Shown here piece after piece: positions 1 to 64,000 of a DNA stretch of 64,000 bases. A program made the position numbers and the translations under genes. The notes under the pieces are model-generated. The model did not search any database. It saw nothing but the letters and a program-made list of their open reading frames with translations, and was not told the DNA's origin. The DNA is from an uncultured virus (IMG/VR IMGVR_UViG_3300025387_000001) (taxonomy: Duplodnaviria; Heunggongvirae; Uroviricota; Caudoviricetes): IMG/VR virus record IMGVR_UViG_3300025387_000001; one strand, 5' to 3'. Each line of letters opens with the position of its first letter. Positions within the stretch are counted from its first letter, which is position 1.

Positions 1-177
1 ACGGCCGGCGCAACAGGATCTCAAGGCGCCGCAGGACAACCAGGAGCAGCAGGAACAACAGGTGCCACAGGTGCCACAGGACAACCAGGAGCAGCAGGAG
101 CACAAGGTTCTGCGATAAATGGTAACTCTAACATAACATATATAAATGTAGGTACGATAAATGGCCCAACAGTTTAA
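1..177 (+). CDS. 3' end of collagen-like (Gly-X-Y) protein, probably a tail fibre; partial
   Basis: Frame 1 reads TAGATGSQGAAGQPGAAGTTGATGATGQPGAAGAQGSAING...GPTV*, stop TAA at 175-177. Confidence 0.75.
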   Translation, partial: TAGATGSQGAAGQPGAAGTTGATGATGQPGAAGAQGSAINGNSNITYINVGTINGPTV

Positions 178-195
178 TTAATTAGGAATTATACT

Positions 196-828
196 ATGAT
201 ATATAATAAAATTGTGAATAATCCAAAAGAAAGAAGAAAGTCGTTTCCTTATTATGTTTATTGGAATGGCGTTTTTTCAGATTGTGAATTAAATGATTTT
301 GAAAATATCTGTGATACTTATGATAGAGAACGTGCATTAACAATAGGTGCAAATAATCAAGAAGAAATAGAAAAAGTAAGAAAATCTGAAGTATGTTTTA
401 TTAATAGAAATGATAAAACATCTTGGATCTTTGATCGTTTTAATAATGCTATAAATAATATAAACCAAGAATTTTATGGTTTTGAATTAAATGGTTATGA
501 AGCATTTCAATATACCGTTTATAATTCTAATGATCAAGGTAAATATGATTGGCATATGGATACTGTAATGGGATTTATGCCTGATAATAATATGGATGAA
601 ATTAGGAAATTAACTTGTGTTATGTTATTAAAAGATCCTGTTAAAGATTTTTCAGGTGGAGAATTTGAATTAAATATTTCTAATGAAGAATGCCCAATGA
701 CACCGCCGGAAATGAAAAAAGGTACCATCATTGCTTTTCCTTCATTTTTGATTCACAGAGTAAAACCAGTATATCTTGGGGTTCGTAAATCGGTGGTGAT
801 ATGGGTGGAAGGACCAAAGTTCCGGTAA
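196..828 (+). CDS. 2OG-Fe(II) oxygenase (PKHD/prolyl-4-hydroxylase-like)
   Basis: YDWHMD (HxD), RKLTCV, FSGGEFEL, FPSFLIHRVKPV...RKSVVIWV. Confidence 0.9.
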   Translation: MIYNKIVNNPKERRKSFPYYVYWNGVFSDCELNDFENICDTYDRERALTIGANNQEEIEKVRKSEVCFINRNDKTSWIFDRFNNAINNINQEFYGFELNGYEAFQYTVYNSNDQGKYDWHMDTVMGFMPDNNMDEIRKLTCVMLLKDPVKDFSGGEFELNISNEECPMTPPEMKKGTIIAFPSFLIHRVKPVYLGVRKSVVIWVEGPKFR

Positions 829-834
829 AGATTC

Positions 835-841
835 CTAAATA
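835..841 (+). promoter_or_regulatory. gp55-type late promoter motif (C/A)TAAATA, representative site
   Basis: Same motif precedes late genes at 4328, 8095, 11322, 13091, 15613, 19813, 20494 and 24107; resembles the T4 late promoter TATAAATA. Confidence 0.75.
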
Positions 842-869
842 GTATGAAATACCATATAAAGGGATTACT

Positions 870-1619
870 ATGGCACAATCAGCACCGGCATCCAGAGAAG
901 AATTCAAGGCTCTTTGCTTCCGTCAACTAGGTGAACCAGTCATTAAGGTCAACGTTGATGATGTGCAGGCCGAAGATTGTATCACTATTGCCGTTCAATA
1001 CTTTCAAGAATTCCACTATGATGGAACTGAAAAGACTTATCTAAAGCATCAGATCACCGACACAGATATTACTAATCAGTATATCCAACTACCGGATGGT
1101 GTAAACTCCGTCACACAGATATTCCCAGTTGGTGGTACCAACCAGTCAATGACCTTCTTTGACCTTCGATATCAACTCCGTCTAAACGACCTTTGGGATC
1201 TATCCTCAACCTCTTATGTAAACTATGCCTTGACAATGCAGCATATGCGTACCTTGGATATGATCTTTTCTGGTGAAACCCCTATCCGATATAATCAAAT
1301 CAATAACAGACTTTATATTGATTGGGCGTGGGCCACAGACATTACACCAGGCCAGTGGATCGTCACTCAAGGTAAAGTTGTCACCGATCCAAACCAGTTC
1401 ACCTTATTCTGGAATAATCGTATGCTCAAGGCCCTTGGTACAGCATATATTAAAAAACAGTGGGGTAACAACATGAAGAAGTTTGGTGGTATGCAACTAC
1501 CAGGCGGTATTACAATGAATGGTCAACAGGTTTTTGATGAGGCTGTTGCCGAGATTAAAGAGATTGAGCAAATGATTAGGGATAGTTATCAGGAACCGCC
1601 CCAGTTTTTAGTTGGCTAG
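870..1619 (+). CDS. gp13: Neck protein gp13
   Basis: LGEPVIKVNVDDVQAEDCI...QEFHYDG, KQWGNNMKKFGGMQLPGGITMNG; T4-like synteny. Confidence 0.93.
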   Translation: MAQSAPASREEFKALCFRQLGEPVIKVNVDDVQAEDCITIAVQYFQEFHYDGTEKTYLKHQITDTDITNQYIQLPDGVNSVTQIFPVGGTNQSMTFFDLRYQLRLNDLWDLSSTSYVNYALTMQHMRTLDMIFSGETPIRYNQINNRLYIDWAWATDITPGQWIVTQGKVVTDPNQFTLFWNNRMLKALGTAYIKKQWGNNMKKFGGMQLPGGITMNGQQVFDEAVAEIKEIEQMIRDSYQEPPQFLVG

Positions 1620-1685
1620 ACCCTACAAAGAATTGTGGAGGATGTAACTTTACTAAATAAGGTTATAAACTTCACGGAGGTTACA

Positions 1686-2429
1686 ATGAAAGTATATTGT
1701 ATGGAGAATAAATTGAATGGCAAAAAATATGTTGGTGTTACTACAAAAACAATTGATGAAAGATATGAAAAACATATCCAAGGAAGTCGTTCTAAAGGAA
1801 AGAAACTAGATATACAAAAGGCCATTAAGAAATATGGAGAGGAAAACTTTACCATTAAAGAAATAGATTCCGCCTCAACATATGAAGAAATGATGGAAAA
1901 AGAGAAATACTGGATAGTAAAATTGGATACCAAAAACAAAGGATATAATGCCACAGATGGTGGTGAAGGTTCATTAGGTAAAGTATTATCAGACGAAACT
2001 TTGAAAAAAATGTCAGATAGTATGAAAAAATTATACCAAGAAAACCCTGATCAAAAAAAGGTTATATCCGAAAAAACAAAAGAGGGAATGACCCGTTGGT
2101 GGAATGGTCTATCTGAAGAAGAAAAAGAAGATTATAAAAAAAGGTGTTCTAAAAGGCCGGAAGGATGGGTTCAACCAACAGGTTGGACTTATACACATTC
2201 AGAAGAGGCTAAAGAGGCTATACGGCAGGCAAACCTGAATAAAGTATTATCTGAAGAAACAAAGAAAAAAGTTAGTAAAAGTCGTAAGGGTAAAGGAACG
2301 GGTGAAAAAAATTCCATGGCGAATCCTGAAAATAGAAAGAAAGTGTCTCAGTCCAAAATAGGAAGAAAAAGAGTGTATCAACCAGATGGTTCATTTAAAT
2401 ATTTATTTCCGGATCAGGTAGGAGGCTAA
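1686..2429 (+). CDS. Free-standing GIY-YIG homing endonuclease with NUMOD3 repeats
   Basis: KVYCMENKLNGKKYVGVT, GYNATDGGEG, HSEEAKEAI/LSEETKKKVS repeats; ATG 1686 follows SD GGAGG 1676-1680. Confidence 0.9.
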   Translation: MKVYCMENKLNGKKYVGVTTKTIDERYEKHIQGSRSKGKKLDIQKAIKKYGEENFTIKEIDSASTYEEMMEKEKYWIVKLDTKNKGYNATDGGEGSLGKVLSDETLKKMSDSMKKLYQENPDQKKVISEKTKEGMTRWWNGLSEEEKEDYKKRCSKRPEGWVQPTGWTYTHSEEAKEAIRQANLNKVLSEETKKKVSKSRKGKGTGEKNSMANPENRKKVSQSKIGRKRVYQPDGSFKYLFPDQVGG

Positions 2430-2430
2430 C

Positions 2431-3324
2431 ATCGCTACCAATCGTTATTTTCAGAATTTTCCGTCCGAAGAAAGAGTAACAAACGAATATCTACTTATGG
2501 AAGATGTTATTGTGGAATCTATACAGATAATGGGTCATAATGTCTATTATGTTCCTAGAGAGTCTTTTGATGAAGGAGATATGGTTTTTGGCGAATACTC
2601 CAAGAGTGCCTTTAACAAAGCATATCTTATTGAGGCCTATCTCTCTAATGTCACCGGGCATGAAGGTCAAGGTGATTTCTTCTCCAAGTTCGGATTAGAG
2701 ATCAGGGACACAGATACGTTCGTCCTTTCGCGTAGGTCTTTTCTCAATACACTACCAGGTTCTATCAGACAAAGACCTCAAGAAGGAGATTTGGTATATA
2801 TTCCTGTCCTTCATAAGATGTATGAGATCAAATTTGTTGAACAAGAACTAATGTTTCACTCCATAGGTAAAAGATTACCATTTGTCTATGAGATGAGATG
2901 TGAAGCATTCCGTGGTGACCAAGCACCTATCAACACAGGTATTGAAGAGATTGATCAAGTTGGTATTGATAATAACTACAGCATGGCACTAAATCTATCT
3001 CAAGTTGGGCCTAATAAACTTGATTACCTTGTTGGTGAAAATGTTTATCAATCATCAAATGGTAATTGGAATGGTGCATATACAAAGGCCACTATCAAAG
3101 AATGGTTTGCGTCCAATAATACCGTTTTAGTTTATAACATTATTGGTGAGTTTGAAACTAGTGCCAACTTGATTGGTAATACAAGCCAGGCAATATACAA
3201 CTTGGTTGGATATGATAATAAAGAAAATCATACATTCTATGAGATGTTTGATAATAAACAAGTAAATACGGATGCAGGCGTTATACTTGACCTATCCGAA
3301 ACTAACCCATTTGGAACACCATAA
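2431..3324 (+). CDS. gp14: Neck protein gp14 (probable ATC start at 2431; first in-frame ATG at 2497)
   Basis: ESIQIMGHNVYYVPRE, FFSKFGLEIRD, RPQEGDLVYIP, SETNPFG; the frame is open upstream as (I)ATNRYFQNF after SD GGAGG. Confidence 0.9.
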   Translation: MATNRYFQNFPSEERVTNEYLLMEDVIVESIQIMGHNVYYVPRESFDEGDMVFGEYSKSAFNKAYLIEAYLSNVTGHEGQGDFFSKFGLEIRDTDTFVLSRRSFLNTLPGSIRQRPQEGDLVYIPVLHKMYEIKFVEQELMFHSIGKRLPFVYEMRCEAFRGDQAPINTGIEEIDQVGIDNNYSMALNLSQVGPNKLDYLVGENVYQSSNGNWNGAYTKATIKEWFASNNTVLVYNIIGEFETSANLIGNTSQAIYNLVGYDNKENHTFYEMFDNKQVNTDAGVILDLSETNPFGTP

Positions 3325-4331
3325 TGTTAGGTAATAGTCCTTTTTATCATCAACTAACACGTAAAGCAGTTGTTCTTTTTGGACGGTTATTTGATGATAT
3401 AACATTGGTTAGAAAGAATGATCAGACAGGTGTAGAAACAAATCGTTTTTTGGTACCTATTATCTATTCACCAAAAGAGAAGATGGTTACTCGTATTTTT
3501 TCCGATCCAGATTTACTACGTCAGGTACAAACAATTCTGCCTAGAATGGGTTTTGAGATTACTGGTATATCTTATGATGCATCCAGAAAACAAAACTCAC
3601 TTTTAAAAGCAGCAAGATCCAATACCACAACCCATGTTACAGCATCTTATATGGGTGTTCCTTATGATATTAATTTTCAATTGAATATCTATACCCGTAA
3701 TATAGACGACGGTACTCAGATTGTAGAACAGATTTTACCATTCTTTAATCCAGATTTCACGGTATCTACTAATATGATACCAGACCTTGGCGCATTGAAA
3801 GATGTTCCTATCATTCTCAATAATGTTTCAAATGATATCCAGTATGAAGGTGATTTTGATTCGGTAAGATATGTTAATTGGACACTTAACTTTACCATGA
3901 AGATGTATTACTATGGCCCAATCTCTTATCCAAAGATCATTCGTACCGTTTATGCAAATATTTACAACAATCCAAGTTTGCAAACTGGATATATCACAAG
4001 GATAAATACTTCAAATACTAGTGGAACGTTTAAGATAAACGATACTGTTTTCCAGGGTAATAGTTATCATACTGCTACTGCGACAGGTATTGTGGTTAGT
4101 TTCAATAACACACTAAATCAGTTGGTAATAGGTGCTACACAAGGATCGTTCAAAGTCAATAATACTATCCATGCGGTTTCCACCAATGGTGTTTGTACCT
4201 TGGATTCATTTTATGTAGATCCACTAAAGTTGGCGCAAATTACTATTACACCTGATCCTATTAATGCTGATCCAACAGACGATTACGGATATAATATTGA
4301 TATTATAGAGTGGCCTGAAACAGAAACATAA
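3324..4331 (+). CDS. gp15: Tail sheath stabiliser/terminator gp15
   Basis: FYHQLTRKAVVLFGRLFDDI, LPRMGFEITGISYDASRK, QIVEQILPFFNP. Confidence 0.93.
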   Translation: MLGNSPFYHQLTRKAVVLFGRLFDDITLVRKNDQTGVETNRFLVPIIYSPKEKMVTRIFSDPDLLRQVQTILPRMGFEITGISYDASRKQNSLLKAARSNTTTHVTASYMGVPYDINFQLNIYTRNIDDGTQIVEQILPFFNPDFTVSTNMIPDLGALKDVPIILNNVSNDIQYEGDFDSVRYVNWTLNFTMKMYYYGPISYPKIIRTVYANIYNNPSLQTGYITRINTSNTSGTFKINDTVFQGNSYHTATATGIVVSFNNTLNQLVIGATQGSFKVNNTIHAVSTNGVCTLDSFYVDPLKLAQITITPDPINADPTDDYGYNIDIIEWPETET

Positions 4332-4360
4332 ATAGATAAACAAATAGCGGAAAAGGCACA

Positions 4361-5779
4361 ATGACACAGCAATATATTAACATTGGTACAGTAGCAAATG
4401 ATGGTACCGGCGATGTAATGAGAGATGCTTTCACTAAAGTTGATAATAACTTTAGTGAACTTTATTCAACAAGTGCAAACTTAACTTCTAATATTTCAGA
4501 CCTTTCTAACAATGTTAATACCTATGTTAATACTCTTTATATACAAGTAGGTCAATCAAATGATCTATCAAATACCGCAATTTTGGATGCCGGTTATGCC
4601 GCAAATACTGCCAATGCTACGAAAGCAATTGCCAATACCGTAAATTCTGCATGGAATCTTGCTAATTCGGCATATGACTATGCTAATGGCACCGTAGTTA
4701 GAACAAACTCCATTTATGCTCTTACTAATTCTTCTTATAATGTTGCTAATGCTGCCTTCGCCTTTGCAAACTCATTACCTTTGGGTGGTGCTATAATCAA
4801 TGCTGCGGCCGCTTTTGATCAAGCAAATTTAGCATTTCAATTGGCCGGAGAAGCATTTGATCTTGCTAACGTAGATTATAATTTGGCCATCAGCGGAATT
4901 GCAAATGCTGCTTCTGCTTATAATTTTGCTAATGGTGTTTCGGCAAATACCACTTCCGCATATCGTGTAGTAAATTCTTCTTACACTGTAGCAAATTCTG
5001 CATATAATACAACAAATGCCGTTTATTATTTGGCAAATGCATCTTTTGATAAAACAAATGCTGCCTTCTCTACCGCCAATACAAAAGTCAATACTGTTAA
5101 CGGAATTTGCACAGGCACCTTTACCGTTCAAGGTTCATTATCTGTCCAAGGTTCTTCATCGTTTGCTGGTTATCATACTATTGATAGTAGTGGAGCTATT
5201 TTCAGAACAAGTGGTGCCGGTTATGGTATAAGAATTTATGCTCCAAATGGAAGCGGATCAGGTATCCTACAATTTACCGATTCATTCCAATCGGTACAAT
5301 GGGGAACAATATATGCAAGTAATACCGAACTTGGTGTTGTTTCAAGTATAAATGTTCCTGTTCGTGTTAAAGTAAATGGATCTACAGTAGGTTCATTTAG
5401 TAGTTCTGGTATGACCATCACAGGTCAAATTTGGGCCACTGATAACATTACTGCTTATTATTCTTCTGATATAAAACTAAAAGAAAATATTGTTATTATT
5501 GATAATGCCCTTGATAAAGTAAAACAGATACGTGGTGTTTTCTATGATTGGTCGGATGATTACATCAAATCACACGGTGGTGAAGATGGTTATTTTGTAA
5601 GAAAACACGATGTTGGTGTTATTGCACAAGAAGTGGAAAAAGTCTTACCAGAAATTGTTGCTGATAGAGAAGATGGCACAAAAGCAGTAAGATATGAAAA
5701 AATAATTCCTTTACTAGTTGAGGCTATCAAAGAACTTTCTGATGAAGTTGAAAGATTAAAGAATGCCTCTTCAAAGTAA
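4361..5779 (+). CDS. Tail fibre with coiled-coil shaft and C-terminal peptidase S74-type intramolecular chaperone
   Basis: N-terminal NIGTVANDGTGD...AFTKVDNNFSELY attachment motif; ANSAY heptads; SDIKLKENI...GVIAQEVEKVLPE...LLVEAIKEL. Confidence 0.88.
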   Translation: MTQQYINIGTVANDGTGDVMRDAFTKVDNNFSELYSTSANLTSNISDLSNNVNTYVNTLYIQVGQSNDLSNTAILDAGYAANTANATKAIANTVNSAWNLANSAYDYANGTVVRTNSIYALTNSSYNVANAAFAFANSLPLGGAIINAAAAFDQANLAFQLAGEAFDLANVDYNLAISGIANAASAYNFANGVSANTTSAYRVVNSSYTVANSAYNTTNAVYYLANASFDKTNAAFSTANTKVNTVNGICTGTFTVQGSLSVQGSSSFAGYHTIDSSGAIFRTSGAGYGIRIYAPNGSGSGILQFTDSFQSVQWGTIYASNTELGVVSSINVPVRVKVNGSTVGSFSSSGMTITGQIWATDNITAYYSSDIKLKENIVIIDNALDKVKQIRGVFYDWSDDYIKSHGGEDGYFVRKHDVGVIAQEVEKVLPEIVADREDGTKAVRYEKIIPLLVEAIKELSDEVERLKNASSK

Positions 5780-6425
5780 TGGATCTATATCTTTTTCGGA
5801 TGTATCACAATTTATATCAGGTTCTAATAATCAAATTAGTTTAAATGATTTGCTAGTTAGATTACTTTTAAATGATAGTTCTGGCCCAGTTTCTATGTTT
5901 GATGCCTATAGCAAACCTGCACCAGGTTCAGCATCATATACAAGACCAGGCACATATTCATTTCTCGTTTATCCTTATTCAACCATCTCTGTTGAGGTAT
6001 TAGGTGCCGGTGGTGGTGGCGGCGGTGGAGACAATCATAATATATATGGTATTGGTAACTGCGGTTATGATGGTGGTAATGGAGGTTTAAGTCAATTTCA
6101 AGATATGATCGCTTATGGTGGTGGTTATGGTGGTGGTAATTGTAGCGGCCATCCAGGTACTAATAGTGGAGGTACAGGAGGAACCGTGACAGTAGGCGGT
6201 GGATCGGCCGGTGGCCATGGAGGATGGCCTCAACAAGGTTCAGGTAACGGTTATAATGGTGGGTACGGTGGTAAAACTGTAAAGTCCTGGACTTGGACTG
6301 ATTATGATTCAGATCGCCCTATATGGGGAACCTACATTACTGTTATTGTCGGTGCAGGCGGCGCAGCTGCGCCTCAAAATGCCGGTTATGGTATTGATGG
6401 TGTTGTAAATATTTCTTGGTCATAG
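5763..6425 (+). CDS. Glycine-rich tail-fibre tip/adhesin-like protein
   Basis: MPLQSNGSISFSDV start, GAGGGGGGG and multiple Gly-rich tracts, C-terminal VNISWS; overlaps fibre gene. Confidence 0.7.
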   Translation: MPLQSNGSISFSDVSQFISGSNNQISLNDLLVRLLLNDSSGPVSMFDAYSKPAPGSASYTRPGTYSFLVYPYSTISVEVLGAGGGGGGGDNHNIYGIGNCGYDGGNGGLSQFQDMIAYGGGYGGGNCSGHPGTNSGGTGGTVTVGGGSAGGHGGWPQQGSGNGYNGGYGGKTVKSWTWTDYDSDRPIWGTYITVIVGAGGAAAPQNAGYGIDGVVNISWS

Positions 6426-6434
6426 GAAATAATA

Positions 6435-6953
6435 ATGGAAGATTCAGAAGAACTATATATCAAAATAGAAAATGGTAAACCGGTAGGACATCCTATTACA
6501 GGATGGAATCTTCGTAATGCTTATCCAAATCTTGAACCAGAAAAATTACCACCAGGATTTGAAAGATTTACTCGCGTAGATGTTCCTCAATTAAGTATAT
6601 TTGAAAAACATATTGGTACTGAGTATATAAAATCAAATTATGGGTGGACCGATAATCATATTGTTGAAAAAAATGATCCAGTGATTTCAGATATTGAATC
6701 ATTAATAGAAGATGTGAATTATCCTGAAATGCCAAATGATGGTCAACAATATTTCTGGTCAATTAGTGCAGGAAAATGGATTAATCAAAAAGTTTTTGAT
6801 CAGGTATTTTCAGAGTTTTTGAAAAAGAATAAAATAAAATATGAAAATATTGAATTCAAAACATTAGAAGAAATGCATAAGTTATCCGATGAACAAAAAA
6901 GAAAATTTGGAGAACTTATTGAAGAGTATAACAAAATTGTTAATGAAGTTTGA
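6435..6953 (+). CDS. Hypothetical protein (tail-fibre associated)
   Basis: ORF with SD AGGA; LYIKIENGKPVGHPI start. Confidence 0.55.
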   Translation: MEDSEELYIKIENGKPVGHPITGWNLRNAYPNLEPEKLPPGFERFTRVDVPQLSIFEKHIGTEYIKSNYGWTDNHIVEKNDPVISDIESLIEDVNYPEMPNDGQQYFWSISAGKWINQKVFDQVFSEFLKKNKIKYENIEFKTLEEMHKLSDEQKRKFGELIEEYNKIVNEV

Positions 6954-8115
6954 TCCACAATCTAATGAATGGTTATTAAATAAACATCAAATATACAAAG
7001 AACTCCGAAATGCAGAAAAAGCATATTGGAGTGAAAAATATAATCTATATGTTATGACCAGGTATGATGATGTTTATTATATCCTCAGTAACCCGAATAC
7101 ATTCTCTTCAGCAAAAGGCAACCTACCTATAGAAGATACTTACAGGTTTGGAAACACCTTAGGTGCTAGTGATAATCCTATTCACAACGAATATAAGAAC
7201 ATTGTTAAAAATGCCTATAGTAAAGATAATATAAAAAGAATAGCAGACGTTTTTCGTGAAAAGGCTATAGAGCATTTTGAAAACAAGACAGAAATAAACA
7301 TATCGGAAATCACCGAAGACTTAGCAGCGTGGGCCGGTGCCGAGACTTTAAACTTTCCTCTTTATAAAACATATATTAAAGATATGATTATTGAGTCTCA
7401 GAAGTATAATCCTTTTTCAGTATCAAAAGACCATATTGAAAACTTTGATGACCGATATGATAGTCTATTGAAACATTATAAAAGATTGGTCAAAACAACT
7501 CAAATGAAAATACCACCTACAGGTCCTGGTATATACAAAGAATATATTAAAAATGCTCCAAGGTGGCCAGATGATAGAGATGATAGTTCTTTGTATCTTG
7601 GAGGTCCTATGATTTCCGGAACTGGTTCTCTTATTGCGGCACTACAGTTTTTAACACTGGACTTGTATAGAGAGAATCAACTAGATATAATACTGAATGA
7701 TAGGTCTCTAATACCTTTAGCAGTAAATGAATCTTTGAGATTTAATGCATCTACAGGTAGGTTTTCCAGAACCGTCACTAAAGAAATCACTATGCATAGT
7801 ATTGATTTAAAACCTGGAGATAGGGTTGCTGCCTGTATGGACTCGGCAAATAGAGACTCTAATAAGTTTCCTAATCCAGATAAGTTTGATATACATAGAG
7901 ACACCTCAGGTCATCTTGCATTTGGACATGGAATACATACTTGCATTGCTCTTGCTATATCAAGAGAACTACTTTCTGTTTATTTGGAAACCTTATTAGA
8001 TAAGATTGGTAAGTATGAAATAACAACCAAAAACTCTGATTTAATATATAAAGTATCTGGTTCTGGTACTGGAGACATCATCACAAATATTATACTAAAT
8101 AAGACAAACGTTTAA
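6943..8115 (+). CDS. Cytochrome P450
   Basis: TRYDDV, ExxR (NESLRF), SANRD...FPNPDKFDIHR, heme motif HLAFGHGIHTCIA; ATG 6943 overlaps the previous gene. Confidence 0.92.
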   Translation: MKFDPQSNEWLLNKHQIYKELRNAEKAYWSEKYNLYVMTRYDDVYYILSNPNTFSSAKGNLPIEDTYRFGNTLGASDNPIHNEYKNIVKNAYSKDNIKRIADVFREKAIEHFENKTEINISEITEDLAAWAGAETLNFPLYKTYIKDMIIESQKYNPFSVSKDHIENFDDRYDSLLKHYKRLVKTTQMKIPPTGPGIYKEYIKNAPRWPDDRDDSSLYLGGPMISGTGSLIAALQFLTLDLYRENQLDIILNDRSLIPLAVNESLRFNASTGRFSRTVTKEITMHSIDLKPGDRVAACMDSANRDSNKFPNPDKFDIHRDTSGHLAFGHGIHTCIALAISRELLSVYLETLLDKIGKYEITTKNSDLIYKVSGSGTGDIITNIILNKTNV

Positions 8116-8129
8116 TAAATAGGTTTATT

Positions 8130-8579
8130 ATGGGACTTGAGAAAAACTTATCAGATGCCTTAGGCATTGACCACGAAACTCCTGCTGCACCCAAGCAGGA
8201 GATAATACCTTATGAACCACCACAAATACATTCTGATGCTGAAGAAGATTACCTTCTAGCTAGAAAAACTCTTCGCAACCTTATTGAAAAAGGTAATGAT
8301 GCTATTGAAGAAATCTCACAAATTGCCCGTCAACAAGAATCCGCAAGAGGGTTTGAGGTTGTTTCTACTCTAATCAAGACTGTCGGTGATACGACCAAAG
8401 ACCTATATAACCTTCAGAAGATGACCAAAGACCTAAAAGGGCCTGACCCTGAATCCGATCCTCGTAAAAAGAACACAGAATCCATAAATGTGGAACAGGC
8501 AGTCTTTGTCGGTTCAGCAGCCGAGTTATTGTCGGCTATAAAGAAGAAGAAGGAAGAAGATGGCTCGCCTTCCGTTTAG
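8130..8579 (+). CDS. gp16: Terminase small subunit gp16
   Basis: EDYLLARKTLRNLIEKG...ARGFEVVSTLIK...AVFVGSAAELL; directly upstream of gp17. Confidence 0.9.
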   Translation: MGLEKNLSDALGIDHETPAAPKQEIIPYEPPQIHSDAEEDYLLARKTLRNLIEKGNDAIEEISQIARQQESARGFEVVSTLIKTVGDTTKDLYNLQKMTKDLKGPDPESDPRKKNTESINVEQAVFVGSAAELLSAIKKKKEEDGSPSV

Positions 8580-9462
8580 ATACCAATCAAATCCTAATTT
8601 ACCTAACGAACAGTATAGGCACGCTTTTACACAAAGAGAATTGGAAGAATACCAAAAATGTGTAGATGATCCCGTCTATTTTGCCAAAAAATATATCCGA
8701 ATCATTAATGTTGATAAAGGCCTTATACCTTTTGATATGTGGGACTTTCAAGAGGATATGGTCAATACATTTCATAACAATCGTTTCTCTATCTGTAAAC
8801 TACCACGACAGGTTGGTAAATCAACTACCAGCGTAGCATACATTCTCCATCAGGTATTGTTCAATGAACAGTTTGTAGTTGCCATCCTCGCTAACCGTGC
8901 GCCTACGGCCCGTGAGTTGCTAGGAAAACTAAAACTGGCCTTTGAGTATTTACCTATGTTTCTCAAACAAGGTATCAAGGAATGGAATAAAGGTTCTATC
9001 TGGTTAGCAAATGGTTCAAGAGTTCTTGCCGATTCTACAAGCGGATCATCAGTTCGCGGTTTCTCGTTCAACCTAATATTTTTGGACGAGTTCGCGTTCG
9101 TCCCTAATAATATTGCGGAAGAGTTCTTTATGTCTACATATCCTACCATTTCTTCTGGACAAAAATCAAAAGTAGTCATTGTTTCAACTCCAAACGGTAT
9201 GAACCTGTTTTATAAGCAATGGATGGATGCTGTTGAAGGTAGGTCAGATTATAAGCATATTGAAATCCACTGGTCATTGGTTCCAGGAAGAGACCAGAAA
9301 TGGGCCGAGCAAACCATTCGTAACACCAGCCAGCGACAGTTTGACCAAGAGTTTGGTTGTGTAGCCGGAGATACCATCGTAGAGATAAGAAACAAAGACA
9401 CCGGTGAAATACAAAAAATAACTATGGAAAAACTTTATGAAATGATGGATGTGAGTTCATAG
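8560..9462 (+). CDS. gp17: Terminase large subunit gp17, N-terminal ATPase half fused to a 34-aa N-intein
   Basis: Walker A PRQVGKST, Walker B LIFLDEFAF, VSTPNG; ends FDQEFG|CVAGDTIVEIR... Confidence 0.95.
   Translation: MARLPFRYQSNPNLPNEQYRHAFTQRELEEYQKCVDDPVYFAKKYIRIINVDKGLIPFDMWDFQEDMVNTFHNNRFSICKLPRQVGKSTTSVAYILHQVLFNEQFVVAILANRAPTARELLGKLKLAFEYLPMFLKQGIKEWNKGSIWLANGSRVLADSTSGSSVRGFSFNLIFLDEFAFVPNNIAEEFFMSTYPTISSGQKSKVVIVSTPNGMNLFYKQWMDAVEGRSDYKHIEIHWSLVPGRDQKWAEQTIRNTSQRQFDQEFGCVAGDTIVEIRNKDTGEIQKITMEKLYEMMDVSS
9358..9459 (+). mobile_element. Split intein, N-fragment (34 aa)
   Basis: Block A CVAGDTIVEIRNKDTGEIQKITMEKLY followed by a stop. Confidence 0.9.
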
Positions 9463-9491
9463 GATTACTAAATAGGTATAGGAGGTATCCT

Positions 9492-10130
9492 ATGGCCTGT
9501 GTTTATAAGATAACAAGAAACGATGGATTAGAATATATTGGCATTACCAATAATCTGAAGCGTCGGATACAACAACATATCCGATCACCAAGATTTTCGG
9601 TCGGAATAAAACACACCGAAATACTATTTGAAAGTGAATATAAAAACTGTGAAGATGCTGAAGAAATATATATCACCGTTTTTGATACATATAAAAATGG
9701 ATTGAATACAACATTACACGGTAAAGGTAATCATTATGATAGTTCAAGGTTCAATACTCTTGGATATGTTTATAGCAAAGAGAGTAGGGAAAGAATGAGT
9801 AAAGCGAAAGATGGATTTGTGCCGTGGAACAAAGGTAAATCCGGTTATTGGACACCCAACGAAGAATGGATTGATAAACACAGATTCATAGGTTCCGATA
9901 ATCCAAAATCCATACTAAACGAAGATTTGGTTAGGGAGATTATAGAAGATTTTATATCTAGTCCGAAGATAGATAATGTGGGTCAAATACAAAAAAACGG
10001 TAAACCTATGTCTTATATGTGGGCCTATTGCTTACAAAAAGCGCCTCAACACAATATGACTCCACAGGCTATTAGAAGATTGTTAGAAAAGAAAAGTTGG
10101 AAAAATGTTTGGAAAGAATACGAAGTTTGA
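9492..10130 (+). CDS. GIY-YIG homing endonuclease located between the split-intein halves
   Basis: CVYKITRNDGLEYIGITNNLKRRIQQH, NUMOD3-like YSKESRERMSKAK...PWNKGK. Confidence 0.88.
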   Translation: MACVYKITRNDGLEYIGITNNLKRRIQQHIRSPRFSVGIKHTEILFESEYKNCEDAEEIYITVFDTYKNGLNTTLHGKGNHYDSSRFNTLGYVYSKESRERMSKAKDGFVPWNKGKSGYWTPNEEWIDKHRFIGSDNPKSILNEDLVREIIEDFISSPKIDNVGQIQKNGKPMSYMWAYCLQKAPQHNMTPQAIRRLLEKKSWKNVWKEYEV

Positions 10131-10434
10131 AATAAAAACTCCTGACGGATGGGAAGATTTTTACGGAGTTCAAAAACTTTCTGGTAAAAAGGTTGTTGAT
10201 GTTTTTCTTGAAAGCGGTAAACACATTTCCGTTTCAACGGACCATCGTTTCTACGAAAAACGATTAGGATATTGTGATGTAAAGGCACTATACTCGGGTG
10301 ATGTTATAAAAACAAAAGATGGGTTTGAAACCATCATTTTTATTACACCAAGATATGATACACCAGATGTTTATGATGCTATAGAAGTAGGTAAAAAACA
10401 TTATTATTATACCAACGATATACTATCACATAAC
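10105..10434 (+). mobile_element. Split intein, C-fragment (110 aa)
   Basis: Block B VSTDHRF, block F VYDAIEV, block G YYTNDILSHN followed by Cys+1. Confidence 0.9.
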
Positions 10435-11304
10435 TGTGAGTTCCTTGGTTCTACCAATACCCTTATCTCTGGTGCTAAACTAAGATCATTAACATTCAAG
10501 ACACCTATTGAGAGTAAAGACCATCTGGATGTATATGAACTACCAGAACCTAAACACACGTATGTCCTGTGCGCGGACGTAGCGGAGGGGCAGGGCCTTG
10601 ACTACTCCACATTCTCTATATTTGATGTGTCACAGATACCATACCGACAGGTGGCTAAATACCGTAACAACGAGATAGCACCTTTATTATTTCCTACAGT
10701 CATTTATTCGGTGGCAAAACGATACAACGAAGCATTTGTTCTTGTGGAAATAAACTCTATTGGACTACAAGTAGCAGACATTCTACATTTTGAGTTAAGT
10801 TATGATAATCTACTAAAGTTTCAAACCAAAGGTAAGCAAGGAAACCAGGTGTCTGGTGGATTTGCTGCCAGAAACAAGTTGGCCTACGGTCTTAAAACTT
10901 CAGCGCAGTCTAAACTTATTGGTTGTGCTAACTTGAAGGCCTTGGTTGAAAATGATAAACTGCTAATAAACGATGCCGACACTATTATAGAACTTTCTTC
11001 TTTCTCTGCCAATAAGAAATCATTTATGGCAGAAGAAGGAAGCAATGACGACCTCGCAATGACGCTGGTTCATTTTGGATGGTTGACTTCACAGAGAGTA
11101 TTTAAAGACACTGTGGAGACCGATATTCGTGCTGTTCTACAGGCCGAAAATCTGGAAATACTTGACCGAGAGATTACACCTTTTGGTTTCATAGACAATG
11201 GTATAGATGATCCTGCTCCTGAAGTGGATTCTCGTGGAGATAGATGGTTGACCGTCGAAAAAGAAGGTCTTTACATCAATCCAAATTGGGATCCGCAGTT
11301 ATAA
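10105..11304 (+). CDS. gp17: Terminase large subunit gp17, C-terminal nuclease half preceded by a 110-aa C-intein
   Basis: ILSHN|CEFLGSTNTLISG, DVAEGQGLDYS, EINSIG, NDDLAMTLV. Confidence 0.95.
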   Translation: MFGKNTKFEIKTPDGWEDFYGVQKLSGKKVVDVFLESGKHISVSTDHRFYEKRLGYCDVKALYSGDVIKTKDGFETIIFITPRYDTPDVYDAIEVGKKHYYYTNDILSHNCEFLGSTNTLISGAKLRSLTFKTPIESKDHLDVYELPEPKHTYVLCADVAEGQGLDYSTFSIFDVSQIPYRQVAKYRNNEIAPLLFPTVIYSVAKRYNEAFVLVEINSIGLQVADILHFELSYDNLLKFQTKGKQGNQVSGGFAARNKLAYGLKTSAQSKLIGCANLKALVENDKLLINDADTIIELSSFSANKKSFMAEEGSNDDLAMTLVHFGWLTSQRVFKDTVETDIRAVLQAENLEILDREITPFGFIDNGIDDPAPEVDSRGDRWLTVEKEGLYINPNWDPQL

Positions 11305-11378
11305 CCAAAAACATCAAAACACTAAATATATTGAAATGGATATCACACACCATTCAAACCTATAAAAAGGAGTAAAAA

Positions 11379-13091
11379 ATGGCAACTCTACTTTCACCTG
11401 GTGTAGCTTGGTCTGAAGTTGATCTAACGACCATTGTACCATCATTATCTACCACAGTTGGAGGGTTCGCCGGCAACTTTGTCTGGGGTCCAGTTAATGA
11501 ATTAACAAGACTTAGTAATGAAATACAACTGGTAAATACCTTTGGTCAACCAGATCAAAACACTTTCACCTCATTCTATAGCGCAGCAAACTTTCTATCA
11601 TATACTCAAAATATTTTAGTTGTTCGCACATGCGACACAACCAAAGCAAATAACGCAGTATCAGGAACATTACCAACAATCATTGAAAATAAAAATGTTT
11701 ATGATATTGAATATATGAATATGCAAGCACCAGCAAATACAGGTATGTTTGCTGCTCGTTATCCTGGAGCAATTGGTAACGGACTAAAAGTTTCACTTTG
11801 GGCATCAGCAAATTCTACAGCATTTTCTACTTGGGAATATGCTCCAAATTTCAACGGAGTTCCAGGAACAACATATTGGACCTCTGCAAGAGGCGGTGCC
11901 AATGACGAAATGCACATCATTGTTGTTGATACATTAGGACATTTTGGTGGAACACCTAATACTGTTCTAGAACGTTTTTCATATGTTTCAAAAGCAGTTG
12001 ATGCAACTAATGATGACGGAACATCAAATTATTATGTCAACGTAATTAATGATCGTTCACAGTTCATTTATATACTTCATCACGCACAAATGGATAATGG
12101 TCATACTGATACCTCAACTTGGGGATCAACATCATCAAATACAATGTTTGCTGAAGGTAACACAAATTACACAGCAACACTAACAGGTGGTGCTGATGCT
12201 GCTCCTACAGATGGAGATTTGACAGGAGCATATGATCTTTTTGGTGATTCTGAAAAAGCAGATGTGTCTTTGCTAATCACCGGTGGTGTTTCTCAGACTG
12301 TTTCTGAATATATTGTCAATAATATTGCCGAATCAAGAAAAGATTTGGTAACATTTATTTCTCCACCACCACAGGCAGTTATCAATAATATGGGTTATGA
12401 GGCTGAACAAATTGTTACATTCCGTAATCTATTTAACTCATCTTCATATGCTGTTATGGATTCTGGTTGGAAGAAACAATTTGACAAGTATAATAATGTT
12501 TATCGTTGGGTTCCACTAAATGGTGATATTGCTGGTCTTTGTGCCAGAACAGATTATACAAATGCTGCATGGTGGTCACCAGCAGGTCTAAACCGCGGTT
12601 TGATTAAAAATGTTGTTCAACTTTCTTGGTCACCAAATCAGGCCGACAGAGATACATTATATAAAAACTCTATCAACCCAGTCGTTTCAATGTCAGGTGT
12701 CGGTACAGTTTTTTATGGCGATAAGACAATGACATCTAAACCATCTGCATTTGATCGTATCAACGTTCGCAGATTGTTTATTGTTCTTGAACAGTCAATT
12801 TCAAGAGCTGCTAAGTATTCTCTATTTGAGTTCAACGATGAGTTTACACGTGCCCAGTTCGTTGCTCTAGTAGATCCTTTCCTTAGAGACATTAAAGGTA
12901 AAAGAGGTATCTTTGACTATCAAGTTGTTTGTGATACTACTAACAATACACCAGAAATTATCGACCAAAACCAGTTCGTTGGTGATATCTACATTAAGCC
13001 AGCCAGAGCAATTAACTTCATTCAATTGAACTTTGTTGCCGTTGGTACAGGAGTTGCCTTCTCCGAAATTGTTGGCAAAACAGGCGTCTAA
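11379..13091 (+). CDS. gp18: Tail sheath protein gp18
   Basis: LLSPGVAWSEVDLT, WWSPAGLNRG, FDRINVRRLF, IKPARAINFIQLNFVA. Confidence 0.96.
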   Translation: MATLLSPGVAWSEVDLTTIVPSLSTTVGGFAGNFVWGPVNELTRLSNEIQLVNTFGQPDQNTFTSFYSAANFLSYTQNILVVRTCDTTKANNAVSGTLPTIIENKNVYDIEYMNMQAPANTGMFAARYPGAIGNGLKVSLWASANSTAFSTWEYAPNFNGVPGTTYWTSARGGANDEMHIIVVDTLGHFGGTPNTVLERFSYVSKAVDATNDDGTSNYYVNVINDRSQFIYILHHAQMDNGHTDTSTWGSTSSNTMFAEGNTNYTATLTGGADAAPTDGDLTGAYDLFGDSEKADVSLLITGGVSQTVSEYIVNNIAESRKDLVTFISPPPQAVINNMGYEAEQIVTFRNLFNSSSYAVMDSGWKKQFDKYNNVYRWVPLNGDIAGLCARTDYTNAAWWSPAGLNRGLIKNVVQLSWSPNQADRDTLYKNSINPVVSMSGVGTVFYGDKTMTSKPSAFDRINVRRLFIVLEQSISRAAKYSLFEFNDEFTRAQFVALVDPFLRDIKGKRGIFDYQVVCDTTNNTPEIIDQNQFVGDIYIKPARAINFIQLNFVAVGTGVAFSEIVGKTGV

Positions 13092-13116
13092 TAAATAGGA
13101 AAAGGAGAAAACTAAA

Positions 13117-13683
13117 ATGGCATTTAATGTTCAACAATTTAGAGCAAGTCTCGAATTTGACGGCGCCCGAGCTAGTCTATTCGATATTACAATGAACATG
13201 CCTCCAGCGCCTGGGATTACACCTCTTACTTCAGCGGCTATTACGTTTAAAGCAAGAGCATCCTCACTGCCTGGAGACTCAATATCTTCTATCAGCGTTC
13301 CATACTTTGGTCGTGAGATCAAAGTTGCCGGTACAAGAACCTTCCCTGATTGGTCATTTACAGTTATTAACGATGAGAATTTCCTCATCCGCAATAACCT
13401 AGAGCTTTGGATGAGTGCGCTCAATGCTCACGTTGCGAACATTCGTAACCCAGCATTAGCAACAATGGCAACTTATCAGGCCGATGCTATGGTTACACAG
13501 TATGCCAAAACAGGCGAGATTATTAAGCAGTATAAAATGATTGGTTGTTTCCCAACCGACGTTGCTGCTATTGATCTTGACTGGGCATCAGGTGACCAGA
13601 TTGAAGAATTTACTGTTACATTTGCCTACCAATGGTGGGAGTCAGCGTTCCCTGTTATTACTACAGACGTTTCTGGCGCATAA
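13117..13683 (+). CDS. gp19: Tail tube protein gp19
   Basis: VPYFGREIKVAGTRTFPDWSFTVINDENF, IEEFTVTFAYQWW. Confidence 0.95.
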   Translation: MAFNVQQFRASLEFDGARASLFDITMNMPPAPGITPLTSAAITFKARASSLPGDSISSISVPYFGREIKVAGTRTFPDWSFTVINDENFLIRNNLELWMSALNAHVANIRNPALATMATYQADAMVTQYAKTGEIIKQYKMIGCFPTDVAAIDLDWASGDQIEEFTVTFAYQWWESAFPVITTDVSGA

Positions 13684-13705
13684 TTTGTAACATAAATATA
13701 ACTAA

Positions 13706-13734
13706 ACCCGTGGAGTTTTGCTCCACGGGTCTTC
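13706..13734 (+). terminator. Stem-loop after gp19 (probable terminator)
   Basis: ACCCGTGGAG-TTTTG-CTCCACGGGT, perfect 10-bp stem. Confidence 0.7.
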
Positions 13735-13755
13735 AATCAAGTAAAGGACTACATA

Positions 13756-15639
13756 GTGAAATTATTTGGATTTGAAATTGGCACCCCCAAGAAGATAGAA
13801 GATGCTCAACTAGAACAACCTAAACAGAAATCATTTACTCTCCCGATGAATGATGACGGAGCGGTAACGGTTGCTGGTGCCGGTTATTATGGTACATATG
13901 TAGACCTCGATGGTACTTTCCGAAACGAAACACAATTAATTACAAAATACCGAGAACTTGCTATTCAGCCAGAAATGGAAACTGCCATTGATGAAATCGT
14001 CAATGAAGCAATTGTAATTGAAGATGGCGGACAGTGTGTTGAAATCAATATGGATGAACTTAAAGTTCCAGATCAAATCAAAAAACGTATTGAAGATGAG
14101 TTCAATCTTATTTTAAAACTACTAAACTTCAACAATATGGGTCACGATATCTTCCGTCGTTATTATGTTGATGGAAGATTGTTCTATCATATCGTTATTG
14201 ATGAAACACAACCTATGTATGGTATTCAGGAATTAAAGTATATCGATCCTCGCCGTATTCGTAAGATCCGAGAAATCCAAAAGATGCGTGATCCGAATAC
14301 AGGTATTGAGTTGATCAAAAAGGCAATCGAATATTACCTCTATAACGAGAGAGGTATGATTGGTTCTGGTTCTAATCTTGGTTCTAAGATTGCTCCAGAT
14401 TCTATCGTAAACGTCAATTCAGGTCTAATGGACCCAAAACAAACAATGGTCCTTTCCTATCTTCACAAGGCCATTAAACCATTTAACAACCTACGTATGG
14501 TTGAAGATGCAACCGTCATTTATCGCCTCTCCAGAGCACCGGAGCGTCGTGTATTCTACATTGACGTAGGTAATATGCCAACTGTCAAGGCTGACCAGTA
14601 TGTGCGTGATATTATGGTCAAATACCGTAATAAGTTGGTCTATGATTCCTCTACAGGTGAAATCAAAGACGACCGTAAACATCTATCAATGTTGGAAGAT
14701 TTTTGGTTACCACGCCGTGAAGGTTCTAAAGGTACAGAAATCTCTACACTAGAAGGTGCCCGTAACCTTGGTGAGTTGGAAGATGTTAAGTATTTCCAAT
14801 CTAAACTATATCGTTCATTGAATGTTCCTATTGGTCGTCTAGAGCCACAGCAAGGATTTTCACTAGGTAGATCAACAGAAATCACTAGAGATGAGTTAAA
14901 GTTCACAAAGTTCATCCAGCGTCTTCGTAACAAGTTCTCCATACTATTTGACGACCTACTAAGAGTCCAATTGGTACTTAAAAAAGTATGTACCGAAGAA
15001 GAATGGAAAGAGTTTAAGGAAGATATTTTCTACGATTTCAAAAAAGACAATAACTTTGATGAGTTAAAAGAAGCAGAACTTCTTAATGTCCGTCTAGATA
15101 CACTTGCAAAAGTAGATCCATTTGTTGGTAAATATTATAGTATTGAATGGGTTCGTAAGAACATTCTTCAACAGTCTGACGAAGACATGGAAGAAATCAA
15201 CGGACAGATGGAACAAGAAAATGCTATTATGGCACAGCAACAGCAACAGCAAATGATTGATCAGCAGGCACAACAACAAGCCGATCAGCAAAACCAGTTA
15301 CAGTTCCAAGCACAACAGCAGATCACACAGGCTGCTGTTCAGCAAGAGATTGATAAGAATACCGAAGAACAACCTGTTAGTAAGAATGAACTAATCAATA
15401 AAGACCATGAACAATCTATGATGGATAAAAAGATTGAGTTGGAAAAGATTAAGTCAAAAAAATCTGCGGCGCCTGCTAAGAAACCAGCACCAAAGAAAAA
15501 GACAGTTGCTAAAGAAGCAAGAGACTTAGGATTAGTTTATGTTGGTAATAACCAATATACTGATCCACAAGGTAGTGTTAGATTTATAAATGAAAACGGA
15601 TATCTCATTGAACTAAATAAGGACAGTTTAGTTGACTAA
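13756..15639 (+). CDS. gp20: Portal protein gp20 with Gln/Lys-rich C-terminal extension
   Basis: YRLSRAPERRVFYIDVGNMP, EDFWLPRREGSKGTEISTL, EITRDELKF. Confidence 0.97.
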   Translation: MKLFGFEIGTPKKIEDAQLEQPKQKSFTLPMNDDGAVTVAGAGYYGTYVDLDGTFRNETQLITKYRELAIQPEMETAIDEIVNEAIVIEDGGQCVEINMDELKVPDQIKKRIEDEFNLILKLLNFNNMGHDIFRRYYVDGRLFYHIVIDETQPMYGIQELKYIDPRRIRKIREIQKMRDPNTGIELIKKAIEYYLYNERGMIGSGSNLGSKIAPDSIVNVNSGLMDPKQTMVLSYLHKAIKPFNNLRMVEDATVIYRLSRAPERRVFYIDVGNMPTVKADQYVRDIMVKYRNKLVYDSSTGEIKDDRKHLSMLEDFWLPRREGSKGTEISTLEGARNLGELEDVKYFQSKLYRSLNVPIGRLEPQQGFSLGRSTEITRDELKFTKFIQRLRNKFSILFDDLLRVQLVLKKVCTEEEWKEFKEDIFYDFKKDNNFDELKEAELLNVRLDTLAKVDPFVGKYYSIEWVRKNILQQSDEDMEEINGQMEQENAIMAQQQQQQMIDQQAQQQADQQNQLQFQAQQQITQAAVQQEIDKNTEEQPVSKNELINKDHEQSMMDKKIELEKIKSKKSAAPAKKPAPKKKTVAKEARDLGLVYVGNNQYTDPQGSVRFINENGYLIELNKDSLVD

Positions 15640-17392
15640 GATTATTAAAGAACATACACATACTGGTGCTATTGAACCTGGTTCTGCTAAAGGTGAAGAA
15701 CACCAATACATTAGTAATAATGTTAATGCTTATCAACTTGATCAAGAAGATAAGTTGATGAATATACAAAAAGCACATTTGGATCATCATAATAAAGCAT
15801 TAGGTTTTAATCACTTTAATCCAACTGAAATAAGAACTGGAAGAAATCACCATTTAAAGGCAAATACCGTTATACAAGAAACAACAACGGCCAGAACAAG
15901 AGTTAAAGCAAAGTTGGATGAACTAGGTGGTAATGTAGGATACGAAGGTATCTCTGATGCACCACCAAAAGGTAGAACAAATGACCAACTTGAAGAAGGT
16001 CCGCTAAAAGATAAAGCCAAAAAAGTGGCCATGGCAGGAATGACTGCTGCTAATATGTATACCATGGTAGACGCTATGAGCCAGCATAAATCACATCCTC
16101 AAAGTGATATGGTACGTGCGGCAACAGCATTACCAGGTGCAGCAGGATGGGCAGCAAGTGCCGCACATTACGGTAAAAAAGGTTACGATCTAGCAAAAGA
16201 CGCATTAAAGAAGAAGGCGACCATGAAAGAAGATAACGACATCGAAGAATCCTCAGCATGGCAACGTAGTGCTGGTAAAGATCCAGAAGGTGGTTTGAAC
16301 CGCAAAGGTATTGCTTCATATCGTAGAGAACATCCTGGTTCTAAACTTTCTATGGCCGTTACAACTGAACCATCAAAGTTGGACCCAGATAGCAAACCAG
16401 CAAAGCGTCGTAAGTCATTCTGTGCCCGTATGGGTGGTATGAAAGGTCCTATGAAGGATGAAAAAGGCAGACCAACCCGTAAGGCCTTAGCATTGCGTAA
16501 GTGGAACTGCGAAGAAGAAAACAAATATCCATCAACAGCAGAACGCGGTATTTACGAGGATGAAGTAGTATATACACACAAAAAAGGTCCTTTATACGGC
16601 ACCGTTACTCAGCATGACGATAATAGATTTTCTACTCGCAGAAAAATAGGAATGCAATGGAAATCAGCCATGCACAAAACAAAAGAAGGTGCTATTGGTC
16701 ATTTAGAAAATGATGGAAATTTGAAAAAACTAAAGTTTAGATTGAAAAAAGAACAGATTGAAGAAAAACATTTGACTCCTGCCGAGACCAAAAAGAAAGA
16801 AGAGATTGTAATGTCCATGAAGAAAGGTCTTCCTGGAATGAAAAAACGTTATGGTGAACGAGCTAAAGAAGTATTGTATGCTACAGCAACAAAGAGAGCA
16901 AAGCAGGTTGCTGAGGAACAGATTGATGAACTAAAGGCAGAAACACTTGGTTCATATGTAAAGAAGGCCTCTGCTTCACGTAAAAAGTCCTTGCAAGGTC
17001 ATAAGGCAGACATCAAAACCTGGGGTAAACGCCAAAAAGGTATTACAACTGCTATCAAACAACTAACAAAAGAAAACAGCAAAGACAAAGATTGGGATGA
17101 TGCAGTTGGCCCAATGGGTAAAAGTGATGTTGCAGAAAACAACTTTCAATCACATATACATCTAAATAAACCAGATGTAAAATATGCACCTGGTGCTACA
17201 GGAACAACACACACAGTCCACGAGGAAACTACAATGGAAAATCAAGACCTTATCAATGAGGCGATTGAGAACATTCTAGAAAATGATCTTAACGCTATGA
17301 AAGAAAATCTCATGACTGCCCTCCAAGAGAAGGCACAAGAGAAATTGGAAGAGCGTAAGAAAGAAATCGCTGCCTCCTATTTTGCTCAGTAA
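15632..17392 (+). CDS. Modular prohead-core/internal head protein with a gp67-like C-terminus
   Basis: Between portal and protease; Lys-rich modules separated by (I/L)xE sites; C-terminal acidic helix ...EKLEERKKEIAASYF. Confidence 0.65.
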   Translation: MTKIIKEHTHTGAIEPGSAKGEEHQYISNNVNAYQLDQEDKLMNIQKAHLDHHNKALGFNHFNPTEIRTGRNHHLKANTVIQETTTARTRVKAKLDELGGNVGYEGISDAPPKGRTNDQLEEGPLKDKAKKVAMAGMTAANMYTMVDAMSQHKSHPQSDMVRAATALPGAAGWAASAAHYGKKGYDLAKDALKKKATMKEDNDIEESSAWQRSAGKDPEGGLNRKGIASYRREHPGSKLSMAVTTEPSKLDPDSKPAKRRKSFCARMGGMKGPMKDEKGRPTRKALALRKWNCEEENKYPSTAERGIYEDEVVYTHKKGPLYGTVTQHDDNRFSTRRKIGMQWKSAMHKTKEGAIGHLENDGNLKKLKFRLKKEQIEEKHLTPAETKKKEEIVMSMKKGLPGMKKRYGERAKEVLYATATKRAKQVAEEQIDELKAETLGSYVKKASASRKKSLQGHKADIKTWGKRQKGITTAIKQLTKENSKDKDWDDAVGPMGKSDVAENNFQSHIHLNKPDVKYAPGATGTTHTVHEETTMENQDLINEAIENILENDLNAMKENLMTALQEKAQEKLEERKKEIAASYFAQ

Positions 17393-17403
17393 AGGATAGT
17401 ATA

Positions 17404-18591
17404 ATGAAAACACTCAAGCAACTACGTGAAGAATATAATGATAAATTTATGTCTCAGGTTGAAGTTCTTCCTGAGGAGTTGATGCTTGAGAGTAAAGGTA
17501 ATGAAATGGCCTCTTATAAAGATATGCCTTCATTGCTTATTTTTAGAAGATTATCATTTAGACTATATCCTAAAAAACAAGTCGTAGCATTATATTATTC
17601 TAAATTGCTTGATAAGTATCTTTCTATTCCATTTGGACCAGGAGGCAATTTAAATTTGAGTGAATCTGTTATAAGTGATACTCTTGATGAAGCGTGTTGG
17701 AATAATTATAAACAAGAAGGTATGAAGAAAAAAGGTAATAAGATGGTACCTAATTGTGTGCCTGTAGAGGAAGATGGTCCTGTAATGTCTCGTTATACCG
17801 AGAGGCCAACTTACGAGAGTTTTAAAGATAAGGTTGAAAAACTCCGTGAAGAAAGAATGAACGAAGGTCTTGCAGATGTTGCGGATACAGTAGCAGATAT
17901 TGCTGTTCCATATTATAGCGCAGGTAAAAAATTATATAAAGGTGATTATAAAGGTGCTGCTAAAGATGCGGCCGTTGATACTGCAATGATGGCCGTTGGT
18001 GGTCCTCTTACTAGAGTTGCCGCAAAGGGATTAAAAGCGGGTGCTGGTTTAGTTCGTAAAGGTATTGGTAAATTGGCAGGTAAAAGCGCAGCAAAAGGTG
18101 TAGTTGCTAGAGATGCATCAGCAATTGCTAAGAGTGCGGCCAAACCAAAACCATCCAGTCCTGTAAAAAGTGGTTTGGCTGGTGCAGCAGGTGGAATAGC
18201 CGCAGACGCAGCTAAAGATGCAATGTCTGGAGGTAGTAATATTTCTACAGATGTAGCAGTTAAAGGTTTGTATAGAGATACTCCACATGGTAAAGCATAT
18301 AGTTCATGGCAAACAGCGTCAGGAAAAGATCCTGTTTATCAATCCAAATTAAAACAAGCACAACTTAAAGAAAATTCCATATCTGATATTCGTAATATGG
18401 TTAAAGAAGGTATTGATAATATGGATCTTTCCATCAATGGAAGAACAATTACACTAAATACCTCTATGGCAAAAAGAATACTTGAAGTTTATGACTCGGT
18501 CAATATCAAAAACAAAAAGATTGTTGAAGGTATGCTAAACGAAGACCTTGAGTCCTTCAAGAAACTAATTAACTTCTCAATTAGGAACTAA
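17404..18591 (+). CDS. Prohead core/internal head protein
   Basis: MKTLKQLREE start, ACWNNYKQEGMKKKGNKMVPNCVP module; position in head cluster. Confidence 0.6.
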   Translation: MKTLKQLREEYNDKFMSQVEVLPEELMLESKGNEMASYKDMPSLLIFRRLSFRLYPKKQVVALYYSKLLDKYLSIPFGPGGNLNLSESVISDTLDEACWNNYKQEGMKKKGNKMVPNCVPVEEDGPVMSRYTERPTYESFKDKVEKLREERMNEGLADVADTVADIAVPYYSAGKKLYKGDYKGAAKDAAVDTAMMAVGGPLTRVAAKGLKAGAGLVRKGIGKLAGKSAAKGVVARDASAIAKSAAKPKPSSPVKSGLAGAAGGIAADAAKDAMSGGSNISTDVAVKGLYRDTPHGKAYSSWQTASGKDPVYQSKLKQAQLKENSISDIRNMVKEGIDNMDLSINGRTITLNTSMAKRILEVYDSVNIKNKKIVEGMLNEDLESFKKLINFSIRN

Positions 18592-18593
18592 AA

Positions 18594-19118
18594 ATGGCAA
18601 ACGTAATCACAGAACAAAAGGTCATTGATAATCATAATAGAGCATTGCTCAAGTATGTTATCCGTTTTGACGGAACATCAACAGCAAATAATCTATTGGT
18701 CAATGCGTCTCAATTAGCATTTGCGATGAATACAAATAATCGTATTATGTCATCCAATACAAATATAAAGTCAACATACAGAACAACCATTAGACGAATT
18801 TTTGGTCAAGGCCAATTTAAATCAGGTTATGGTATTGCACTTGGTTGGCAGTCAGATGCTAATAACGATATTGTTACAATTGGTAGCGGTATGTTTGACT
18901 ATAGTTTTGATTCTCAAGGACTATCAGCAGCAATTCCTGCGCCTGCGATTGCTAACACAACAGGAAATATACTTATAAGTGGTGTTGGAAGTATTGCGGC
19001 ATCCGATGCTGTGACTATTTTCATTGACCTCAAGAAAGATAACCGTGATTATGATAACGGTCAGACCGCAGATCCAATGGCATTCAATGCTTATACATAC
19101 GAAGGTGCCCTAAAATGA
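18594..19118 (+). CDS. Hypothetical virion protein
   Basis: ORF in head cluster with an upstream late-promoter motif. Confidence 0.55.
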   Translation: MANVITEQKVIDNHNRALLKYVIRFDGTSTANNLLVNASQLAFAMNTNNRIMSSNTNIKSTYRTTIRRIFGQGQFKSGYGIALGWQSDANNDIVTIGSGMFDYSFDSQGLSAAIPAPAIANTTGNILISGVGSIAASDAVTIFIDLKKDNRDYDNGQTADPMAFNAYTYEGALK

Positions 19119-19816
19119 GTGATCTATTAGAACACATCCTTTCAGAAGATTACGTTTCTGCTTGCGAGTTATTTGAGGAACGTTTGAATAACATCGTTGA
19201 AAAGAAAATGTATGAAATGAAAAAAGATATGCAGGCCGAAGTTTTTGGTGCATTATCAAAGAAAGATATTGAAGCAAGACGTAAAGCAGGATATGTAAGA
19301 GCATCCGAGGTTTTACCTGATCCATATGACTATACACCTGAATTAAAAACTATTACTAACAAAAAAGTTGTTGTTAAGAAAAAAAAAATTAAAGAAAATA
19401 CAGAATTAGATACACCTATACCACCGTCAGCTTACAAAGCAATTTCTGCAAGACGCCGAGCGGCCGGACAAGCAGGTCATCCTTATATCGCACCAGAAAA
19501 AGGTGGAGTTTCTCCATCCGTTTCTCACGTTGCACCTGAAGATGATACAAACAAAATTGATAGATCAAGATCAAGAGCATTTAGGCCAAGTGATATAGAA
19601 AAGGCTAAAGTTGCTCCAGCAAGGGCAAAAGATACTTATCAATCTGATAAAGATACCGCATATGCTTTAAGAAGGGCTGGTGATAAAACTGCTGTGAAAA
19701 CTTTTAAAAAAGCATATAGTGGTTATAGAGCAAAAAGAGAACTTAAAGGTTACGGTTCTTTTATGAAAGGCCTTGGTTCAAACATTATTTCAGGTCTTGG
19801 TGAGGAAAACACCTAA
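19115..19816 (+). CDS. Prohead core protein (gp67/gp68-like)
   Basis: Acidic helical N-terminus, basic C-terminus; immediately upstream of gp21. Confidence 0.55.
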   Translation: MSDLLEHILSEDYVSACELFEERLNNIVEKKMYEMKKDMQAEVFGALSKKDIEARRKAGYVRASEVLPDPYDYTPELKTITNKKVVVKKKKIKENTELDTPIPPSAYKAISARRRAAGQAGHPYIAPEKGGVSPSVSHVAPEDDTNKIDRSRSRAFRPSDIEKAKVAPARAKDTYQSDKDTAYALRRAGDKTAVKTFKKAYSGYRAKRELKGYGSFMKGLGSNIISGLGEENT

Positions 19817-19841
19817 ATATACCTAAAGGTAGAGGAAACAA

Positions 19842-20489
19842 ATGAAACTAATAACCGAAGAAATTCTAGACATTCAGTATCTTATTGAGGATGATGGTAA
19901 AGGTGGAAAAAACCGCTTTATCACCGGCATCTTTATGCAGGCCGAGAAAGTCAATAGAAACGGTCGTGTATATCCTATGAATGTCCTCTCCAAAGAGGCG
20001 GATCGTTACAACCGCGAATACGTTCAAAAGAACAGAGCATTTGGTGAGCTAGGTCATCCTGAGAATCCTCAAATCAACCTAGACCGTGTGTCCCACATGA
20101 TTACATCATTGCATCCTGACGGGACAAACTTTATTGGTAAAGCAAAGATTTTAGATACTCCTAACGGAAAAATCGTTAAGAGTCTACTAGATGGTGGTGC
20201 AAGCCTTGGTGTGTCAACAAGAGGCGTAGGGTCTCTCAAAGCACACAATGGTTTTCAACAAGTCCAAGATGATTACAAGTTAGCAACAGCAGCAGATGTT
20301 GTGGCCGACCCATCAGCACCAGAGGCATTCGTTCGTGGTATTATGGAAGGTAAAGAGTGGGTATTTCTAAACGGTAAATGGACAGAACAGTCTAATGACC
20401 GTGCAGTTAAACTCATTAAAGAATCTTCACGCCACGATATTGAATCAGTAGCCTTAAAGATTTTTGAAAATTATATTTCAAAATTGTAA
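19842..20489 (+). CDS. gp21: Prohead protease gp21
   Basis: GIFMQAEKVNRNGRVYP, AFGELGHP, LGVSTRGVGSL, DVVADPSAPEAFV. Confidence 0.96.
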   Translation: MKLITEEILDIQYLIEDDGKGGKNRFITGIFMQAEKVNRNGRVYPMNVLSKEADRYNREYVQKNRAFGELGHPENPQINLDRVSHMITSLHPDGTNFIGKAKILDTPNGKIVKSLLDGGASLGVSTRGVGSLKAHNGFQQVQDDYKLATAADVVADPSAPEAFVRGIMEGKEWVFLNGKWTEQSNDRAVKLIKESSRHDIESVALKIFENYISKL

Positions 20490-20531
20490 AATACTAAATA
20501 ACATTAGGAATAATAAAGGAGTATCCTAAAC

Positions 20532-21956
20532 ATGGGTAAATCACTACACGAAGCAGCGAAAGCTGTGCTAGAAGGTAAGCAACTAACTGAAGGTGCTTAT
20601 CCAGAAGTATCACCTGGTAAGATTTCAAATCCTAACCCAGTTGACCCTTCAACAGTAAATACAGTTAATGCTAAGACATTGCATCCTGGTACAAAATCAC
20701 CAGAAAGTCGTTTTGCTAATCCAAATGCAGCTCCTGCTACATTAGGTTACGACGATTTAGGTGGTGCTACACCAACTTCACTTGCATCTGATAACCTTGG
20801 TGCTAAATCTGCTGGTAAAACAGGCAAAGACACATCAAAGTCATCAACTTCTTCCGTTAAGGGTGAAGGTAAGAAATCACTAAAAGCACAACCACAGTCC
20901 GGTTCATCTGCTCCTGCTGGTCTTCCAGAAGAGATGGAAGATGACCGTCCAGTAGTTGCTGAAACATCAGCAATTGCCGAGCGTGTTGCTACAATCAAAG
21001 AAGCAGCTAAGAAGTCAAAAATGGCCGCATCTGCTTGTTCAATGGAAGAAGAGAACCTTGAGGAAGAAGAACTAGAACTTTCCGAGGAACTAGAAGATTT
21101 CATTAACGAAGCAATCGAGGCAGGTCTTGATGAAGAAGAGATCCTTGCTGCTATTGAAGAGAACTTTGAGTTTTCAGAAGAAGTTCTTGACGAAGAATTA
21201 GAGGAATCACCAGTCGAGTATTATCCAGTTGACATGTCCGAACATGTTAATGCTCTACTCGAAGGTGAAAACCTTTCAGAAGATTTTCATGCTAAGGCAA
21301 CCACAATTTTTGAAGCTGCTGTAAAAGCGAAACTTGAAGAAGAAGTTGCCCTACTTGAGCAGGCTTATGCAGAGACATTGGAAGAAAGAGTTGCAGAGAT
21401 TATGGAACAACTTTCATCTGACGTTGATAACTATCTCAATTACGTAGTTGAACAATGGATCGAAGAAAATGAAGTTGCCGTTGAGTCCGCTCTCCGTAGC
21501 GAACTTACCGAAGATTTCATCGGCGGTCTCCGTTCACTATTCGCCGAACACTACATCGACATTCCTGAAGAGGAAGTTGCCGTTGTAGAAGAACTTTCAC
21601 ACACCGTTGAAGAACTTGAAGCAAAACTCAATGAAGAGATTGAACGCAATGTTGCTCTAACAGGCATGATTGCTGAATCTCGTAAATCAGAGTTAATAGG
21701 TTATGTTTGTGAAGGTCTAACAACTACTCAGGCCGAGAAACTTAAAGGTCTCGTTGAGAATGTTGCTTATACTAACGATGACCAGTTTATCGAAAAGATT
21801 TCAACACTACGGGAGAACTATTTCCCAACATCAGTTAAGTCTGATGCAGTTCTTGACCGCGTAGAGTCCGCAGATCCATCAATGATTAACGAAAGCAATC
21901 TTGAGGGTCCTATGGCAAACTACGTAAAGGCACTTGGTAGAAGCCTCCCAAAGTAA
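20532..21956 (+). CDS. gp22: Prohead core scaffold protein gp22
   Basis: LSEDFHAKATTIFEAAV, YLNYVVEQWIEEN, LFAEHYIDIPEE; very acidic. Confidence 0.93.
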   Translation: MGKSLHEAAKAVLEGKQLTEGAYPEVSPGKISNPNPVDPSTVNTVNAKTLHPGTKSPESRFANPNAAPATLGYDDLGGATPTSLASDNLGAKSAGKTGKDTSKSSTSSVKGEGKKSLKAQPQSGSSAPAGLPEEMEDDRPVVAETSAIAERVATIKEAAKKSKMAASACSMEEENLEEEELELSEELEDFINEAIEAGLDEEEILAAIEENFEFSEEVLDEELEESPVEYYPVDMSEHVNALLEGENLSEDFHAKATTIFEAAVKAKLEEEVALLEQAYAETLEERVAEIMEQLSSDVDNYLNYVVEQWIEENEVAVESALRSELTEDFIGGLRSLFAEHYIDIPEEEVAVVEELSHTVEELEAKLNEEIERNVALTGMIAESRKSELIGYVCEGLTTTQAEKLKGLVENVAYTNDDQFIEKISTLRENYFPTSVKSDAVLDRVESADPSMINESNLEGPMANYVKALGRSLPK

Positions 21957-22005
21957 TTTAATTAGTTATTATAACTAAACTAAACATAGAAAGAAGGAAA
22001 CTAAA

Positions 22006-23367
22006 ATGTATTTAACAGAACAACTAGAACAGAAGTGGTCACCAGTTCTTGACCACGATGGTCTCAACGCAATTAAGGATCCATACCGCCGTGCGGTTAC
22101 AGCCGTAGTTCTTGAGAACCAAGAAAAAGCAATGGCCGAGGAAGGCCGCACACTTAACGAAGCTGCACCTACAAACTCAGGTGGCGGTCTCGGTTCAGGT
22201 ACATCAGTTGGTTCATACGATCCAATCTTGATTTCACTTGTTCGTCGTGCGCTTCCTAACCTAATCGCATATGACGTTTGTGGCGTTCAGCCAATGACCG
22301 GTCCTACCGGCCTCATCTTCGCTATGCGCGCTCGTTACTCAGCAATGGGTGGCCAGGGTCAAGGTACAACAAACGAAGCATTGTTCTTTGAAGCTAACTC
22401 AAACTTCTCTTCACAGAACGCCGGCGGCGGTCTTGCTGGTACATCTTCTGGCAACACATCAAACACCGATCCTGTATTCGCTCTTGGCGATTCAGCAACA
22501 TATGGTGTTGGTAAAGGCATGACAACAGCACAGGCCGAAGCTCTTGGCGACGGTACATCAGGCAATGCTTTTGCTGAAATGGCCTTCTCAATTGATAAGG
22601 TTACTGTTACAGCTCGCTCACGCGCTCTAAAAGCAGAATACACCACAGAACTTGCTCAGGATCTTAAAGCCATTCACGGCCTTGATGCTGAGACAGAACT
22701 TGCTAACATTCTCTCAACAGAGATTCTAGCAGAAATCAACCGTGAAGTTATCCGCACCATCTACCGTTCAGCATCAGCTGGCGCTCAGTATGGTGTTACA
22801 ACTGCTGGTACATTCGATCTTGACACAGACTCAAACGGCCGTTGGTCAGTTGAGAAGTTCAAAGGTCTTATCTTCCAGATCGAACGTGAAGCTAACGCTA
22901 TTGCGAAGGCAACCCGTCGCGGCAAAGGCAACGTCATCATCGTTTCTTCTGACGTTGCATCCGCTATGGCTATGGCTGGTGTTCTTTCCTATACACCTGC
23001 TCTATCTGCCGACCTAACAGTTGACGATACAGGCAACACCTTCGTTGGTATGCTCCACAACCGCATTAAGGTTTATATTGATCCTTACTTCGGTGGTTCA
23101 GCAGTTGGCGACGAGCTTGTTACAGTTGGCTTCCGTGGTCAGTCACCATTCGACGCTGGTCTATTCTACTGCCCATACGTTCCACTACAGATGGTTCGTG
23201 CAATCGGTCAGGATACATTCCAGCCAAAGATTGGTTTCAAAACCCGTTATGGCATGGTTGCTAACCCATTCGCAACATCTGCTGGCGACGGCGTTGTTGG
23301 TGATCGTAACACATCAGGTCAGGCTAACATCTATTACCGTATTTTCAGAGTGCGGAACCTCACTTGA
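22006..23367 (+). CDS. gp23: Major capsid protein gp23
   Basis: GVQPMTGPTGLIFAMR, SRALKAEYTTELAQDLKAIHGLDAE, FQPKIGFKTRYG. Confidence 0.98.
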   Translation: MYLTEQLEQKWSPVLDHDGLNAIKDPYRRAVTAVVLENQEKAMAEEGRTLNEAAPTNSGGGLGSGTSVGSYDPILISLVRRALPNLIAYDVCGVQPMTGPTGLIFAMRARYSAMGGQGQGTTNEALFFEANSNFSSQNAGGGLAGTSSGNTSNTDPVFALGDSATYGVGKGMTTAQAEALGDGTSGNAFAEMAFSIDKVTVTARSRALKAEYTTELAQDLKAIHGLDAETELANILSTEILAEINREVIRTIYRSASAGAQYGVTTAGTFDLDTDSNGRWSVEKFKGLIFQIEREANAIAKATRRGKGNVIIVSSDVASAMAMAGVLSYTPALSADLTVDDTGNTFVGMLHNRIKVYIDPYFGGSAVGDELVTVGFRGQSPFDAGLFYCPYVPLQMVRAIGQDTFQPKIGFKTRYGMVANPFATSAGDGVVGDRNTSGQANIYYRIFRVRNLT

Positions 23368-23411
23368 TTTATCAAATACTTATACACAACTTATAAGTGT
23401 ATAAGACAAAC

Positions 23412-23439
23412 TGCCGGGGATTTACTCCCCGGCATTTTT
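23412..23439 (+). terminator. Intrinsic terminator after gp23 (overlaps the end of the convergent endonuclease gene)
   Basis: TGCCGGGGA-TTTAC-TCCCCGGCA-TTTTT. Confidence 0.8.
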
Positions 23440-23982
23440 GTTGGTTGACCAAAACTTTTCTGCTCTTATTCTTTTCATAGTTTCGCTTGTTTTCTTTTTA
23501 GTTTCTTCGCTTCTGACTCTTGGATTTTCAGCAAGATACTTTTTTGCCGAATCACTCATTTTCTTTTTTGTTTCTTCTGTTCGTTTAGATCCAATATTGG
23601 ATTGTACCATACACTCTACTCTTGCTCTGCGTTCTTCTTCTGACATGGAGAAAAACTGTTTTCTTTTAGTATCTTTCATCTTCTCAATAGCGGTCTTATC
23701 TAATGCTGCGGCAGGACATTGGTTGTATCCACTGGGCCATAATGTATTATACATATTAATATAATGGTTTTCTCTTTCATTTAGGTTCTCAACATTTTCT
23801 TCCAGAACCTCATAGTCAAAGTTATTCCATCCGTGTTTCCTGATAGAACGATGGAAATAATAATTAGAATCTCTTTCCATTGCTTCGTGCAAGTGGTTGC
23901 GTTTCCTTTGTTCTGGATGTATGGTTTGTCCGATATATTTCTTTCCAGTAACCTTGTTTGTGTAACAGTAAATGATACCCAT
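23422..23982 (-). CDS. GIY-YIG (Seg-like) homing endonuclease, opposite strand
   Basis: GIIYCYTNKVTGKKYIGQT, LNERENHYI, GYN, RTEETKKKMS repeats; SD GGAGG upstream on the minus strand. Confidence 0.9.
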   Translation of the reverse strand: MGIIYCYTNKVTGKKYIGQTIHPEQRKRNHLHEAMERDSNYYFHRSIRKHGWNNFDYEVLEENVENLNERENHYINMYNTLWPSGYNQCPAAALDKTAIEKMKDTKRKQFFSMSEEERRARVECMVQSNIGSKRTEETKKKMSDSAKKYLAENPRVRSEETKKKTSETMKRIRAEKFWSTNKNAGE

Positions 23983-24129
23983 AATAACCTCCTTGGTCGT
24001 TCGTAATCTAACCTAATAGTATATAGTCATCAAAAAACTTTTTTCAATGAACCAAACATTAACGGAACATTAAACTTTCGTAATGTTGGCCGTCAAAAGT
24101 GAATGCCTAAATACCAGACGGAGGCATTA

Positions 24130-24657
24130 ATGACTACAGAACCATATACTGCTAATACACCACAGAATACCAGTATTCTACAGTCAACAAAGTTTACCTT
24201 TGTTATTCCTGATCTTCCATTTTTAAAATATTTCTGTCAAACGGTAAATCTCCCTTCTGTATCTACCACAGAGGTTATGGTACCAACACCATTTTCTGCA
24301 ACCTATCGTGCAGGTGATAAATTGGTATATGAGGCTTTTACCATTACCGCTATTATTGACGAAGACCTTCGTGTATGGGAAGAAACATATAAATGGTTAG
24401 TTGGTTTGACCAGACCTGAATCCTATTCACAATATATCAAAGCAAGAGATCCTAAAGCACCACTTTATTTTGACGGATATCTTACCGTAAATACCAATGC
24501 CAACAATCCTAATATTCGGGTAAAGTTCCATAACTGTCATCCTACCTCCATTGGATTAATATCTTTTGATACCAAGGTAGACGCAGATATTATTCCCACC
24601 GCTGACTTTACTTTCCGTTATGACCTCTTTGAAATAGAACGGTTGACTTCCGTATAA
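24130..24657 (+). CDS. gp3: Tail completion/sheath stabiliser gp3
   Basis: YFCQTVNLPSVS, GDKLVYEAFTITAIIDEDLRVWEE; between gp23 and uvsY; SD GGAGG before ATG 24130. Confidence 0.85.
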   Translation: MTTEPYTANTPQNTSILQSTKFTFVIPDLPFLKYFCQTVNLPSVSTTEVMVPTPFSATYRAGDKLVYEAFTITAIIDEDLRVWEETYKWLVGLTRPESYSQYIKARDPKAPLYFDGYLTVNTNANNPNIRVKFHNCHPTSIGLISFDTKVDADIIPTADFTFRYDLFEIERLTSV

Positions 24658-24687
24658 TTTTCCTGTATAATGATGATTTGATAATGA

Positions 24688-25143
24688 ATGGAGTTTGCTT
24701 TGCGACCACCAGTTAAACTTGATGACCTAATGGAGGAATGGCATAAAGATTGTGCTATTGACTCCACTGAACCAGGCCTAGAACTAATTCGTATCTCATC
24801 TCTTCATGGTAAATACTTACATATTCTATCTCACCATAGAATGTTGGTTAAGAAGTTTACCAATGACTATAATAAAATGCGTCTCATTAAGTTCCAATAT
24901 TATCAAGGTGAACTTGATATGGAAGAACTGAAAGAGCGTGGATGGCAACCTAATGGTCGTCAAATCATAAAGCAAAATATACCAATCTACATGGACGCGG
25001 ACGAAGACCTAAATAATATGGTTCTTAAAAAAGTAGTTCACGAAGAAGTGGTAGAGTTTTGTACCTCCATTATAAAGGAACTAAACAGTAGAGTATATGC
25101 TCTCCGTGCCTTTATTGAATGGAAGAAAATGACGGATAGATGA
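24688..25143 (+). CDS. uvsY: Recombination mediator UvsY
   Basis: EEWHKDCAID...SLHGKYL...YYQGE...IEWKK; synteny with uvsW. Confidence 0.88.
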   Translation: MEFALRPPVKLDDLMEEWHKDCAIDSTEPGLELIRISSLHGKYLHILSHHRMLVKKFTNDYNKMRLIKFQYYQGELDMEELKERGWQPNGRQIIKQNIPIYMDADEDLNNMVLKKVVHEEVVEFCTSIIKELNSRVYALRAFIEWKKMTDR

Positions 25144-25151
25144 TAGGAAAG

Positions 25152-25232
25152 CCTAAATAGATGTAGGTCGCGGAGCGCCAACTCCCACCTACTCTAACGC
25201 TTTTACGGAGCATCAGCATGTCCTATTATATA
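25152..25232. repeat. Conserved structured leader cassette, copy 1
   Basis: CTAAATA..GTAGGT CGC GGAG-CGCCAA-CTCC C ACCTAC TCTAACGCT-TTTACGG-AGCATCAGC ATG. Confidence 0.85.
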
Positions 25233-25805
25233 TACGCCTATTTACGAGAAGATGGTTCACCTTACTATATTGGTAAAGGAAAAGGTCGCCGAGCTTGGCA
25301 TAACCATAATGCTTGTAATGCGAAGCCTCCCAAAGATAAAACTCGTATCATAATAATGGAATCCAACCTTACGGAAGTAGGTTCTCTTGCTTTAGAAAGA
25401 TTTTATATTCGTTGGTATGGAAAAATTTGTGATAATACGGGTGTTCTTAGAAATAAATCCGATGGCGGAGAAGGTGGTGTAATAAATTCTGGATGTTTCA
25501 GAAAAGGGCAATCTCCAGTATTCAAAGGTATGAAAATGCCTATACTATCAAAAAAGAAAAAAGAATATTGGGAAAAATGGAGAAAAGAAAATCCTGATTA
25601 TAGAAAAAAATGGAAAACCTATGAAAAGGTCGGGTATTCCATAGAAGCAAGAGAAAAAAGAGCAGAAGGTGCCAGAATACGTAACAAGATAAATATAAAC
25701 TGTCCTCATTGTGGTAAGTCAGGACAATTGGCAAATATGAAAAGATGGCATTTTGATAATTGTAAGGAATATGATGACTCATCTAGTATTGAAAAATGTA
25801 AATGA
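25218..25805 (+). CDS. GIY-YIG-like homing endonuclease with C-terminal Zn-finger
   Basis: [34 protein letters not shown]...NMKRWHFDNCK. Confidence 0.85.
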   Translation: MSYYIYAYLREDGSPYYIGKGKGRRAWHNHNACNAKPPKDKTRIIIMESNLTEVGSLALERFYIRWYGKICDNTGVLRNKSDGGEGGVINSGCFRKGQSPVFKGMKMPILSKKKKEYWEKWRKENPDYRKKWKTYEKVGYSIEAREKRAEGARIRNKININCPHCGKSGQLANMKRWHFDNCKEYDDSSSIEKCK

Positions 25806-27249
25806 AACCTTCATAAGAATCGAATGTGATGAAGGTATTGCTATGGAACTTTTTGATTCATTCTCATTCCGACCACCTGGATTCCAATTTGTTCCAGCCT
25901 ATAAACAGAAATTATGGTCTGGTTATATTCATTTATTTCAATTAAAAAATAAACAAATATATCGTGGCCTTGCTCCACAGGTAATGAAGTGGATCAAGGA
26001 AAGAGGTTATACATATGAGTATGAGGATGAGGACTTAGATACATCATTCTCCTTAGAAGAGGCTAAAGAATATGTCGAAATACTCAATCCTAAACACCTT
26101 CCTCGTGACTATCAGATGGATGCTTTCGTTCATGCTATTCGTTCTAAACGTCGCATTGTGTTGTCTCCTACTGGTTCCGGCAAGTCTCTTCTTTTATACC
26201 TTGTTTGCAATTATTTGCTCAAACAAGGGAAACGAGGCCTTCTCATTGTTCCTAGGTCCGCACTAGTAGAACAAATGTTCTCCGACTTCCAAGACTATTC
26301 TACTAAGAATGGTAAGGATATGTTCAAGTATTGTTGGAGAGTATATTCAGGTAAAGATAAAAACTCTGAACACCCCATTATGATATCCACCTGGCAGTCT
26401 TTGTTTAGGATGCCTAAAGAATATTTTGAGCAGTTTGATTATGTAATATGTGACGAAGTTCACCAAGCACAGGCCAAGGCTCTATCAGATATCCTTTCCA
26501 AATGTACCAAAGCAGAATACCGACTCGGTGTAACAGGTACACTTTCTGGTGCTAAAGCACATGAATGGGTATTGATGGGATTATTCGGTCAACTATATAA
26601 GGCCACCACATCAAAAGAATTGATGGAGAAGAAACAACTAGCAGAACTAACCATCAAGTGTCTCTTGTTGAAATATAGTGAAGAAGAATGTCACTATATG
26701 AAATCGGCAACCTATCAGGAAGAACTTGAATACATTATTTCCAATACTAGTCGTAATAAGTTTATATGTAATCTTGTCCTCTCTTTAGAAGGCAATACCT
26801 TATTACTGTTTAATTTTGTAGAGAAGCATGGCACCGTCCTCCACGACATGCTAAATAAGAAAGTCAAGGACGGCCGTAAGGTCTTTTTTATTCATGGAGG
26901 AACTGATGTCGAAGACAGAGAACAAATACGCAGGGTCGTCGAGAACGAACGTGATGCTATTATTGTTGGGTCCGTTGGTGTTCTTAGCACTGGTACTAAT
27001 ATTGTGGCCTTGGACAACATCGTCTTTGCATCTCCTTCCAAATCCAAAATCCGTAACCTTCAGTCCATTGGTCGCGGACTCCGTGTTTCTGCAACGAAAA
27101 AATCCGCCACCTTATTTGATATCGCCGATGATTTTACCTACAAAAAACGCGAAAATTTCACTCTAAAGCATTTTTTAGAGAGGTTAAAAACCTATAGTGA
27201 AGAACACTTTAGGTTCCGTATATACAAAATTGACATGAAGGATAAGTGA
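25771..27249 (+). CDS. uvsW: DNA helicase UvsW
   Basis: SPTGSGKS, DEVH, TGT, QSIGRGLR. Confidence 0.95.
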   Translation: MMTHLVLKNVNETFIRIECDEGIAMELFDSFSFRPPGFQFVPAYKQKLWSGYIHLFQLKNKQIYRGLAPQVMKWIKERGYTYEYEDEDLDTSFSLEEAKEYVEILNPKHLPRDYQMDAFVHAIRSKRRIVLSPTGSGKSLLLYLVCNYLLKQGKRGLLIVPRSALVEQMFSDFQDYSTKNGKDMFKYCWRVYSGKDKNSEHPIMISTWQSLFRMPKEYFEQFDYVICDEVHQAQAKALSDILSKCTKAEYRLGVTGTLSGAKAHEWVLMGLFGQLYKATTSKELMEKKQLAELTIKCLLLKYSEEECHYMKSATYQEELEYIISNTSRNKFICNLVLSLEGNTLLLFNFVEKHGTVLHDMLNKKVKDGRKVFFIHGGTDVEDREQIRRVVENERDAIIVGSVGVLSTGTNIVALDNIVFASPSKSKIRNLQSIGRGLRVSATKKSATLFDIADDFTYKKRENFTLKHFLERLKTYSEEHFRFRIYKIDMKDK

Positions 27250-27250
27250 A

Positions 27251-27652
27251 ATGGAAAATCAATCAATCGCCAAGTTCATCCGTCTAAAGACCGGTGATGA
27301 TATAATTGCCGAGGCCTTTGAGACAGGTGATGATACTGGTGATTATATCACGGTAATCAATCCACTCAAGGCTATGTATGTTCCAGCAACAGCAACAGGA
27401 TATTTACAGATAGCATTTATGCCTTGGGTTTATCCTCGGATATGTGATCAACAGGAATTCAACATCAAAAGGGAAGAAGTTCTTCTTTACCAAGATGTTA
27501 CTGATAATATGAATGAGTATTATTGGGAAAGTGTAGATCATTACCTTGCCGCTAAACGTGAAAAAGTAGAAGAAATACAAGAAGAAAAAATTGATGAAGA
27601 AACAATGGAAGAGTTATTGGAAGAAATCCGAAAAGGAAGGGTTATGCACTAA
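27251..27652 (+). CDS. Conserved T4-like hypothetical protein downstream of uvsW
   Basis: FIRLKTGDDIIA...FMPWV pattern. Confidence 0.6.
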   Translation: MENQSIAKFIRLKTGDDIIAEAFETGDDTGDYITVINPLKAMYVPATATGYLQIAFMPWVYPRICDQQEFNIKREEVLLYQDVTDNMNEYYWESVDHYLAAKREKVEEIQEEKIDEETMEELLEEIRKGRVMH

Positions 27653-27906
27653 TGGACAAGAACAAATACCTAGACTTGGATGGATCGGATGATTTTGGTT
27701 TTTCTTTTGGTGAGGAAACAGACCTTACACCTATTACCAACGAGGTAGAGGATCTAAAGCAAAGATTACAGGCCGTCCGTAAGATATATCTTCCTCTACT
27801 GGAAAACCTAGCAAAGAACGACGACCAACCCATTATCAAATGGCCTAATCGCGGTCCGGTCTTAAAGAAGCATATGGATAAGTTAAAGAAACTTACCGAT
27901 GTCTAA
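27652..27906 (+). CDS. Conserved phage hypothetical protein
   Basis: DFGFSF...PLLENLAKN...IKWPNR. Confidence 0.6.
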   Translation: MDKNKYLDLDGSDDFGFSFGEETDLTPITNEVEDLKQRLQAVRKIYLPLLENLAKNDDQPIIKWPNRGPVLKKHMDKLKKLTDV

Positions 27907-27979
27907 AGCCCATGCTTCGCATGGACTCGCTTCGCTCGTCTTGAGCAACTGGTTATATTTGGTGGTGGATGCGGAGCAC

Positions 27980-28009
27980 ATTATACACACAGATTAGGAA
28001 CCTTGTCAA
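27980..28009 (-). promoter_or_regulatory. Sigma70-type promoter on the minus strand with no downstream ORF
   Basis: Minus strand reads TTGACA-18 nt-TATAAT, with a T/A-tract upstream. Confidence 0.65.
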
Positions 28010-28039
28010 GCCCCTTTTTTCATAAAAAATAAAAAAATA

Positions 28040-28122
28040 CTAAATAATAATTGTAGGTCGCGGTTGGGGAACCCACCTACTCTAACACTCGGCAAGGAGT
28101 ATCAGCTATGTTCTATATTTAT
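28040..28122. repeat. Conserved structured leader cassette, copy 2
   Basis: CTAAATA..GTAGGT CGC GGTT-GGGG-AACC C ACCTAC TCTAACACTC-GGCAAG-GAGTATCAGC T ATG. Confidence 0.85.
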
Positions 28123-28596
28123 GCTTATCTAAGACAAGACGGAACTCCATATTACATTGGTAAAGGTAAAGAAAATCGTGCATGGTCTAAGCACGATAGA
28201 ATAAGATTGCCTAATGATGATAGAATTATTATAATGGAATCAAATTTAACAGAAATAGGATCCTTGGCTTTAGAGAGATTCTATATACGGTGGTATGGTA
28301 GAAAAGATAATGGAACAGGAATACTAAGAAATCTTACAAATGGTGGTGATGGTGTAGAAGGTAAAAGGGGAAAACAACGAAATCCTAATACATCAAACAT
28401 AACTAAATTATTGATAGAAAGAAATAAAAATAGATCCTATTTGTGGGAAATAACTTTTCCTGATGGACATAAAGAAATTATTAAAAATTTGGAACAATTC
28501 TGTTTTTGTCATAATTTACAAAGTTCAGGCTTGACAAGAGTGGCAAAAGGTGATAGGATTCATCATAAAAATTACAAAGCGAGAAAAATATTATGA
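28108..28596 (+). CDS. GIY-YIG-like homing endonuclease
   Basis: [47 protein letters not shown]. Confidence 0.85.
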
Positions 28597-29171
28597 CGGT
28601 AAAGAAAAAACGCAATCACTATGTAGATAACGAGAGGTTCTTAGCAGAGATTGTTGAGTATAAGAAGCAAGTGGTTATTGCCAAAGAACAAGGCCTTGAT
28701 AAACCACGGGTATCGGAATATATTGGCAAATGTATTTACTTGATTGCCGAGAACCTTTCGCATAAACCTCGTTTTATGAACTACTCGTTTCGTGATGAGT
28801 TGGTATCAGATGCTATTGAGAACTGTTTCCTATATTTTGATAACTTTAATCCTACCATTTCACAAAATCCTTTTGCTTACTTTACTCAAATCATTTACTA
28901 TGCCTTTCATAGAAGGATTAGTAAAGAAGAAAAAAATCGTTACATTATATACAAAAAATTCCAAGAAAGTGTCCTAGATACATCGGATGCAGCTTTAATG
29001 ATAGATCATGACGATCAGCACTTGATTTCCTCTACGATGTATGATAACCTAAACGAGTTCATAAAGAAGTTCGAGGGTCGTGAAGCGGAAAAGAAAGAGA
29101 AGCGAAAAGCGGCTAAAGAAGGACTAGATAAGTTTTTTGGAGAAGACGATGAAGGAAGAGAACCAGTTTGA
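28593..29171 (+). CDS. gp55: Late-transcription sigma factor gp55
   Basis: [46 protein letters not shown]. Confidence 0.95.
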
Positions 29172-29352
29172 TGTACCTTTCCAGGTCCAGCAGTTATTGT
29201 CGGCCTTGAAGGACAAGAAAGAAAGAGTTCATGTTCGTGGTAACTACCGTATGCGGTTAGATGCCATTAAACGTGCTATTGATACAGCTATCAATGACTA
29301 TGATACGGAAATGGGAACGGCAAATACTTTTAAACGTAGGAAATCGTCATGA
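29149..29352 (+). CDS. Hypothetical protein
   Basis: Short ORF overlapping the gp55 end, SD GGAG. Confidence 0.55.
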   Translation: MKEENQFDVPFQVQQLLSALKDKKERVHVRGNYRMRLDAIKRAIDTAINDYDTEMGTANTFKRRKSS

Positions 29353-29534
29353 CTGATATTGATGACCTAATCAGAGAAGTAGAACAATCCATGGAATGGT
29401 TCTGTGATAAAATCGTAGAACCGGTTCCTCATAGTAAAGAAGATAAAGACAAGGTTTTCCAACGAATGATTACCCTTGGATGGATAAGGCAGAGTGAAGT
29501 TGATACTTATAAAGAACTTACTAAAGAGGATTAA
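29349..29534 (+). CDS. Hypothetical protein
   Basis: ATGA-coupled short ORF. Confidence 0.5.
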   Translation: MTDIDDLIREVEQSMEWFCDKIVEPVPHSKEDKDKVFQRMITLGWIRQSEVDTYKELTKED

Positions 29535-29554
29535 ATGTTGAAAATCTAGGATTA

Positions 29555-29633
29555 CTAAATAGGTATTGTAGGTCGCGGACGGCCATCCCACCTACTCTAA
29601 TACTGTTTAGGAGTATCAGCATGACTATTTATT
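29555..29633. repeat. Conserved structured leader cassette, copy 3
   Basis: CTAAATA..GTAGGT CGC GGA-CGGCCA-TCC C ACCTAC TCTAATACT-GTTTAGG-AGTATCAGC ATGACTATTTA. Confidence 0.85.
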
Positions 29634-30139
29634 GTCCTCTATCCGAAGCACTTGGTATTAATTATAATACAAGTTCTGAATATGACACTGTATATGATAA
29701 TATATACGAACATATAATGTGTCGTATACCTGGATTTCCACATGATGAAATATCCAAAAAACTCATTTCCGAAAAAACAAAAGAATACTGGTCTTCATAT
29801 GAAGGACAGAAAAAGAAACTACGCCTTATAGAATGGAATCGTAAAACAAAATCAGAAGTTATGAAAAGAACTTGGAAAGAAAAACCGGAAAGTTTATATA
29901 GAGGCGGCCGGAAAAAAGGTTCTAAAGATTTGGAAAAAAGAAAAGAATCCGTTAGGAGAAAGCCTAGACAAATATTTGCGGATGGTGTAATATATAAAAA
30001 TATACACGAAGCATCAAAAGGATGTAATATATCAGTATCAGGTGTGAAAAAACGTTGTCAACACAATATTTATGGATGGAGATATATTAGTGGCGAAGAT
30101 AGCTCTTTTAACAGACACACATGCCGGTGTTCGGAATGA
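29621..30139 (+). CDS. NUMOD3/NUMOD1-type DNA-binding protein without a recognisable nuclease domain
   Basis: GFPHDEISKKLISE and DGVIYKNIHEASKGCNISVSGVKKRC; no GIY-YIG or HNH motif seen. Confidence 0.65.
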   Translation: MTIYCPLSEALGINYNTSSEYDTVYDNIYEHIMCRIPGFPHDEISKKLISEKTKEYWSSYEGQKKKLRLIEWNRKTKSEVMKRTWKEKPESLYRGGRKKGSKDLEKRKESVRRKPRQIFADGVIYKNIHEASKGCNISVSGVKKRCQHNIYGWRYISGEDSSFNRHTCRCSE

Positions 30140-31166
30140 TAACCCGGCGTTTCAGGATTATCAAAAGCGTTGTTTTGATTGGTTCTTCAGTCATATTGAC
30201 GCTATGGGCATTAGGTATGTTATACACCTTGGCGACATTTATGACCGCAGAAAATACATCAACTTCACCTCAGCAAGAAGATGCCGAGAAGATTTCCTTG
30301 ACCCGTTAGAAGATAGGTCAATAGAAACACATATTATACAGGGAAATCACGACTCATATCACAAGAATACCCACGAAGTAAATGCTCTAGATGAATTGGT
30401 TGTTAACCGTTATCAGTTCATTCATACCTATTCACTTCCTGAGTTGATCAATATAGATGGCCTTGATATACAGATCATGCCTTGGATCACAGATTCTAAC
30501 CGTGAACAGGCTATGGATGTTATCAGTCAACCACGGGCCGAGGTTCTTATGGGTCACCTAGAACTAAACGGTTTCACTATGCATAGAGGTTTGATATCAG
30601 ACCATGGGCTTGATCGTGTTACTTTTGATAAGTTTGATAAAGTTTACTCTGGGCATTATCATCATCGTTCCACTATTGGTAATGTATCTTATATCGGTGC
30701 TTTTGCTGAATATACCTGGCACGACTATGCCGATCCTCGTGGTTTCTCTGTGTTTGATACTGACACTAGAGAAATAGAGTTTATACAGAATCCTTATAAG
30801 ATGTTCCGTCTTGCTAAGTATGATGATGTGACCAATCCTGAGATTGTAGAAAAAATCCAAAACACGGACTTTTCCAAGTATAAGAATACTTATGTAAAGT
30901 TGATTGTAGTAAACAAGTCTAATCCTTATGCCTTTGATCTTCTCTTTGACTCCATCTATAAGGCAGGCCCTTTAGATATTACCGTTGTAGAAGATCCTTC
31001 GGTATTGCTTGAGAATGAAGATATGGACTCGGTTGATGAAGCAGAAGATACCTCCACAATCCTTTCCAAGTATATTGATGGGTTGACTTTGCCGGTGGAA
31101 TCTGCTAGAATGAAATCATTCATGTTAGACGTTTACAAAGAGTCATTGCAGGTAGAGACCATATGA
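30090..31166 (+). CDS. gp47: Recombination endonuclease subunit gp47 (Mre11/SbcD-like)
   Basis: TDTHAG, HLGDIYD, GNHD, GHLEL, SGHYH; GTG start after GGAG. Confidence 0.95.
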   Translation: MAKIALLTDTHAGVRNDNPAFQDYQKRCFDWFFSHIDAMGIRYVIHLGDIYDRRKYINFTSARRCREDFLDPLEDRSIETHIIQGNHDSYHKNTHEVNALDELVVNRYQFIHTYSLPELINIDGLDIQIMPWITDSNREQAMDVISQPRAEVLMGHLELNGFTMHRGLISDHGLDRVTFDKFDKVYSGHYHHRSTIGNVSYIGAFAEYTWHDYADPRGFSVFDTDTREIEFIQNPYKMFRLAKYDDVTNPEIVEKIQNTDFSKYKNTYVKLIVVNKSNPYAFDLLFDSIYKAGPLDITVVEDPSVLLENEDMDSVDEAEDTSTILSKYIDGLTLPVESARMKSFMLDVYKESLQVETI

Positions 31167-32884
31167 TTACCTTTCATAATGTAAAGTGGCGAAACTTTCT
31201 TTCGGCTGGTAACAACTGGACCGAGTTGGAGTTAGATACACACAAGAATACCTTAATCATGGGACACAATGGGTCAGGTAAATCCACATTTCTGGACGCC
31301 TTGACCTTTGTGTTGTTTGGTAAACCTTTTCGTAAGGTCAACAAAGGTAATGTCGTAAACTCTATCAATGGTAAGAACTGTGAGGTGGAGATTGAGTTTT
31401 CTGTTTCAAACAAACGGTACAAGGTTATTCGTGGTGCGAAGCCAAACATCTTCGAGATTTATTGTGAAGGTAAAATGGTCAACCAGGATGCAGCGGCCAA
31501 GGACTATCAAGGGTATCTAGAGAAGCATATTCTAAAGATGAACTTTAAGTCCTTTACACAGGTAGTTATTCTTGGTTCTGCATCGTTTGTACCTTTCATG
31601 CAACTATCACCTGGTGACCGTAGAACGGTTATTGAAGACCTGTTGGACATTCAAATCTTTTCTTCTATGTCTAATGTGGTCAAGAACAGACTACAAATCA
31701 ACCGTGAAGGACTAGAGAAGAATAGGATTACTTTAACTAGTAAAAATGAAAATAAAACTTACATTGAGCAGACTTTAGAGTCCTTAAAGTCAAATAATGA
31801 AACTAAACTTTCACTTTTACGAGAGAAAGAACAGGAACTAAAAGATAGTTTAGTTTCCGAGCAATCAATCATTTCCGACCTAGAGAAGAAAAGAGATGAA
31901 CTCCTTGAACAAGGTATTGATACCTCGGTACTAAGGACAAAGTATAGTAAGTTGGTCGGTTTCAAGGCCAAGATGGAGGGAAACATTGACCGTATTCACA
32001 AAGATAATACATTCTTTGAGTCAAATGATACTTGTCCCACTTGTAGGCAGGGTATCGATGAGACTTTCAAAAAAGAAACGATTGGATCTAACCAAAGTAA
32101 GATTGCTGAAATTAATGAAGGACTAAATAAGGCTGACGAACAGATTAGTGCCGTCCTGGAAGAAATAGAGAAGATTGATGAAGTTCTCCAACGCCTTAAT
32201 GGAGTTAAGATGGATCTTACATCTAGTAGGTCTTCCTATAAGCATATTGATAATAATCTGTCTCAAATTATGGTTCAGATTGAAACGTTCGCACTATCTG
32301 ACAAAACTACCCAAGAGTCGGAACGACAACTCGTTCAAGTCCAACATGATATTTCCTCCCTCGAAGAAGAAAAGAAGGCCCTTCTAGATGAACGCCAATA
32401 TGTGGACTTGGCCACTACACTACTCAAAGATGGTGGAATCAAGACAAAAATCATTAAACAGTATCTACCTATCATTAATAAACATATCAATAAGTACCTC
32501 GCTAAACTTGGTTTTTTTGTCAACTTTAATATTAATGAGTCATTCGAGGAATCAATCAAGTCAAGATACCGAGACGAGTTCTCCTACCACAACTTCTCTG
32601 AAGGTGAGAAGTTAAGAATAGACTTGGCCATTCTCCTTACATGGAGGCAGATTGCCAAGATGAAAAACTCCGTGAATGTAAATATACTTGTGTTTGATGA
32701 GATCCTTGACCGTGCTATGGACGCCAGTGGTGTAGACGAATTTATTCGTATAATGTGGGATATGGGTGATAATGGTTCTAATATATTTGTTATCTCACAT
32801 AAAGACGGAATGATAGATAGATTCCAGAGAACAGTAAAATTTCAGAAAGTTAAAAATTTTAGTGTATTAGAAAAGGAAAATTAA
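31163..32884 (+). CDS. gp46: Recombination endonuclease subunit gp46 (Rad50/SbcC-like)
   Basis: [13 protein letters not shown] hook, [19 protein letters not shown]. Confidence 0.96.
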
Positions 32885-33447
32885 TGTTTTATGTTTATGC
32901 ATATTTAAGGGAGGATGGAACACCTTACTATATTGGTAAAGGTAAAAAACTCCGTGCGTGGACTAAAGATATTAAAAGGTATAAACATATATCACTTCCT
33001 AAAAATAATAATCGTATAGTTATAATGGAATCCAATCTTACGGAAGTTGGCGCACTGGCGTTAGAAAGGTTCTATATTCGTTGGTATGGACGTAAGGATA
33101 ATGGAACAGGTATATTGAGAAATTTAACAGATGGTGGAGACGGTGTTTCTGGTCAAATACAATCCGAAGAAACTAAAGAAAAAAGAAGACAAAAACATTT
33201 AGGACAAAAAAGAATAAATGTAGATAACTTTAAAGGTCCTAAGTCAAAAGAACATGCAAAAAATATAGGAAAATCTCACGCCAAAACATATTCTGTTATT
33301 GATCCCATAGGAAATAAAATAATCATACACAACATGAGGCAATATTGTTTAGATAATGAATTACATCAAGGTAATATGATACAGGTTGCCAAAGGTAATA
33401 GAATAAGTCATAAAGGATACAAATCTGTCTTGACAAAAGACTTATAA
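32884..33447 (+). CDS. GIY-YIG-like homing endonuclease (no leader cassette)
   Basis: [37 protein letters not shown]; paralogue of 25218 and 28108. Confidence 0.85.
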
Positions 33448-33458
33448 TCTGGTAGAAT
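33430..33458 (+). promoter_or_regulatory. Sigma70-type promoter
   Basis: TTGACA-17 nt-TAGAAT. Confidence 0.55.
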
Positions 33459-33464
33459 ACCATC

Positions 33465-33776
33465 ATGCTAGACAAAGAGACATTACGGAAAATGGCCGAG
33501 TCCGAACGTATGATGGACGCAGGCCTTATTCCATTTGTATGGGCACTATCACCTTCTGGTCAAATGGAAAGGTTGGCTGTTGCCTCTACTATCATGAAAG
33601 AACTTGGTCTTAAACAAGGCCAGACCGTAAACTCAATTCTTGTTGATGCTATTGCTGCTGAATCCATGCGAATATTGGCAGAAAAACTTGATCAAATATC
33701 TCAAGAGATAGAAGACGGTCTATTGACCGATGATTTTGACTTCCGTAAGGAGATGGGCAATGATAATGATAATTGA
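33465..33776 (+). CDS. Hypothetical protein
   Basis: ORF directly downstream of the promoter. Confidence 0.55.
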   Translation: MLDKETLRKMAESERMMDAGLIPFVWALSPSGQMERLAVASTIMKELGLKQGQTVNSILVDAIAAESMRILAEKLDQISQEIEDGLLTDDFDFRKEMGNDNDN

Positions 33777-34084
33777 AACACCTTTTGGTCACCACACATA
33801 TAACATTGATAACTTATGGCAAGGCCTATCACAGATGGGTTGGTCTAATGTTACCTAAAAAAATAGAGTTTTGTTTTGAGTGGTTATCAACCTTCCTATT
33901 ATTGGCAGGCGCAGCACTCACATCTTATAATGTATATCCTAATAATGTTTATCTATCATTGATAGGTAATCTAGGATGGTTGGTGGTCGCCTTATCTTGG
34001 CGCAAATGGTCGTTGATTACCATTCAGTTGATAATCACAGTGATTTACCTTGCAGGCCTAATAGACAAAGGAGTTATCCCATGA
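33773..34084 (+). CDS. Small membrane protein (start may be ATG 33848)
   Basis: Three hydrophobic segments. Confidence 0.55.
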   Translation: MKHLLVTTHITLITYGKAYHRWVGLMLPKKIEFCFEWLSTFLLLAGAALTSYNVYPNNVYLSLIGNLGWLVVALSWRKWSLITIQLIITVIYLAGLIDKGVIP

Positions 34085-34174
34085 GATACAATCACTGGTT
34101 CTGGAATAGTTGGTTTATAGACAGAGTAGCACATTCCGTCTCAAAACTAAACAGCTATATCTGGAGCAAACAAT

Positions 34175-34351
34175 ATGGCAAAAACTGATCCTAATAAAAA
34201 ATATTGTTATTCCCAAGACTATATACTGATTACTGCTTTGCAAAGCGAACTAATGTCATTGCCATTGCGAAGAAAAAATGATAATATAACACCTATCATT
34301 GAAGAATACCTCCGTGACCGTGTGAAAGAATTGAGAGATAGATGGAAATAA
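34175..34351 (+). CDS. Small hypothetical protein (58 aa, not in the ORF track)
   Basis: SD GGAG; MAKTDPNKK...RVKELRDRWK*; fills the gap between neighbours. Confidence 0.45.
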   Translation: MAKTDPNKKYCYSQDYILITALQSELMSLPLRRKNDNITPIIEEYLRDRVKELRDRWK

Positions 34352-34761
34352 AAAGAGATTGTGAAGGATGCACTAAATGTTGTGAAGGTTGGTTATGGAG
34401 TGAGGCCTACGGACACAAATTTTGGCCAGGTCGTCCTTGTCATTTTATGTGTGAAAAAGGTTGTTCTATCTATGAGAATAGACCTGTAGATCCTTGTAAA
34501 AATTTTAAATGTGAATGGTTAACAAATTCGGATATACCTGAATGGATGAAACCTAGTGTTTCTAACGTTATCATTTGCAAAAGAATAGAAAATAATAACG
34601 AACTATTGGAGTTTACCGAGGTATTGGAGTTTATCGAGGCTGGTTCTAGATTAGATCCTCGTGTTCTTTCCTGGATTTTTATGAACTTTGTAAATAAAAA
34701 AATTGGTGATGTGAAATATCAACTCGACGGAGGTTGGAACTACATATATGGCGAAAAGTGA
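34342..34761 (+). CDS. YkgJ-like Cys-cluster (CxxCxxCC) protein
   Basis: CEGCTKCC, PCHF, CSIYENRP..PCKNFKCEW. Confidence 0.75.
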   Translation: MEIKRDCEGCTKCCEGWLWSEAYGHKFWPGRPCHFMCEKGCSIYENRPVDPCKNFKCEWLTNSDIPEWMKPSVSNVIICKRIENNNELLEFTEVLEFIEAGSRLDPRVLSWIFMNFVNKKIGDVKYQLDGGWNYIYGEK

Positions 34762-36007
34762 TGAAGAACTAAAGGATGTTGAACGCCAGTGGGATGAATT
34801 TCAATCCACATTTACCGCACCTGAGGCCCTTAACGATGAGCAACTAAAAAAGGCCGTCGTTGAGGACCTAACAAATGTTTCGGCAATGACCGTAGAGGAA
34901 TATACCCTCTATCAAAAGTGGTTAGAAATCCATATCAAGTATCCTACACATGAAGGTCTGTTTGGTACTTGTCTTCAAGACGGTGAACAAGAACTTGCAA
35001 TCAATAAGATCAAAGATAATATCTGGATTCCTAATGATCCTATGGACTATGCGAAACTAAAACCTGTCCTTGTTTATACTCCTGAATTTGATATGCAGGA
35101 CACTTGGAATACTATTCGCAACTTTACTTCCACAATGAAGAATAACTCCAACATTGGCCGTAATCTATCTTATATCGTTCAAGATGATGTTACCGGAAAG
35201 TACCTAGGGGTAATTTGTATCTCTTCTGATTTCCTAGACTTGACTCCACGAGATAACCATATTGGATGGTCCCGTGAGGTAAAGACTAATCAAGGTATGA
35301 TTAATCACACGGCCATTGGTTCTACTATCGTACCACTACAACCACTTGGTTATAACTATACAGGTGGAAAACTTTTAGCATTACTTTGTCTTTGTGATAA
35401 GGTACAACAGGATTGGAAAAAACAATATGGTGATACACTCATTGGCGTCACTACTACATCACTATACGGTAAGTCTAAGACTAACCAGTTATCGCAATAT
35501 GATCGCTTACAACATTGGAAGAAAATGGGCTTCACATCAGGCTCTGTCTCTTATGAAGCAAGAAAACCTACTGTAAAGTTAATGCTAGATTGGTTGAAGA
35601 AGAACCATACCCGTAAATACTTTGAATGGTATGTGGCCAAGAACCTTGACGGTATGCCTTACAAAAGAGACCACAAGAACCGTTCCTATACATTCATGTA
35701 TTCCCAACTGAATGTTCCTAAAGAACTTATCCGTTCTGAACACGCCCGTGGTATCTATTTTAGTCCTTTGTATAACAACACCAACGAGTTTCTTCGTAAG
35801 GAAATTACCGAAGATAAACTTGCCAAGGCGTTTGATTCCAGTTATGATGCTCTGGTAAATCTATGGAAAGACAAGTATGCGGGAAAACGTATTCGTTCTT
35901 TGGTGGAACAAAACCGTGTTTCCAAAGAAACTCTTTTCTATGATGACCTAATCTATATGGATTGGGAAGAGACAAAGGCCAAATACCTAACGCAGGTGGG
36001 ACGATAA
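34748..36007 (+). CDS. DruA/DUF4338-like protein
   Basis: GRNLSYIVQD..GKYLGVI, RDNHIGW, PLGYNYTGGKLLALL, TTTSLYG..SQYDRL. Confidence 0.65.
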   Translation: MAKSDEELKDVERQWDEFQSTFTAPEALNDEQLKKAVVEDLTNVSAMTVEEYTLYQKWLEIHIKYPTHEGLFGTCLQDGEQELAINKIKDNIWIPNDPMDYAKLKPVLVYTPEFDMQDTWNTIRNFTSTMKNNSNIGRNLSYIVQDDVTGKYLGVICISSDFLDLTPRDNHIGWSREVKTNQGMINHTAIGSTIVPLQPLGYNYTGGKLLALLCLCDKVQQDWKKQYGDTLIGVTTTSLYGKSKTNQLSQYDRLQHWKKMGFTSGSVSYEARKPTVKLMLDWLKKNHTRKYFEWYVAKNLDGMPYKRDHKNRSYTFMYSQLNVPKELIRSEHARGIYFSPLYNNTNEFLRKEITEDKLAKAFDSSYDALVNLWKDKYAGKRIRSLVEQNRVSKETLFYDDLIYMDWEETKAKYLTQVGR

Positions 36008-36008
36008 A

Positions 36009-36518
36009 ATGGCACACTATGATTTGACAAATGGATCTGAAAGATTAACGGAATTTGATCTTGCAAGAGAAATATATGAAGTTTTGGAAAGGAAACCTCT
36101 TATAAAGGTAACTGGTGAAAAAACACAAAAAGGAGTTTCTCTTAGTGTAGGTATTGATGAACTTCCATCCGTTGCAGGAAACTATCTTATTTATTATAAG
36201 GATAGTTTTAACCAGTATGTTTGTGTATATGCTGGAGAATCCGATACTGACATACATTATAGAGTTTATAGATTTGTTAAAGAACTGGCGGATATGTCTA
36301 GAGATGATGAAGGACATAGTGCTGCTAAGAAAATAAGACAACTAGGTATTCTAAGACACGATGATGATATCTATGTTAGATACATTACAAAGTTGGAACT
36401 ATATTTCATAGTTGCTAGTATTCTTTGTAAACATCTTAGTTTAATACTGAAAAATATTGATGAGATTTTGGCATATCTTTCTGGTGCAATCTTTAATAAA
36501 AGAGTTAAAAAGGCATGA
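36009..36518 (+). CDS. Hypothetical protein, possible divergent GIY-YIG nuclease
   Basis: GNYLIY...VYAGES..IHYRVYRF. Confidence 0.45.
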   Translation: MAHYDLTNGSERLTEFDLAREIYEVLERKPLIKVTGEKTQKGVSLSVGIDELPSVAGNYLIYYKDSFNQYVCVYAGESDTDIHYRVYRFVKELADMSRDDEGHSAAKKIRQLGILRHDDDIYVRYITKLELYFIVASILCKHLSLILKNIDEILAYLSGAIFNKRVKKA

Positions 36519-36660
36519 AATACTTTGACTTTTATAAAGTGGATCATATGTATGATAATTCGGAAGTAATCTTTTCCGTGTTTACAATCTATGCGGTAAT
36601 CCTTACTTTCTCGTATGTTTACAATCGACTAACCCGCTAACCTATTGATTTCTAACGGAC

Positions 36661-36689
36661 TTGACAAACCAGGTTCGATTTGCTATAAT
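36661..36689 (+). promoter_or_regulatory. Strong sigma70-type (early) promoter with an upstream IHF-like site
   Basis: TTGACA-17 nt-TATAAT with extended TG; 36638-36650 reads AATCAATAGGTTA on the minus strand (WATCAANNNNTTR). Confidence 0.75.
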
Positions 36690-36714
36690 AGTGAAAATCG
36701 AGAAAGGTTACGGA

Positions 36715-38946
36715 ATGTCAGGCAATCAAACGTCTTTATTAGCAAAACTCCTTGCCACGGAAAACATCACGGTCCAACAAACACCCGGTATCAAAACGGC
36801 AATGTTCGACCTCAAAGGCCGCGTCCTTATGTTGCCACTGTGGCAAGGTATTTCTGATGACCTCCAGGACCTCCTTATCGTCCATGAGACTGGTCACGCC
36901 CTTGATACTCCTGATGCCGACACATATAAAAAGGCATATGAGGATATCACCGCACGTATTTTTCCTAACGAAAAAGTTTCCGAGCAATTACAATCAACCG
37001 TCAAGGGTTTCCTTAACTGTGTTGAGGATGCTCGTATTGATAAGCGCCAGAAACGCCGCTATCCTGGTTCCCGTAAAAACTATCTTATCGGTTACAAGGA
37101 ACTTATGGAACGTGACTTCTTTGGCACGGCTAAACGTGATATCAATACCATGAACTTTATTGACCGCATGAATGTTTATTTCAAAGGCGGCAATATAAAT
37201 ATGAATATAGAGTTTTCACCTGAGGAACGTGTATTCCTAAAACGTGCTGAAGGTCTGGAAACCTTTGATGAGGTTGTTGCTCTCACAGAGGAAATATACA
37301 AGTATTGCAAAGAAAAACTTGAAAACCAGCAAGAAATGGAAATCGACCTTGTTGAAGGCGAGTCCGAAGAAGGAGAAGGCGATGATTACTCCGATTATGA
37401 TGGCAATGACAACCGTGATACTAGTGATGATGACGGTGAAGGCCAAAGCCAGGATGAAGATGAAACCGATTCCGGTGAAAATGAAGAAGATGCCAATGGT
37501 GTAACCCAAGGCGAAGGTGACCTTGAGGCAGAGTCCAATAAATCAGGCGACGGTGCTGGTCAAAACACCGAGGTTCCTGACAATGTTCCTGTGTCTGAAA
37601 CGGACCAAGCATGGCAGAAAAAATCCCAAGAAATCGTAAAGGATGAAAACTGCCATTATATCTATCTCAATATGCCGCAAGTAAATTGGGACAAGGCCAT
37701 AAACGATTACAAAATGGTTCTGGATGACTGGCGCAAAGAAATGACACACCGGTATTTTGATAATGTTACATATCTTGCTTGCCAGAAAGATATGACGCAA
37801 TGGAAGATGAAAGAGAAAGAAACCATTTCTTTCTTGGTCAAGGAGTTTGAGGCTAAAAAGGCTGCTGAAATGTATGCCCGTATCAATATTGCCAAGACTG
37901 GTGTTATTGATACTAACAAACTCCATTCTTACAAGTATAATGATGATATCTTCCGCCGCCTGACGGTTATTCCAAAAGGCAAGAACCACGGCTTTATCAT
38001 GTTCCTTGATTGGTCTGGTTCTATGCAGTATAACCTCCGCAATACTCTAAAGCAACTATTCTCCCTTTGCTTATTCTGTAAACAGATCGGAGTGCCTTTC
38101 GAGGTATATGCTTTCAGGGATTGCGGCGCAGACAATCCATTCACATATATGAACCAGCAAAATGTGATTGGTGGTGGTGCCGTGGTTATGCGGAACTTCC
38201 TATCATCCCGTATGAATACACAGGAACTTAACTTCGCCATGTCTTTCCTTTGGTATGCTTCTGGTCGGAACTATCTCGGTTGCGACGGCCTCGGCGGTAC
38301 ACCTCTCAACCTGTCCATTATGATTGCACCAAAGATGGTTGAAGATTTCCGTGCTAAGAACAAACTGGAAATCGTCAATACTATCTTTATGACCGACGGT
38401 GGTTCTGACAGTGGTGAAGGTGTAAAGAATGAAACTCTTCCTACTACAGGTATGACCACTACTCAACGGTCTGCTAACCGCAAGTATTTCTATGTTGATC
38501 CGGTAACCCGCAAGACATATGACTATGAGCCTTGGGGTTGGATGGGTACGCAAAACAATACAAATGTCCTCCTGCGTATTCTAAAAGACCGCACCGGTTG
38601 CAACCTCGTTGGTTTCTATCTCTTTGAGCGGAATTTCAAAAGGTTCATGTCTGACTTTAACCTTTGGAGTTATACTGATAAAGATACAAAAACCAAAAAG
38701 TTCTGGCAGGACAATAAGTTCTATCCTGTTCAGAGTGCCGGCTATGATGAATACTATGTTATTGACTCTAATGCCATTGGTGATAATACTAACAAACTGG
38801 AAATCGACAATAGCGGTGAAAAGAAAATGTCGCCAAAAAGAATGGCTGCGGCATTCTCCAAGTTTGCCATGAAAAAGACGGTAAACCGAGTCCTTCTCCG
38901 TCAGTTTGTTGACCGTATCGCAACACAATCAAAGAAGGTGGCATGA
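36715..38946 (+). CDS. CobT-like VWA-domain protein with N-terminal HExxH
   Basis: LAKLLATENI, HETGHA, EDARID, acidic linker, MIDAS DWSGSM, TDG. Confidence 0.85.
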   Translation: MSGNQTSLLAKLLATENITVQQTPGIKTAMFDLKGRVLMLPLWQGISDDLQDLLIVHETGHALDTPDADTYKKAYEDITARIFPNEKVSEQLQSTVKGFLNCVEDARIDKRQKRRYPGSRKNYLIGYKELMERDFFGTAKRDINTMNFIDRMNVYFKGGNINMNIEFSPEERVFLKRAEGLETFDEVVALTEEIYKYCKEKLENQQEMEIDLVEGESEEGEGDDYSDYDGNDNRDTSDDDGEGQSQDEDETDSGENEEDANGVTQGEGDLEAESNKSGDGAGQNTEVPDNVPVSETDQAWQKKSQEIVKDENCHYIYLNMPQVNWDKAINDYKMVLDDWRKEMTHRYFDNVTYLACQKDMTQWKMKEKETISFLVKEFEAKKAAEMYARINIAKTGVIDTNKLHSYKYNDDIFRRLTVIPKGKNHGFIMFLDWSGSMQYNLRNTLKQLFSLCLFCKQIGVPFEVYAFRDCGADNPFTYMNQQNVIGGGAVVMRNFLSSRMNTQELNFAMSFLWYASGRNYLGCDGLGGTPLNLSIMIAPKMVEDFRAKNKLEIVNTIFMTDGGSDSGEGVKNETLPTTGMTTTQRSANRKYFYVDPVTRKTYDYEPWGWMGTQNNTNVLLRILKDRTGCNLVGFYLFERNFKRFMSDFNLWSYTDKDTKTKKFWQDNKFYPVQSAGYDEYYVIDSNAIGDNTNKLEIDNSGEKKMSPKRMAAAFSKFAMKKTVNRVLLRQFVDRIATQSKKVA

Positions 38947-39254
38947 TGAGAAAACAATACAGGTCTCCTGACCGAGAACACGGCCGATATTCGAATTGGA
39001 TATACCATGAATATGATACCAACTACTGGAAGTTCCGTCATTTATGGTTTCCAAAAAACGAGTATCATTTATGGAATATTACACACGGTACTCTTGCGTA
39101 TGTAAAGCAAGATCGCCGATCAACTACAAAACGGCCAGAAAAATGGGAAGGAGAAAGGAATTTGTCCAGATTTACCACCTATTTTTATGAAATACGGGAA
39201 GCATACTCAAAGAAAAAGTCTAAGGAAAACAAGCGTGTTTACAATCGAAAATAA
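38943..39254 (+). CDS. Hypothetical protein
   Basis: ATGA-coupled ORF. Confidence 0.45.
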   Translation: MMRKQYRSPDREHGRYSNWIYHEYDTNYWKFRHLWFPKNEYHLWNITHGTLAYVKQDRRSTTKRPEKWEGERNLSRFTTYFYEIREAYSKKKSKENKRVYNRK

Positions 39255-39257
39255 TGG

Positions 39258-39286
39258 TTGACACCAACCATTCCGTATGCTATAAT
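39258..39286 (+). promoter_or_regulatory. Strong sigma70-type (early) promoter
   Basis: TTGACA-17 nt-TATAAT with extended TG. Confidence 0.75.
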
Positions 39287-39323
39287 CCATATATAATGAG
39301 AAATCTTGAAAGGAATAGTTCTA

Positions 39324-40574
39324 ATGGCTAAGAAGATTGACCGCACCGAGTTCCTCGATAAAATCCGTTTCGAGTTCGGTGCAATCCGTTCAATCACCCG
39401 TCCGCAAGTCCTCCAAATCTGTGAGAAATACGGACTCGACAAACCTAACTGGATACTAAATGACGTATCCCGTAAACTTGGTCGTGGTATCTATTCTCTT
39501 CCTGAACACGGAACTTCTGGTGTAACATTAGGTGACTTAAAAGAAATTAATAAGTCCTGGAGAAAAAAAGAAACAAAAACACCAGCACCTAAAGCGGCAC
39601 CTTCTCCTGCTGTTGCCGTTGCTATGGTGGCACCTTCGGTTGTTTCTACTAACGCCGAGGTTTCACTTGTTCCTGAAAAGGCACTCGGTTACGTTCCATT
39701 CGGCCATTTCACGGACGTCCGTGCTATCATCAAATCCAAAAAGTTCTATCCAACATATATCACCGGCCTTTCTGGCAACGGTAAAACTATGATGGTGGAA
39801 CAGGTATGTGCCCAAGAAAAGAGAGAATGTGTCCGTGTTAATATCACTATTGAGACCGACGAGGACGACCTTATCGGTGGTTTCCGTCTTATCAATGGCG
39901 AGACCGTATGGCAAGACGGTCCTGTTATTACTGCTATGTCTCGCGGTGCCTTACTATTACTGGACGAGGTTGACCTCGGTTCCAACAAGCTTATGTGCCT
40001 CCAGCCAGTCCTCGAAGGTAAAGCAATTTACCTAAAAAAGACTAACCGTGTGGTCCATCCTGCGGCAGGTTTCAACATTGTTGCCACTGCCAATACTAAA
40101 GGCAAAGGTTCTGATGATGGCCGCTTTATCGGCACCAACGTTATGAATGAAGCGTTCCTTGAACGTTTTAGCATCACAATGGAACAAGAATATCCTGCCG
40201 CTAAGGTTGAGACAAAAATCCTCAACAATGTTTTACAGGCTTCTGGTATCACCGCAACGGAGTTTGTTGATAAGTTGGTTACTTGGGCAGATGTTATCCG
40301 TAAGTCCTTCTTCGAGGGTGCTTTATCTGAAATCATCTCAACCCGCCGTCTTGTCCATATCTGCGAGGCATATTCCATCTTCAACCAAAACAAGGTAAAA
40401 GCTATTGAGTTATGCCTCAACCGTTTTGACGTTGATACAAAGAATGCCTTTTTAGAGTTGTATCGTAAAGTGGATGAAACCGCCGATCCTGTTGTTGGTG
40501 CTACAGGTGCTACTGGTGAAGTTGAGTATCCGGGTGCCGTTGGTGCTAATGGTGCCTCTGGTCCTACTTTCTAA
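39324..40574 (+). CDS. CobS-like/MoxR-type AAA+ ATPase
   Basis: GLSGNGKT, TDEDDLIGG, LLLDEVD, ATANTKG, NEAFLERF, STRRL. Confidence 0.92.
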   Translation: MAKKIDRTEFLDKIRFEFGAIRSITRPQVLQICEKYGLDKPNWILNDVSRKLGRGIYSLPEHGTSGVTLGDLKEINKSWRKKETKTPAPKAAPSPAVAVAMVAPSVVSTNAEVSLVPEKALGYVPFGHFTDVRAIIKSKKFYPTYITGLSGNGKTMMVEQVCAQEKRECVRVNITIETDEDDLIGGFRLINGETVWQDGPVITAMSRGALLLLDEVDLGSNKLMCLQPVLEGKAIYLKKTNRVVHPAAGFNIVATANTKGKGSDDGRFIGTNVMNEAFLERFSITMEQEYPAAKVETKILNNVLQASGITATEFVDKLVTWADVIRKSFFEGALSEIISTRRLVHICEAYSIFNQNKVKAIELCLNRFDVDTKNAFLELYRKVDETADPVVGATGATGEVEYPGAVGANGASGPTF

Positions 40575-40586
40575 AATAGAGGAATA

Positions 40587-40663
40587 CTAAATAGACATGT
40601 AGGTCACGGACGGCAATCCCACCTACTCTAATCTCGGCTAGGAGACCAGCATGTCTATTTATA
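40587..40663. repeat. Conserved structured leader cassette, copy 4
   Basis: CTAAATAGACAT GTAGGT CAC GGA-CGGCAA-TCC C ACCTAC TCTAATCTC-GGCTAG-GAGACCAGC ATGTCTATTTA. Confidence 0.88.
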
Positions 40664-41229
40664 CCCCTTACACCTACCTTATCGGTTGGTCCATCCACAA
40701 TAAATGGTATTACGGAGCAGAATACGGGAGTGTGGTAAAAGTTGCCAACCCTTCTAATCTTTGGAATACCTACTTCACTTCTTCCTCAGAGGTAAAAAAG
40801 TTTAGACAAGAATACGGAGAACCTGATGTTATAGAGATCCGTCGGACATTCATAACAGAAAAAGAATGTCGAGAATGGGAAGATAAAGTTCTAACCAAAT
40901 TGGATGTTATCAAGTCAGACCGTTGGTTGAATAAGAGACAAGGAAGTTCTTGTAAGTTTATTTGTGAAGGACATTCTGAGGAGTCAAAAGAAAAAATGCG
41001 AGGCCCTAGAGGACCTCAAAGAGAGGAATGGATAACAAATAGATTTGCTAACCGAGTTCCTGCTAAAACAACGGCCCTAAAAGGTCGCCCTTCACCTATC
41101 AAAGGAAAGACCATAAAGAAAAGAGAAAAGTTATTGTGTCCTGTATGTAATAGAATGATTGATGTATCAAACTATGTGAAATGGAAACATGGAGAAAGTT
41201 GTAATGAAAACAAGAGAAATCATTTCTAA
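40651..41229 (+). CDS. Putative homing endonuclease (divergent GIY-YIG type) with NUMOD3 and Zn-finger
   Basis: PYTYLIGW...WYYG, YFTSS, WEDKVL, WLN, HSEESKEKM, CPVC. Confidence 0.75.
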   Translation: MSIYTPYTYLIGWSIHNKWYYGAEYGSVVKVANPSNLWNTYFTSSSEVKKFRQEYGEPDVIEIRRTFITEKECREWEDKVLTKLDVIKSDRWLNKRQGSSCKFICEGHSEESKEKMRGPRGPQREEWITNRFANRVPAKTTALKGRPSPIKGKTIKKREKLLCPVCNRMIDVSNYVKWKHGESCNENKRNHF

Positions 41230-41623
41230 ACTGGAAGAAGTTGTAACAACTTTGCGAAACGAGAATGTAGAAGAAAATCCTGTCCAAGAGGACGAATGGG
41301 AATCTTCTCGTCGGACAAGGTTTTATACCAGTAAAAAGGATAGATATATTGTCCGACACGGATATGGAGATAATAAAACATATTTTACTTGCTATGAAGA
41401 AGCAAGACAGTGGATTGATAAAGATATGGCTGAGTATTCTAGAATACTTGGTGAACTTTCTAGTGAAAGTTCTATTCCTGAATATGCTATTGATGTTGAG
41501 GAAACCTATACTATTGAGTTCGTCAAACCGAGAAAAAAGAAGGCTGTAAAATCTGGATATTTCGGACAACAAAGGGCTCCTGATGGTGAGTATAAAGGTG
41601 TCACTGATGTTTGGGTAGAATAA
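41204..41623 (+). CDS. Hypothetical protein
   Basis: ORF overlapping the endonuclease end, SD GGAG. Confidence 0.5.
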   Translation: MKTREIISKLEEVVTTLRNENVEENPVQEDEWESSRRTRFYTSKKDRYIVRHGYGDNKTYFTCYEEARQWIDKDMAEYSRILGELSSESSIPEYAIDVEETYTIEFVKPRKKKAVKSGYFGQQRAPDGEYKGVTDVWVE

Positions 41624-41631
41624 AATAGAGA

Positions 41632-41660
41632 TTGACAATACACCAATACCCTGCTATAAT
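41632..41660 (+). promoter_or_regulatory. Consensus sigma70 promoter upstream of the tRNA-like gene
   Basis: TTGACA-17 nt-TATAAT with extended TG. Confidence 0.8.
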
Positions 41661-41694
41661 ATAAAAATCGTCGGTATTATAGCAGGGTATAAAT

Positions 41695-41766
41695 GCGGAG
41701 ATAGTATAAAGGTATTACCCAGGTCCCCCCTGGAATCTGTGTTTCGATTACACAGTCTCCGCTCCA
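41695..41766 (+). tRNA. tRNA-Gly-like RNA with non-canonical anticodon and T arms
   Basis: Acceptor GCGGAGA/TCTCCGC, discriminator T, encoded CCA; D arm GTA-TAAAGGTAT-TAC; CCAGG-TCCCC-CCTGG; CTGTGT-TTCGATT-ACACAG. Confidence 0.7.
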
Positions 41767-41803
41767 AAACGACGAAACTTAACTATGAAAAAGGAAATAT
41801 ATT

Positions 41804-42025
41804 ATGGCTACACCACGTAAGACACAAATCGAAAAGATCGAAAACGTCCTCCTGAAGAACACGAAATCACCTGGTATCACAGCGGATTCCATTGCTAAGT
41901 TGGCCCGCGTTCCTCGTGAGAATGTTGGCAAGCGTGTTTCCGACCTTCGTGAGTATTACAACATTTACACCAACTACCGCAATGTTGACGGTAAGCGCAC
42001 AGCTTTCTATCGCCTTGCCCAGTAA
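41804..42025 (+). CDS. Small winged-HTH DNA-binding protein
   Basis: ITADSIAKLARVPRENVGKRVSDLR...FYRL. Confidence 0.65.
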   Translation: MATPRKTQIEKIENVLLKNTKSPGITADSIAKLARVPRENVGKRVSDLREYYNIYTNYRNVDGKRTAFYRLAQ

Positions 42026-42050
42026 TACTTTCTAAAAAGTATGCTATATA

Positions 42051-42080
42051 GGGATGTGGCACCTCGCCACGTCCCTTTTT
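42051..42080 (+). terminator. Intrinsic terminator
   Basis: GGGATGTGGC-ACCTC-GCCACGTCCC-TTTTT. Confidence 0.8.
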
Positions 42081-42099
42081 GTTTATGTGAAAGAATAAT

Positions 42100-42675
42100 A
42101 TGATTGAAAATATTTGGTCAACTCCTATATATCATAATATGATAGATAATGTAGATGAAATCAATAACGAAATTTATCAAAATACAAAGTCTCTACAATA
42201 TATTGATGTGCTGCCTGACTTAGGAGAAAAAACTCATAAAATTTCTAATACTTTTGACGAAAATTTTCTACAAAAATATAATTTAATAAAAACTGAAAAA
42301 ATGATTATCGAAAATGTGAAAAAATACTTTTCTGAGATATATTATGAATATGATTTGAATTATAATATTAATAAAATTGAGTCTTGGATGACATCATTTT
42401 GTCGTAATCAATATTCAATATCACATGTTCACGGTACTAGCAATGTTTCTGGTGTATATTATTATAAATCAAATGGTGAAGATGGTAATATAATTTTTCA
42501 AAACTTTGATTCTTTGTCTTTTTCTAAATGTTTTGTGCATTATAGACAATCTTGGATTCATAAACCTTGTGTTGGAAAAATTTTATTATTTCCATCGTGT
42601 ATCTTACATTATGTTACTCAAAATAACACAGATACAGAAAGAAATAGTCTATCGTTCAATATTTTTTTAAAATAA
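42100..42675 (+). CDS. Putative 2OG-Fe(II) oxygenase (TIGR02466-like)
   Basis: SW, HVH..SNVSGVYY, LFPSCILHYV..N...RNSLSFN. Confidence 0.82.
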   Translation: MIENIWSTPIYHNMIDNVDEINNEIYQNTKSLQYIDVLPDLGEKTHKISNTFDENFLQKYNLIKTEKMIIENVKKYFSEIYYEYDLNYNINKIESWMTSFCRNQYSISHVHGTSNVSGVYYYKSNGEDGNIIFQNFDSLSFSKCFVHYRQSWIHKPCVGKILLFPSCILHYVTQNNTDTERNSLSFNIFLK

Positions 42676-42689
42676 AGTGAGGGTATAAT

Positions 42690-43496
42690 ATGGAACTTAA
42701 AATTTCAACTGAAGAATTGAGACAAAAAAAACTATTCGTTGCTACGCCTTGCTACGGTGGTCAGTGTTTTGGTTTATATGCTAAGGCGTGTTTGGATCTT
42801 CAAGCGACTTGTATTCAATATGGCATGGAATGCCGCTTCTCATTTATCTTTAATGAGTCCCTAATCACTCGCGCCCGCAATTATCTTGTTGATGAATTCC
42901 TCCGTTCAGGTTGCACTCATCTATTATTCATCGACTCCGACATTCAGTTCAATCCACAGGACGTCCTTGCTCTATTGGCATTGGATAAAGATATCATTGG
43001 CGGTCCATATCCAAAGAAGTCAATCAACTGGTCTAACATTGTTAATGCCGTAAAACGTAATGCTGATAATAAAGACTTTAATCCTGGTATGCTTGATGGT
43101 GTTACAGGTGACTTCGTATTCAATCCAGTTCCAGGTACCACATCATTCAAGGTAACTGAACCAGTTGAGGTTATGGAGATTGGTACAGGGTTTATGATGG
43201 TAAAGCGTGAAGTATTTGAGAAGTATGCGGAAGAATATCCACACCTTCATTATAAGCCAGACCACGTTGGTCAGGCCAACTTTGATGGTTCACGATACAT
43301 TCATGCCTTCTTTGATACAGTCATTGATCCACAATCACATCGTTATCTTTCTGAGGATTATATGTTCTGTCAAAATGCCCGCGCCATCGGTCTCCAAGTA
43401 TGGCTATGTCCTTGGATGAAGACGACGCATGTTGGCACATATGGGTTCCAGGGTGACCTTCCTGCCGTTGCAGCATTGAGCGGTAATCTGAGGTGA
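42690..43496 (+). CDS. GT-A fold glycosyltransferase-like protein
   Basis: FVATPCYGG, ESLITRARN, FIDSDI (DxD), GTGFMM, LSEDYMFC. Confidence 0.75.
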   Translation: MELKISTEELRQKKLFVATPCYGGQCFGLYAKACLDLQATCIQYGMECRFSFIFNESLITRARNYLVDEFLRSGCTHLLFIDSDIQFNPQDVLALLALDKDIIGGPYPKKSINWSNIVNAVKRNADNKDFNPGMLDGVTGDFVFNPVPGTTSFKVTEPVEVMEIGTGFMMVKREVFEKYAEEYPHLHYKPDHVGQANFDGSRYIHAFFDTVIDPQSHRYLSEDYMFCQNARAIGLQVWLCPWMKTTHVGTYGFQGDLPAVAALSGNLR

Positions 43497-44092
43497 TAAT
43501 CGGCGTTGTCGGTTACATTGGTTCCGGCAAAGGCACAGTAGGTGACATTCTCGAAAGAGATTATGGTTACAAAAAGTTTGCCTTTGCCGATGCTCTTAAA
43601 GACGCCGTGGCCTCCATCTTCGTGTGGCCACGGGGTCTTTTGGAAGGTGACACTAACGCTTCACGGGCCTTCCGCGAACGTGTTGACCCTTGGTGGTCCC
43701 ATAAGTTTGGTTATGAAGTCACACCTCGCCTCATTCTACAAAAAATGGGTAGTGAGGCATGCCGAGACAATATCGCAGATAACATCTGGATTGCCGCATT
43801 AGAGAAACGTATTCACGGATATGAAGATGTGGTTATATCCGATACTCGTTTTCCTAATGAAATAGATTTTATTCGGAGTGCCGGCGGCAAGATTATCCGC
43901 GTAAAACGAGGTGATGACCCATCTCCAGAAGAACTTTCCAAGATGCATATATCAGAGACGGCATGGAATAACTATGTTCCGGATTTTATTCTTCACAATG
44001 AAGGAACAGTGAATGATCTAAAAGAAAATATAAAAACCATCTTGACACAAAACGATAAAGATGCTAGTATATATTACAGTTTGACAATATGA
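43493..44092 (+). CDS. Deoxynucleoside monophosphate kinase (gp1-like)
   Basis: GYIGSGKGT, FADALKD, PRLILQKMGSE, SDTRFPNE, HISE. Confidence 0.9.
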   Translation: MIIGVVGYIGSGKGTVGDILERDYGYKKFAFADALKDAVASIFVWPRGLLEGDTNASRAFRERVDPWWSHKFGYEVTPRLILQKMGSEACRDNIADNIWIAALEKRIHGYEDVVISDTRFPNEIDFIRSAGGKIIRVKRGDDPSPEELSKMHISETAWNNYVPDFILHNEGTVNDLKENIKTILTQNDKDASIYYSLTI

Positions 44093-44102
44093 GGAGTATA
44101 AT

Positions 44103-44759
44103 ATGAAGTTTAGTGAAAATACCTTAACGGTTCTAAAGAACTTTGCCAATATCAATAGCGGTGTTGTTCTTAATCCTGGCAAGGTTCAGAAAACAATGTC
44201 ATCGGAACGTTCCATTCTCCTCGAGGCAACTCTTGAGGATGATATCCCACAACAGTTTGGCATCTATGATCTGAATAACTTTCTAGGTAACATTACAACC
44301 CTACGCAATCCTGAAATCACATTTAGCACCGACTCCGTGTCTATGACTGAAGGTGACTTTACCTTGACGTATCTTCCTTGTTCACCTAATCTTATCATTA
44401 CACCACCTGCCGACAAGGAACTATCAATCAAGAATGTTGATGTATCTTTTACTTTGTTAAATGCTTCTATCTCACGGTTGCTAAAGTTGGCCTCGATGAA
44501 CAACCTTCCACACCTATCGGTAGTTGGTAAGGATGGTGCCCTATTGCTAAAGATCCATGAGAAAGCAAATGACACGTCCAACCACGGTTCTACAAAGATT
44601 GGTGATTATGCTGGTAAGGACTTTATCGCAACCTTCAAGAGCGAGAACCTGAAACTAATCCCTGATGACTATGATGTGGAACTCCAGATTGGTGCCTTTG
44701 CCAAGTTCGTGAACAAGGCAGGTAATCTTAAATACTTCATTGCTCAGGAAACAAAATAA
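44103..44759 (+). CDS. gp45: Sliding clamp gp45
   Basis: MKFSENTLTVLKNFANIN, FGIYDLNNFL, ENLKLIPDDYDV, YFIA. Confidence 0.95.
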   Translation: MKFSENTLTVLKNFANINSGVVLNPGKVQKTMSSERSILLEATLEDDIPQQFGIYDLNNFLGNITTLRNPEITFSTDSVSMTEGDFTLTYLPCSPNLIITPPADKELSIKNVDVSFTLLNASISRLLKLASMNNLPHLSVVGKDGALLLKIHEKANDTSNHGSTKIGDYAGKDFIATFKSENLKLIPDDYDVELQIGAFAKFVNKAGNLKYFIAQETK

Positions 44760-44956
44760 TGAGTAAGAAAATCTATGATGTTCTGTTAATGGCATTTACA
44801 GGTGCCACTATTGTGGCATTTGTTTATGTGATTGCTAACAATGTTTCTCTGCATGAACTGTATATCCAAAAATGTAAAGACGGCGGCGGTGTTGCCGTTG
44901 TAGCAGCAAATGGATATGTTTGTATTAACCCTGGCGCAATTATTGAGGTGGACTAA
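44759..44956 (+). CDS. Small membrane protein
   Basis: One hydrophobic helix, C...C. Confidence 0.5.
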   Translation: MSKKIYDVLLMAFTGATIVAFVYVIANNVSLHELYIQKCKDGGGVAVVAANGYVCINPGAIIEVD

Positions 44957-45252
44957 TGAGTATGATTGGACATAACCAACAGCAAAGGTCGGTTCAAGGT
45001 CTTACAGATGAAGATCGTAAGATCCTCCGTAAGGCAGTTATGGAGATGAATGACTCCATGACCCGTGTTGGTGCCGAACGTGAACTACAAAAAGAAACCA
45101 CAAATGAGGTTGCCGATAAACTCGGTATTGATAAGAAGTTGTTCCGCCGTATGTCGAGAGCATACTTCCGTGCCAACTTCAAAGAAGAGGTTCAAGAGAA
45201 TACGGACTTTGAAGAGTTTTATACCACTGTTATGGAAAAGACGGCGAGTTGA
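44956..45252 (+). CDS. DsbA-like phage dsDNA-binding protein
   Basis: EMNDSMTRVGAERELQKE...LGIDKKLFRRMSRAYF. Confidence 0.7.
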   Translation: MSMIGHNQQQRSVQGLTDEDRKILRKAVMEMNDSMTRVGAERELQKETTNEVADKLGIDKKLFRRMSRAYFRANFKEEVQENTDFEEFYTTVMEKTAS

Positions 45253-45265
45253 AAACTTCGGAATG

Positions 45266-45345
45266 CTAAATAGTTGTAGGCCACGGTGTTACCAGCACCT
45301 GCCTACTCTAACGCTAACTGGAGCGCCAGCCTATGACTATTTATC
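45266..45345. repeat. Conserved structured leader cassette, copy 5
   Basis: CTAAATA..GTAGGC CAC GGTG-TTACCAG-CACC T GCCTAC TCTAACGCT-AACTGG-AGCGCCAGC CT ATGACTATTTA. Confidence 0.85.
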
Positions 45346-45896
45346 GTCGTATCTACGAACAACACCACGGACCTATTCCTATTGATGAAAATGGAAGAAC
45401 TTATGATATCCATCACATAGATGGTAATCGTAAGAATAATGACCCTAAAAATCTTGTTGCTTTATCTGTAAAAGACCATTATAATATACATCACCGTCAA
45501 GGAGATTGGTATGCCTGCCTTTTGATATCCAAAGAAATGAATATGTTGGCAGAAGAAAAGTCCGAGATTTCACGGAGAGTGGCCTTAGAAAGGTCCATGA
45601 ATGGTACTAATCCTCTTTCGGGCCCTGAAATGAATAGAAAAATGTTATGTGAAGGAATACATCCAACACAACAGAAAAAACAATGTGAATGTTGTGGTAA
45701 AGAAGTAACACTTCCTGTATATGGTAGATATCATGGTAAAAAATGTGGAATGAAAAGACCAAAAAGAGAATGGAAATATGAAGATGTGAAATGTCCGCAT
45801 TGCGGATTAGTTGGTTCCGGTGGTAATATGAAAAGATACCACTTTGATAACTGTAAATATAGGATGATAAATGATGGAAGATTTTCTTTGGGTTGA
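45333..45896 (+). CDS. HNH homing endonuclease with C-terminal Zn-fingers
   Basis: DIHHIDGNRKNNDPKNLVALSVKDHYNIH; CECCG; CPHCG...NMKRYHFDNCK. Confidence 0.9.
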   Translation: MTIYRRIYEQHHGPIPIDENGRTYDIHHIDGNRKNNDPKNLVALSVKDHYNIHHRQGDWYACLLISKEMNMLAEEKSEISRRVALERSMNGTNPLSGPEMNRKMLCEGIHPTQQKKQCECCGKEVTLPVYGRYHGKKCGMKRPKREWKYEDVKCPHCGLVGSGGNMKRYHFDNCKYRMINDGRFSLG

Positions 45897-46809
45897 AAGG
45901 TATAGACCCACAAAAGTAATAGAATGTATTTTACCAGATAGAATAAAGTCTGTGTTTCAGGATTATGTGAATGATGGTAACGTACCTAACCTAATGCTTA
46001 CAGGACCAGCAGGTTGTGGTAAAACAACTATTGCTCGGGCATTATGCGTTGAGTTAGGACTCAACCATCTCTTTATCAATAGTTCTGATGAACGTGGTAT
46101 TGATATGTTGAGAACCAAGATTAAAGGTTATGCCTCAACCATCTCTCTTACAGGTGGTCGTAAGGTTATCATCCTTGATGAGGCTGACTATCTTACACCA
46201 GAGGCCCAGGCGGGACTTCGTGGGGCTATTGAGGAGTTTAGTGACAACTGCTCCTTTATCTTCACCTGTAACTTTAAGGCAAGGTTGATTGATGCTCTAC
46301 ATTCTCGATGTGCCGTTGTTGACTTCTCACTCAAAGGTGATGAGAAGGCCAAGATGGCAATGGAGATGTTTAAAAGATTAAAAACAATATTAGTAACAGA
46401 GGGAATTGAATACGATGCCAACGTTTTGGGAAAGATTGTATCGCGGTATTTCCCAGATTACCGCCGAACTCTCAACGAGATACAACGTTATTCTTCTGGC
46501 GGAACTATTGATGCTGGTGTTCTTGCTCAAGTTGACAATGTAAGAAAACTGGAAGAACTTATCAAGGCACTAAAGGAGAAAGACTTTGGTACTATGCGCA
46601 AGTGGGTTGTGAATAACTCCGATGTTGATCCAGCAAGGATTTATCAAGATATTTACGATGGAATGAACACATTTCTTAAACCTGAATCCATCCCATATGT
46701 GGTCATTACAATTGCAAAATACCAGTATCAACAGGCCTTCGTTTCTAGTCAGGAAATAAATCTAGTCGCAGCATTAACAGAGATTATGGTTGAGGCGGAG
46801 TTTATGTGA
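45871..46809 (+). CDS. gp44: Clamp loader large subunit gp44
   Basis: LWVERYRP, GPAGCGKTT, IILDEADYL, LHSRC. Confidence 0.95.
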   Translation: MMEDFLWVERYRPTKVIECILPDRIKSVFQDYVNDGNVPNLMLTGPAGCGKTTIARALCVELGLNHLFINSSDERGIDMLRTKIKGYASTISLTGGRKVIILDEADYLTPEAQAGLRGAIEEFSDNCSFIFTCNFKARLIDALHSRCAVVDFSLKGDEKAKMAMEMFKRLKTILVTEGIEYDANVLGKIVSRYFPDYRRTLNEIQRYSSGGTIDAGVLAQVDNVRKLEELIKALKEKDFGTMRKWVVNNSDVDPARIYQDIYDGMNTFLKPESIPYVVITIAKYQYQQAFVSSQEINLVAALTEIMVEAEFM

Positions 46810-47201
46810 TGGTTGATGTCTTTAAAGAAATCATACCTTCCATTCAGCAAACTAAAAGAGACCTATCTAACGAGGAGGGGTTTGAAAAGAGTTACCTACC
46901 CTTCATAGTTAATAGGTCTCTGTCATTTCATTACGATTGTGTGATGCAGGTGAATGAGATGAATAAGTATCCTGGATTGAATAGCAAAATGCAGTATGAC
47001 TATCTCTTCAACTCTATAAGAGGTTACAAGAGAAAGTTTGAGCCTTGGCAAAAGTTATCCAAGAATGAAAACTTAGAACTTGTAAAAGAATACTTTGGTT
47101 ATTCTAATGAGAAGGCAAAAGATGTTCTATCATTACTTTCGGAAAAACAGATTAATGTTATAAGAGAAAATCTGAATAAAGGTGGTATAAAAAAGAAATA
47201 A
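46806..47201 (+). CDS. gp62: Clamp loader small subunit gp62
   Basis: YLPFIVNRSLS, NEMN, QYDYL, VKEYFGYSNEKA. Confidence 0.92.
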   Translation: MMVDVFKEIIPSIQQTKRDLSNEEGFEKSYLPFIVNRSLSFHYDCVMQVNEMNKYPGLNSKMQYDYLFNSIRGYKRKFEPWQKLSKNENLELVKEYFGYSNEKAKDVLSLLSEKQINVIRENLNKGGIKKK

Positions 47202-47255
47202 AATGTTTCTTTGAAAAAACCTTTTTGCCTAAATAAAGGTAGAAAGGATGCTATT

Positions 47256-47852
47256 ATGACTAATGTAATAGGTTATAATCAACTGCCTGATAGAGAAGAG
47301 TTTGTTGATCTATACATAAATCAAGGTAAGTTACAGAGAGAACTTGCTGAAATATATGGATGCGGAAAATTAAGAATCCGTCAATGGATAAAAAAATTTG
47401 GATTAGAAACTAGAATACAAGGTGGAGGTAACAATAGAAAATATGATGTAACAAAAGAACACTTGTTATATTTGATAAACAATAAACATACCAATGATGA
47501 AATTGCTGATCTTTTAGGGATGTCTAGAAGTAATGTAGCAAGATGCCTAAGTTCATTCGGCCTAAAGAGAGAGTTAAATATACCAGAATATCAAAAGTAT
47601 GCGAGAAAGGTCAGATACCTTACAGAAACCAATTATGCTAAATACAAAGAGATCATAAATCCTGATGACTATCCAAGAACATTATGTGGTGTGGATGGTG
47701 GTTATCAATTAGATCACATATTTGGTGTAAGAGAATGTTTTGATAAAGGTTTGTCTATTGAGGAATGTTCTAGTTTAACAAACCTTCAAATGATACCTTG
47801 GAAAGCAAATCTCCAAAAAAGAAAAATGAAGGGTAAAACTGATGAATACTGA
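47256..47852 (+). CDS. HTH-containing HNH-type endonuclease
   Basis: Two N-terminal HTH-like units; YQLDHIF...NLQMIPWKANLQK. Confidence 0.75.
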   Translation: MTNVIGYNQLPDREEFVDLYINQGKLQRELAEIYGCGKLRIRQWIKKFGLETRIQGGGNNRKYDVTKEHLLYLINNKHTNDEIADLLGMSRSNVARCLSSFGLKRELNIPEYQKYARKVRYLTETNYAKYKEIINPDDYPRTLCGVDGGYQLDHIFGVRECFDKGLSIEECSSLTNLQMIPWKANLQKRKMKGKTDEY

Positions 47853-48261
47853 CGATATTTTAAAGGATTTTATTGAAGTGAAATTGCCAGATCCACAAGC
47901 CTTTTTAAAAGTTAAAGAAACTTTGACTCGCATTGGTGTTGCTTCCAAAAAAGACAAAACACTTTATCAATCAGTCCATATTTTACATAAACAAGGTCGT
48001 TATTTCCTTCCGCATTTCAAAGAAATGTTTATGTTAGACGGTAAACCTACTGACTTCTCGGAGGAAGATAAGGGCCGTCGTAATACTATTGCTAACCTTT
48101 TAGCAGAATGGGGTTTAGTTAATCTTGTTGATAAGAACAAGAGTGCTGATCCACTTACACCTCTTAATAGGATTAAAATTATCTCCTATAGTGAGAAACC
48201 TGAATGGAACTTGGTCGCCAAGTATTCTCTAGGTAAGAAAAGATATCCAGACCAAGAATAA
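47842..48261 (+). CDS. regA: Translational repressor RegA
   Basis: FLKVKETLTRIGVAS, LYQSVHILHKQGRY..HFKEMF.LDG, RRNTIA.LL.EWGL. Confidence 0.95.
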   Translation: MNTDDILKDFIEVKLPDPQAFLKVKETLTRIGVASKKDKTLYQSVHILHKQGRYFLPHFKEMFMLDGKPTDFSEEDKGRRNTIANLLAEWGLVNLVDKNKSADPLTPLNRIKIISYSEKPEWNLVAKYSLGKKRYPDQE

Positions 48262-48275
48262 TATTGGAGTATATT

Positions 48276-48929
48276 ATGACACAATTGAAATTTTTTAGAT
48301 TACATCCACAGGTGAAACTACCAGCAAAGCAGACCACACAGTCAGCATGTTTTGACTTGTCTTTCCAGGGGTATTACAATAATACCTATGAAGGGTATAG
48401 TCATCATAATAAAAACTTCAAAAGACCTATGAATAACCAGATTGTTGTTCAGCCAGGTGACCGTGTTATGGTACCAACTGGACTTATCTTTGACATTCCA
48501 GAAGGTTACTCCGTGCGCCTCCACGCCCGCTCCGGAGCGTCACTGAAGCAAGGTCTAGTTCTTGCTAATGCTGAAGGTGTTATTGATTCCGATTATGTTA
48601 ATGAGGTTATGGTTCTTGTCTATAACATTTCTCAGAACCAGATTGTAATCAATGCTGGTGATCGTATTGCACAAGGTGAGTTGGTCAAGGATATTGAGTA
48701 TTCTATTTCCGAATCCGCAGCAAGACCAGGTGTAAAGACCAACCGCACAGGTGGTATGGGATCAACTGGTGTATCATCGGATGGTCCAACAATTGTTATC
48801 CAAATTCCAGATGATGATAGAAAAATAGAAAAGACCAAAAGTAAAGTTAGCAAGTTACCTCCCAAATTACCACCTAAGGCGCCGCCTAAGGTACCAACAA
48901 GAAAACCAGGAAGGCCTAAGAAAGCATGA
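48276..48929 (+). CDS. dut: Trimeric dUTPase with a Pro/Lys-rich C-terminal tail
   Basis: SACFDL, ARSG, GVIDSDY, GDRIAQG, RTGGMGSTG. Confidence 0.92.
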   Translation: MTQLKFFRLHPQVKLPAKQTTQSACFDLSFQGYYNNTYEGYSHHNKNFKRPMNNQIVVQPGDRVMVPTGLIFDIPEGYSVRLHARSGASLKQGLVLANAEGVIDSDYVNEVMVLVYNISQNQIVINAGDRIAQGELVKDIEYSISESAARPGVKTNRTGGMGSTGVSSDGPTIVIQIPDDDRKIEKTKSKVSKLPPKLPPKAPPKVPTRKPGRPKKA

Positions 48930-49621
48930 GTTTTCCAATTCACCTTGTAGCACAACTTGGATTAAGGATGTGTGGTGCTATGACAGTGCCTGGACTAGGC
49001 ATACCAACAAATGTTCGTATCAATAACATGATTCCTGCATTAGAAGGTGATAAGGACTCCCATAATCTTTTAGGTTTTCTTATTAATGTATTACAGCATA
49101 ATGTAATGATTGGAGGTATACCCGCTATTCCTTCTATCATAAGCATGGCTGCACCAGACGTTCTTGGTATTATACCACACGTTCAAGGTTTTCCTATTCC
49201 TATTACAGGTTCTCAAAATGTTAGAATAGGACAAGGTAGCATGGGTGCCGCTCTTGGTATCATGCAGAGATTGACTGGTGGTGGATTTGGCGCATTACAG
49301 GTAGGTGAACTTGTCTCTGTTGCCGGCCAGGTATTAGGAACAGTATCCACATTCACTCAAATCGGTGGTGGAGGTGCAGTAGCACAGATAAATGGTTTAT
49401 CACCAGGAGTTTCAGTATCACCTGGAACTATTATATATGGTCAAACATCAGGACATTATATAATTCCAGTTGTTTATGTTGATAGCAGGCAAAATACATA
49501 TCCAGCTTTGGCCGATGTTACCAATGCCGTTGTGTCTGACACAGGCGACATTATTGTTTTACAAACTTATCAAGATTATTATCCAGCAATGAATTTAACA
49601 GCATCAGTGGTGACAGCATGA
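48926..49621 (+). CDS. Possible PAAR-like spike protein with C-terminal extension
   Basis: RMCGA, NVRINN.PA.EGD..H, NVMIGG.PA, PH...GSQNVRIG. Confidence 0.5.
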   Translation: MSFPIHLVAQLGLRMCGAMTVPGLGIPTNVRINNMIPALEGDKDSHNLLGFLINVLQHNVMIGGIPAIPSIISMAAPDVLGIIPHVQGFPIPITGSQNVRIGQGSMGAALGIMQRLTGGGFGALQVGELVSVAGQVLGTVSTFTQIGGGGAVAQINGLSPGVSVSPGTIIYGQTSGHYIIPVVYVDSRQNTYPALADVTNAVVSDTGDIIVLQTYQDYYPAMNLTASVVTA

Positions 49622-49986
49622 CAGTATCTATAGCAAATCTTACAGCAACATGGATTGACGTATCCAATACTTATACAGGAATTGGTATGAATGTTGCCGC
49701 ACCCTTTGGTGCTAGTTCTACTTCCAGACTTTTAAATTTGAGTGTTAATGGAACATCCGAATTTAGTGTTGATGCCAATGGTAGAGTATATGTAACATCT
49801 ATTCATTTTAATAATTTTTTGGTTTCTCAATTGCCTTCAGCATCTTCTGTTCCTAGAGGAACATTTTATTTTGTTGTGGATTCATCAAATGACTTCTCTA
49901 ACAATGTTACAGGAGTTATTGTTGCTGGTGGAGGTGGTATGTCCGTTCCTGTTTATTCTGATGGTACGAATTGGTTAATAGGTTGA
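49618..49986 (+). CDS. Hypothetical structural protein
   Basis: beta-rich; LPSAS...VPVYSDGTNW motif typical of fibre/baseplate modules. Confidence 0.5.
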   Translation: MTVSIANLTATWIDVSNTYTGIGMNVAAPFGASSTSRLLNLSVNGTSEFSVDANGRVYVTSIHFNNFLVSQLPSASSVPRGTFYFVVDSSNDFSNNVTGVIVAGGGGMSVPVYSDGTNWLIG

Positions 49987-50073
49987 CAAGACCAATAAGT
50001 TTACTATATAATATATGTGGATCTTCCAAGAGGAATCATCCACTTTAATTCTCGCTAACTATAGGAGAAACAC

Positions 50074-50631
50074 ATGACTAAAACATTTGATAAAATGACT
50101 GAACATCTACTATTTGACCCTTTTGGGTTTACAACTGGAAATCTTCCTAAAACTGCCATTGGGTTTGATACAATCCTAAAGCGATTACAGGAAGCAAGTG
50201 AATACGCTCCAAAAATCCCATCATACCCTCCATACAATATCAAGAAGGTCGACGAGGAACATTTTGTTATCGAAATCGCCCTTGCTGGTTTCGGAAAACA
50301 GAACCTTGATATTGAATTGAAGGATGATATCCTTACGGTTTCTGGCCGCTTAGAGAATGATGATAAAGACTACATTTTCAAAGGTATTGCTGACCGTGCT
50401 TTCACTCGCCAATTTACACTTGCCGACACGGTCGTTGTAAAGAACGCGGAGATGGCTAATGGACTTCTTAAAATCTTTCTTGAACGATTTATTCCCGAGG
50501 AGAAGAAGGCGAAGAAAATCGACATCCTGGATCCGTTCGGCGTCGGGGAGGCGACGAGACAGTTCCTCACTGAGGCAACGGCGTTTCAAAAGCAGCTTGC
50601 TGGAGAGAAGACAGGTAAGAAAGTAGCCTAA
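50074..50631 (+). CDS. Small heat-shock protein Hsp20 (IbpA-like)
   Basis: SYPPYNI, EIALAGF, KGIADRAFTRQFTLAD, NGLLKI. Confidence 0.93.
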   Translation: MTKTFDKMTEHLLFDPFGFTTGNLPKTAIGFDTILKRLQEASEYAPKIPSYPPYNIKKVDEEHFVIEIALAGFGKQNLDIELKDDILTVSGRLENDDKDYIFKGIADRAFTRQFTLADTVVVKNAEMANGLLKIFLERFIPEEKKAKKIDILDPFGVGEATRQFLTEATAFQKQLAGEKTGKKVA

Positions 50632-50644
50632 GTAAGTATAACAC

Positions 50645-50679
50645 GGCCGGGACCTCTGATACAAGTCCCGGTCTTCTTT
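50645..50679 (+). terminator. Probable intrinsic terminator
   Basis: GGCCGGGAC...GTCCCGGTC-TTCTTT. Confidence 0.6.
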
Positions 50680-50689
50680 ATAGGATGTT

Positions 50690-51466
50690 ATGATGAAACT
50701 TGTGATTACAGATGCCCCTAAGGGTCCTAAGACCGTAACGGTTGTTACGCCTACAATAGGTTCTCCAAAACTACAAGATGCTTTAGATAGTGTTGAAAAG
50801 CAAACCTATAAACACATCAAACATCTTATTGTAGTTGATGGTAAAGAATATGCCAATGGTGTATTTGAACAGGTTGGACTTCCACCAAAAGATAAAGTAA
50901 AAGTCCTTATTCTACCAGAGAACACAGGTAAAGTTGGTGACCAATCTTTTTATGGTCATCGTATCTATGCTGGTATTCCACATCTACTAAACTCCGATTA
51001 CATTCTCTTCCTTGATGAAGACAACTGGTATCAACCAGATCATGTTGAAACATTGGTAAATACTATTGAACAAAACGGCCTAGATTTTGCCTATTCTCTA
51101 AGACAGATATATAGTCCAGATAAAGAATATCTATGTGATGATAAATGTGAAAGTTTAGGTAAGTGGCCAATATTCGCCTCACGCAATTCTCCTTATGGAG
51201 ATCAGTTCCTAATAGACACATCATCATTCTGTTGGAAGAAAGAGTTTCTACAAAAGACATGTCACTACTGGCACGCCGGTTGGGGTGGAGACCGCCAGTA
51301 TCTCTATGCGGTGAAAGATCGTAGCAAATACGATACTAGTGGAAAACACACCCTTTGCTATCGTCTGGATGGTAACCCCAACTCGGTAAATAAAGAATTT
51401 TTTGATGCAGGTAATAAGATAAATGAACAATACTATGAAGGGAAGTTTCCATGGCTAAAGATTTAA
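50690..51466 (+). CDS. Glycosyltransferase family 2
   Basis: VTVVTPT, SVEKQTY, IVVDG, FLDEDNW. Confidence 0.88.
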   Translation: MMKLVITDAPKGPKTVTVVTPTIGSPKLQDALDSVEKQTYKHIKHLIVVDGKEYANGVFEQVGLPPKDKVKVLILPENTGKVGDQSFYGHRIYAGIPHLLNSDYILFLDEDNWYQPDHVETLVNTIEQNGLDFAYSLRQIYSPDKEYLCDDKCESLGKWPIFASRNSPYGDQFLIDTSSFCWKKEFLQKTCHYWHAGWGGDRQYLYAVKDRSKYDTSGKHTLCYRLDGNPNSVNKEFFDAGNKINEQYYEGKFPWLKI

Positions 51467-52350
51467 TTGTAGGTGTGGTTGATAATTATAATTGGGATAA
51501 AATCAAATACTGGGCCAATTCAATTAAAAAGTCCGGTTTTTCCGGACATAAAGCACTTATAGTATATAATATGGATGCAGAAACAGTAAAGAAACTTACT
51601 GATGAAGATTTTATGTTGGTTGGATGTAATCAATACGATGAGCAAAAAGGATTTTTACATGACAATTCTCGCGGATCTGTTATGGTTGATCGCTTTTTTC
51701 ATTTATACAGTCTCTTAAATGTATTGAGTGAACCAGTAAATAATGTTATTATGACTGATGTTAGAGATGTGGTTTTTCAGAATAATCCTTCTGAATGGTT
51801 AAGTAAAAACTTTTTTGGAAATATTCTTGTTGGTTCCGAAAATTTAAAATATAAAGATGAACCATGGGGTAAGAATAATTTACAACAATCATTTGGTCAA
51901 TATTTCTTAGAAACATATGGCGATAATGAAATCTATTGTGCCGGTGTTATTTCTGGAAATAGAAATGCTATGCGTGATCTTGCATTAAATGTTTGGTTGG
52001 TTTGTCGTGGCCTAAATCCACACGTTCCGGGCGGAGGAGGTCCAGATCAAGCGGCGCTCAATGTCCTTTTACAAACGGAAGTATATTCATTAACAACTAA
52101 ATTTACAAATCCTATCGATGGTTGGGTTGTTCACGCTGGTACATCACTTCCTGCTATACAATCTGGGTCAGGTGGTATTGGCGAAGAATATAGAAGAAAT
52201 CCAAATATGCACTTGCCATTCGTGCGTGGTATAGAGTATAATGTAATCAACAATGAAGTTCATGCAAACGGAAATAAAGTATCAATAATTCACCAGTGGG
52301 ACCGAGTACCTGAATGGAAAGAACTATTTACTAATAAATTTGGAGATTAA
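51451..52350 (+). CDS. GT-A-like glycosyltransferase/hypothetical
   Basis: TDVRDVVFQ, CAGVISG, DQAALN, IHQWDR. Confidence 0.65.
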   Translation: MAKDLIVGVVDNYNWDKIKYWANSIKKSGFSGHKALIVYNMDAETVKKLTDEDFMLVGCNQYDEQKGFLHDNSRGSVMVDRFFHLYSLLNVLSEPVNNVIMTDVRDVVFQNNPSEWLSKNFFGNILVGSENLKYKDEPWGKNNLQQSFGQYFLETYGDNEIYCAGVISGNRNAMRDLALNVWLVCRGLNPHVPGGGGPDQAALNVLLQTEVYSLTTKFTNPIDGWVVHAGTSLPAIQSGSGGIGEEYRRNPNMHLPFVRGIEYNVINNEVHANGNKVSIIHQWDRVPEWKELFTNKFGD

Positions 52351-52352
52351 TA

Positions 52353-52949
52353 ATGGCACTTTCGGATGATGATTTTAGAACTATTAAAGAACTAGGTGAT
52401 AAGTGGCCTTATGATTGGGTATCGGTAAAAGGTTTAGCACCTTATATCAAACGCCTTGGAGAAAATATTGTTGGTGTTGAGATTGGTACTTGCCGTGCCG
52501 AGTCAACATCATTTCTATTAGATAAATGCCCAAACATTCTGATGTTATACACCATTGATCCTTATAAAGCATATGAGGATTGGAACGGTGAAATCAATCA
52601 AAATGTTATTGATAAGTTTATGATGATTGCACAAGAGAACCTAAAAGAATATGATGAACGAGTTCAAATGATTAGAGAAACATCCTCTAATGCTGCATCT
52701 AAGATTAAGACTATCACCAATAAAGAAGAATTTGATTTCATCTTTGTTGATGGTGATCACTCTTATGAGGCCACATATGCTGACTGTGAGTCATACTATC
52801 CTTTGCTCAAGAAAGGTGGTTTGTTTTCTGGCCATGATTATTCTTCTATTGAGGCAGTTAAACGTGCAGTAACAGATTTTCGTAATGATTATAAGATTAC
52901 TGCACCTATCAATCTTTCAACCAATTCAGCCTTTTTCTGGTACAAGTAA
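52353..52949 (+). CDS. Class I SAM-dependent methyltransferase (Methyltransf_24-like)
   Basis: GVEIGT, IDPY, FDFIFVDGDHSYE, LKKGG..SGHDY. Confidence 0.88.
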   Translation: MALSDDDFRTIKELGDKWPYDWVSVKGLAPYIKRLGENIVGVEIGTCRAESTSFLLDKCPNILMLYTIDPYKAYEDWNGEINQNVIDKFMMIAQENLKEYDERVQMIRETSSNAASKIKTITNKEEFDFIFVDGDHSYEATYADCESYYPLLKKGGLFSGHDYSSIEAVKRAVTDFRNDYKITAPINLSTNSAFFWYK

Positions 52950-53836
52950 TGGGACGTAAACCTCTTCGCATTGGTTTTGCCGATACCTTTACAACGGCAG
53001 TAAACTTCTTTATGGATGTTTTTAACAAACACTATCATGTTATCCGTGATGATGTGAACCCGGAGTATTTGATATATGGTGAAGGAGAGTTTGGTCGTTC
53101 TAATGAAAGGTTTGATAAGACCAAAGTAAAGAAGATATTCTATACAGGTGAAAACGCAAGGCCTCCATATAATGATTGCTTTGCTGCTATGACCTTTGAT
53201 CATGAGAATAGTCCTAGGCATTATCGTTTACCATTGTATATTATTGATATGCATGGTGCCATTCAAGAAGGATGGACGGATGATTTTCTACAGATCAAGA
53301 ATGTAGTCCGTGATTATGAAAAGGATTATGATAACAGAGATTTCTGTTCTTTTGTTGTATCGAATCCTAGACAGCATATGCGAAACGCTATGTTCGAGAT
53401 GATGAGTGGATATAAAAAGGTACATTCGGCCGGTCCACATCTAAACAATATGAACGCAATTCTACCAAGAGACAAATTAAAGTATAAACTAGAGTTCCTT
53501 GATAACTACCGTTTCAACATTTGTTTTGAGAATGGATCACATCCTGGATATGTCACAGAAAAAATCCTTAATGCTTTTCAAACCAAAACGATGCCTATCT
53601 ATTGGGGATCGGAAACTGTTGGTCGTGACTTCAATACCAAAGCATTTATTAATGTTCATGATTTCCAAACATTAGATGGTGTGAAGAATTATGTAAAACA
53701 TTTGGACTCTCCTGCTGGTAAACAAGAGTACCTAGATATAATAGAGAGACCAGTATTTAAGAATGATATTCCTAATGAGTTTACGGACTTACACAACCTT
53801 TATGAATGGTGGGATAAGTTTGTTATGGAGGCATGA
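52949..53836 (+). CDS. Glycosyltransferase family 10 (alpha-1,3-fucosyltransferase-like)
   Basis: YTGEN, FCSFVVSN, YRFNICFENGSHPGYVTEKI, PIYWG. Confidence 0.88.
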   Translation: MGRKPLRIGFADTFTTAVNFFMDVFNKHYHVIRDDVNPEYLIYGEGEFGRSNERFDKTKVKKIFYTGENARPPYNDCFAAMTFDHENSPRHYRLPLYIIDMHGAIQEGWTDDFLQIKNVVRDYEKDYDNRDFCSFVVSNPRQHMRNAMFEMMSGYKKVHSAGPHLNNMNAILPRDKLKYKLEFLDNYRFNICFENGSHPGYVTEKILNAFQTKTMPIYWGSETVGRDFNTKAFINVHDFQTLDGVKNYVKHLDSPAGKQEYLDIIERPVFKNDIPNEFTDLHNLYEWWDKFVMEA

Positions 53837-54783
53837 TGAGACTATTGTTTGTGGTTCACCGCTATGCACCTTATCCTGGCGGTAGTGAGTATTATGTGCA
53901 GAATATGGCCGAAGAGATGCTTCGTCGGCGCCATGATGTTATCGTATTAGCACATGAACACAAAGGTGAATATAACGGTATAAAAGTTTCTGATGATTAT
54001 CAAGCAATGCTAGGTGATCAAAAATGGGACCTCATAGTTGTCCATGGTGGTGATTGCATCTCACAGAATATAGTTCATGTAAATGCTGATAACATACAAT
54101 CACCAGTCCTTTATCTGATTGTTAAACCATCTGAAAGTTCAATATGCTTGCATGGCCTAAGAGAACACCGATTCCTTGGATATTCTACAAGCATGGATAT
54201 CGATCACCTCAGAAAACATAATGTATTGGAGAAAGGTCGCCGTATTCGTCACGGTATTGAACAAGTGGCATACTTTAGACATGAGTTTGATAAGAAAAAA
54301 ACTATCTTTGTTTCTGCCGGTGGTTTTTGGCCACATAAAGCAATGGGTCCTCTCGCACAAGCATTTACTAAAGCAAAGATTCCTAATGCTGAACTCCATC
54401 TATATGGATATGGTGAAGAACATTTGATGCCTGCTGAGAATGATGTGGTCAAATGTTTCTTTGGTAAACCTAAGACGGATGTTTTATTTGAGATTTCCAG
54501 TGCAGATGCTTATATCATGAACTCCTATGAAGAGGGATTTGGTCTTGTCCTTTTAGAGGCTATGATGAATAAGACACCATGGTACGCCAGAGATATTGCC
54601 GGTGCCAAAGATATGTGCTACCATGGCACCACTTATAAAGATGAGAAGGAGTTGATGGAAATTCTCCGTAATCATAAGAGAGATGAAGAAAAGATTGATA
54701 ATGCCTATAACTATGTCATGGCAAACCACACCATACAAGATACTTGTAATGACATAGAGGATGTTTTATTGGAGACAAAATGA
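53833..54783 (+). CDS. Glycosyltransferase family 4
   Basis: YPGGSEYY, EEGFGLVLLEAM. Confidence 0.85.
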   Translation: MMRLLFVVHRYAPYPGGSEYYVQNMAEEMLRRRHDVIVLAHEHKGEYNGIKVSDDYQAMLGDQKWDLIVVHGGDCISQNIVHVNADNIQSPVLYLIVKPSESSICLHGLREHRFLGYSTSMDIDHLRKHNVLEKGRRIRHGIEQVAYFRHEFDKKKTIFVSAGGFWPHKAMGPLAQAFTKAKIPNAELHLYGYGEEHLMPAENDVVKCFFGKPKTDVLFEISSADAYIMNSYEEGFGLVLLEAMMNKTPWYARDIAGAKDMCYHGTTYKDEKELMEILRNHKRDEEKIDNAYNYVMANHTIQDTCNDIEDVLLETK

Positions 54784-56015
54784 TGAAAGTATCAGTTATC
54801 GGTGCCGGCGGGCACGTAGGGTTTCCCTTTGCTTGTGTTGTGGCCGAAGCAGGACATAATGTATATGGTATTGATATTAACCAAGATGCCGTTGATAAAC
54901 TAAATGCTGGTATCACACCTTATGAAGAAGAAGGTGGTGAAGATATACTGAAAGTCAATCTAAAGAAAGAGAGAATACTTTTTACCACCGATTTTGATTT
55001 CATCAAGGACTCTGATGTAGTGGCTATTATGATTGGCACACCGGTAGATGGAGAAGGTAATGCCCGCCTTGATGATCTTTTTAGTTTTGTTGATGATACT
55101 CTTATTCCTCGCATGAAAAAAGGACAGTTGATTGTCCTTCGTTCTACAGTGTCACCAGGAACTACAGAGGTTCTCCGTAAGCATATTGAAAAGAACCATG
55201 GTTGGGTAGAAGGTGAAGACTATCATCTTGTATTCTGTCCTGAGCGAGTGGTACAAGGCCGTTCTATTATTGAGACAACAAAACTTCCACAGATTGTTGG
55301 TGCATTTAGTGAGGAGTCTTACTTACAGGCCGCATTATTCTTTAATAGTTTCATTAAGAATAAAGTTTTTCACCTTTCACCAAAAGAAGCGGAACTTGGT
55401 AAGTTGATGACTAACATGTATCGTTATGTCACATTTGCCTTTGCTAATGAAATGTGGATGATTGGAGAGAAACATGGTATCAACATCGACAAAGTTATTG
55501 ACGCATGTAACTATGATTATCCTAGAATGGATGTGCCTCATCCAGGCCCTAATGTTGGAGGCCCTTGCCTCTTCAAGGACGGTCGTTTCTTGCTTAGTGA
55601 CATTCCCTTTGGTGATCTTATTAACACTAGCTTTCTTATTAATGAAGGTATGCCAGATTATGTGTTTAATCGCATTAAGGATATCAACCCGAACATCGAG
55701 AAGATCCTTATTCTAGGTGCTACATTCAAGAAAGACTGTGATGATACTCGCAACAGTCTTTCATACAAGATGCGTAAGGTATGTAAGAAGCACGGCGTGG
55801 AATCTGATATGTGGGATCCTTTTGTTGAGGGAAATACATGTATGATACCTCAAGAGGCTGATGCTATTATTGTAATGACTCCACATACAGGTATGGAATC
55901 CGTATGGCCTCTAGATTGGTTTAGAAAAGATTGTATTGTTGCCGACCTCTGGAAAATGTATCCAGAAAGTAAACTAAGTAAGACAGGCATTTATAAAGTT
56001 GGAGATGTTAAATGA
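54780..56015 (+). CDS. Nucleotide-sugar dehydrogenase (UDP-glucose/GDP-mannose family)
   Basis: GAGGHVG, RSTVSPGTT, CPER, GGPCLFKD, FKKDCDDTRNS. Confidence 0.92.
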   Translation: MMKVSVIGAGGHVGFPFACVVAEAGHNVYGIDINQDAVDKLNAGITPYEEEGGEDILKVNLKKERILFTTDFDFIKDSDVVAIMIGTPVDGEGNARLDDLFSFVDDTLIPRMKKGQLIVLRSTVSPGTTEVLRKHIEKNHGWVEGEDYHLVFCPERVVQGRSIIETTKLPQIVGAFSEESYLQAALFFNSFIKNKVFHLSPKEAELGKLMTNMYRYVTFAFANEMWMIGEKHGINIDKVIDACNYDYPRMDVPHPGPNVGGPCLFKDGRFLLSDIPFGDLINTSFLINEGMPDYVFNRIKDINPNIEKILILGATFKKDCDDTRNSLSYKMRKVCKKHGVESDMWDPFVEGNTCMIPQEADAIIVMTPHTGMESVWPLDWFRKDCIVADLWKMYPESKLSKTGIYKVGDVK

Positions 56016-56986
56016 AAGTATTAGTGTGTGGTAGTGAAGGATCATTAGGTCAAGCAGTTGTTCCAAAACTTTTGAGAGATAAGCATATTGTCTATGGTGT
56101 TGATAACTTGGTTAGATACGGTGAACGCCTTGGTATTGCCGGTGAAGGATATGAGTTTCGCAAGGTAGACCTTACGGACCGTCCTTCTGTTGATGCTCTT
56201 GTGAAATCTGTCCAACCAGATGTTATATTCCAAATGGCAGCCAGAATATACGGCGTCGGTGGTTTCAATAAGTATTGTGCCGATATTCTAGGTGAAGATT
56301 TAGCACTACATAATAATGTCCTCAAGGCCGCAGTAGACCACGGCGTCTCCAAAGTTGTTTATACATCATCGTCTATGGTGTATGAGAACTGCCAAGGTAC
56401 TGTAAAAGAGGATGATATTGATACGGTGGTTGCTCCTTACACAGAGTATGGACTATCAAAGTTTGTCGGCGAACGAATGTCTATTGCTTTTGAGAAACAG
56501 TATGGTGTATCATATACAATTTGGCGTCCATTTAATATTTTAACTCCATATGAGAAATCGGAAGGTCAACAAGGTACTGCTCATGTATTTGCCGACTTTA
56601 TGCATGAGATTATTATCAAGCGTTCAAACAATATTCCTCTTCTTGGTGATGGACAACAGATCCGTTGCTTCACATGGATTGATGAAGTAGCAGAGGCGAT
56701 TGCAACATACTCATTTTCTAATAAATCTGATAATCAGGCATTCAACCTTGGCAATCATGAACCAATCACAATGAAAGAACTTGCTAAAAAAATCCGTGCC
56801 ATTGCTGAAACTGAGTTTGGATGTCAATATGATTATGCTATGACCTTTGACCATAAACCAGCATATAAGAACGATGTTCGTTATCGTGTTCCTAATGTTG
56901 ATAAAGCAAAAGAAATACTTGGTTGGGAAGCAAAGATGAAAGTTGATGATAGTCTTCGTCTTTGTATTAGGGATGCTTTAAAATAA
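56012..56986 (+). CDS. NAD-dependent epimerase/dehydratase (extended SDR)
   Basis: GSEGSLG, TSSSMVY, YGLSK, GDGQQIRCFTWI. Confidence 0.9.
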   Translation: MKVLVCGSEGSLGQAVVPKLLRDKHIVYGVDNLVRYGERLGIAGEGYEFRKVDLTDRPSVDALVKSVQPDVIFQMAARIYGVGGFNKYCADILGEDLALHNNVLKAAVDHGVSKVVYTSSSMVYENCQGTVKEDDIDTVVAPYTEYGLSKFVGERMSIAFEKQYGVSYTIWRPFNILTPYEKSEGQQGTAHVFADFMHEIIIKRSNNIPLLGDGQQIRCFTWIDEVAEAIATYSFSNKSDNQAFNLGNHEPITMKELAKKIRAIAETEFGCQYDYAMTFDHKPAYKNDVRYRVPNVDKAKEILGWEAKMKVDDSLRLCIRDALK

Positions 56987-57591
56987 TGGAAATAAATGAA
57001 GTAAACTTCAGCAATTTAGGTTTTCTCAAAATCATTCTAAGTGATGATGATGTAAAACCTATTGTGTATGAAGTTGAACAATTGCAAAAAAATTTTGATG
57101 ATGCGGTTAGATTCAATCAAGGCCTAGCTGGACATCTCAATAATGAGTATTATTTATTTGAATGTAAAACATATATGGAAAGTTTATTACTACCTTTAGT
57201 TTATGAGTATAAAGATAAATTTTCTCATTTTGAATGTAAAGAGAAAGGATATTTTTTAGAAAATGTTTGGGTTAACTATCAAAAAAAACACGAATTTAAT
57301 CCAGTTCACCACCATTCAGGTGTGTTTAGTTTTGCTATGTGGTTGAAAATTCCATATTCAATTGAAGATGAATATAAAACATTTCCACATATATTACAAC
57401 ATGAAAATATTACCGCTAATTTTTGTTTTCAATACACAGATGTTCTTGGAGATATTCAAAGATATCCTATACCGGCAGATAAAAGTTGGGAAAACATGTT
57501 AGTATTTTTTCCCTCTAAATTAAGACATTTTGTAAATCCATTTTATACTAGTGATGATTATAGAATAAGCGTTTCTGGAAACTTTGCATAA
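56986..57591 (+). CDS. Putative 2OG-Fe(II) oxygenase
   Basis: WVNYQKKHEFNPVHHH, FFPSKLRHFV.PF...RISVSGN. Confidence 0.8.
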   Translation: MEINEVNFSNLGFLKIILSDDDVKPIVYEVEQLQKNFDDAVRFNQGLAGHLNNEYYLFECKTYMESLLLPLVYEYKDKFSHFECKEKGYFLENVWVNYQKKHEFNPVHHHSGVFSFAMWLKIPYSIEDEYKTFPHILQHENITANFCFQYTDVLGDIQRYPIPADKSWENMLVFFPSKLRHFVNPFYTSDDYRISVSGNFA

Positions 57592-57600
57592 GGATATATT

Positions 57601-58173
57601 ATGAAACTTACTATAGAACAATCTGTTATTATTGACATTGGTGCTGGCCCACATCCAAAACCAGATGCAACGGACCGTATGGATATACACCAGTGGGCAG
57701 GTACAACAAAGGTACATGACCTTCATCACTTTCCTTATCCATATGATAGCGATTATGCTGATAAGATTTACCTTGGTGATGTTGTTGAGCATTTGATACA
57801 CTTTGCGGTACCACAAGTTCTAAAAGAAATCCACCGTATTTTAAAACCAGGTGGTAAGTTTGAGATCACCTGTCCAGATGTTATGTGGATTATGGAACGT
57901 ATTGTCTATGATGACTGGAAAGAAAAGGCTAACGTTTCTTGGTTGAATACACACGAGGATCCTTGGGAGAATGCCATGGACTATCTATTTGGTGGATGGC
58001 GTCATCCAGAAGAGTTTAAAATTCCTGGCATGGGACATATCAATGGTTTCTGTGAGAAGTCATTAGTCAATCTTTTACAAGAAGCAGGATTCACGGGCAT
58101 TTACCGTGAAGATGATGAACGTAACCCAGAACCAGCAAGAGGTGCGGTTCTAAAATTGGTAGCAATCAAATGA
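57601..58173 (+). CDS. SAM-dependent methyltransferase (Methyltransf_11-like)
   Basis: DIGAG, VVEHL, EIHRILKPGG. Confidence 0.82.
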   Translation: MKLTIEQSVIIDIGAGPHPKPDATDRMDIHQWAGTTKVHDLHHFPYPYDSDYADKIYLGDVVEHLIHFAVPQVLKEIHRILKPGGKFEITCPDVMWIMERIVYDDWKEKANVSWLNTHEDPWENAMDYLFGGWRHPEEFKIPGMGHINGFCEKSLVNLLQEAGFTGIYREDDERNPEPARGAVLKLVAIK

Positions 58174-59120
58174 AGAAATTTGTAGTCACAGGCTGTAACG
58201 GTTACATTGGCAGTCATATGTGCTATGAACTAAAGCGAACCTATCCGGATTGCTTTATCATAGGAGTAGATAAAAATGTTAGACCGCATTTGCGGCATCT
58301 TTATGATGCTTTTAGCTGTGTTGATCTTTCTCTCAATACCGCTTATTTCTCAAGAGGAGAAGTCGATTGCCTCTTCCATTTCGCAGCATATATCTCAGTG
58401 GAAGAAGGGGAAAGAGACCCTTGGTCATATTATAGAAACAACGTCGGAGCCACATTAAACACCATTGATATGGCAAAAAGATGTAAGATAAGAAACTTTA
58501 TCTTTTCATCTACGGCTGCGGTGTATGGTGAATCCAAAAGTCAAATGTTTGGTCATTTGTTGGAATCACAACCGATGAATCCTGTTTCTGTTTATGGTAA
58601 GTCTAAGGCTATGTGCGAAACTATCCTTGAAGGTGTTAAAGATATGAATGTAGCACGCCTAAGGTATTTTAATGCCTGTGGTAGAAACGTAGAGGCCAAC
58701 CTCTATGAAGAACATGATCCAGAGACACATCTTATTCCACTATTAGCAAGAAACAAAACTGCCACAATATATGGTGATGATTATCCTACGGTAGATGGAA
58801 CTTGTATTCGTGATTATGTTCATGTGATTGATATTTGCCGAACACATATCGCGGCCTATGAATACATAAACTTCTTGGATAATACCAACATCGTCCTCAA
58901 TATAGGTTCTGGTAAAGGTTATTCTGTGAAAGAGGTTGTTGATAAGGCCAACGACGTATTACATAATGGTGAAATGAGAATAGAGTATAAAGAACGCCGA
59001 GATGGTGACGTTCCCTATCTTGTTGCTGATAACACTAAACTAAAAGAACTATTAGGTTACTATCCACAATATACTTTAGATGATATTATGGAAAGTATGA
59101 AACCGTCACAAAACGGTTAA
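58170..59120 (+). CDS. galE: UDP-glucose 4-epimerase
   Basis: TGCNGYIGSH, FSSTAAVYG, YGKSK, LRYFNACG, PETHLIP, DGTCIRDYVHV. Confidence 0.92.
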   Translation: MKKFVVTGCNGYIGSHMCYELKRTYPDCFIIGVDKNVRPHLRHLYDAFSCVDLSLNTAYFSRGEVDCLFHFAAYISVEEGERDPWSYYRNNVGATLNTIDMAKRCKIRNFIFSSTAAVYGESKSQMFGHLLESQPMNPVSVYGKSKAMCETILEGVKDMNVARLRYFNACGRNVEANLYEEHDPETHLIPLLARNKTATIYGDDYPTVDGTCIRDYVHVIDICRTHIAAYEYINFLDNTNIVLNIGSGKGYSVKEVVDKANDVLHNGEMRIEYKERRDGDVPYLVADNTKLKELLGYYPQYTLDDIMESMKPSQNG

Positions 59121-59166
59121 TGTTGCAAAGCAATAAATAATAGGTCTCCTAACCAGAGAGGTTGTT

Positions 59167-59910
59167 TTGAAACATAAAGACCGAGCAAAGTACCGTTCTA
59201 TTTTTATATCCGATGTGCATCTTGGAACCAAATACTCAAACGCAGAACTTCTATTAGAATTCCTAAAATCAACCGAAGCAGACCATTATTACCTTGTAGG
59301 TGATATTATTGACGGTTGGATGATGCGTAAAAAGATTTATTGGCCACAGGCCCATAACAACATTATTCAGTTCTTCCTCAAACAATCCAAAAAGTCAGTC
59401 ACAGTTACCTACGTCACAGGAAACCACGATGAGTTCCTTAGAGAACATTCTGGTATTGTATTCGGAAACATCCAACTTGTGGATGAGGCCATACATTACG
59501 GAGTGGACGGAAAGAAATATATTGTTATTCATGGAGACCAGTTTGATATTGTTACCATGAACGCCAAGTGGCTTGCCTATATCGGCGGAGTGTTGTATGA
59601 TGCTATGATTGGTCTGAATGGTAAGATTCAATGGATCACAAGAACTTTAGGAATACCTGGGTTCTCCTTGTCCGCGTGGGCGAAGCACCACGTAAAAGAG
59701 GCCGTAAACTTTATAGGAGATTATGAAAATGTTGTTGCTGACTATGCTTCTAAAAGACATGCTGATGGCATTGTTTGCGGTCATATCCATTCTTGTTGTA
59801 TTAAGTCTATAGATGGTGTCCAATACATAAACTGCGGTGATTGGGTAGAGTCCTGTACCGCTATTGTTGAACACTATGACGGAACATTTGAGATGAAGGT
59901 ATTTCTATGA
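59167..59910 (+). CDS. Metallophosphoesterase of the PlcP (phospholipase C)/LpxH-like family
   Basis: YRSIFISDVHLG, VGDIIDGW, WPQAHN, GNHDEFLR, IHGDQFD, CGHIH, NCGDWVES. Confidence 0.85.
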   Translation: MKHKDRAKYRSIFISDVHLGTKYSNAELLLEFLKSTEADHYYLVGDIIDGWMMRKKIYWPQAHNNIIQFFLKQSKKSVTVTYVTGNHDEFLREHSGIVFGNIQLVDEAIHYGVDGKKYIVIHGDQFDIVTMNAKWLAYIGGVLYDAMIGLNGKIQWITRTLGIPGFSLSAWAKHHVKEAVNFIGDYENVVADYASKRHADGIVCGHIHSCCIKSIDGVQYINCGDWVESCTAIVEHYDGTFEMKVFL

Positions 59911-60908
59911 AGAATATTACAATCTTTACCGACGCCTGGGAACCTCAAATAAATGGAGTGGTATCAACTCTATCAGCAACCAAAGCAGAACTGGAAAAAA
60001 GAGGACATAAAGTTACAATAGTTCATCCTGGTTTATATAAACTTACCGTACCATTACAACCATCCACTGGAATCTATATGCCATTACTCCCTGCCGGGAT
60101 AGCTGATGACGAAGTTCGCAATGCTGAACATATTCATATATCAACCGAAGGAGCTATAGGCATTGCTGCTAGATACTCTTGTAAAAAATATAAAAAACCT
60201 TTTACAACATCCTACCATACTCGGTATCCGGACTACGCTGAGATACACGCTCGTATACCATCAAAAGTTACTTGGAGATATTTTCGTTGGTTTCATAGAC
60301 CTTCTAGCTCTGTTCTCGTAACCACTCCATCAATGATGGAGTATTGTAAGTCAAATGGTCTGAAGAACCTAAAACTTTGGTCTAGAGGTGTTGATACCTC
60401 GTTATTCTCTCCATCTTTTGATGATGAACAAAAAGAAAAGAATGGTCCTATCAAGGCAGTCTATGTTGGTCGTATATCGGCTGAAAAGAACCTTGAGGCA
60501 TTTTTATCTATCAAGAATGGTTGGATACGCAAGACACTGATTGGTGATGGACCACAACTGGAAGAATACAAAGCAAAGTATCCTAATGTGAACTTTCTTG
60601 GTAAAAAAAATAAGTATGAGATTGCCAATGAGTTGCGTAAGCATGATGTATTTGCCTGGCCTTCTTTGACCGATACATTTGGATTGGTTGTGTTGGAAGG
60701 TATGGCATCAGGTCTTCCTGTTGCGGCATTCCGTAATGATGTAAATGAATATATCATTGAGGATGGTAGGTCTGGTATATTAAAAGATGATGACTTGGAA
60801 GAGGCTATTATCGGTGCCAATATGTTAGATAGAAAGGATGCTGTAGCAAGAGCCAAGACCTTTTCTTGGGAATCCGCTACAGACCAATTTTTGGAGAACT
60901 TGATATGA
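59907..60908 (+). CDS. GT4 glycosyltransferase, Agt-like glycolipid synthase
   Basis: TDAWEPQINGVVSTL, HISTEG.IG, FTTSYHTRYPDY, WSRGVD, SLTDTFGLVVLEGMASGLPVAA. Confidence 0.85.
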   Translation: MKNITIFTDAWEPQINGVVSTLSATKAELEKRGHKVTIVHPGLYKLTVPLQPSTGIYMPLLPAGIADDEVRNAEHIHISTEGAIGIAARYSCKKYKKPFTTSYHTRYPDYAEIHARIPSKVTWRYFRWFHRPSSSVLVTTPSMMEYCKSNGLKNLKLWSRGVDTSLFSPSFDDEQKEKNGPIKAVYVGRISAEKNLEAFLSIKNGWIRKTLIGDGPQLEEYKAKYPNVNFLGKKNKYEIANELRKHDVFAWPSLTDTFGLVVLEGMASGLPVAAFRNDVNEYIIEDGRSGILKDDDLEEAIIGANMLDRKDAVARAKTFSWESATDQFLENLI

Positions 60909-61159
60909 TGAAAACTTTGATTATACTTGCGCAGTTTCACTCCCTAAGTGGAGAACCGGTACATAAGATACCGGCCTTCTCTTGGGAAAATCCTGGATGG
61001 AGTGAAGGTTCTACTGCCTTCAATGTAAGTCCACACCATTTACCTACGGCATCAGCACCGTCATTTGCTCCTTCCTATAGCCCAGGAAATAGTGGTGGAG
61101 GTGGCGGCGGTTCCGTTCCTTCTTCTCGCCTCAATAATGACTTCGGTAATATGGATTGA
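60905..61159 (+). CDS. Hypothetical protein
   Basis: Coupled ORF with SD GGAG. Confidence 0.4.
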   Translation: MMKTLIILAQFHSLSGEPVHKIPAFSWENPGWSEGSTAFNVSPHHLPTASAPSFAPSYSPGNSGGGGGGSVPSSRLNNDFGNMD

Positions 61160-61357
61160 TCTATAAACAGATCATATGACCGTCTCCTGACCCATTTATA
61201 GTTCATTTGATTGTAAACATCGGTTATGCTATTTTTGACATAATAACCGATTATGCTGGAAATAACATAAACAAATGTAAACAGGGTGCGACAATATGTC
61301 GCATTTACACCGTATATTCCTTGTGCTATAATGTAATCATAATGAAAGGAATGTGCT

Positions 61358-61852
61358 ATGCCTAATTGGTGCTCTAATAATCTCTCCCTATCCCATAACG
61401 ATCCGGCTATGATTTCCCGTGCCAAAGCGGCATTTGAGGAAAACAGGTTTTTCCAAGAGTTTGTTCCTCTTCCTGAGGATAAGAAGGATGACTGGTACGA
61501 GTGGCATATTGAGCATTGGGGTACCAAGTGGGATGTTGCCAATGGTTTCATTGGTATGGAATCCGCTAAGGAACTTGATCTAGGTTTTGATACGGCCTGG
61601 TCTCCGCCTATTGCTTTCTATAAGAAAATGGAAGAGTTAGGTTTCACCGTTTCTGCCAGGTACCGTGAGGAATGTATGTGCTTTATTGGTGAGTATGCCA
61701 ACGGTGAAGATGATTGTTATGAGTATGATTTTGCCGATGATGAATGGCGCAATCATCTTCCAGACCATCTTGCCGAAGAGTTGGAGTTTGAGTATGAGTC
61801 CTGGAAAGAATACCAGGAAGAAGAAAAAGCATTTGAGGAGTCCCAAAACTAA
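61358..61852 (+). CDS. DUF1281/YubB ferredoxin-like domain protein
   Basis: MPNWCSN, WYEW...WGTKWDV, FDTAWSPP; promoter TTTACA...TGCTATAAT upstream. Confidence 0.8.
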   Translation: MPNWCSNNLSLSHNDPAMISRAKAAFEENRFFQEFVPLPEDKKDDWYEWHIEHWGTKWDVANGFIGMESAKELDLGFDTAWSPPIAFYKKMEELGFTVSARYREECMCFIGEYANGEDDCYEYDFADDEWRNHLPDHLAEELEFEYESWKEYQEEEKAFEESQN

Positions 61853-62244
61853 TGGCTTTATTACCTGCCTATTACACCACCACTAATCTGCGGAAGCGGA
61901 AGGCCAAGAAACCTTCCAAGTCCGCTATTGCTCACGAGGAATGGTTGATGGCCCAAGGTCTTCATATTTCTCAACTCAAGAAGGCACGTAAGGTAGTGAA
62001 TAGCGTAAAGGATTGTGCTAAGGATATAAAGGTAGAGCGTCCAGACTATGTTTCCGCAGGTATGTCAGGTACTAAGTATGCTTGCGCCAAACGTGGTGTT
62101 ATGACTAATCTACATAAGGAACCTAAGCACGTTCAGGAAGCGATCTTGGCTAAAGCGGCCAGGACCGCTCCCTTATATTCCAAAGGACCTTATCAACTTA
62201 TAACTGATGGTGCGTCTTTATCGGAAATCGGCAAAAAAATGTAA
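61852..62244 (+). CDS. Conserved phage hypothetical protein
   Basis: Basic ORF ending APLYSKGPYQLIT. Confidence 0.55.
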   Translation: MALLPAYYTTTNLRKRKAKKPSKSAIAHEEWLMAQGLHISQLKKARKVVNSVKDCAKDIKVERPDYVSAGMSGTKYACAKRGVMTNLHKEPKHVQEAILAKAARTAPLYSKGPYQLITDGASLSEIGKKM

Positions 62245-62253
62245 GGTGGCACG

Positions 62254-62580
62254 ATGACTGACTATACAGACCTTGTCCATATATTGCGACAACTTAACCT
62301 AAAATATGGTGATATGGCGGCCGCCGCTATTGAGGCGCAAGCAAAGCGTATTGAGGAACTAGAGGCTTCTATTGATAAAAACGACGAATGGGCAAAGTGG
62401 TTTATTGAGAAAACTGACGCCCGTATTGTTGAACTAGAGGCAGCGTTAAAGCCGTTTGCTGATAAGGCAACAGCTTGCGAACAAAGATACTCTGACTTCG
62501 CCCCAGAGGATGACCGCACGTTTGCTTTTACGCTTGGCGACCTACGCCGAGCCCGTAAGGTATTGGGAGAGAAGGAATGA
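62254..62580 (+). CDS. Small paralogous-array protein
   Basis: AAAIEAQAKRIEELE, RIVELEAALKPFA, GDLRRARKVLGEKE. Confidence 0.7.
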   Translation: MTDYTDLVHILRQLNLKYGDMAAAAIEAQAKRIEELEASIDKNDEWAKWFIEKTDARIVELEAALKPFADKATACEQRYSDFAPEDDRTFAFTLGDLRRARKVLGEKE

Positions 62581-62855
62581 CTGACTACTCAGACATTGTG
62601 TGGGTGTTACGGCGGAAAGCGCAATTTGATGTTCATCCATTGTCTTTGAACGCCCAGATAATGAATAAATCCGCCGACGCTATTGAGGCGCAAGCAAATA
62701 GGATTGCTGAACTAGAAGCGGCGCTGGAACCGTTTGCTGAACAATCCGAATTTATTGATGATGACAATGACTCTTTACTCAACGGGTTATGTTCACCTAT
62801 AATGAGTAAAAAAGATTTTTTTACCGCCAGTAAGGTATTGGGAGAAAAGGAATGA
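62577..62855 (+). CDS. Small paralogous-array protein
   Basis: ADAIEAQANRIAELEAALEPFA, KVLGEKE. Confidence 0.7.
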   Translation: MTDYSDIVWVLRRKAQFDVHPLSLNAQIMNKSADAIEAQANRIAELEAALEPFAEQSEFIDDDNDSLLNGLCSPIMSKKDFFTASKVLGEKE

Positions 62856-63130
62856 CTGAGATAACATTGCTTGAACGACTGCGCCTTGGACATACTACAA
62901 GCGCAATGAAAATGCTTGGAGAAGCCGCCGACACTATTGAAGCACAATCCTCGGAAATAGATTTTTGGAAAGACCGTATGCGTGAAGCACTCAAAACGAT
63001 AAAAGAAAATGTCGACCGAATTGCTGAACTGGAAAGAGAACTGGATAAACATAGGCAGGCGTTAGTGTTTATACAATCTAAGGCACAAGACATTCTAAGA
63101 CCAATACCATTCCAAGATGAGGAGAACTAA
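62852..63130 (+). CDS. Small paralogous-array protein
   Basis: AADTIEAQ, RIAELE. Confidence 0.65.
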   Translation: MTEITLLERLRLGHTTSAMKMLGEAADTIEAQSSEIDFWKDRMREALKTIKENVDRIAELERELDKHRQALVFIQSKAQDILRPIPFQDEEN

Positions 63131-63131
63131 G

Positions 63132-63377
63132 ATGAAGGTATCTGTTGACCTGGATATTGAACTAAACGATAGCCAAAAAGATGAAATCGTAGTGGAGTCA
63201 CTAAAAGACGCCTATCGTATCAACTGTGAGCCTGATAAGTATGATTGTTCGGATGAGACGATTCCTCCGGATGATGAGTTCCTAAATGCTCTTGATTTGG
63301 TTATAAACTACTTTTCTACCAATGACCAATACCAAGAATGGATAGTAAAGAAGATGGAATTGAGGGAAAAGAAATGA
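63132..63377 (+). CDS. Hypothetical protein (similar to 63574)
   Basis: SD GGAG; IVVESLKDAY...QYQEWI. Confidence 0.55.
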   Translation: MKVSVDLDIELNDSQKDEIVVESLKDAYRINCEPDKYDCSDETIPPDDEFLNALDLVINYFSTNDQYQEWIVKKMELREKK

Positions 63378-63577
63378 GTGACGAACAGGTTGATGCCTTA
63401 GAAGAAGAACTTGCGGTAGCTAAGGCCCGTATTGCTGAACTAGAGGCGGCGCTGAAACCGTTTGCTGAAAAATACACTGAGTTCTTAGATGACGGCTATA
63501 GCAGCTTAGACCACGCATTTGTTTCAGTTGGCGACCTACGCCAAGCTCGTAAGGTATTAGGAGAGAAGAAAGAATGA
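63374..63577 (+). CDS. Small paralogous-array protein
   Basis: ARIAELEAALKPFA, GDLRQARKVLGEKKE. Confidence 0.7.
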   Translation: MSDEQVDALEEELAVAKARIAELEAALKPFAEKYTEFLDDGYSSLDHAFVSVGDLRQARKVLGEKKE

Positions 63578-63774
63578 AAATGGACCTTGATGATGGTATG
63601 ATATCCGGGATAGTCGTTCAGGACTTACAAGGATACTATGAGATTATGATAAACAATCCAGAAGAGGATGGTGTCTGTCAGGCTATTGAGAGAGTGCTTA
63701 GAGATTATATGTCTCGCTACGATTACAATCTCTGGATAGATAAAATGGGAATAACAGGAGAGAAGGATGACTGA
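63574..63774 (+). CDS. Hypothetical protein (similar to 63132)
   Basis: IVVQDLQGYY...DYNLWI. Confidence 0.55.
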   Translation: MKMDLDDGMISGIVVQDLQGYYEIMINNPEEDGVCQAIERVLRDYMSRYDYNLWIDKMGITGEKDD

Positions 63775-64000
63775 TATTGTTGAGCGGATAAAATCTTGGG
63801 ACAGATGCTATCCTGGTAATATTAATGTTGAGACTGCTGTTGATGACGCAACCAATGAAATCACTCGCCTCCGTAAATACGAGGAAATGGTTAGGTTTAT
63901 CGCCAATGACTATCATGAACTATCATACGATAAGGCACAATGGCAACGTGATGATTGGAAAAAGCGTTGTGAAAAACTTATTCGGGAAGATATATTGACC
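63767..64000 (+). CDS. Hypothetical protein, partial (runs off the window)
   Basis: MTDIVERIK... open to the end of the window, SD GGAG. Confidence 0.55.
   Translation, partial: MTDIVERIKSWDRCYPGNINVETAVDDATNEITRLRKYEEMVRFIANDYHELSYDKAQWQRDDWKKRCEKLIREDILT

Follow-up and report, generated by a model that had tools for sequence, protein, structure and literature searches.

Why do homing endonuclease genes of unrelated families begin behind one and the same short piece of DNA, and on which of its two strands does this piece exert its effect? The question is raised by a stretch of 64,000 nucleotides, here called the window, from an uncultured virus of the Caudoviricetes (IMG/VR IMGVR_UViG_3300025387_000001), in which a cassette of about 80 bases, made up of a promoter box and hairpins, occurs five times.

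The cassette and the genes behind it

The pattern GTAGGYCRCGG-N3-20-CCYRCCTACTCTAA matches the window five times, on the + strand only (at 25163, 28053, 29568, 40599 and 45276), and has a mean of 0 matches in 100 dinucleotide shuffles of the window. All five copies (starting at 25153, 28040, 29555, 40587 and 45266) satisfy the complete consensus given in a preliminary description of this DNA, which runs CTAAATA, N3-6, GTAGGY, CRC, a GG-hairpin-CC, Y and RCCTAC, and then TCTAA, a hairpin with the Shine-Dalgarno sequence (SD), YCAGC, N0-2 and ATG. A covariance model, R1, trained on 92 related sequences, separates the five copies (62.9-79.6 bits) from the rest of the window, where a search of both strands without filters gives at most 16.4 bits. 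In the list below, P1 is the first, two-tier hairpin and P2 the second.

25153..25229, + strand: copy 1 (R1 79.6 bits); + box 25153-25159; P1 25163-25192; TCTAA 25193-25197; P2 core with SD 25198-25212; TCAGC 25213-25217; ATG 25218; intact minus-strand TAAATA box absent, codons 2-5 being TCC TAT TAT ATA
28040..28122, + strand: copy 2 (62.9 bits); + box 28040-28046; P1 28053-28080; TCTAA 28081-28085; P2 core 28086-28101; TCAGC 28102-28106; ATG 28108; minus-strand TAAATA box present as TATTTA at 28116-28121, 9 nt away from the G that faces the final C of CAGC
29555..29632, + strand: copy 3 (78.6 bits); + box 29555-29561; P1 29568-29595; TCTAA 29596-29600; P2 core 29601-29615; TCAGC 29616-29620; ATG 29621; minus-strand box complementary to 29626-29631, spacing 5 nt
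40587..40662, + strand: copy 4 (77.1 bits); + box 40587-40593; P1 40599-40626; TCTAA 40627-40631; P2 core 40632-40645; CCAGC 40646-40650; ATG 40651; minus-strand box complementary to 40656-40661, spacing 5 nt
45266..45344, + strand: copy 5 (74.6 bits); + box 45266-45272; P1 45276-45306 (GTAGGC/GCCTAC variant); TCTAA 45307-45311; P2 core 45312-45325; CCAGC 45326-45330; ATG 45333; minus-strand box complementary to 45338-45343, spacing 7 nt
25218..25805, + strand: YxY-YIG endonuclease-type gene behind copy 1 (phrog_15526 and phrog_10829, function unknown)
28108..28596, + strand: YxY-YIG endonuclease-type gene behind copy 2
29621..30139, + strand: gene behind copy 3; DNA-binding domain of I-TevI weakly matched (E 1.2e-4, under the Pfam cut-off)
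40651..41229, + strand: gene behind copy 4; GIY-YIG of SegE type weakly matched (E 7e-4, likewise under the cut-off)
45333..45896, + strand: HNH_3 endonuclease gene behind copy 5 (PF13392, E 4.6e-11)
32884..33447, + strand: paralogue of the 28108 gene without the cassette; its start overlaps the stop of a gp46-like gene (TAATG)

The five genes thus belong to different families, as had been claimed. The proteins of the YxY-YIG pair are 67% identical to each other and gave no match in a Pfam search, which likewise found no nuclease domain in the 29621 product. The paralogue at 32884, also recorded earlier, is confirmed: its product is 51% identical to that of 28108 (E 3e-59). Tabulated more widely, the downstream genes prove to be homing endonucleases from more than one family (GIY-YIG, HNH and NUMOD-only). 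In 63 complete downstream ORFs, Pfam finds NUMOD3 (19), GIY-YIG (13), HNH_3 (8) and HNH (3), and PHROGs places 34 of the 63 in phrog_314, "homing endonuclease", with many HNH phrogs besides.

That all helices of the cassette covary had been read from the five copies, and larger alignments support this more strongly than five copies could. The 100 sequences of set A2 were collected by means of a pattern anchored on the 3' side, with the stems left unconstrained; since the pattern fixes CTCTAA, CAGCATG and TATTTAT, A2 is uninformative at those positions. In A2, 13 of 14 pairs have compensatory changes on both sides, from which follows that selection acts on pairing and not on sequence identity. 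The paired cells amount to 94.2% in A2 against 67.0% in shuffles (0 of 500 reach the observed value) and 26-49% in slid registers, and to 96.1% against 83.5% in set A1 (n = 92). These counts, like the strand counts below, come from related sequences and, because of this kinship, do not represent independent events.

The strand that the fold fits and the two promoter boxes

An A·C mismatch on one strand reads as a G·U pair on the other, so that the mismatches tolerated in a helix tell the strands apart. At the paired columns of the gene strand, A·C or C·A outnumbers G·U by 66 to 7 in A2 and by 36 to 8 in A1, an asymmetry that stems largely from a few columns, the P2 terminal pair and an invariant A·C, where there are other constraints, e.g., the SD. 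The outer helix of P1 has 18 A·C and no G·U in A2. The preliminary description took the CRC bulge, TCTAA and YCAGC to be fixed and unpaired; this must be revised, as the middle base of CRC and the two motifs are paired, and it is only on the non-gene strand that they pair cleanly. The CRC middle base pairs with Y, with A-T, G-C and A·C counts of 38, 25 and 29 in A1, 10, 66 and 24 in A2, and 10, 26 and 8 in set A3, and G·T counts of 0, 0 and 1. TCTAA and YCAGC give four additional pairs, whose pairing reaches 99.4% on the opposite strand against 68.0% on the gene strand, and one of them switches between A-T (26), A·C (12) and T-A (4). For all 19 pairs together the values are 98.8% and 88.4% (43 intact copies from whole-record scans). 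The RNAalifold energy of the opposite strand is -21.9 against -15.2 for the gene strand in A3, and -21.1 against -13.6 in A2, and for 94 of 100 and 91 of 92 sequences folded singly it is again the opposite strand that has the lower minimum free energy (MFE). The conserved fold fits the strand opposite the nuclease gene better.

The box that opens the cassette, CTAAATA, occurs 22 times in the window, always on the + strand and in some cases immediately before structural genes, those of the gp21 protease and the gp22 scaffold. It is the late promoter of this phage; it is present in each copy, as described, but it is an ordinary late promoter and not specific to the cassette. In 88 of 92 cassettes scanned, an AAATA-containing box lies at most 14 nt before P1, with a spacer of 5 nt in 34 and of 3 nt in 50.

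The same box also occurs in inverted form within the gene. The first codons encode M-x-I-Y, and codons 2-4, NNT ATT TAT, are the reverse complement of a late-promoter box (ATAAATA). Position 3 of codon 2 is T in 81 of 88 cases, spanning at least nine amino acids. For codon 4 the counts are 80 TAT and 0 TAC (235 and 84 elsewhere in the ORFs of the window), and codon 3 is ATT, ATA or ATC 59, 17 and 3 times (window baseline 237, 104 and 164). The inverted promoter box is conserved at the nucleotide level. In 20 of 88 cases I-Y at residues 3-4 is retained with an ATA or ATC codon for Ile, which means that conservation of these residues is partly at the protein level. The fold signature is independent of the inverted box, since cassettes without it keep the same asymmetry: 31 of 92 A1 cassettes, copy 1 of the window included, are without an intact TATTTA, and A·C:G·U is 38:2 in the TATTTA-less cassettes and 72:6 in the remainder. 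CAGC adjoins ATG in 66 of 92 A1 cassettes (in 44 of 61 where the box is intact), and when it does, the opposite-strand box is separated by 5 nt from the G of GCUG, which is CAGC read in complement.

A predicted antisense RNA and its alternatives

Because the conserved fold fits the strand opposite the nuclease gene, we propose that the cassette probably encodes a previously undescribed small antisense RNA that would restrain the nuclease. On the gene strand, a gp55-type late-promoter box ([A/C]TAAATA) is followed after 3 or 5 nt by P1, then by P2 holding the Shine-Dalgarno sequence, and then by the start codon and the M-x-I-Y codons. On the opposite strand, ATAAATA over codons 2-4 would serve as a second late-promoter box, facing the first, and by the T4 spacing rule the antisense transcript would start at the G of GCUG. 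It would fold into a P2' hairpin of 8-9 bp (CUGR...UUAG plus the P2 core), one linker A and the hairpin P1', and its 3' end would be a U-rich tail complementary to the gene-strand promoter box. The predicted unit is, in other words, a compact sRNA gene of about 65-75 nt that would carry its own terminator. Four copies in the window illustrate the prediction.

28040..28110, minus strand: predicted antisense RNA, copy 2; putative start about 4 nt before GCUG, because its box is shifted by one codon; MFE of 28040-28106 -21.8 kcal/mol, against -16.4 on the gene strand
29555..29620, minus strand: predicted antisense RNA, copy 3; putative start at the G facing C29620; 8-bp P2' helix, a single A, the P1' hairpin, and U-rich tail over the complement of the + box; MFE -18.7 kcal/mol
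40587..40650, minus strand: predicted antisense RNA, copy 4; putative start at the G opposite C40650; MFE -20.1 kcal/mol, against -14.9 on the gene strand
45266..45332, minus strand: predicted antisense RNA, copy 5; putative start about 2 nt before GCUG; MFE of 45266-45330 -24.1 kcal/mol, against -21.4 on the gene strand

Such an RNA would be fully complementary to the leader of the nuclease mRNA, the ribosome-binding site included, and would most likely lower translation or stability of that mRNA; the converging promoters may also interfere with each other. The firing of the opposite-strand box, the RNA ends and the repression of the nuclease are what we infer. At least five U are found in an 8-nt window beginning 0-2 nt past P1' in 78 of 92, 97 of 100 and 40 of 45 sequences, and this tail is an automatic consequence of the A-rich promoter box on the gene strand. 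A simple terminator scan of positions 25000-30000 of the window did not flag P1'. Taken as a whole, the scheme of a pair of late promoters that face each other, the first driving the nuclease mRNA and the second a structured antisense RNA of about 70 nt that likely represses the nuclease, we place just on the probable side.

An mRNA leader or switch, as envisaged in the preliminary description, is no longer the best reading, because the opposite strand gives the better fit to the entire fold. On one such view, which we regard as rather unlikely, the cassette would be an ordinary T4-type sense-strand leader: in read-through transcripts the box would pair with codons 2-4 (helix P0) and close the initiation region together with P1 and P2, while transcripts from the late promoter, being without this 5' arm, would be translated, so that the nuclease appears only late, with P1 at the 5' end stabilising the late mRNA. 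This design is documented for I-TevI, I-TevII, I-TevIII, segB and Aeh1 mobE in the available text of PMC2988022, and the T4 spacing rule puts the late start at or within the foot of P1. TAAATA:TATTTA complementarity is present in 79-81 of 88 cassettes and reaches 11 of 11 bases in copy 4, the longest helix has a mean of 7.2 bp against 5.5 bp with the 3' arm shuffled, and the base that opens the spacer is able to pair with the second position of codon 2 in 54 of 88 against 46.5 permuted (p 0.007, kinship ignored). The predicted unpaired probability from AUG to +12 rises from 0.43 in read-through to 0.60 in late transcripts and is higher in 66 of 88. However, cognate and non-cognate arms are almost equally stable (-4.3 and -4.0 kcal/mol), which means little covariation in P0; the P0 core is weak, with six A-U pairs, and P2 on the gene strand has only 3-5 bp (about -1.6 to -2.1 kcal/mol). 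The sense-strand leader also leaves unexplained why the mismatches take the form A·C and not G·U, and why TAT is preferred over TAC by 36 to 0 in CTAAATA-box cassettes, where the T in question cannot pair.

The wobble asymmetry would suit G·T pairs in DNA equally well, and hairpins of single-stranded minus-strand DNA, with G·T tolerated, could form a replication, recombination or mobility site, loosely like IS200/IS605 or REP elements. The cassette is mobile among gene families and its bulged G residues are invariant, but Pfam detects no HUH/Y1 transposase domain among 47 window ORFs scanned, and there is no obvious cause for the exposure of one DNA strand. The likeness to REP elements had been seen in the GTAG foot, and it fails in the wider family, where GTAG is not conserved and the outer stems include GTCCGT, GTGAGT and GAGAGC. 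The register with promoter box, SD and start codon is always fixed, so that the cassette points to expression signals, and a DNA site of this kind seems most improbable. That the cassette serves recombination only, as a PeSL-like homology patch for swapping nuclease genes with an incidental fold, we hold to be very unlikely. Unrelated genes are headed by the same cassette, there are several copies per genome, and a role in such shuffling has been proposed for the PeSL cassettes of T4-type phages (PMC2839356 and PMC4122927, in the parts available); yet the compensatory pairs mean that pairing is selected, and the longest invariant runs, about 11-14 nt, are short for homologous recombination. 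To the earlier suggestion of a guide-like function nothing in the analysis points.

Spread of the cassette and related systems

Two scans of viral contigs gave at least 124 and at least 128 cassette loci. There are 1-13 copies per record in whole-record scans of 10 IMG/VR records, with up to 13 in single large phage records, and the hosts of the cassette are uncultured T4-like phages related to cyanophages, plus some jumbo phages. With this spread, the covariation and the mixed downstream families, the idea of a selected, structured module that moves independently of nuclease family holds: the cassette is a portable, self-contained expression-and-control module of free-standing homing endonuclease genes. 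It had not been recognised as a described motif, and a search of Rfam 15 agrees, with no family at gathering score and none at E<=10. No published description was found in the literature, and no sequence similarity among 50,697 phage records.

The antisense RNA CfrI was reportedly described by Millard et al. in 2010. It is about 225 nt long and lies between psbA and the endonuclease gene F-CphI in cyanophage S-PM2 (PMC2984593, PMC12197685, PMC5931967). According to the available parts of these papers, CfrI, which was detected experimentally, resembles the predicted cassette RNA in being an antisense RNA of a T4-like cyanophage that overlaps a homing endonuclease gene, together with the end of the upstream gene. 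It differs in being longer, a single case and tied to psbA. Model R1 finds nothing at E<=10 in the whole S-PM2 genome, and there is thus no detectable homology with CfrI.

PeSL cassettes (PMC2839356, PMC4122927) are, like the present one, short, repeated, portable promoter-plus-stem-loop modules at gene boundaries of T4-type phages. In the text available of these sources they combine an early, sigma-70-type promoter with a terminator-like stem-loop and flank variable genes in general, whereas our cassette has late boxes on both strands, includes the ribosome-binding site and first codons, and is specific to endonuclease genes. In marine metagenomes, Dassa et al. (2009, PMC2677866) described "fractured genes" whose free-standing endonucleases are preceded by hairpins and TATAAATA. 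There too, endonuclease genes of uncultured phages carry their own 5' control element, with a T4-type late promoter and a hairpin of complementary conserved motifs; their two MEME motifs (Figure S4), however, differ in sequence and form a single hairpin covering the ribosome site, and an antisense reading is not proposed in the accessible portion of the paper.

Close counterparts are the hairpins with an embedded late promoter that sequester the ribosome-binding sites of I-TevI, I-TevII, I-TevIII, segB and mobE in T-even phages and Aeh1 (Edgell, Gibb & Belfort 2010, PMC2988022). As far as the available text of that work goes, a late promoter lies directly before a homing endonuclease gene in both systems, RNA structure surrounds the ribosome site, the promoter box could itself supply one arm of a helix, and the arrangement serves to keep nuclease levels low or its expression late. 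The T-even and Aeh1 elements are gene-specific single hairpins, while the cassette is a conserved two-hairpin domain before many genes of various families (at least 128 loci), with a fold that fits the opposite strand and a second, facing promoter box in the first codons.

The cassette and its setting in the phage genome

The core pattern of the cassette, a promoter plus two-hairpin element of about 80 bases, has five matches in the window, all on the plus strand, when none is expected by chance.

Cassette copies in the window (start, strand)
25153 (+), copy 1
28040 (+), copy 2
29555 (+), copy 3
40587 (+), copy 4
45266 (+), copy 5

The full consensus of the preliminary description accommodates all five, and the covariance model R1, built from 92 related sequences, assigns them 63-80 bits and the rest of the window at most 16.4 bits. 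The related gene at 32884 is without a cassette, as had been claimed; it is 51% identical to the gene at 28108, and its ATG overlaps the stop codon of the preceding gene.

The motif CTAAATA is the late promoter of this phage. All 22 of its copies in the window lie on the plus strand, and it is found directly 5' of late genes, for instance gp21 and gp22. The late box reported in T4-like cyanophages is NATAAATA, close to the TATAAATA of T4 (PMC2984593, in its accessible text). Such a box stands directly before the endonuclease ORF in 5/5 window copies and in 88/92 scanned cassettes; in these 88 it reads TATAAATA in 38, NCTAAATA in 38 and another NATAAATA in 11, and its distance to the first hairpin, P1, is 3 nt in 50 and 5 nt in 34. 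Three further boxes run, by eye, straight into the starts of endonuclease- or NUMOD-like ORFs.

Late-promoter boxes before other nuclease-type ORFs (position, strand, ORF start behind the box)
1653 (+), MKVYCMENKLNGKKYVGVT
8095-8115 (+), MGLEKNLSDALGI
9468 (+), MACVYKITRNDGLEYIGIT

No cassette is present at any of these three boxes, and it follows that nuclease-type genes in this phage have three kinds of start region.

An Hsp20-family gene (50074-50631, plus strand) has a leader (50000-50089) with a cassette-like layout in other sequence: a two-tier hairpin (GTGGAT...ATCCAC), TTTAA, a hairpin with the Shine-Dalgarno (SD) sequence, and ATG. With an R1 score of no more than 16.2 bits (E 0.2), this leader was dropped as a sixth copy and left out of the count; it may be a distant relative or a case of convergence.

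The window comes from the genome of a T4-like phage, and almost every gene is on the plus strand. Pfam matches include UvsY, UvsW, gp47/gp46-type nuclease subunits, the gp45 clamp, DsbA, the gp44/gp62 clamp loader and RegA, and on the structural side the gp21 protease, the gp22 scaffold and the gp23 capsid protein. Synechococcus and Prochlorococcus myoviruses have clamp-loader proteins with about 56% identity to the one in the window. Neither megablast of 24000-30000 nor blastn of cassette copy 4 gave a DNA match to any of 50,697 phage records, among which more divergent cassettes may occur. Within the lytic-type replication module sits a 419-aa protein (34748-36007, plus strand) that matches the DruA family of the Druantia defence system (PF14236, E 1.7e-21). 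A sugar-modification cluster (50690-56986, plus strand) holds glycosyltransferases (GT2, a GT10 fucosyltransferase, GT4), a methyltransferase, a UDP-glucose/GDP-mannose dehydrogenase and an NAD-dependent epimerase. A perfect sigma-70 consensus (TTGACA, 18 nt, TATAAT; 12/12 positions; 28009-27980, minus strand) lies in the gap directly upstream of copy 2. It faces away from that copy, and the genome is almost devoid of minus-strand genes.

Covariation and the strand of the fold

Covariation was assessed in A2, a set of 100 sequences fetched by their 3' part, in which the stems are free of search bias. Both sides change in 13 of the 14 pairs, which upholds the covariation of the helices proposed from the window, with counts that overstate independent events, since the cassette sequences are related. 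Paired cells amount to 94.2%, against 67.0% after shuffling and 26-49% in slid registers. The outer stem of P1, which is constant in the window, takes other, fully compensated forms in other cassettes (GTAGTT/AACTAC, GTCCGT/ACGGAC, GTGAGT/ACTCAC, GTATGT/ACATAC and others).

This variation bears on the suggestion that GTAG at the foot of the hairpin recalls REP elements. Hairpins of the REP and IS200-IS605 type have a conserved GTAG foot and are associated with Y1/HUH transposases. Among the 100 A2 sequences, 86 have T, 59 have A and 66 have G at the second, third and fourth base of the P1 foot, and these bases change with compensation, so that GTAG is no fixed foot and the analogy falls; furthermore, a Pfam scan of 47 window ORFs contained no Y1/HUH transposase domain. 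The REP-like reading is accordingly out.

The mismatches in paired columns tell on which strand the pairs are kept, since an A·C or C·A mismatch on one strand is a G·U pair on the opposite strand. Read on the gene strand, A·C or C·A outnumbers G·U by 66 to 7 in A2 and by 36 to 8 in the 92 sequences of A1, and in the P1 outer helix by 18 to 0. Two details of the preliminary description need correction. The CRC bulge is not wholly unpaired: its middle base is paired with the lone Y on the other side of the helix, where A-T, G-C and A·C are common and G·T occurs 0, 0 and 1 times in three sets. Likewise TCTAA and YCAGC, described as fixed, are paired with each other beside P2, the hairpin that holds the SD; their four pairs are formed in 99.4% of cases on the opposite strand versus 68.0% on the gene strand, and one of them alternates between A-T, A·C and T-A. 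When all 19 pairs are scored in 43 intact copies from whole-record scans, 98.8% of cells are paired on the opposite strand versus 88.4% on the gene strand. RNAalifold gives -21.9 versus -15.2 and -21.1 versus -13.6 for the opposite and the gene strand, and, taken singly, 94/100 and 91/92 sequences have their more stable fold on the opposite strand. The fold fits the opposite strand, and the reading in which it was selected on the mRNA strand is rejected on these mismatch and pairing counts.

Facing late-promoter boxes and a predicted antisense RNA

Codons 2-4 of the cassette-borne genes, NNT ATT TAT, read ATAAATA on the opposite strand. In 81/88 genes codon 2 has T as its wobble base, across nine or more amino acids; ATC is underrepresented as codon 3, and codon 4 is TAT in 80 and TAC in 0, the ratio in the rest of the window being 235:84. 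The inverted box is conserved as nucleotide sequence. Selection acts on the protein start as well, because Ile-Tyr persists through synonymous changes of the Ile codon (20/88); nearly all cassette-borne proteins begin M-x-I-Y, independent of family.

In T4, transcription starts at the sixth base after the late box. Applied to the inverted box, this rule would place an opposite-strand start at the G of GCUG wherever CAGC abuts ATG, as it does in 66/92 A1 cassettes and in 44/61 of those with an intact box. The predicted start is one base ahead of the helix of P2', the opposite-strand counterpart of P2. The resulting RNA would begin with G and a hairpin of 8-9 bp; a single A would link this to the P1' hairpin, which has two bulges of one G each and is followed by a U-rich tail. 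At least 5 U in 8 nt follow P1' in 78/92, 97/100 and 40/45 sequences, a tail that the A-rich box on the gene strand makes automatic. A simple scan for terminators on the minus strand of 25000-30000, with the rules of an unbulged stem, a 3-8-nt loop and an adjoining T run, did not flag P1'. In the window, the spacing of the opposite-strand box is the canonical 5 nt in copies 3 and 4, 7 nt in copy 5 and 9 nt in copy 2; copy 1 has no such box.

The cassette is a real, widespread and undescribed structured element, portable, with one late-promoter box per strand around a two-hairpin domain. Judged from sequence, it most likely yields the nuclease mRNA together with a predicted small antisense RNA that checks the nuclease. 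Whether the fold signature depends on the opposite-strand box being intact was examined, and it does not: an intact inverted box is missing in one third of the A1 cassettes, and the wobble asymmetry is the same in these (38:2) as in the rest (72:6), which counts against the simplest form of the antisense explanation.

The classical T4 model places the control on the gene strand: in read-through transcripts the box pairs with codons 2-4 to form the helix P0, and transcripts that begin at the late promoter escape this mask. Complementarity between box and codons 2-4 in 79-81 of 88 cassettes agrees with it, as does a predicted accessibility of the start region that rises from 0.43 to 0.60 in transcripts beginning at the late promoter, although the gain is modest. 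P0, however, is a helix of six A-U pairs, its flanks show a pair excess at only one position, and cognate arms differ little from non-cognate ones (7.20 versus 7.11 bp, -4.30 versus -4.00 kcal/mol); covariation between the P0 spacer and the second codon is accordingly taken as a rival reading. The T4 model may hold, and the mask may also operate alongside the antisense RNA.

The antisense RNA, if it is made, may act beyond its own gene. Copies are almost identical in P1, in the junction and in the P2 extension, so that one RNA could pair with every cassette-bearing nuclease leader in the cell, and its targets could include leaders of nuclease genes of a co-infecting phage. That the opposite-strand transcripts form a new, widespread, trans-acting family of small phage RNAs we consider unlikely; if true, it would mean a shared brake, or cross-immunity, among selfish nuclease genes. 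A different possibility is that the invariant G bulges and the G·U pair of the RNA serve to recruit a protein or RNase of its own.

Distribution and relation to known systems

In viral contigs, a P1 pattern with relaxed constraints found at least 124 loci, at least 91 of them unique, and a scan anchored on the 3' part alone (CTCTAA...CAGCATGNNTATTTAT) at least 128 loci with at least 118 unique sequences; among the matches listed, only 10 of the latter have the P1 sequence of the window. When whole records were scanned with R1, 10/10 large records contained 1-13 copies each: 13 in G008 (361 kb, terminal repeats) and 4 in G007 (349 kb). The range of the cassette thereby extends beyond phages of about 170-240 kb to jumbo-sized ones. 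G008 has two main P1 classes, GTAGTT and GTGAGT. The record nearest to the window, G001 (24.6 kb), contains no copy.

That different gene families follow the cassette is borne out by Pfam, which in 63 complete ORFs finds NUMOD3 in 19, GIY-YIG in 13, HNH_3 in 8 and HNH in 3; PHROGs places 34 of the 63 in one 'homing endonuclease' family and others in HNH families. Two decayed cassettes in record G002, L141 (1501-1583, minus strand, 41.5 bits) and L142 (1501-1584, plus strand, 26.4 bits), have lost the CAGC-ATG-NNT-ATT-TAT end and look like remnants after loss of the nuclease gene.

Run against bacterial and archaeal genomes, the 3'-anchored pattern matched 27 loci, where chance is estimated to yield about 18 in 596 Gb. 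Only 9 of the 27 reach 34 bits with R1, and most are on 1.5-9 kb contigs of metagenome bins.

Cassettes in bacterial and archaeal bins (34-84 bits)
L294
L304
L307
L312
L313
L315
L316
L319
L320

The bins of these nine are labelled Bacteroidetes, Geobacteraceae, Bacteroides, Dechloromonas, Erysipelotrichaceae, Thiobacillus and Nitrosarchaeum. The contigs are probably phage sequence swept into the bins, and the labels therefore carry no host information.

The main selfish genes in large phages are those of homing endonucleases, and what keeps them harmless to their carrier is, to our knowledge, understood from only a handful of T4 examples. Here, one conserved control module is common to hundreds of nuclease genes of unrelated families in uncultured phages, and it provides a sequence tag by which metagenomic phage contigs can be searched for late promoters and for free-standing endonuclease genes. 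If the antisense reading is true, it would add a class of small phage RNAs that is both new and abundant, a first case in which a regulatory module, not a gene, is the spreading unit, and a ready-made compact regulatory part of two promoters and two hairpins.

The statement that the cassette is not a described motif holds: Rfam 15 has no match at gathering score in the whole window and none at E<=10 for copy 4, and no paper describing the cassette was found in the openly accessible full-text literature. A late promoter joined to RNA structure at endonuclease genes is established logic for T4 and Aeh1 (PMC2988022), and the same logic was noted for metagenomic 'fractured genes' (PMC2677866), both as given in the accessible text. 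As far as Figure S4 of Dassa et al. 2009 goes, its MEME motifs 1 and 2 in endonuclease 5'UTRs differ from the cassette consensus, and identity with them was rejected. The antisense RNA CfrI of S-PM2 overlaps an endonuclease gene, according to the available text of PMC2984593, PMC12197685 and PMC5931967; homology to its locus was dismissed, as R1 has no match in the S-PM2 genome (NC_006820) at E<=10. PeSL, in the accessible portions of PMC2839356 and PMC4122927, are also portable units of promoter plus stem-loop, but their promoters are early and of sigma-70 type, whereas the cassette has the late box [A/C]TAAATA. With the T-even mask, in which the late promoter lies in a hairpin, the cassette shares a late promoter that lies just upstream of the ORF. 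The cassette is a variant of known phage endonuclease control, with a predicted antisense RNA.

Follow-up and report, generated by a model that had tools for sequence, protein, structure and literature searches.

A portable cassette at the start of homing endonuclease genes in uncultured T4-like phages: a conserved opposite-strand fold and a candidate antisense RNA

Introduction

What does a short element do that recurs at the very start of five nuclease genes of one phage, and on which of its strands does selection act? The element lies in a 64,000-nt stretch of DNA from an uncultured virus (IMG/VR record IMGVR_UViG_3300025387_000001), which forms part of the genome of a T4-like, cyanophage-type phage; this whole stretch, at its full length, is referred to below as the window. 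Its nucleotide likeness to cultured phages amounts to only 74% over 425 nt, in two Synechococcus phages. Each of the five copies of the element, hereafter the cassette, heads a free-standing homing endonuclease gene (HEG). In T4-like phages, homing endonucleases are the chief selfish genes, and the controls known for them are plus-strand hairpins, late promoters and autorepression. An earlier note on this DNA had proposed that the cassette is bracketed by convergent late promoters and folds better as an antisense RNA. The present analysis, which compares the window copies with homologues from other viral genomes, lends this reading partial support.

Materials and methods

The window was scanned with R1, a covariance model made from the minus strand of the cassette. 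Homologues came from two IMG/VR pattern scans, each of which yielded at least 122 loci. Scan 1 fixed TGTAGG, CCTACTCTAA and GGAG; 115 of the 122 loci listed passed the cassette regular expression, and the seven that were dropped had neither the promoter nor the hairpin. Together with the five window copies, the passing loci gave 79 distinct sequences among the matches listed. Scan 2 fixed TAAATA, TGTAGG and ATGnnTATTTAT, leaving the SD stem and the junction free. Pooling both scans under a looser regular expression gave 128 distinct cassettes among the matches listed; copy 5 of the window is represented there by an identical sequence, L018. These 128 were aligned with MAFFT, and the minus-strand alignment is called A2. 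Codon preferences at HEG starts were judged against usage in the remainder of the same ORFs.

Results

The cassette spans about 80 nt and reads, in order, CTAAATA, 2-5 nt, the hairpin TGTAGGYCRC..YRCCTAC, T, a CTAA-stem, an SD-bearing loop, stem-CAG, C and ATG nnT ATT TAT. R1 picked out these five copies and no others in the window: they score 65-79 bits, and the runner-up reaches 17.5 bits. Every copy starts 10-130 nt past the stop codon of a core gene and extends into the first HEG codons. The genes concerned and the copies are as follows.

24688-25143, uvsY
28593..29171, plus strand, gp55-type late sigma factor gene (phrog_234, late sigma transcription factor, E 1e-55)
30072-32884, gp47- and gp46-like nucleases
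39306-40574, CobS-like AAA protein
40651..41229, plus strand, HEG 4, 192 aa, SegE-type GIY-YIG-like (PF19835 at E 7e-4, below the cutoff; phrog_314, homing endonuclease)
44956-45252, dsbA
45871-46809, gp44
25150..25232, minus strand, cassette copy 1 (c1), between uvsY and the HEG at 25218-25805; R1 78.7 bits; minus-strand motif degenerate
28040..28125, minus strand, cassette copy 2 (c2), before the HEG at 28108-28596; R1 65.1 bits; minus-strand ATAAATA at 28116-28122
29555..29635, minus strand, cassette copy 3 (c3), before the HEG at 29621-30139; R1 78.3 bits; minus-strand ATAAATAG at 29626-29632
40586..40665, minus strand, cassette copy 4 (c4), before HEG 4; full match to R1, 73.5 bits, E 6.4e-15
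45263..45347, minus strand, cassette copy 5 (c5), between dsbA and the I-TevIII-like HNH HEG at 45333-45896; R1 76.4 bits; minus-strand ATAAATAG at 45338-45344

Searching with HEG 4 and HEG 5 by tblastn returned only distant HEGs of non-cyanophage T4-like phages. Copy c4, on which the earlier note had centred, contains the following parts.

40587..40593, plus strand, late-promoter motif CTAAATA, the proposed driver of the HEG mRNA (from sequence)
40599..40626, minus strand, hairpin P2 (GTAGGT..ACCTAC on the plus strand, GUAGGU..ACCUAC on the minus strand)
40628..40649, minus strand, hairpin P3 (plus strand CTAATCTC-loop-GAGACCAG; minus strand CUGGUCUC/GAGAUUAG)
40656..40663, minus strand, late-promoter-like TATAAATA inside HEG codons 2-5 (from sequence and from synonymous constraint in homologues)
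40597..40650, minus strand, core of the predicted antisense RNA, two hairpins, with a predicted start near 40650 and predicted ends (MFE -20.1 kcal/mol, z -2.65)

Within P3 of c4, the SD AGGAG occupies 40640-40644 on the plus strand, and the anti-SD CUCC stands at the edge of the minus-strand loop.

What the earlier note had seen in the sequence at these sites was confirmed. The HEG starts are ATG TCT ATT TAT in c4 (MSIY), ATG ACT ATT TAT in c3 and c5 (MTIY) and ATG TTC TAT ATT TAT in c2 (MFYIY), and c1 is indeed degenerate at the TATTTA site (ATG TCC TAT TAT ATA TAC). The perfect inverted repeat claimed for c4 is real, though its arms, TAAATAGACATG (40588-40599) and CATGTCTATTTA (40650-40661), are 12 bp long and not 11, and the minus strand of this copy reads TATAAATA-GACAT-GCTGG, as had been stated. 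In all five copies, every plus-strand mismatch of the SD stem is A.C, and on the minus strand the stems reach the 8-9 bp given for them; the arms are CTAACGCT/AGCATCAG in c1, CTAACACTC/GAGTATCAG in c2, CTAATACT/AGTATCAG in c3, CTAATCTC/GAGACCAG in c4 and CTAACGCT/AGCGCCAG in c5. By contrast, the cassette-less paralogue at 32884, said to have no TATTTA, does contain one at 32902-32907 (codons 7-8, A-Y-L), and the motif is absent only from its codons 2-4.

Which strand, then, carries the fold? For the 128 cassettes among the matches listed, RNAalifold on one MAFFT alignment gave -21.55 kcal/mol for the minus strand vs -9.42 kcal/mol for the plus strand, and on A2 it predicted 18 pairs at -21.65 kcal/mol, with compensatory double changes in 10 of the 18 (again among the matches listed). 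Over the 2296 cells of A2, standard pairs made up 97.6% when the minus strand was read and 87.8% when the plus strand was read (among the matches listed). Shuffling the partners lowered minus-strand pairing to 82.7 +/- 0.4%, the observed value being reached in 0 of 500 shuffles, and sliding them lowered it to 29-46%. The covariation score on A2 was 0.474 vs 0.175 after shuffling, and cells changed on both sides numbered 386 vs 98 +/- 14 (A2, among the matches listed). By class, the cells comprised 1992 Watson-Crick pairs, 250 that are G.U on the minus strand and hence A.C on the plus strand, 25 that are A.C on the minus strand and 29 others (among the matches listed); such cell counts, like the p-values given below, overstate independence because the homologues share ancestry, and the strand pattern recurs at several separate pairs. 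The contrary 25 cells fall mostly in loop-closing pairs, which are the least certain part of the alignment. The G.U strand bias noticed earlier in the window copies hence persists in the larger alignment, at 250 vs 25 of 2296 cells among the matches listed.

Individual pairs of P3 follow the same pattern among the matches listed. At its third pair, every one of the 128 cassettes has a minus-strand G.U, and thus an obligatory A.C when the plus strand is read. On the minus strand, the fourth pair (26-55) is AU in 64, GU in 51 and GC in 11 cassettes, and the fifth (27-54) is CG in 47, UG in 32, UA in 26 and AU in 19, with no A.C; read on the plus strand, the fourth pair is A.C in 52/128 and otherwise A-U or G-C, and the fifth is C.A or A.C in 33/128. 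An isolated pair, 66-90, is GC in 52, AT in 39, GT in 37 and AC in none of the cassettes among the matches listed. In P2, pairing is kept in 99.9% of the outer and 95.1% of the inner helix, and the covarying pairs include one with UA 105 and CG 23 (among the matches listed). Counting distinct stem haplotypes among the matches listed, minus-strand G.U outnumbers minus-strand A.C by 73 vs 2 overall, with 48 vs 0 in the 29 haplotypes of P3 and 25 vs 2 in the 48 haplotypes of P2.

In the window itself, the minus-strand core of 54-56 nt folds into the same two hairpins in all five copies (MFE -18.7 to -24.1 kcal/mol, z -1.67 to -3.61), whereas the plus strand gives an MFE between -13.4 and -20.3 kcal/mol (z between -0.71 and -1.91). 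The plus-strand SD stem of these copies is only 4-5 bp long, and a stable SD-sequestering plus-strand hairpin of the T4 type was not found in the cassette. The scan design is not the source of the strand bias, since neither scan pattern fixed the 3' arm of P3 or the interior of P2, and that of scan 2 also left the 5' arm open. Taken by sequence comparison, the fold under selection is thus very probably that of the minus strand. The wobble asymmetry fits a minus-strand RNA and minus-strand single-stranded DNA alike.

How far has the cassette spread, and with which genes? Among the matches listed, five large viral genomes (112-283 kb) carry 2-4 cassette copies apiece. The distance from cassette to start codon is constant in 128 of 128 homologues, and the blocks TGTAGG, CCTACTCTAA and CAGC are nearly invariant (both among the matches listed). 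Upstream of the hairpin, TAAATA lies 1-5 nt 5' of TGTAGG in 73 of the 79 scan 1 cassettes among the matches listed, 9-10 nt upstream in two others and nowhere in the remaining four; each of the five window copies has it 5' of the HEG. Among the matches listed, 37/78 homologous cassettes, or about half, have ATAAATA/TATAAATA as this upstream box. The N-terminal fragments encoded behind the cassette, 116 among the matches listed, comprise 23 GIY-YIG, 10 HNH, 8 HNH_3 and 13 with NUMOD3 only, 62 having no assigned family. As judged from these sequences, the M-x-I-Y start is no family signature and heads unrelated nuclease families. No cassette copy was found in the nearest record (G001, 24.6 kb), and a blastn comparison of the cassette with 50,697 phage records yielded nothing at E <= 1e-3 and nothing at E <= 10, a search to which queries of 84-101 nt give low power.

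The shared start is constrained as nucleotides. TATTTAT stands at a fixed offset in 56 of the 79 cassettes among the matches listed, a set that was not chosen for this motif, and TATATAT replaces it in 10 of the 79, in which, as in c1, the minus-biased stems are retained. Among the matches listed, ATT is used for 58 of 70 Ile codons at codon 3 (background 44.5%, binomial p 4e-11), TAT for 69 of 69 Tyr codons at codon 4 (background 74.5%, p 1.5e-9), and codon 2 ends in T in 72 of 78 cases (background 36%). Free synonymous variation of the TATTTA codons, named beforehand as an observation that would speak against an embedded promoter, was hence not seen (ATT 58/70 and TAT 69/69 among the matches listed), but TATATAT in 10/79 and the degenerate c1 show that the motif is not universal. 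Comparing these sequences, codons 2-4 are constrained at the nucleotide level, and the minus strand there reads ATAAATA. In the 35 cassettes of the CTAAATA class among the matches listed, in which the T of TAT faces a C, TAT is used in 30 of 30 cases (p 1.5e-4); the preference for TAT therefore does not stem from pairing alone, since that T cannot pair with the upstream arm in these cassettes. A minus-strand CTAAATA is impossible in this frame, as it would need a TAG, and ATAAATA is the nearest permitted form.

Would such a box be used? The phage encodes a gp55 homologue at 28593-29171 (phrog_234, E 1e-55), as the proposal of gp55-dependent transcription supposes. The window has 22 plus-strand copies of CTAAATA, where about 8-9 would be expected, and 0 minus-strand copies, where about 4-7 would be; for TAAATA, the figures are 52 plus-strand and 21 minus-strand sites. 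Late boxes thus seem to be avoided on the antisense strand. On the plus strand, ATAAATA shows no enrichment (9 observed vs 13-18 expected). Going by these motif counts, the enriched late-promoter form in this phage is CTAAATA and not ATAAATA, which makes the activity of the embedded box uncertain. Four of the eight minus-strand ATAAATA sites in the window lie at HEG starts, and plus-strand ATAAATAG occurs at 4328, 8115 and 13091, each time 5' of an ORF. As the start, 5-6 nt past the box, would be the G before CUG, the predicted RNA opens with the minus-strand form of hairpin P3 (P3'). A simple scan found no canonical intrinsic terminator 3' of the corresponding P2' on the minus strand; a U-rich tract (UAUUUAG or UAUUUAU, the complement of the plus-strand promoter) opens 3-5 nt past the P2' stem.

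Discussion

The cassette is conserved and covarying among its homologues, and we propose that a cis-antisense RNA, gp55-driven and about 55-75 nt long, is made from it, covers the SD and the AUG and limits translation of the nuclease, a reading to which we assign a probability of roughly 0.5. The cassette would then be a portable control module with two faces, joined to the opening four codons of the HEG. On its plus strand, the late promoter (CTAAATA or TATAAATA) would start the nuclease mRNA at the foot of P2, with the SD following. On the minus strand, codons 2-4 (nnT ATT TAT) read NATAAATA, which would be a gp55-type late-promoter box and which is conserved at this position in 56 of the 79 cassettes among the matches listed. 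A transcript initiated at this box would have as its first base the G that precedes CUG, near 40650 in c4. It would be about 55-75 nt long and consist of P3', with the anti-SD CUCC at its loop edge, and the G+C-rich P2', after which comes the U-rich tract complementary to the plus-strand promoter. The RNA would be perfectly complementary to the nuclease 5' UTR, SD and AUG, and the duplex may curb translation; in c4, the predicted RNA (40597-40650) lies opposite the SD at 40640-44 and adjoins the ATG at 40651. Polymerase collision could be a second effect, the two promoters being about 75 bp apart. We infer all three of the steps that link the conserved element to this outcome, namely firing of gp55 at the embedded ATAAATA, the ends of the RNA and the repression of the nuclease.

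Rfam gave no match at gathering score over the whole window (and at E <= 10 only a chance snoRNA, E 1.1, at 40500-40750), and the cassette was not described in the texts reached by a full-text literature search, for which Millard et al. 2010 and its supplements might bear on the point. Judged by analogy, IS10/Tn10 RNA-IN/RNA-OUT is the closest working analogue. According to PMC5006887, RNA-OUT of IS10 is a 69-nt antisense RNA whose promoter lies within the transposase gene and which blocks ribosome binding, giving rise to multicopy inhibition. PMC5006887 also describes features that the cassette would share, namely a mobile-element enzyme gene with a structured RNA on the opposite strand, a promoter inside the 5' end of the gene (in the cassette, a proposed one) and complementarity to the translation initiation region, the IS10 RNA acting in trans between copies. 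The cassette does have stable stem-loops on the antisense strand and positional complementarity to the SD and the start codon. Unlike IS10, to which it has no sequence or structural homology, it resides in a phage, has gp55 late-type boxes rather than sigma-70 promoters, is predicted to encode a two-hairpin RNA and is common to unrelated nuclease families. Further analogues are P22 sar and the convergent promoters of phage 186.

A second relative in kind is CfrI of phage S-PM2, an antisense RNA across psbA and F-CphI (Millard et al. 2010, as described in PMC2984593 and PMC5931967). As in the cassette, where the RNA is a proposed one, an antisense RNA in a T4-like cyanophage extends over the 5' end of a free-standing HEG and the end of the upstream gene. 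CfrI is about 200-225 nt long, has its annotated start 57 nt inside the ORF and is tied to psbA, whereas the cassette RNA is predicted at about 55-75 nt. Homology to CfrI was rejected: the cassette pattern matched nowhere in the S-PM2 genome (NC_006820), and the S-PM2 psbA/F-CphI spacer lacks a TGTAGG..CCTAC hairpin and instead has a terminator and a TATAAATA box. A psbA C-terminal probe gave no match against the fetched cassette loci, a weak test given that the probe was short.

A third comparison is with the mRNA-strand hairpins of other HEGs. According to PMC2988022, the T-even and Aeh1 HEGs I-TevI, -II, -III, segB and mobE have a late promoter and an RBS-sequestering hairpin, and PMC2677866 reports TATAAATA-bearing 5' UTR hairpins for the 'fractured gene' HEGs of GOS. 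With these, the cassette shares a late promoter directly 5' of the HEG, a conserved RBS hairpin and a module that moves with the endonuclease. Those hairpins are read on the mRNA strand and lose one arm in late transcripts, whereas the SD stem of the cassette lies with both arms 3' of the late start and is under selection on the other strand. Late transcripts would lack one inhibitory arm, as in T4, only with regard to the weak outer stem P1 and not to the SD stem. Identity with the GOS hairpins was rejected, as the gp41-1 sequence in the PMC2677866 supplement is a different element.

P1 is nonetheless the core of an alternative that the earlier note had itself raised, namely a plus-strand translational mask of the T4 I-TevI, segB and Aeh1 mobE type, which we consider unlikely and which may coexist with an antisense RNA. 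Here, the promoter TAAATAG would pair with CTATTTA in codons 2-4 on early or middle read-through RNA, closing a three-way junction and hiding the AUG; late transcripts, beginning past the 5' arm, would be translated, and the TATTTA codons would serve pairing and not a promoter. Control of this type is established for T-even HEGs (PMC2988022), P1 amounts to a perfect 12 bp in c4, and it forms in RNAfold predictions of c3-c5. Inward of the motifs, 58 two-motif cassettes among the matches listed have a mean complementary run of 1.12 between cognate arms vs 0.67 +/- 0.09 for shuffled ones (0/2000), a signal that fits equally well a lineage-specific promoter context common to two convergent promoters. 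Outward, covariation is absent (0.53 vs 0.60 among the matches listed), and in most cassettes among the matches listed P1 is a 6-8-bp A/U stem around a 55-nt multiloop. The inward complementarity gives the mask weak support, but a mask leaves unexplained the minus-strand selection of P2 and P3 as well as TAT in 30 of 30 CTAAATA-class cassettes among the matches listed, in which the T is opposite C. In addition, the SD stem, merely 4-5 bp on the plus strand, lies entirely downstream of the predicted late start, so that late transcripts would retain both of its arms.

Alternatively, the minus-strand fold may act as single-stranded DNA, in replication, recombination or homing repair, or within a longer antisense transcript that starts deeper in the HEG, like CfrI of S-PM2, with ATAAATA being incidental; we regard this as improbable. 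DNA hairpins tolerate G.T wobbles too, P1 is possible only where one molecule has both arms, and the fold is kept in the 10 of 79 TATATAT cassettes among the matches listed and in c1, all of which are without the box. The annotated 5' end of CfrI, moreover, lies 57 nt within F-CphI and not in codons 2-4. What both versions leave unexplained is the ATT/TAT constraint and the fixed spacing of the motif to the P3' stem, and the constant cassette-to-start-codon distance (128/128 among the matches listed) counts against them as well. No T4-type process is known to employ a pair of hairpins like this at the 5' end of a HEG.

Very improbable, finally, is that no RNA fold is selected and that the cassette is only a promoter-plus-RBS module that has spread recently, or an operator in double-stranded DNA (an autorepression site as for I-TevI, which binds an operator overlapping its own late promoter according to PMC2988022): the near-invariant TGTAGG, CCTACTCTAA and CAGC would suit it, but a protein-bound duplex predicts neither covariation, which is seen as compensatory double changes in 10/18 pairs and as 386 both-side cells vs 98 +/- 14 shuffled, nor wobble intermediates on one strand only, and a shared protein operator is disfavoured since nucleases of at least four unrelated families have the cassette. 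Ribozyme, tRNA-like and guide-RNA (HEARO-like) candidates were dropped, because the seemingly conserved 'CUGAUG' changes in the way a stem does and the encoded proteins are small HEGs of the ordinary sort.

Returning to the proposed antisense RNA, the near-invariance of TGTAGG and CCTACTCTAA raises the possibility that the RNA of one copy might act on the others. More tentatively, and at somewhat less than even odds, the cassettes may constitute a large unnamed family of gp55-driven, structured antisense RNAs in portable HEG 5' cassettes, acting in cis and, by way of the invariant blocks, in trans as a self-carried, copy-number-sensing governor. Unrelated GIY-YIG, HNH, HNH_3 and NUMOD3-only HEGs of uncultured T4-like phages would all have acquired the cassette, and the governor would hold translation of the nuclease down to a level at which the selfish gene is tolerated. 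If true, this would be a phage counterpart of IS10 multicopy inhibition, and an antisense RNA within a mobile cassette would add a layer to the control of HEGs. It would also explain why nucleases of different folds have their first four codons in common, and the RNA would be among the few covariation-supported small RNAs from lytic phages.

Cassette boundary and a copy lacking a start codon

The 5' edge of c3, the cassette copy at 29555-29635, has a second copy elsewhere in the window: the stretch TAGGATTACTAAATAGGTAT (29547-29584) recurs at 9460-9497, where it is followed immediately by an SD and precedes an ordinary ORF (start 9492, 212 aa). The upstream boundary of the cassette thus falls together with a standard late promoter. 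Among the homologues fetched from IMG/VR, one locus (L041) carries a cassette at 301-350 on the minus strand that keeps both hairpins and the SD, yet continues from CAG into AAAAAGAATTG, without an ATG or the M-x-I-Y start. It could be an orphan, or a copy in decay.

Genomic setting of the HEGs

Three of the homing endonuclease genes (HEGs) are phrog_15526 paralogues (25218-25805, 28108-28596 and 32884-33447), with 64-78% nucleotide identity across ~240 nt. The last of these lacks a cassette and looks translationally coupled to the gp46-like gene, because its ATG overlaps the stop of that gene (TAATG, 32881-32886). In the window, the 3' ends of all five cassette-headed HEGs overlap the called start of the next gene:

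Overlaps between HEG 3' ends and downstream genes
25753-25805, 53 nt, DNA helicase-family gene
28593-28596, 4 nt, gp55
30072-30139, 68 nt, gp47-like gene
41189-41229, 41 nt, unknown ORF
45871-45896, 26 nt, gp44

Overlaps of the same kind, of 6-69 bp, are described for HEGs of metagenomic loci in PMC2677866.

At the left window edge (4-111) lie collagen-like 9-nt periodic repeats (GGN NNN NNN, Gly-X-Y); the protein concerned is probably structural or a fibre. A single region (62320-63571) holds several direct repeats, diverged and 44-61 nt long, that encode a ...IAELEAALKPFAE...-like motif, which suggests a repetitive coiled-coil protein.

Strand bias of late-promoter motifs

Across the whole window, CTAAATA is strongly asymmetric, with 22 occurrences on the plus strand and none on the minus strand, and the shorter TAAATA occurs 52 and 21 times, respectively; nearly all genes of the region lie on the plus strand. 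Such a pattern would fit late promoters being avoided on the antisense strand.
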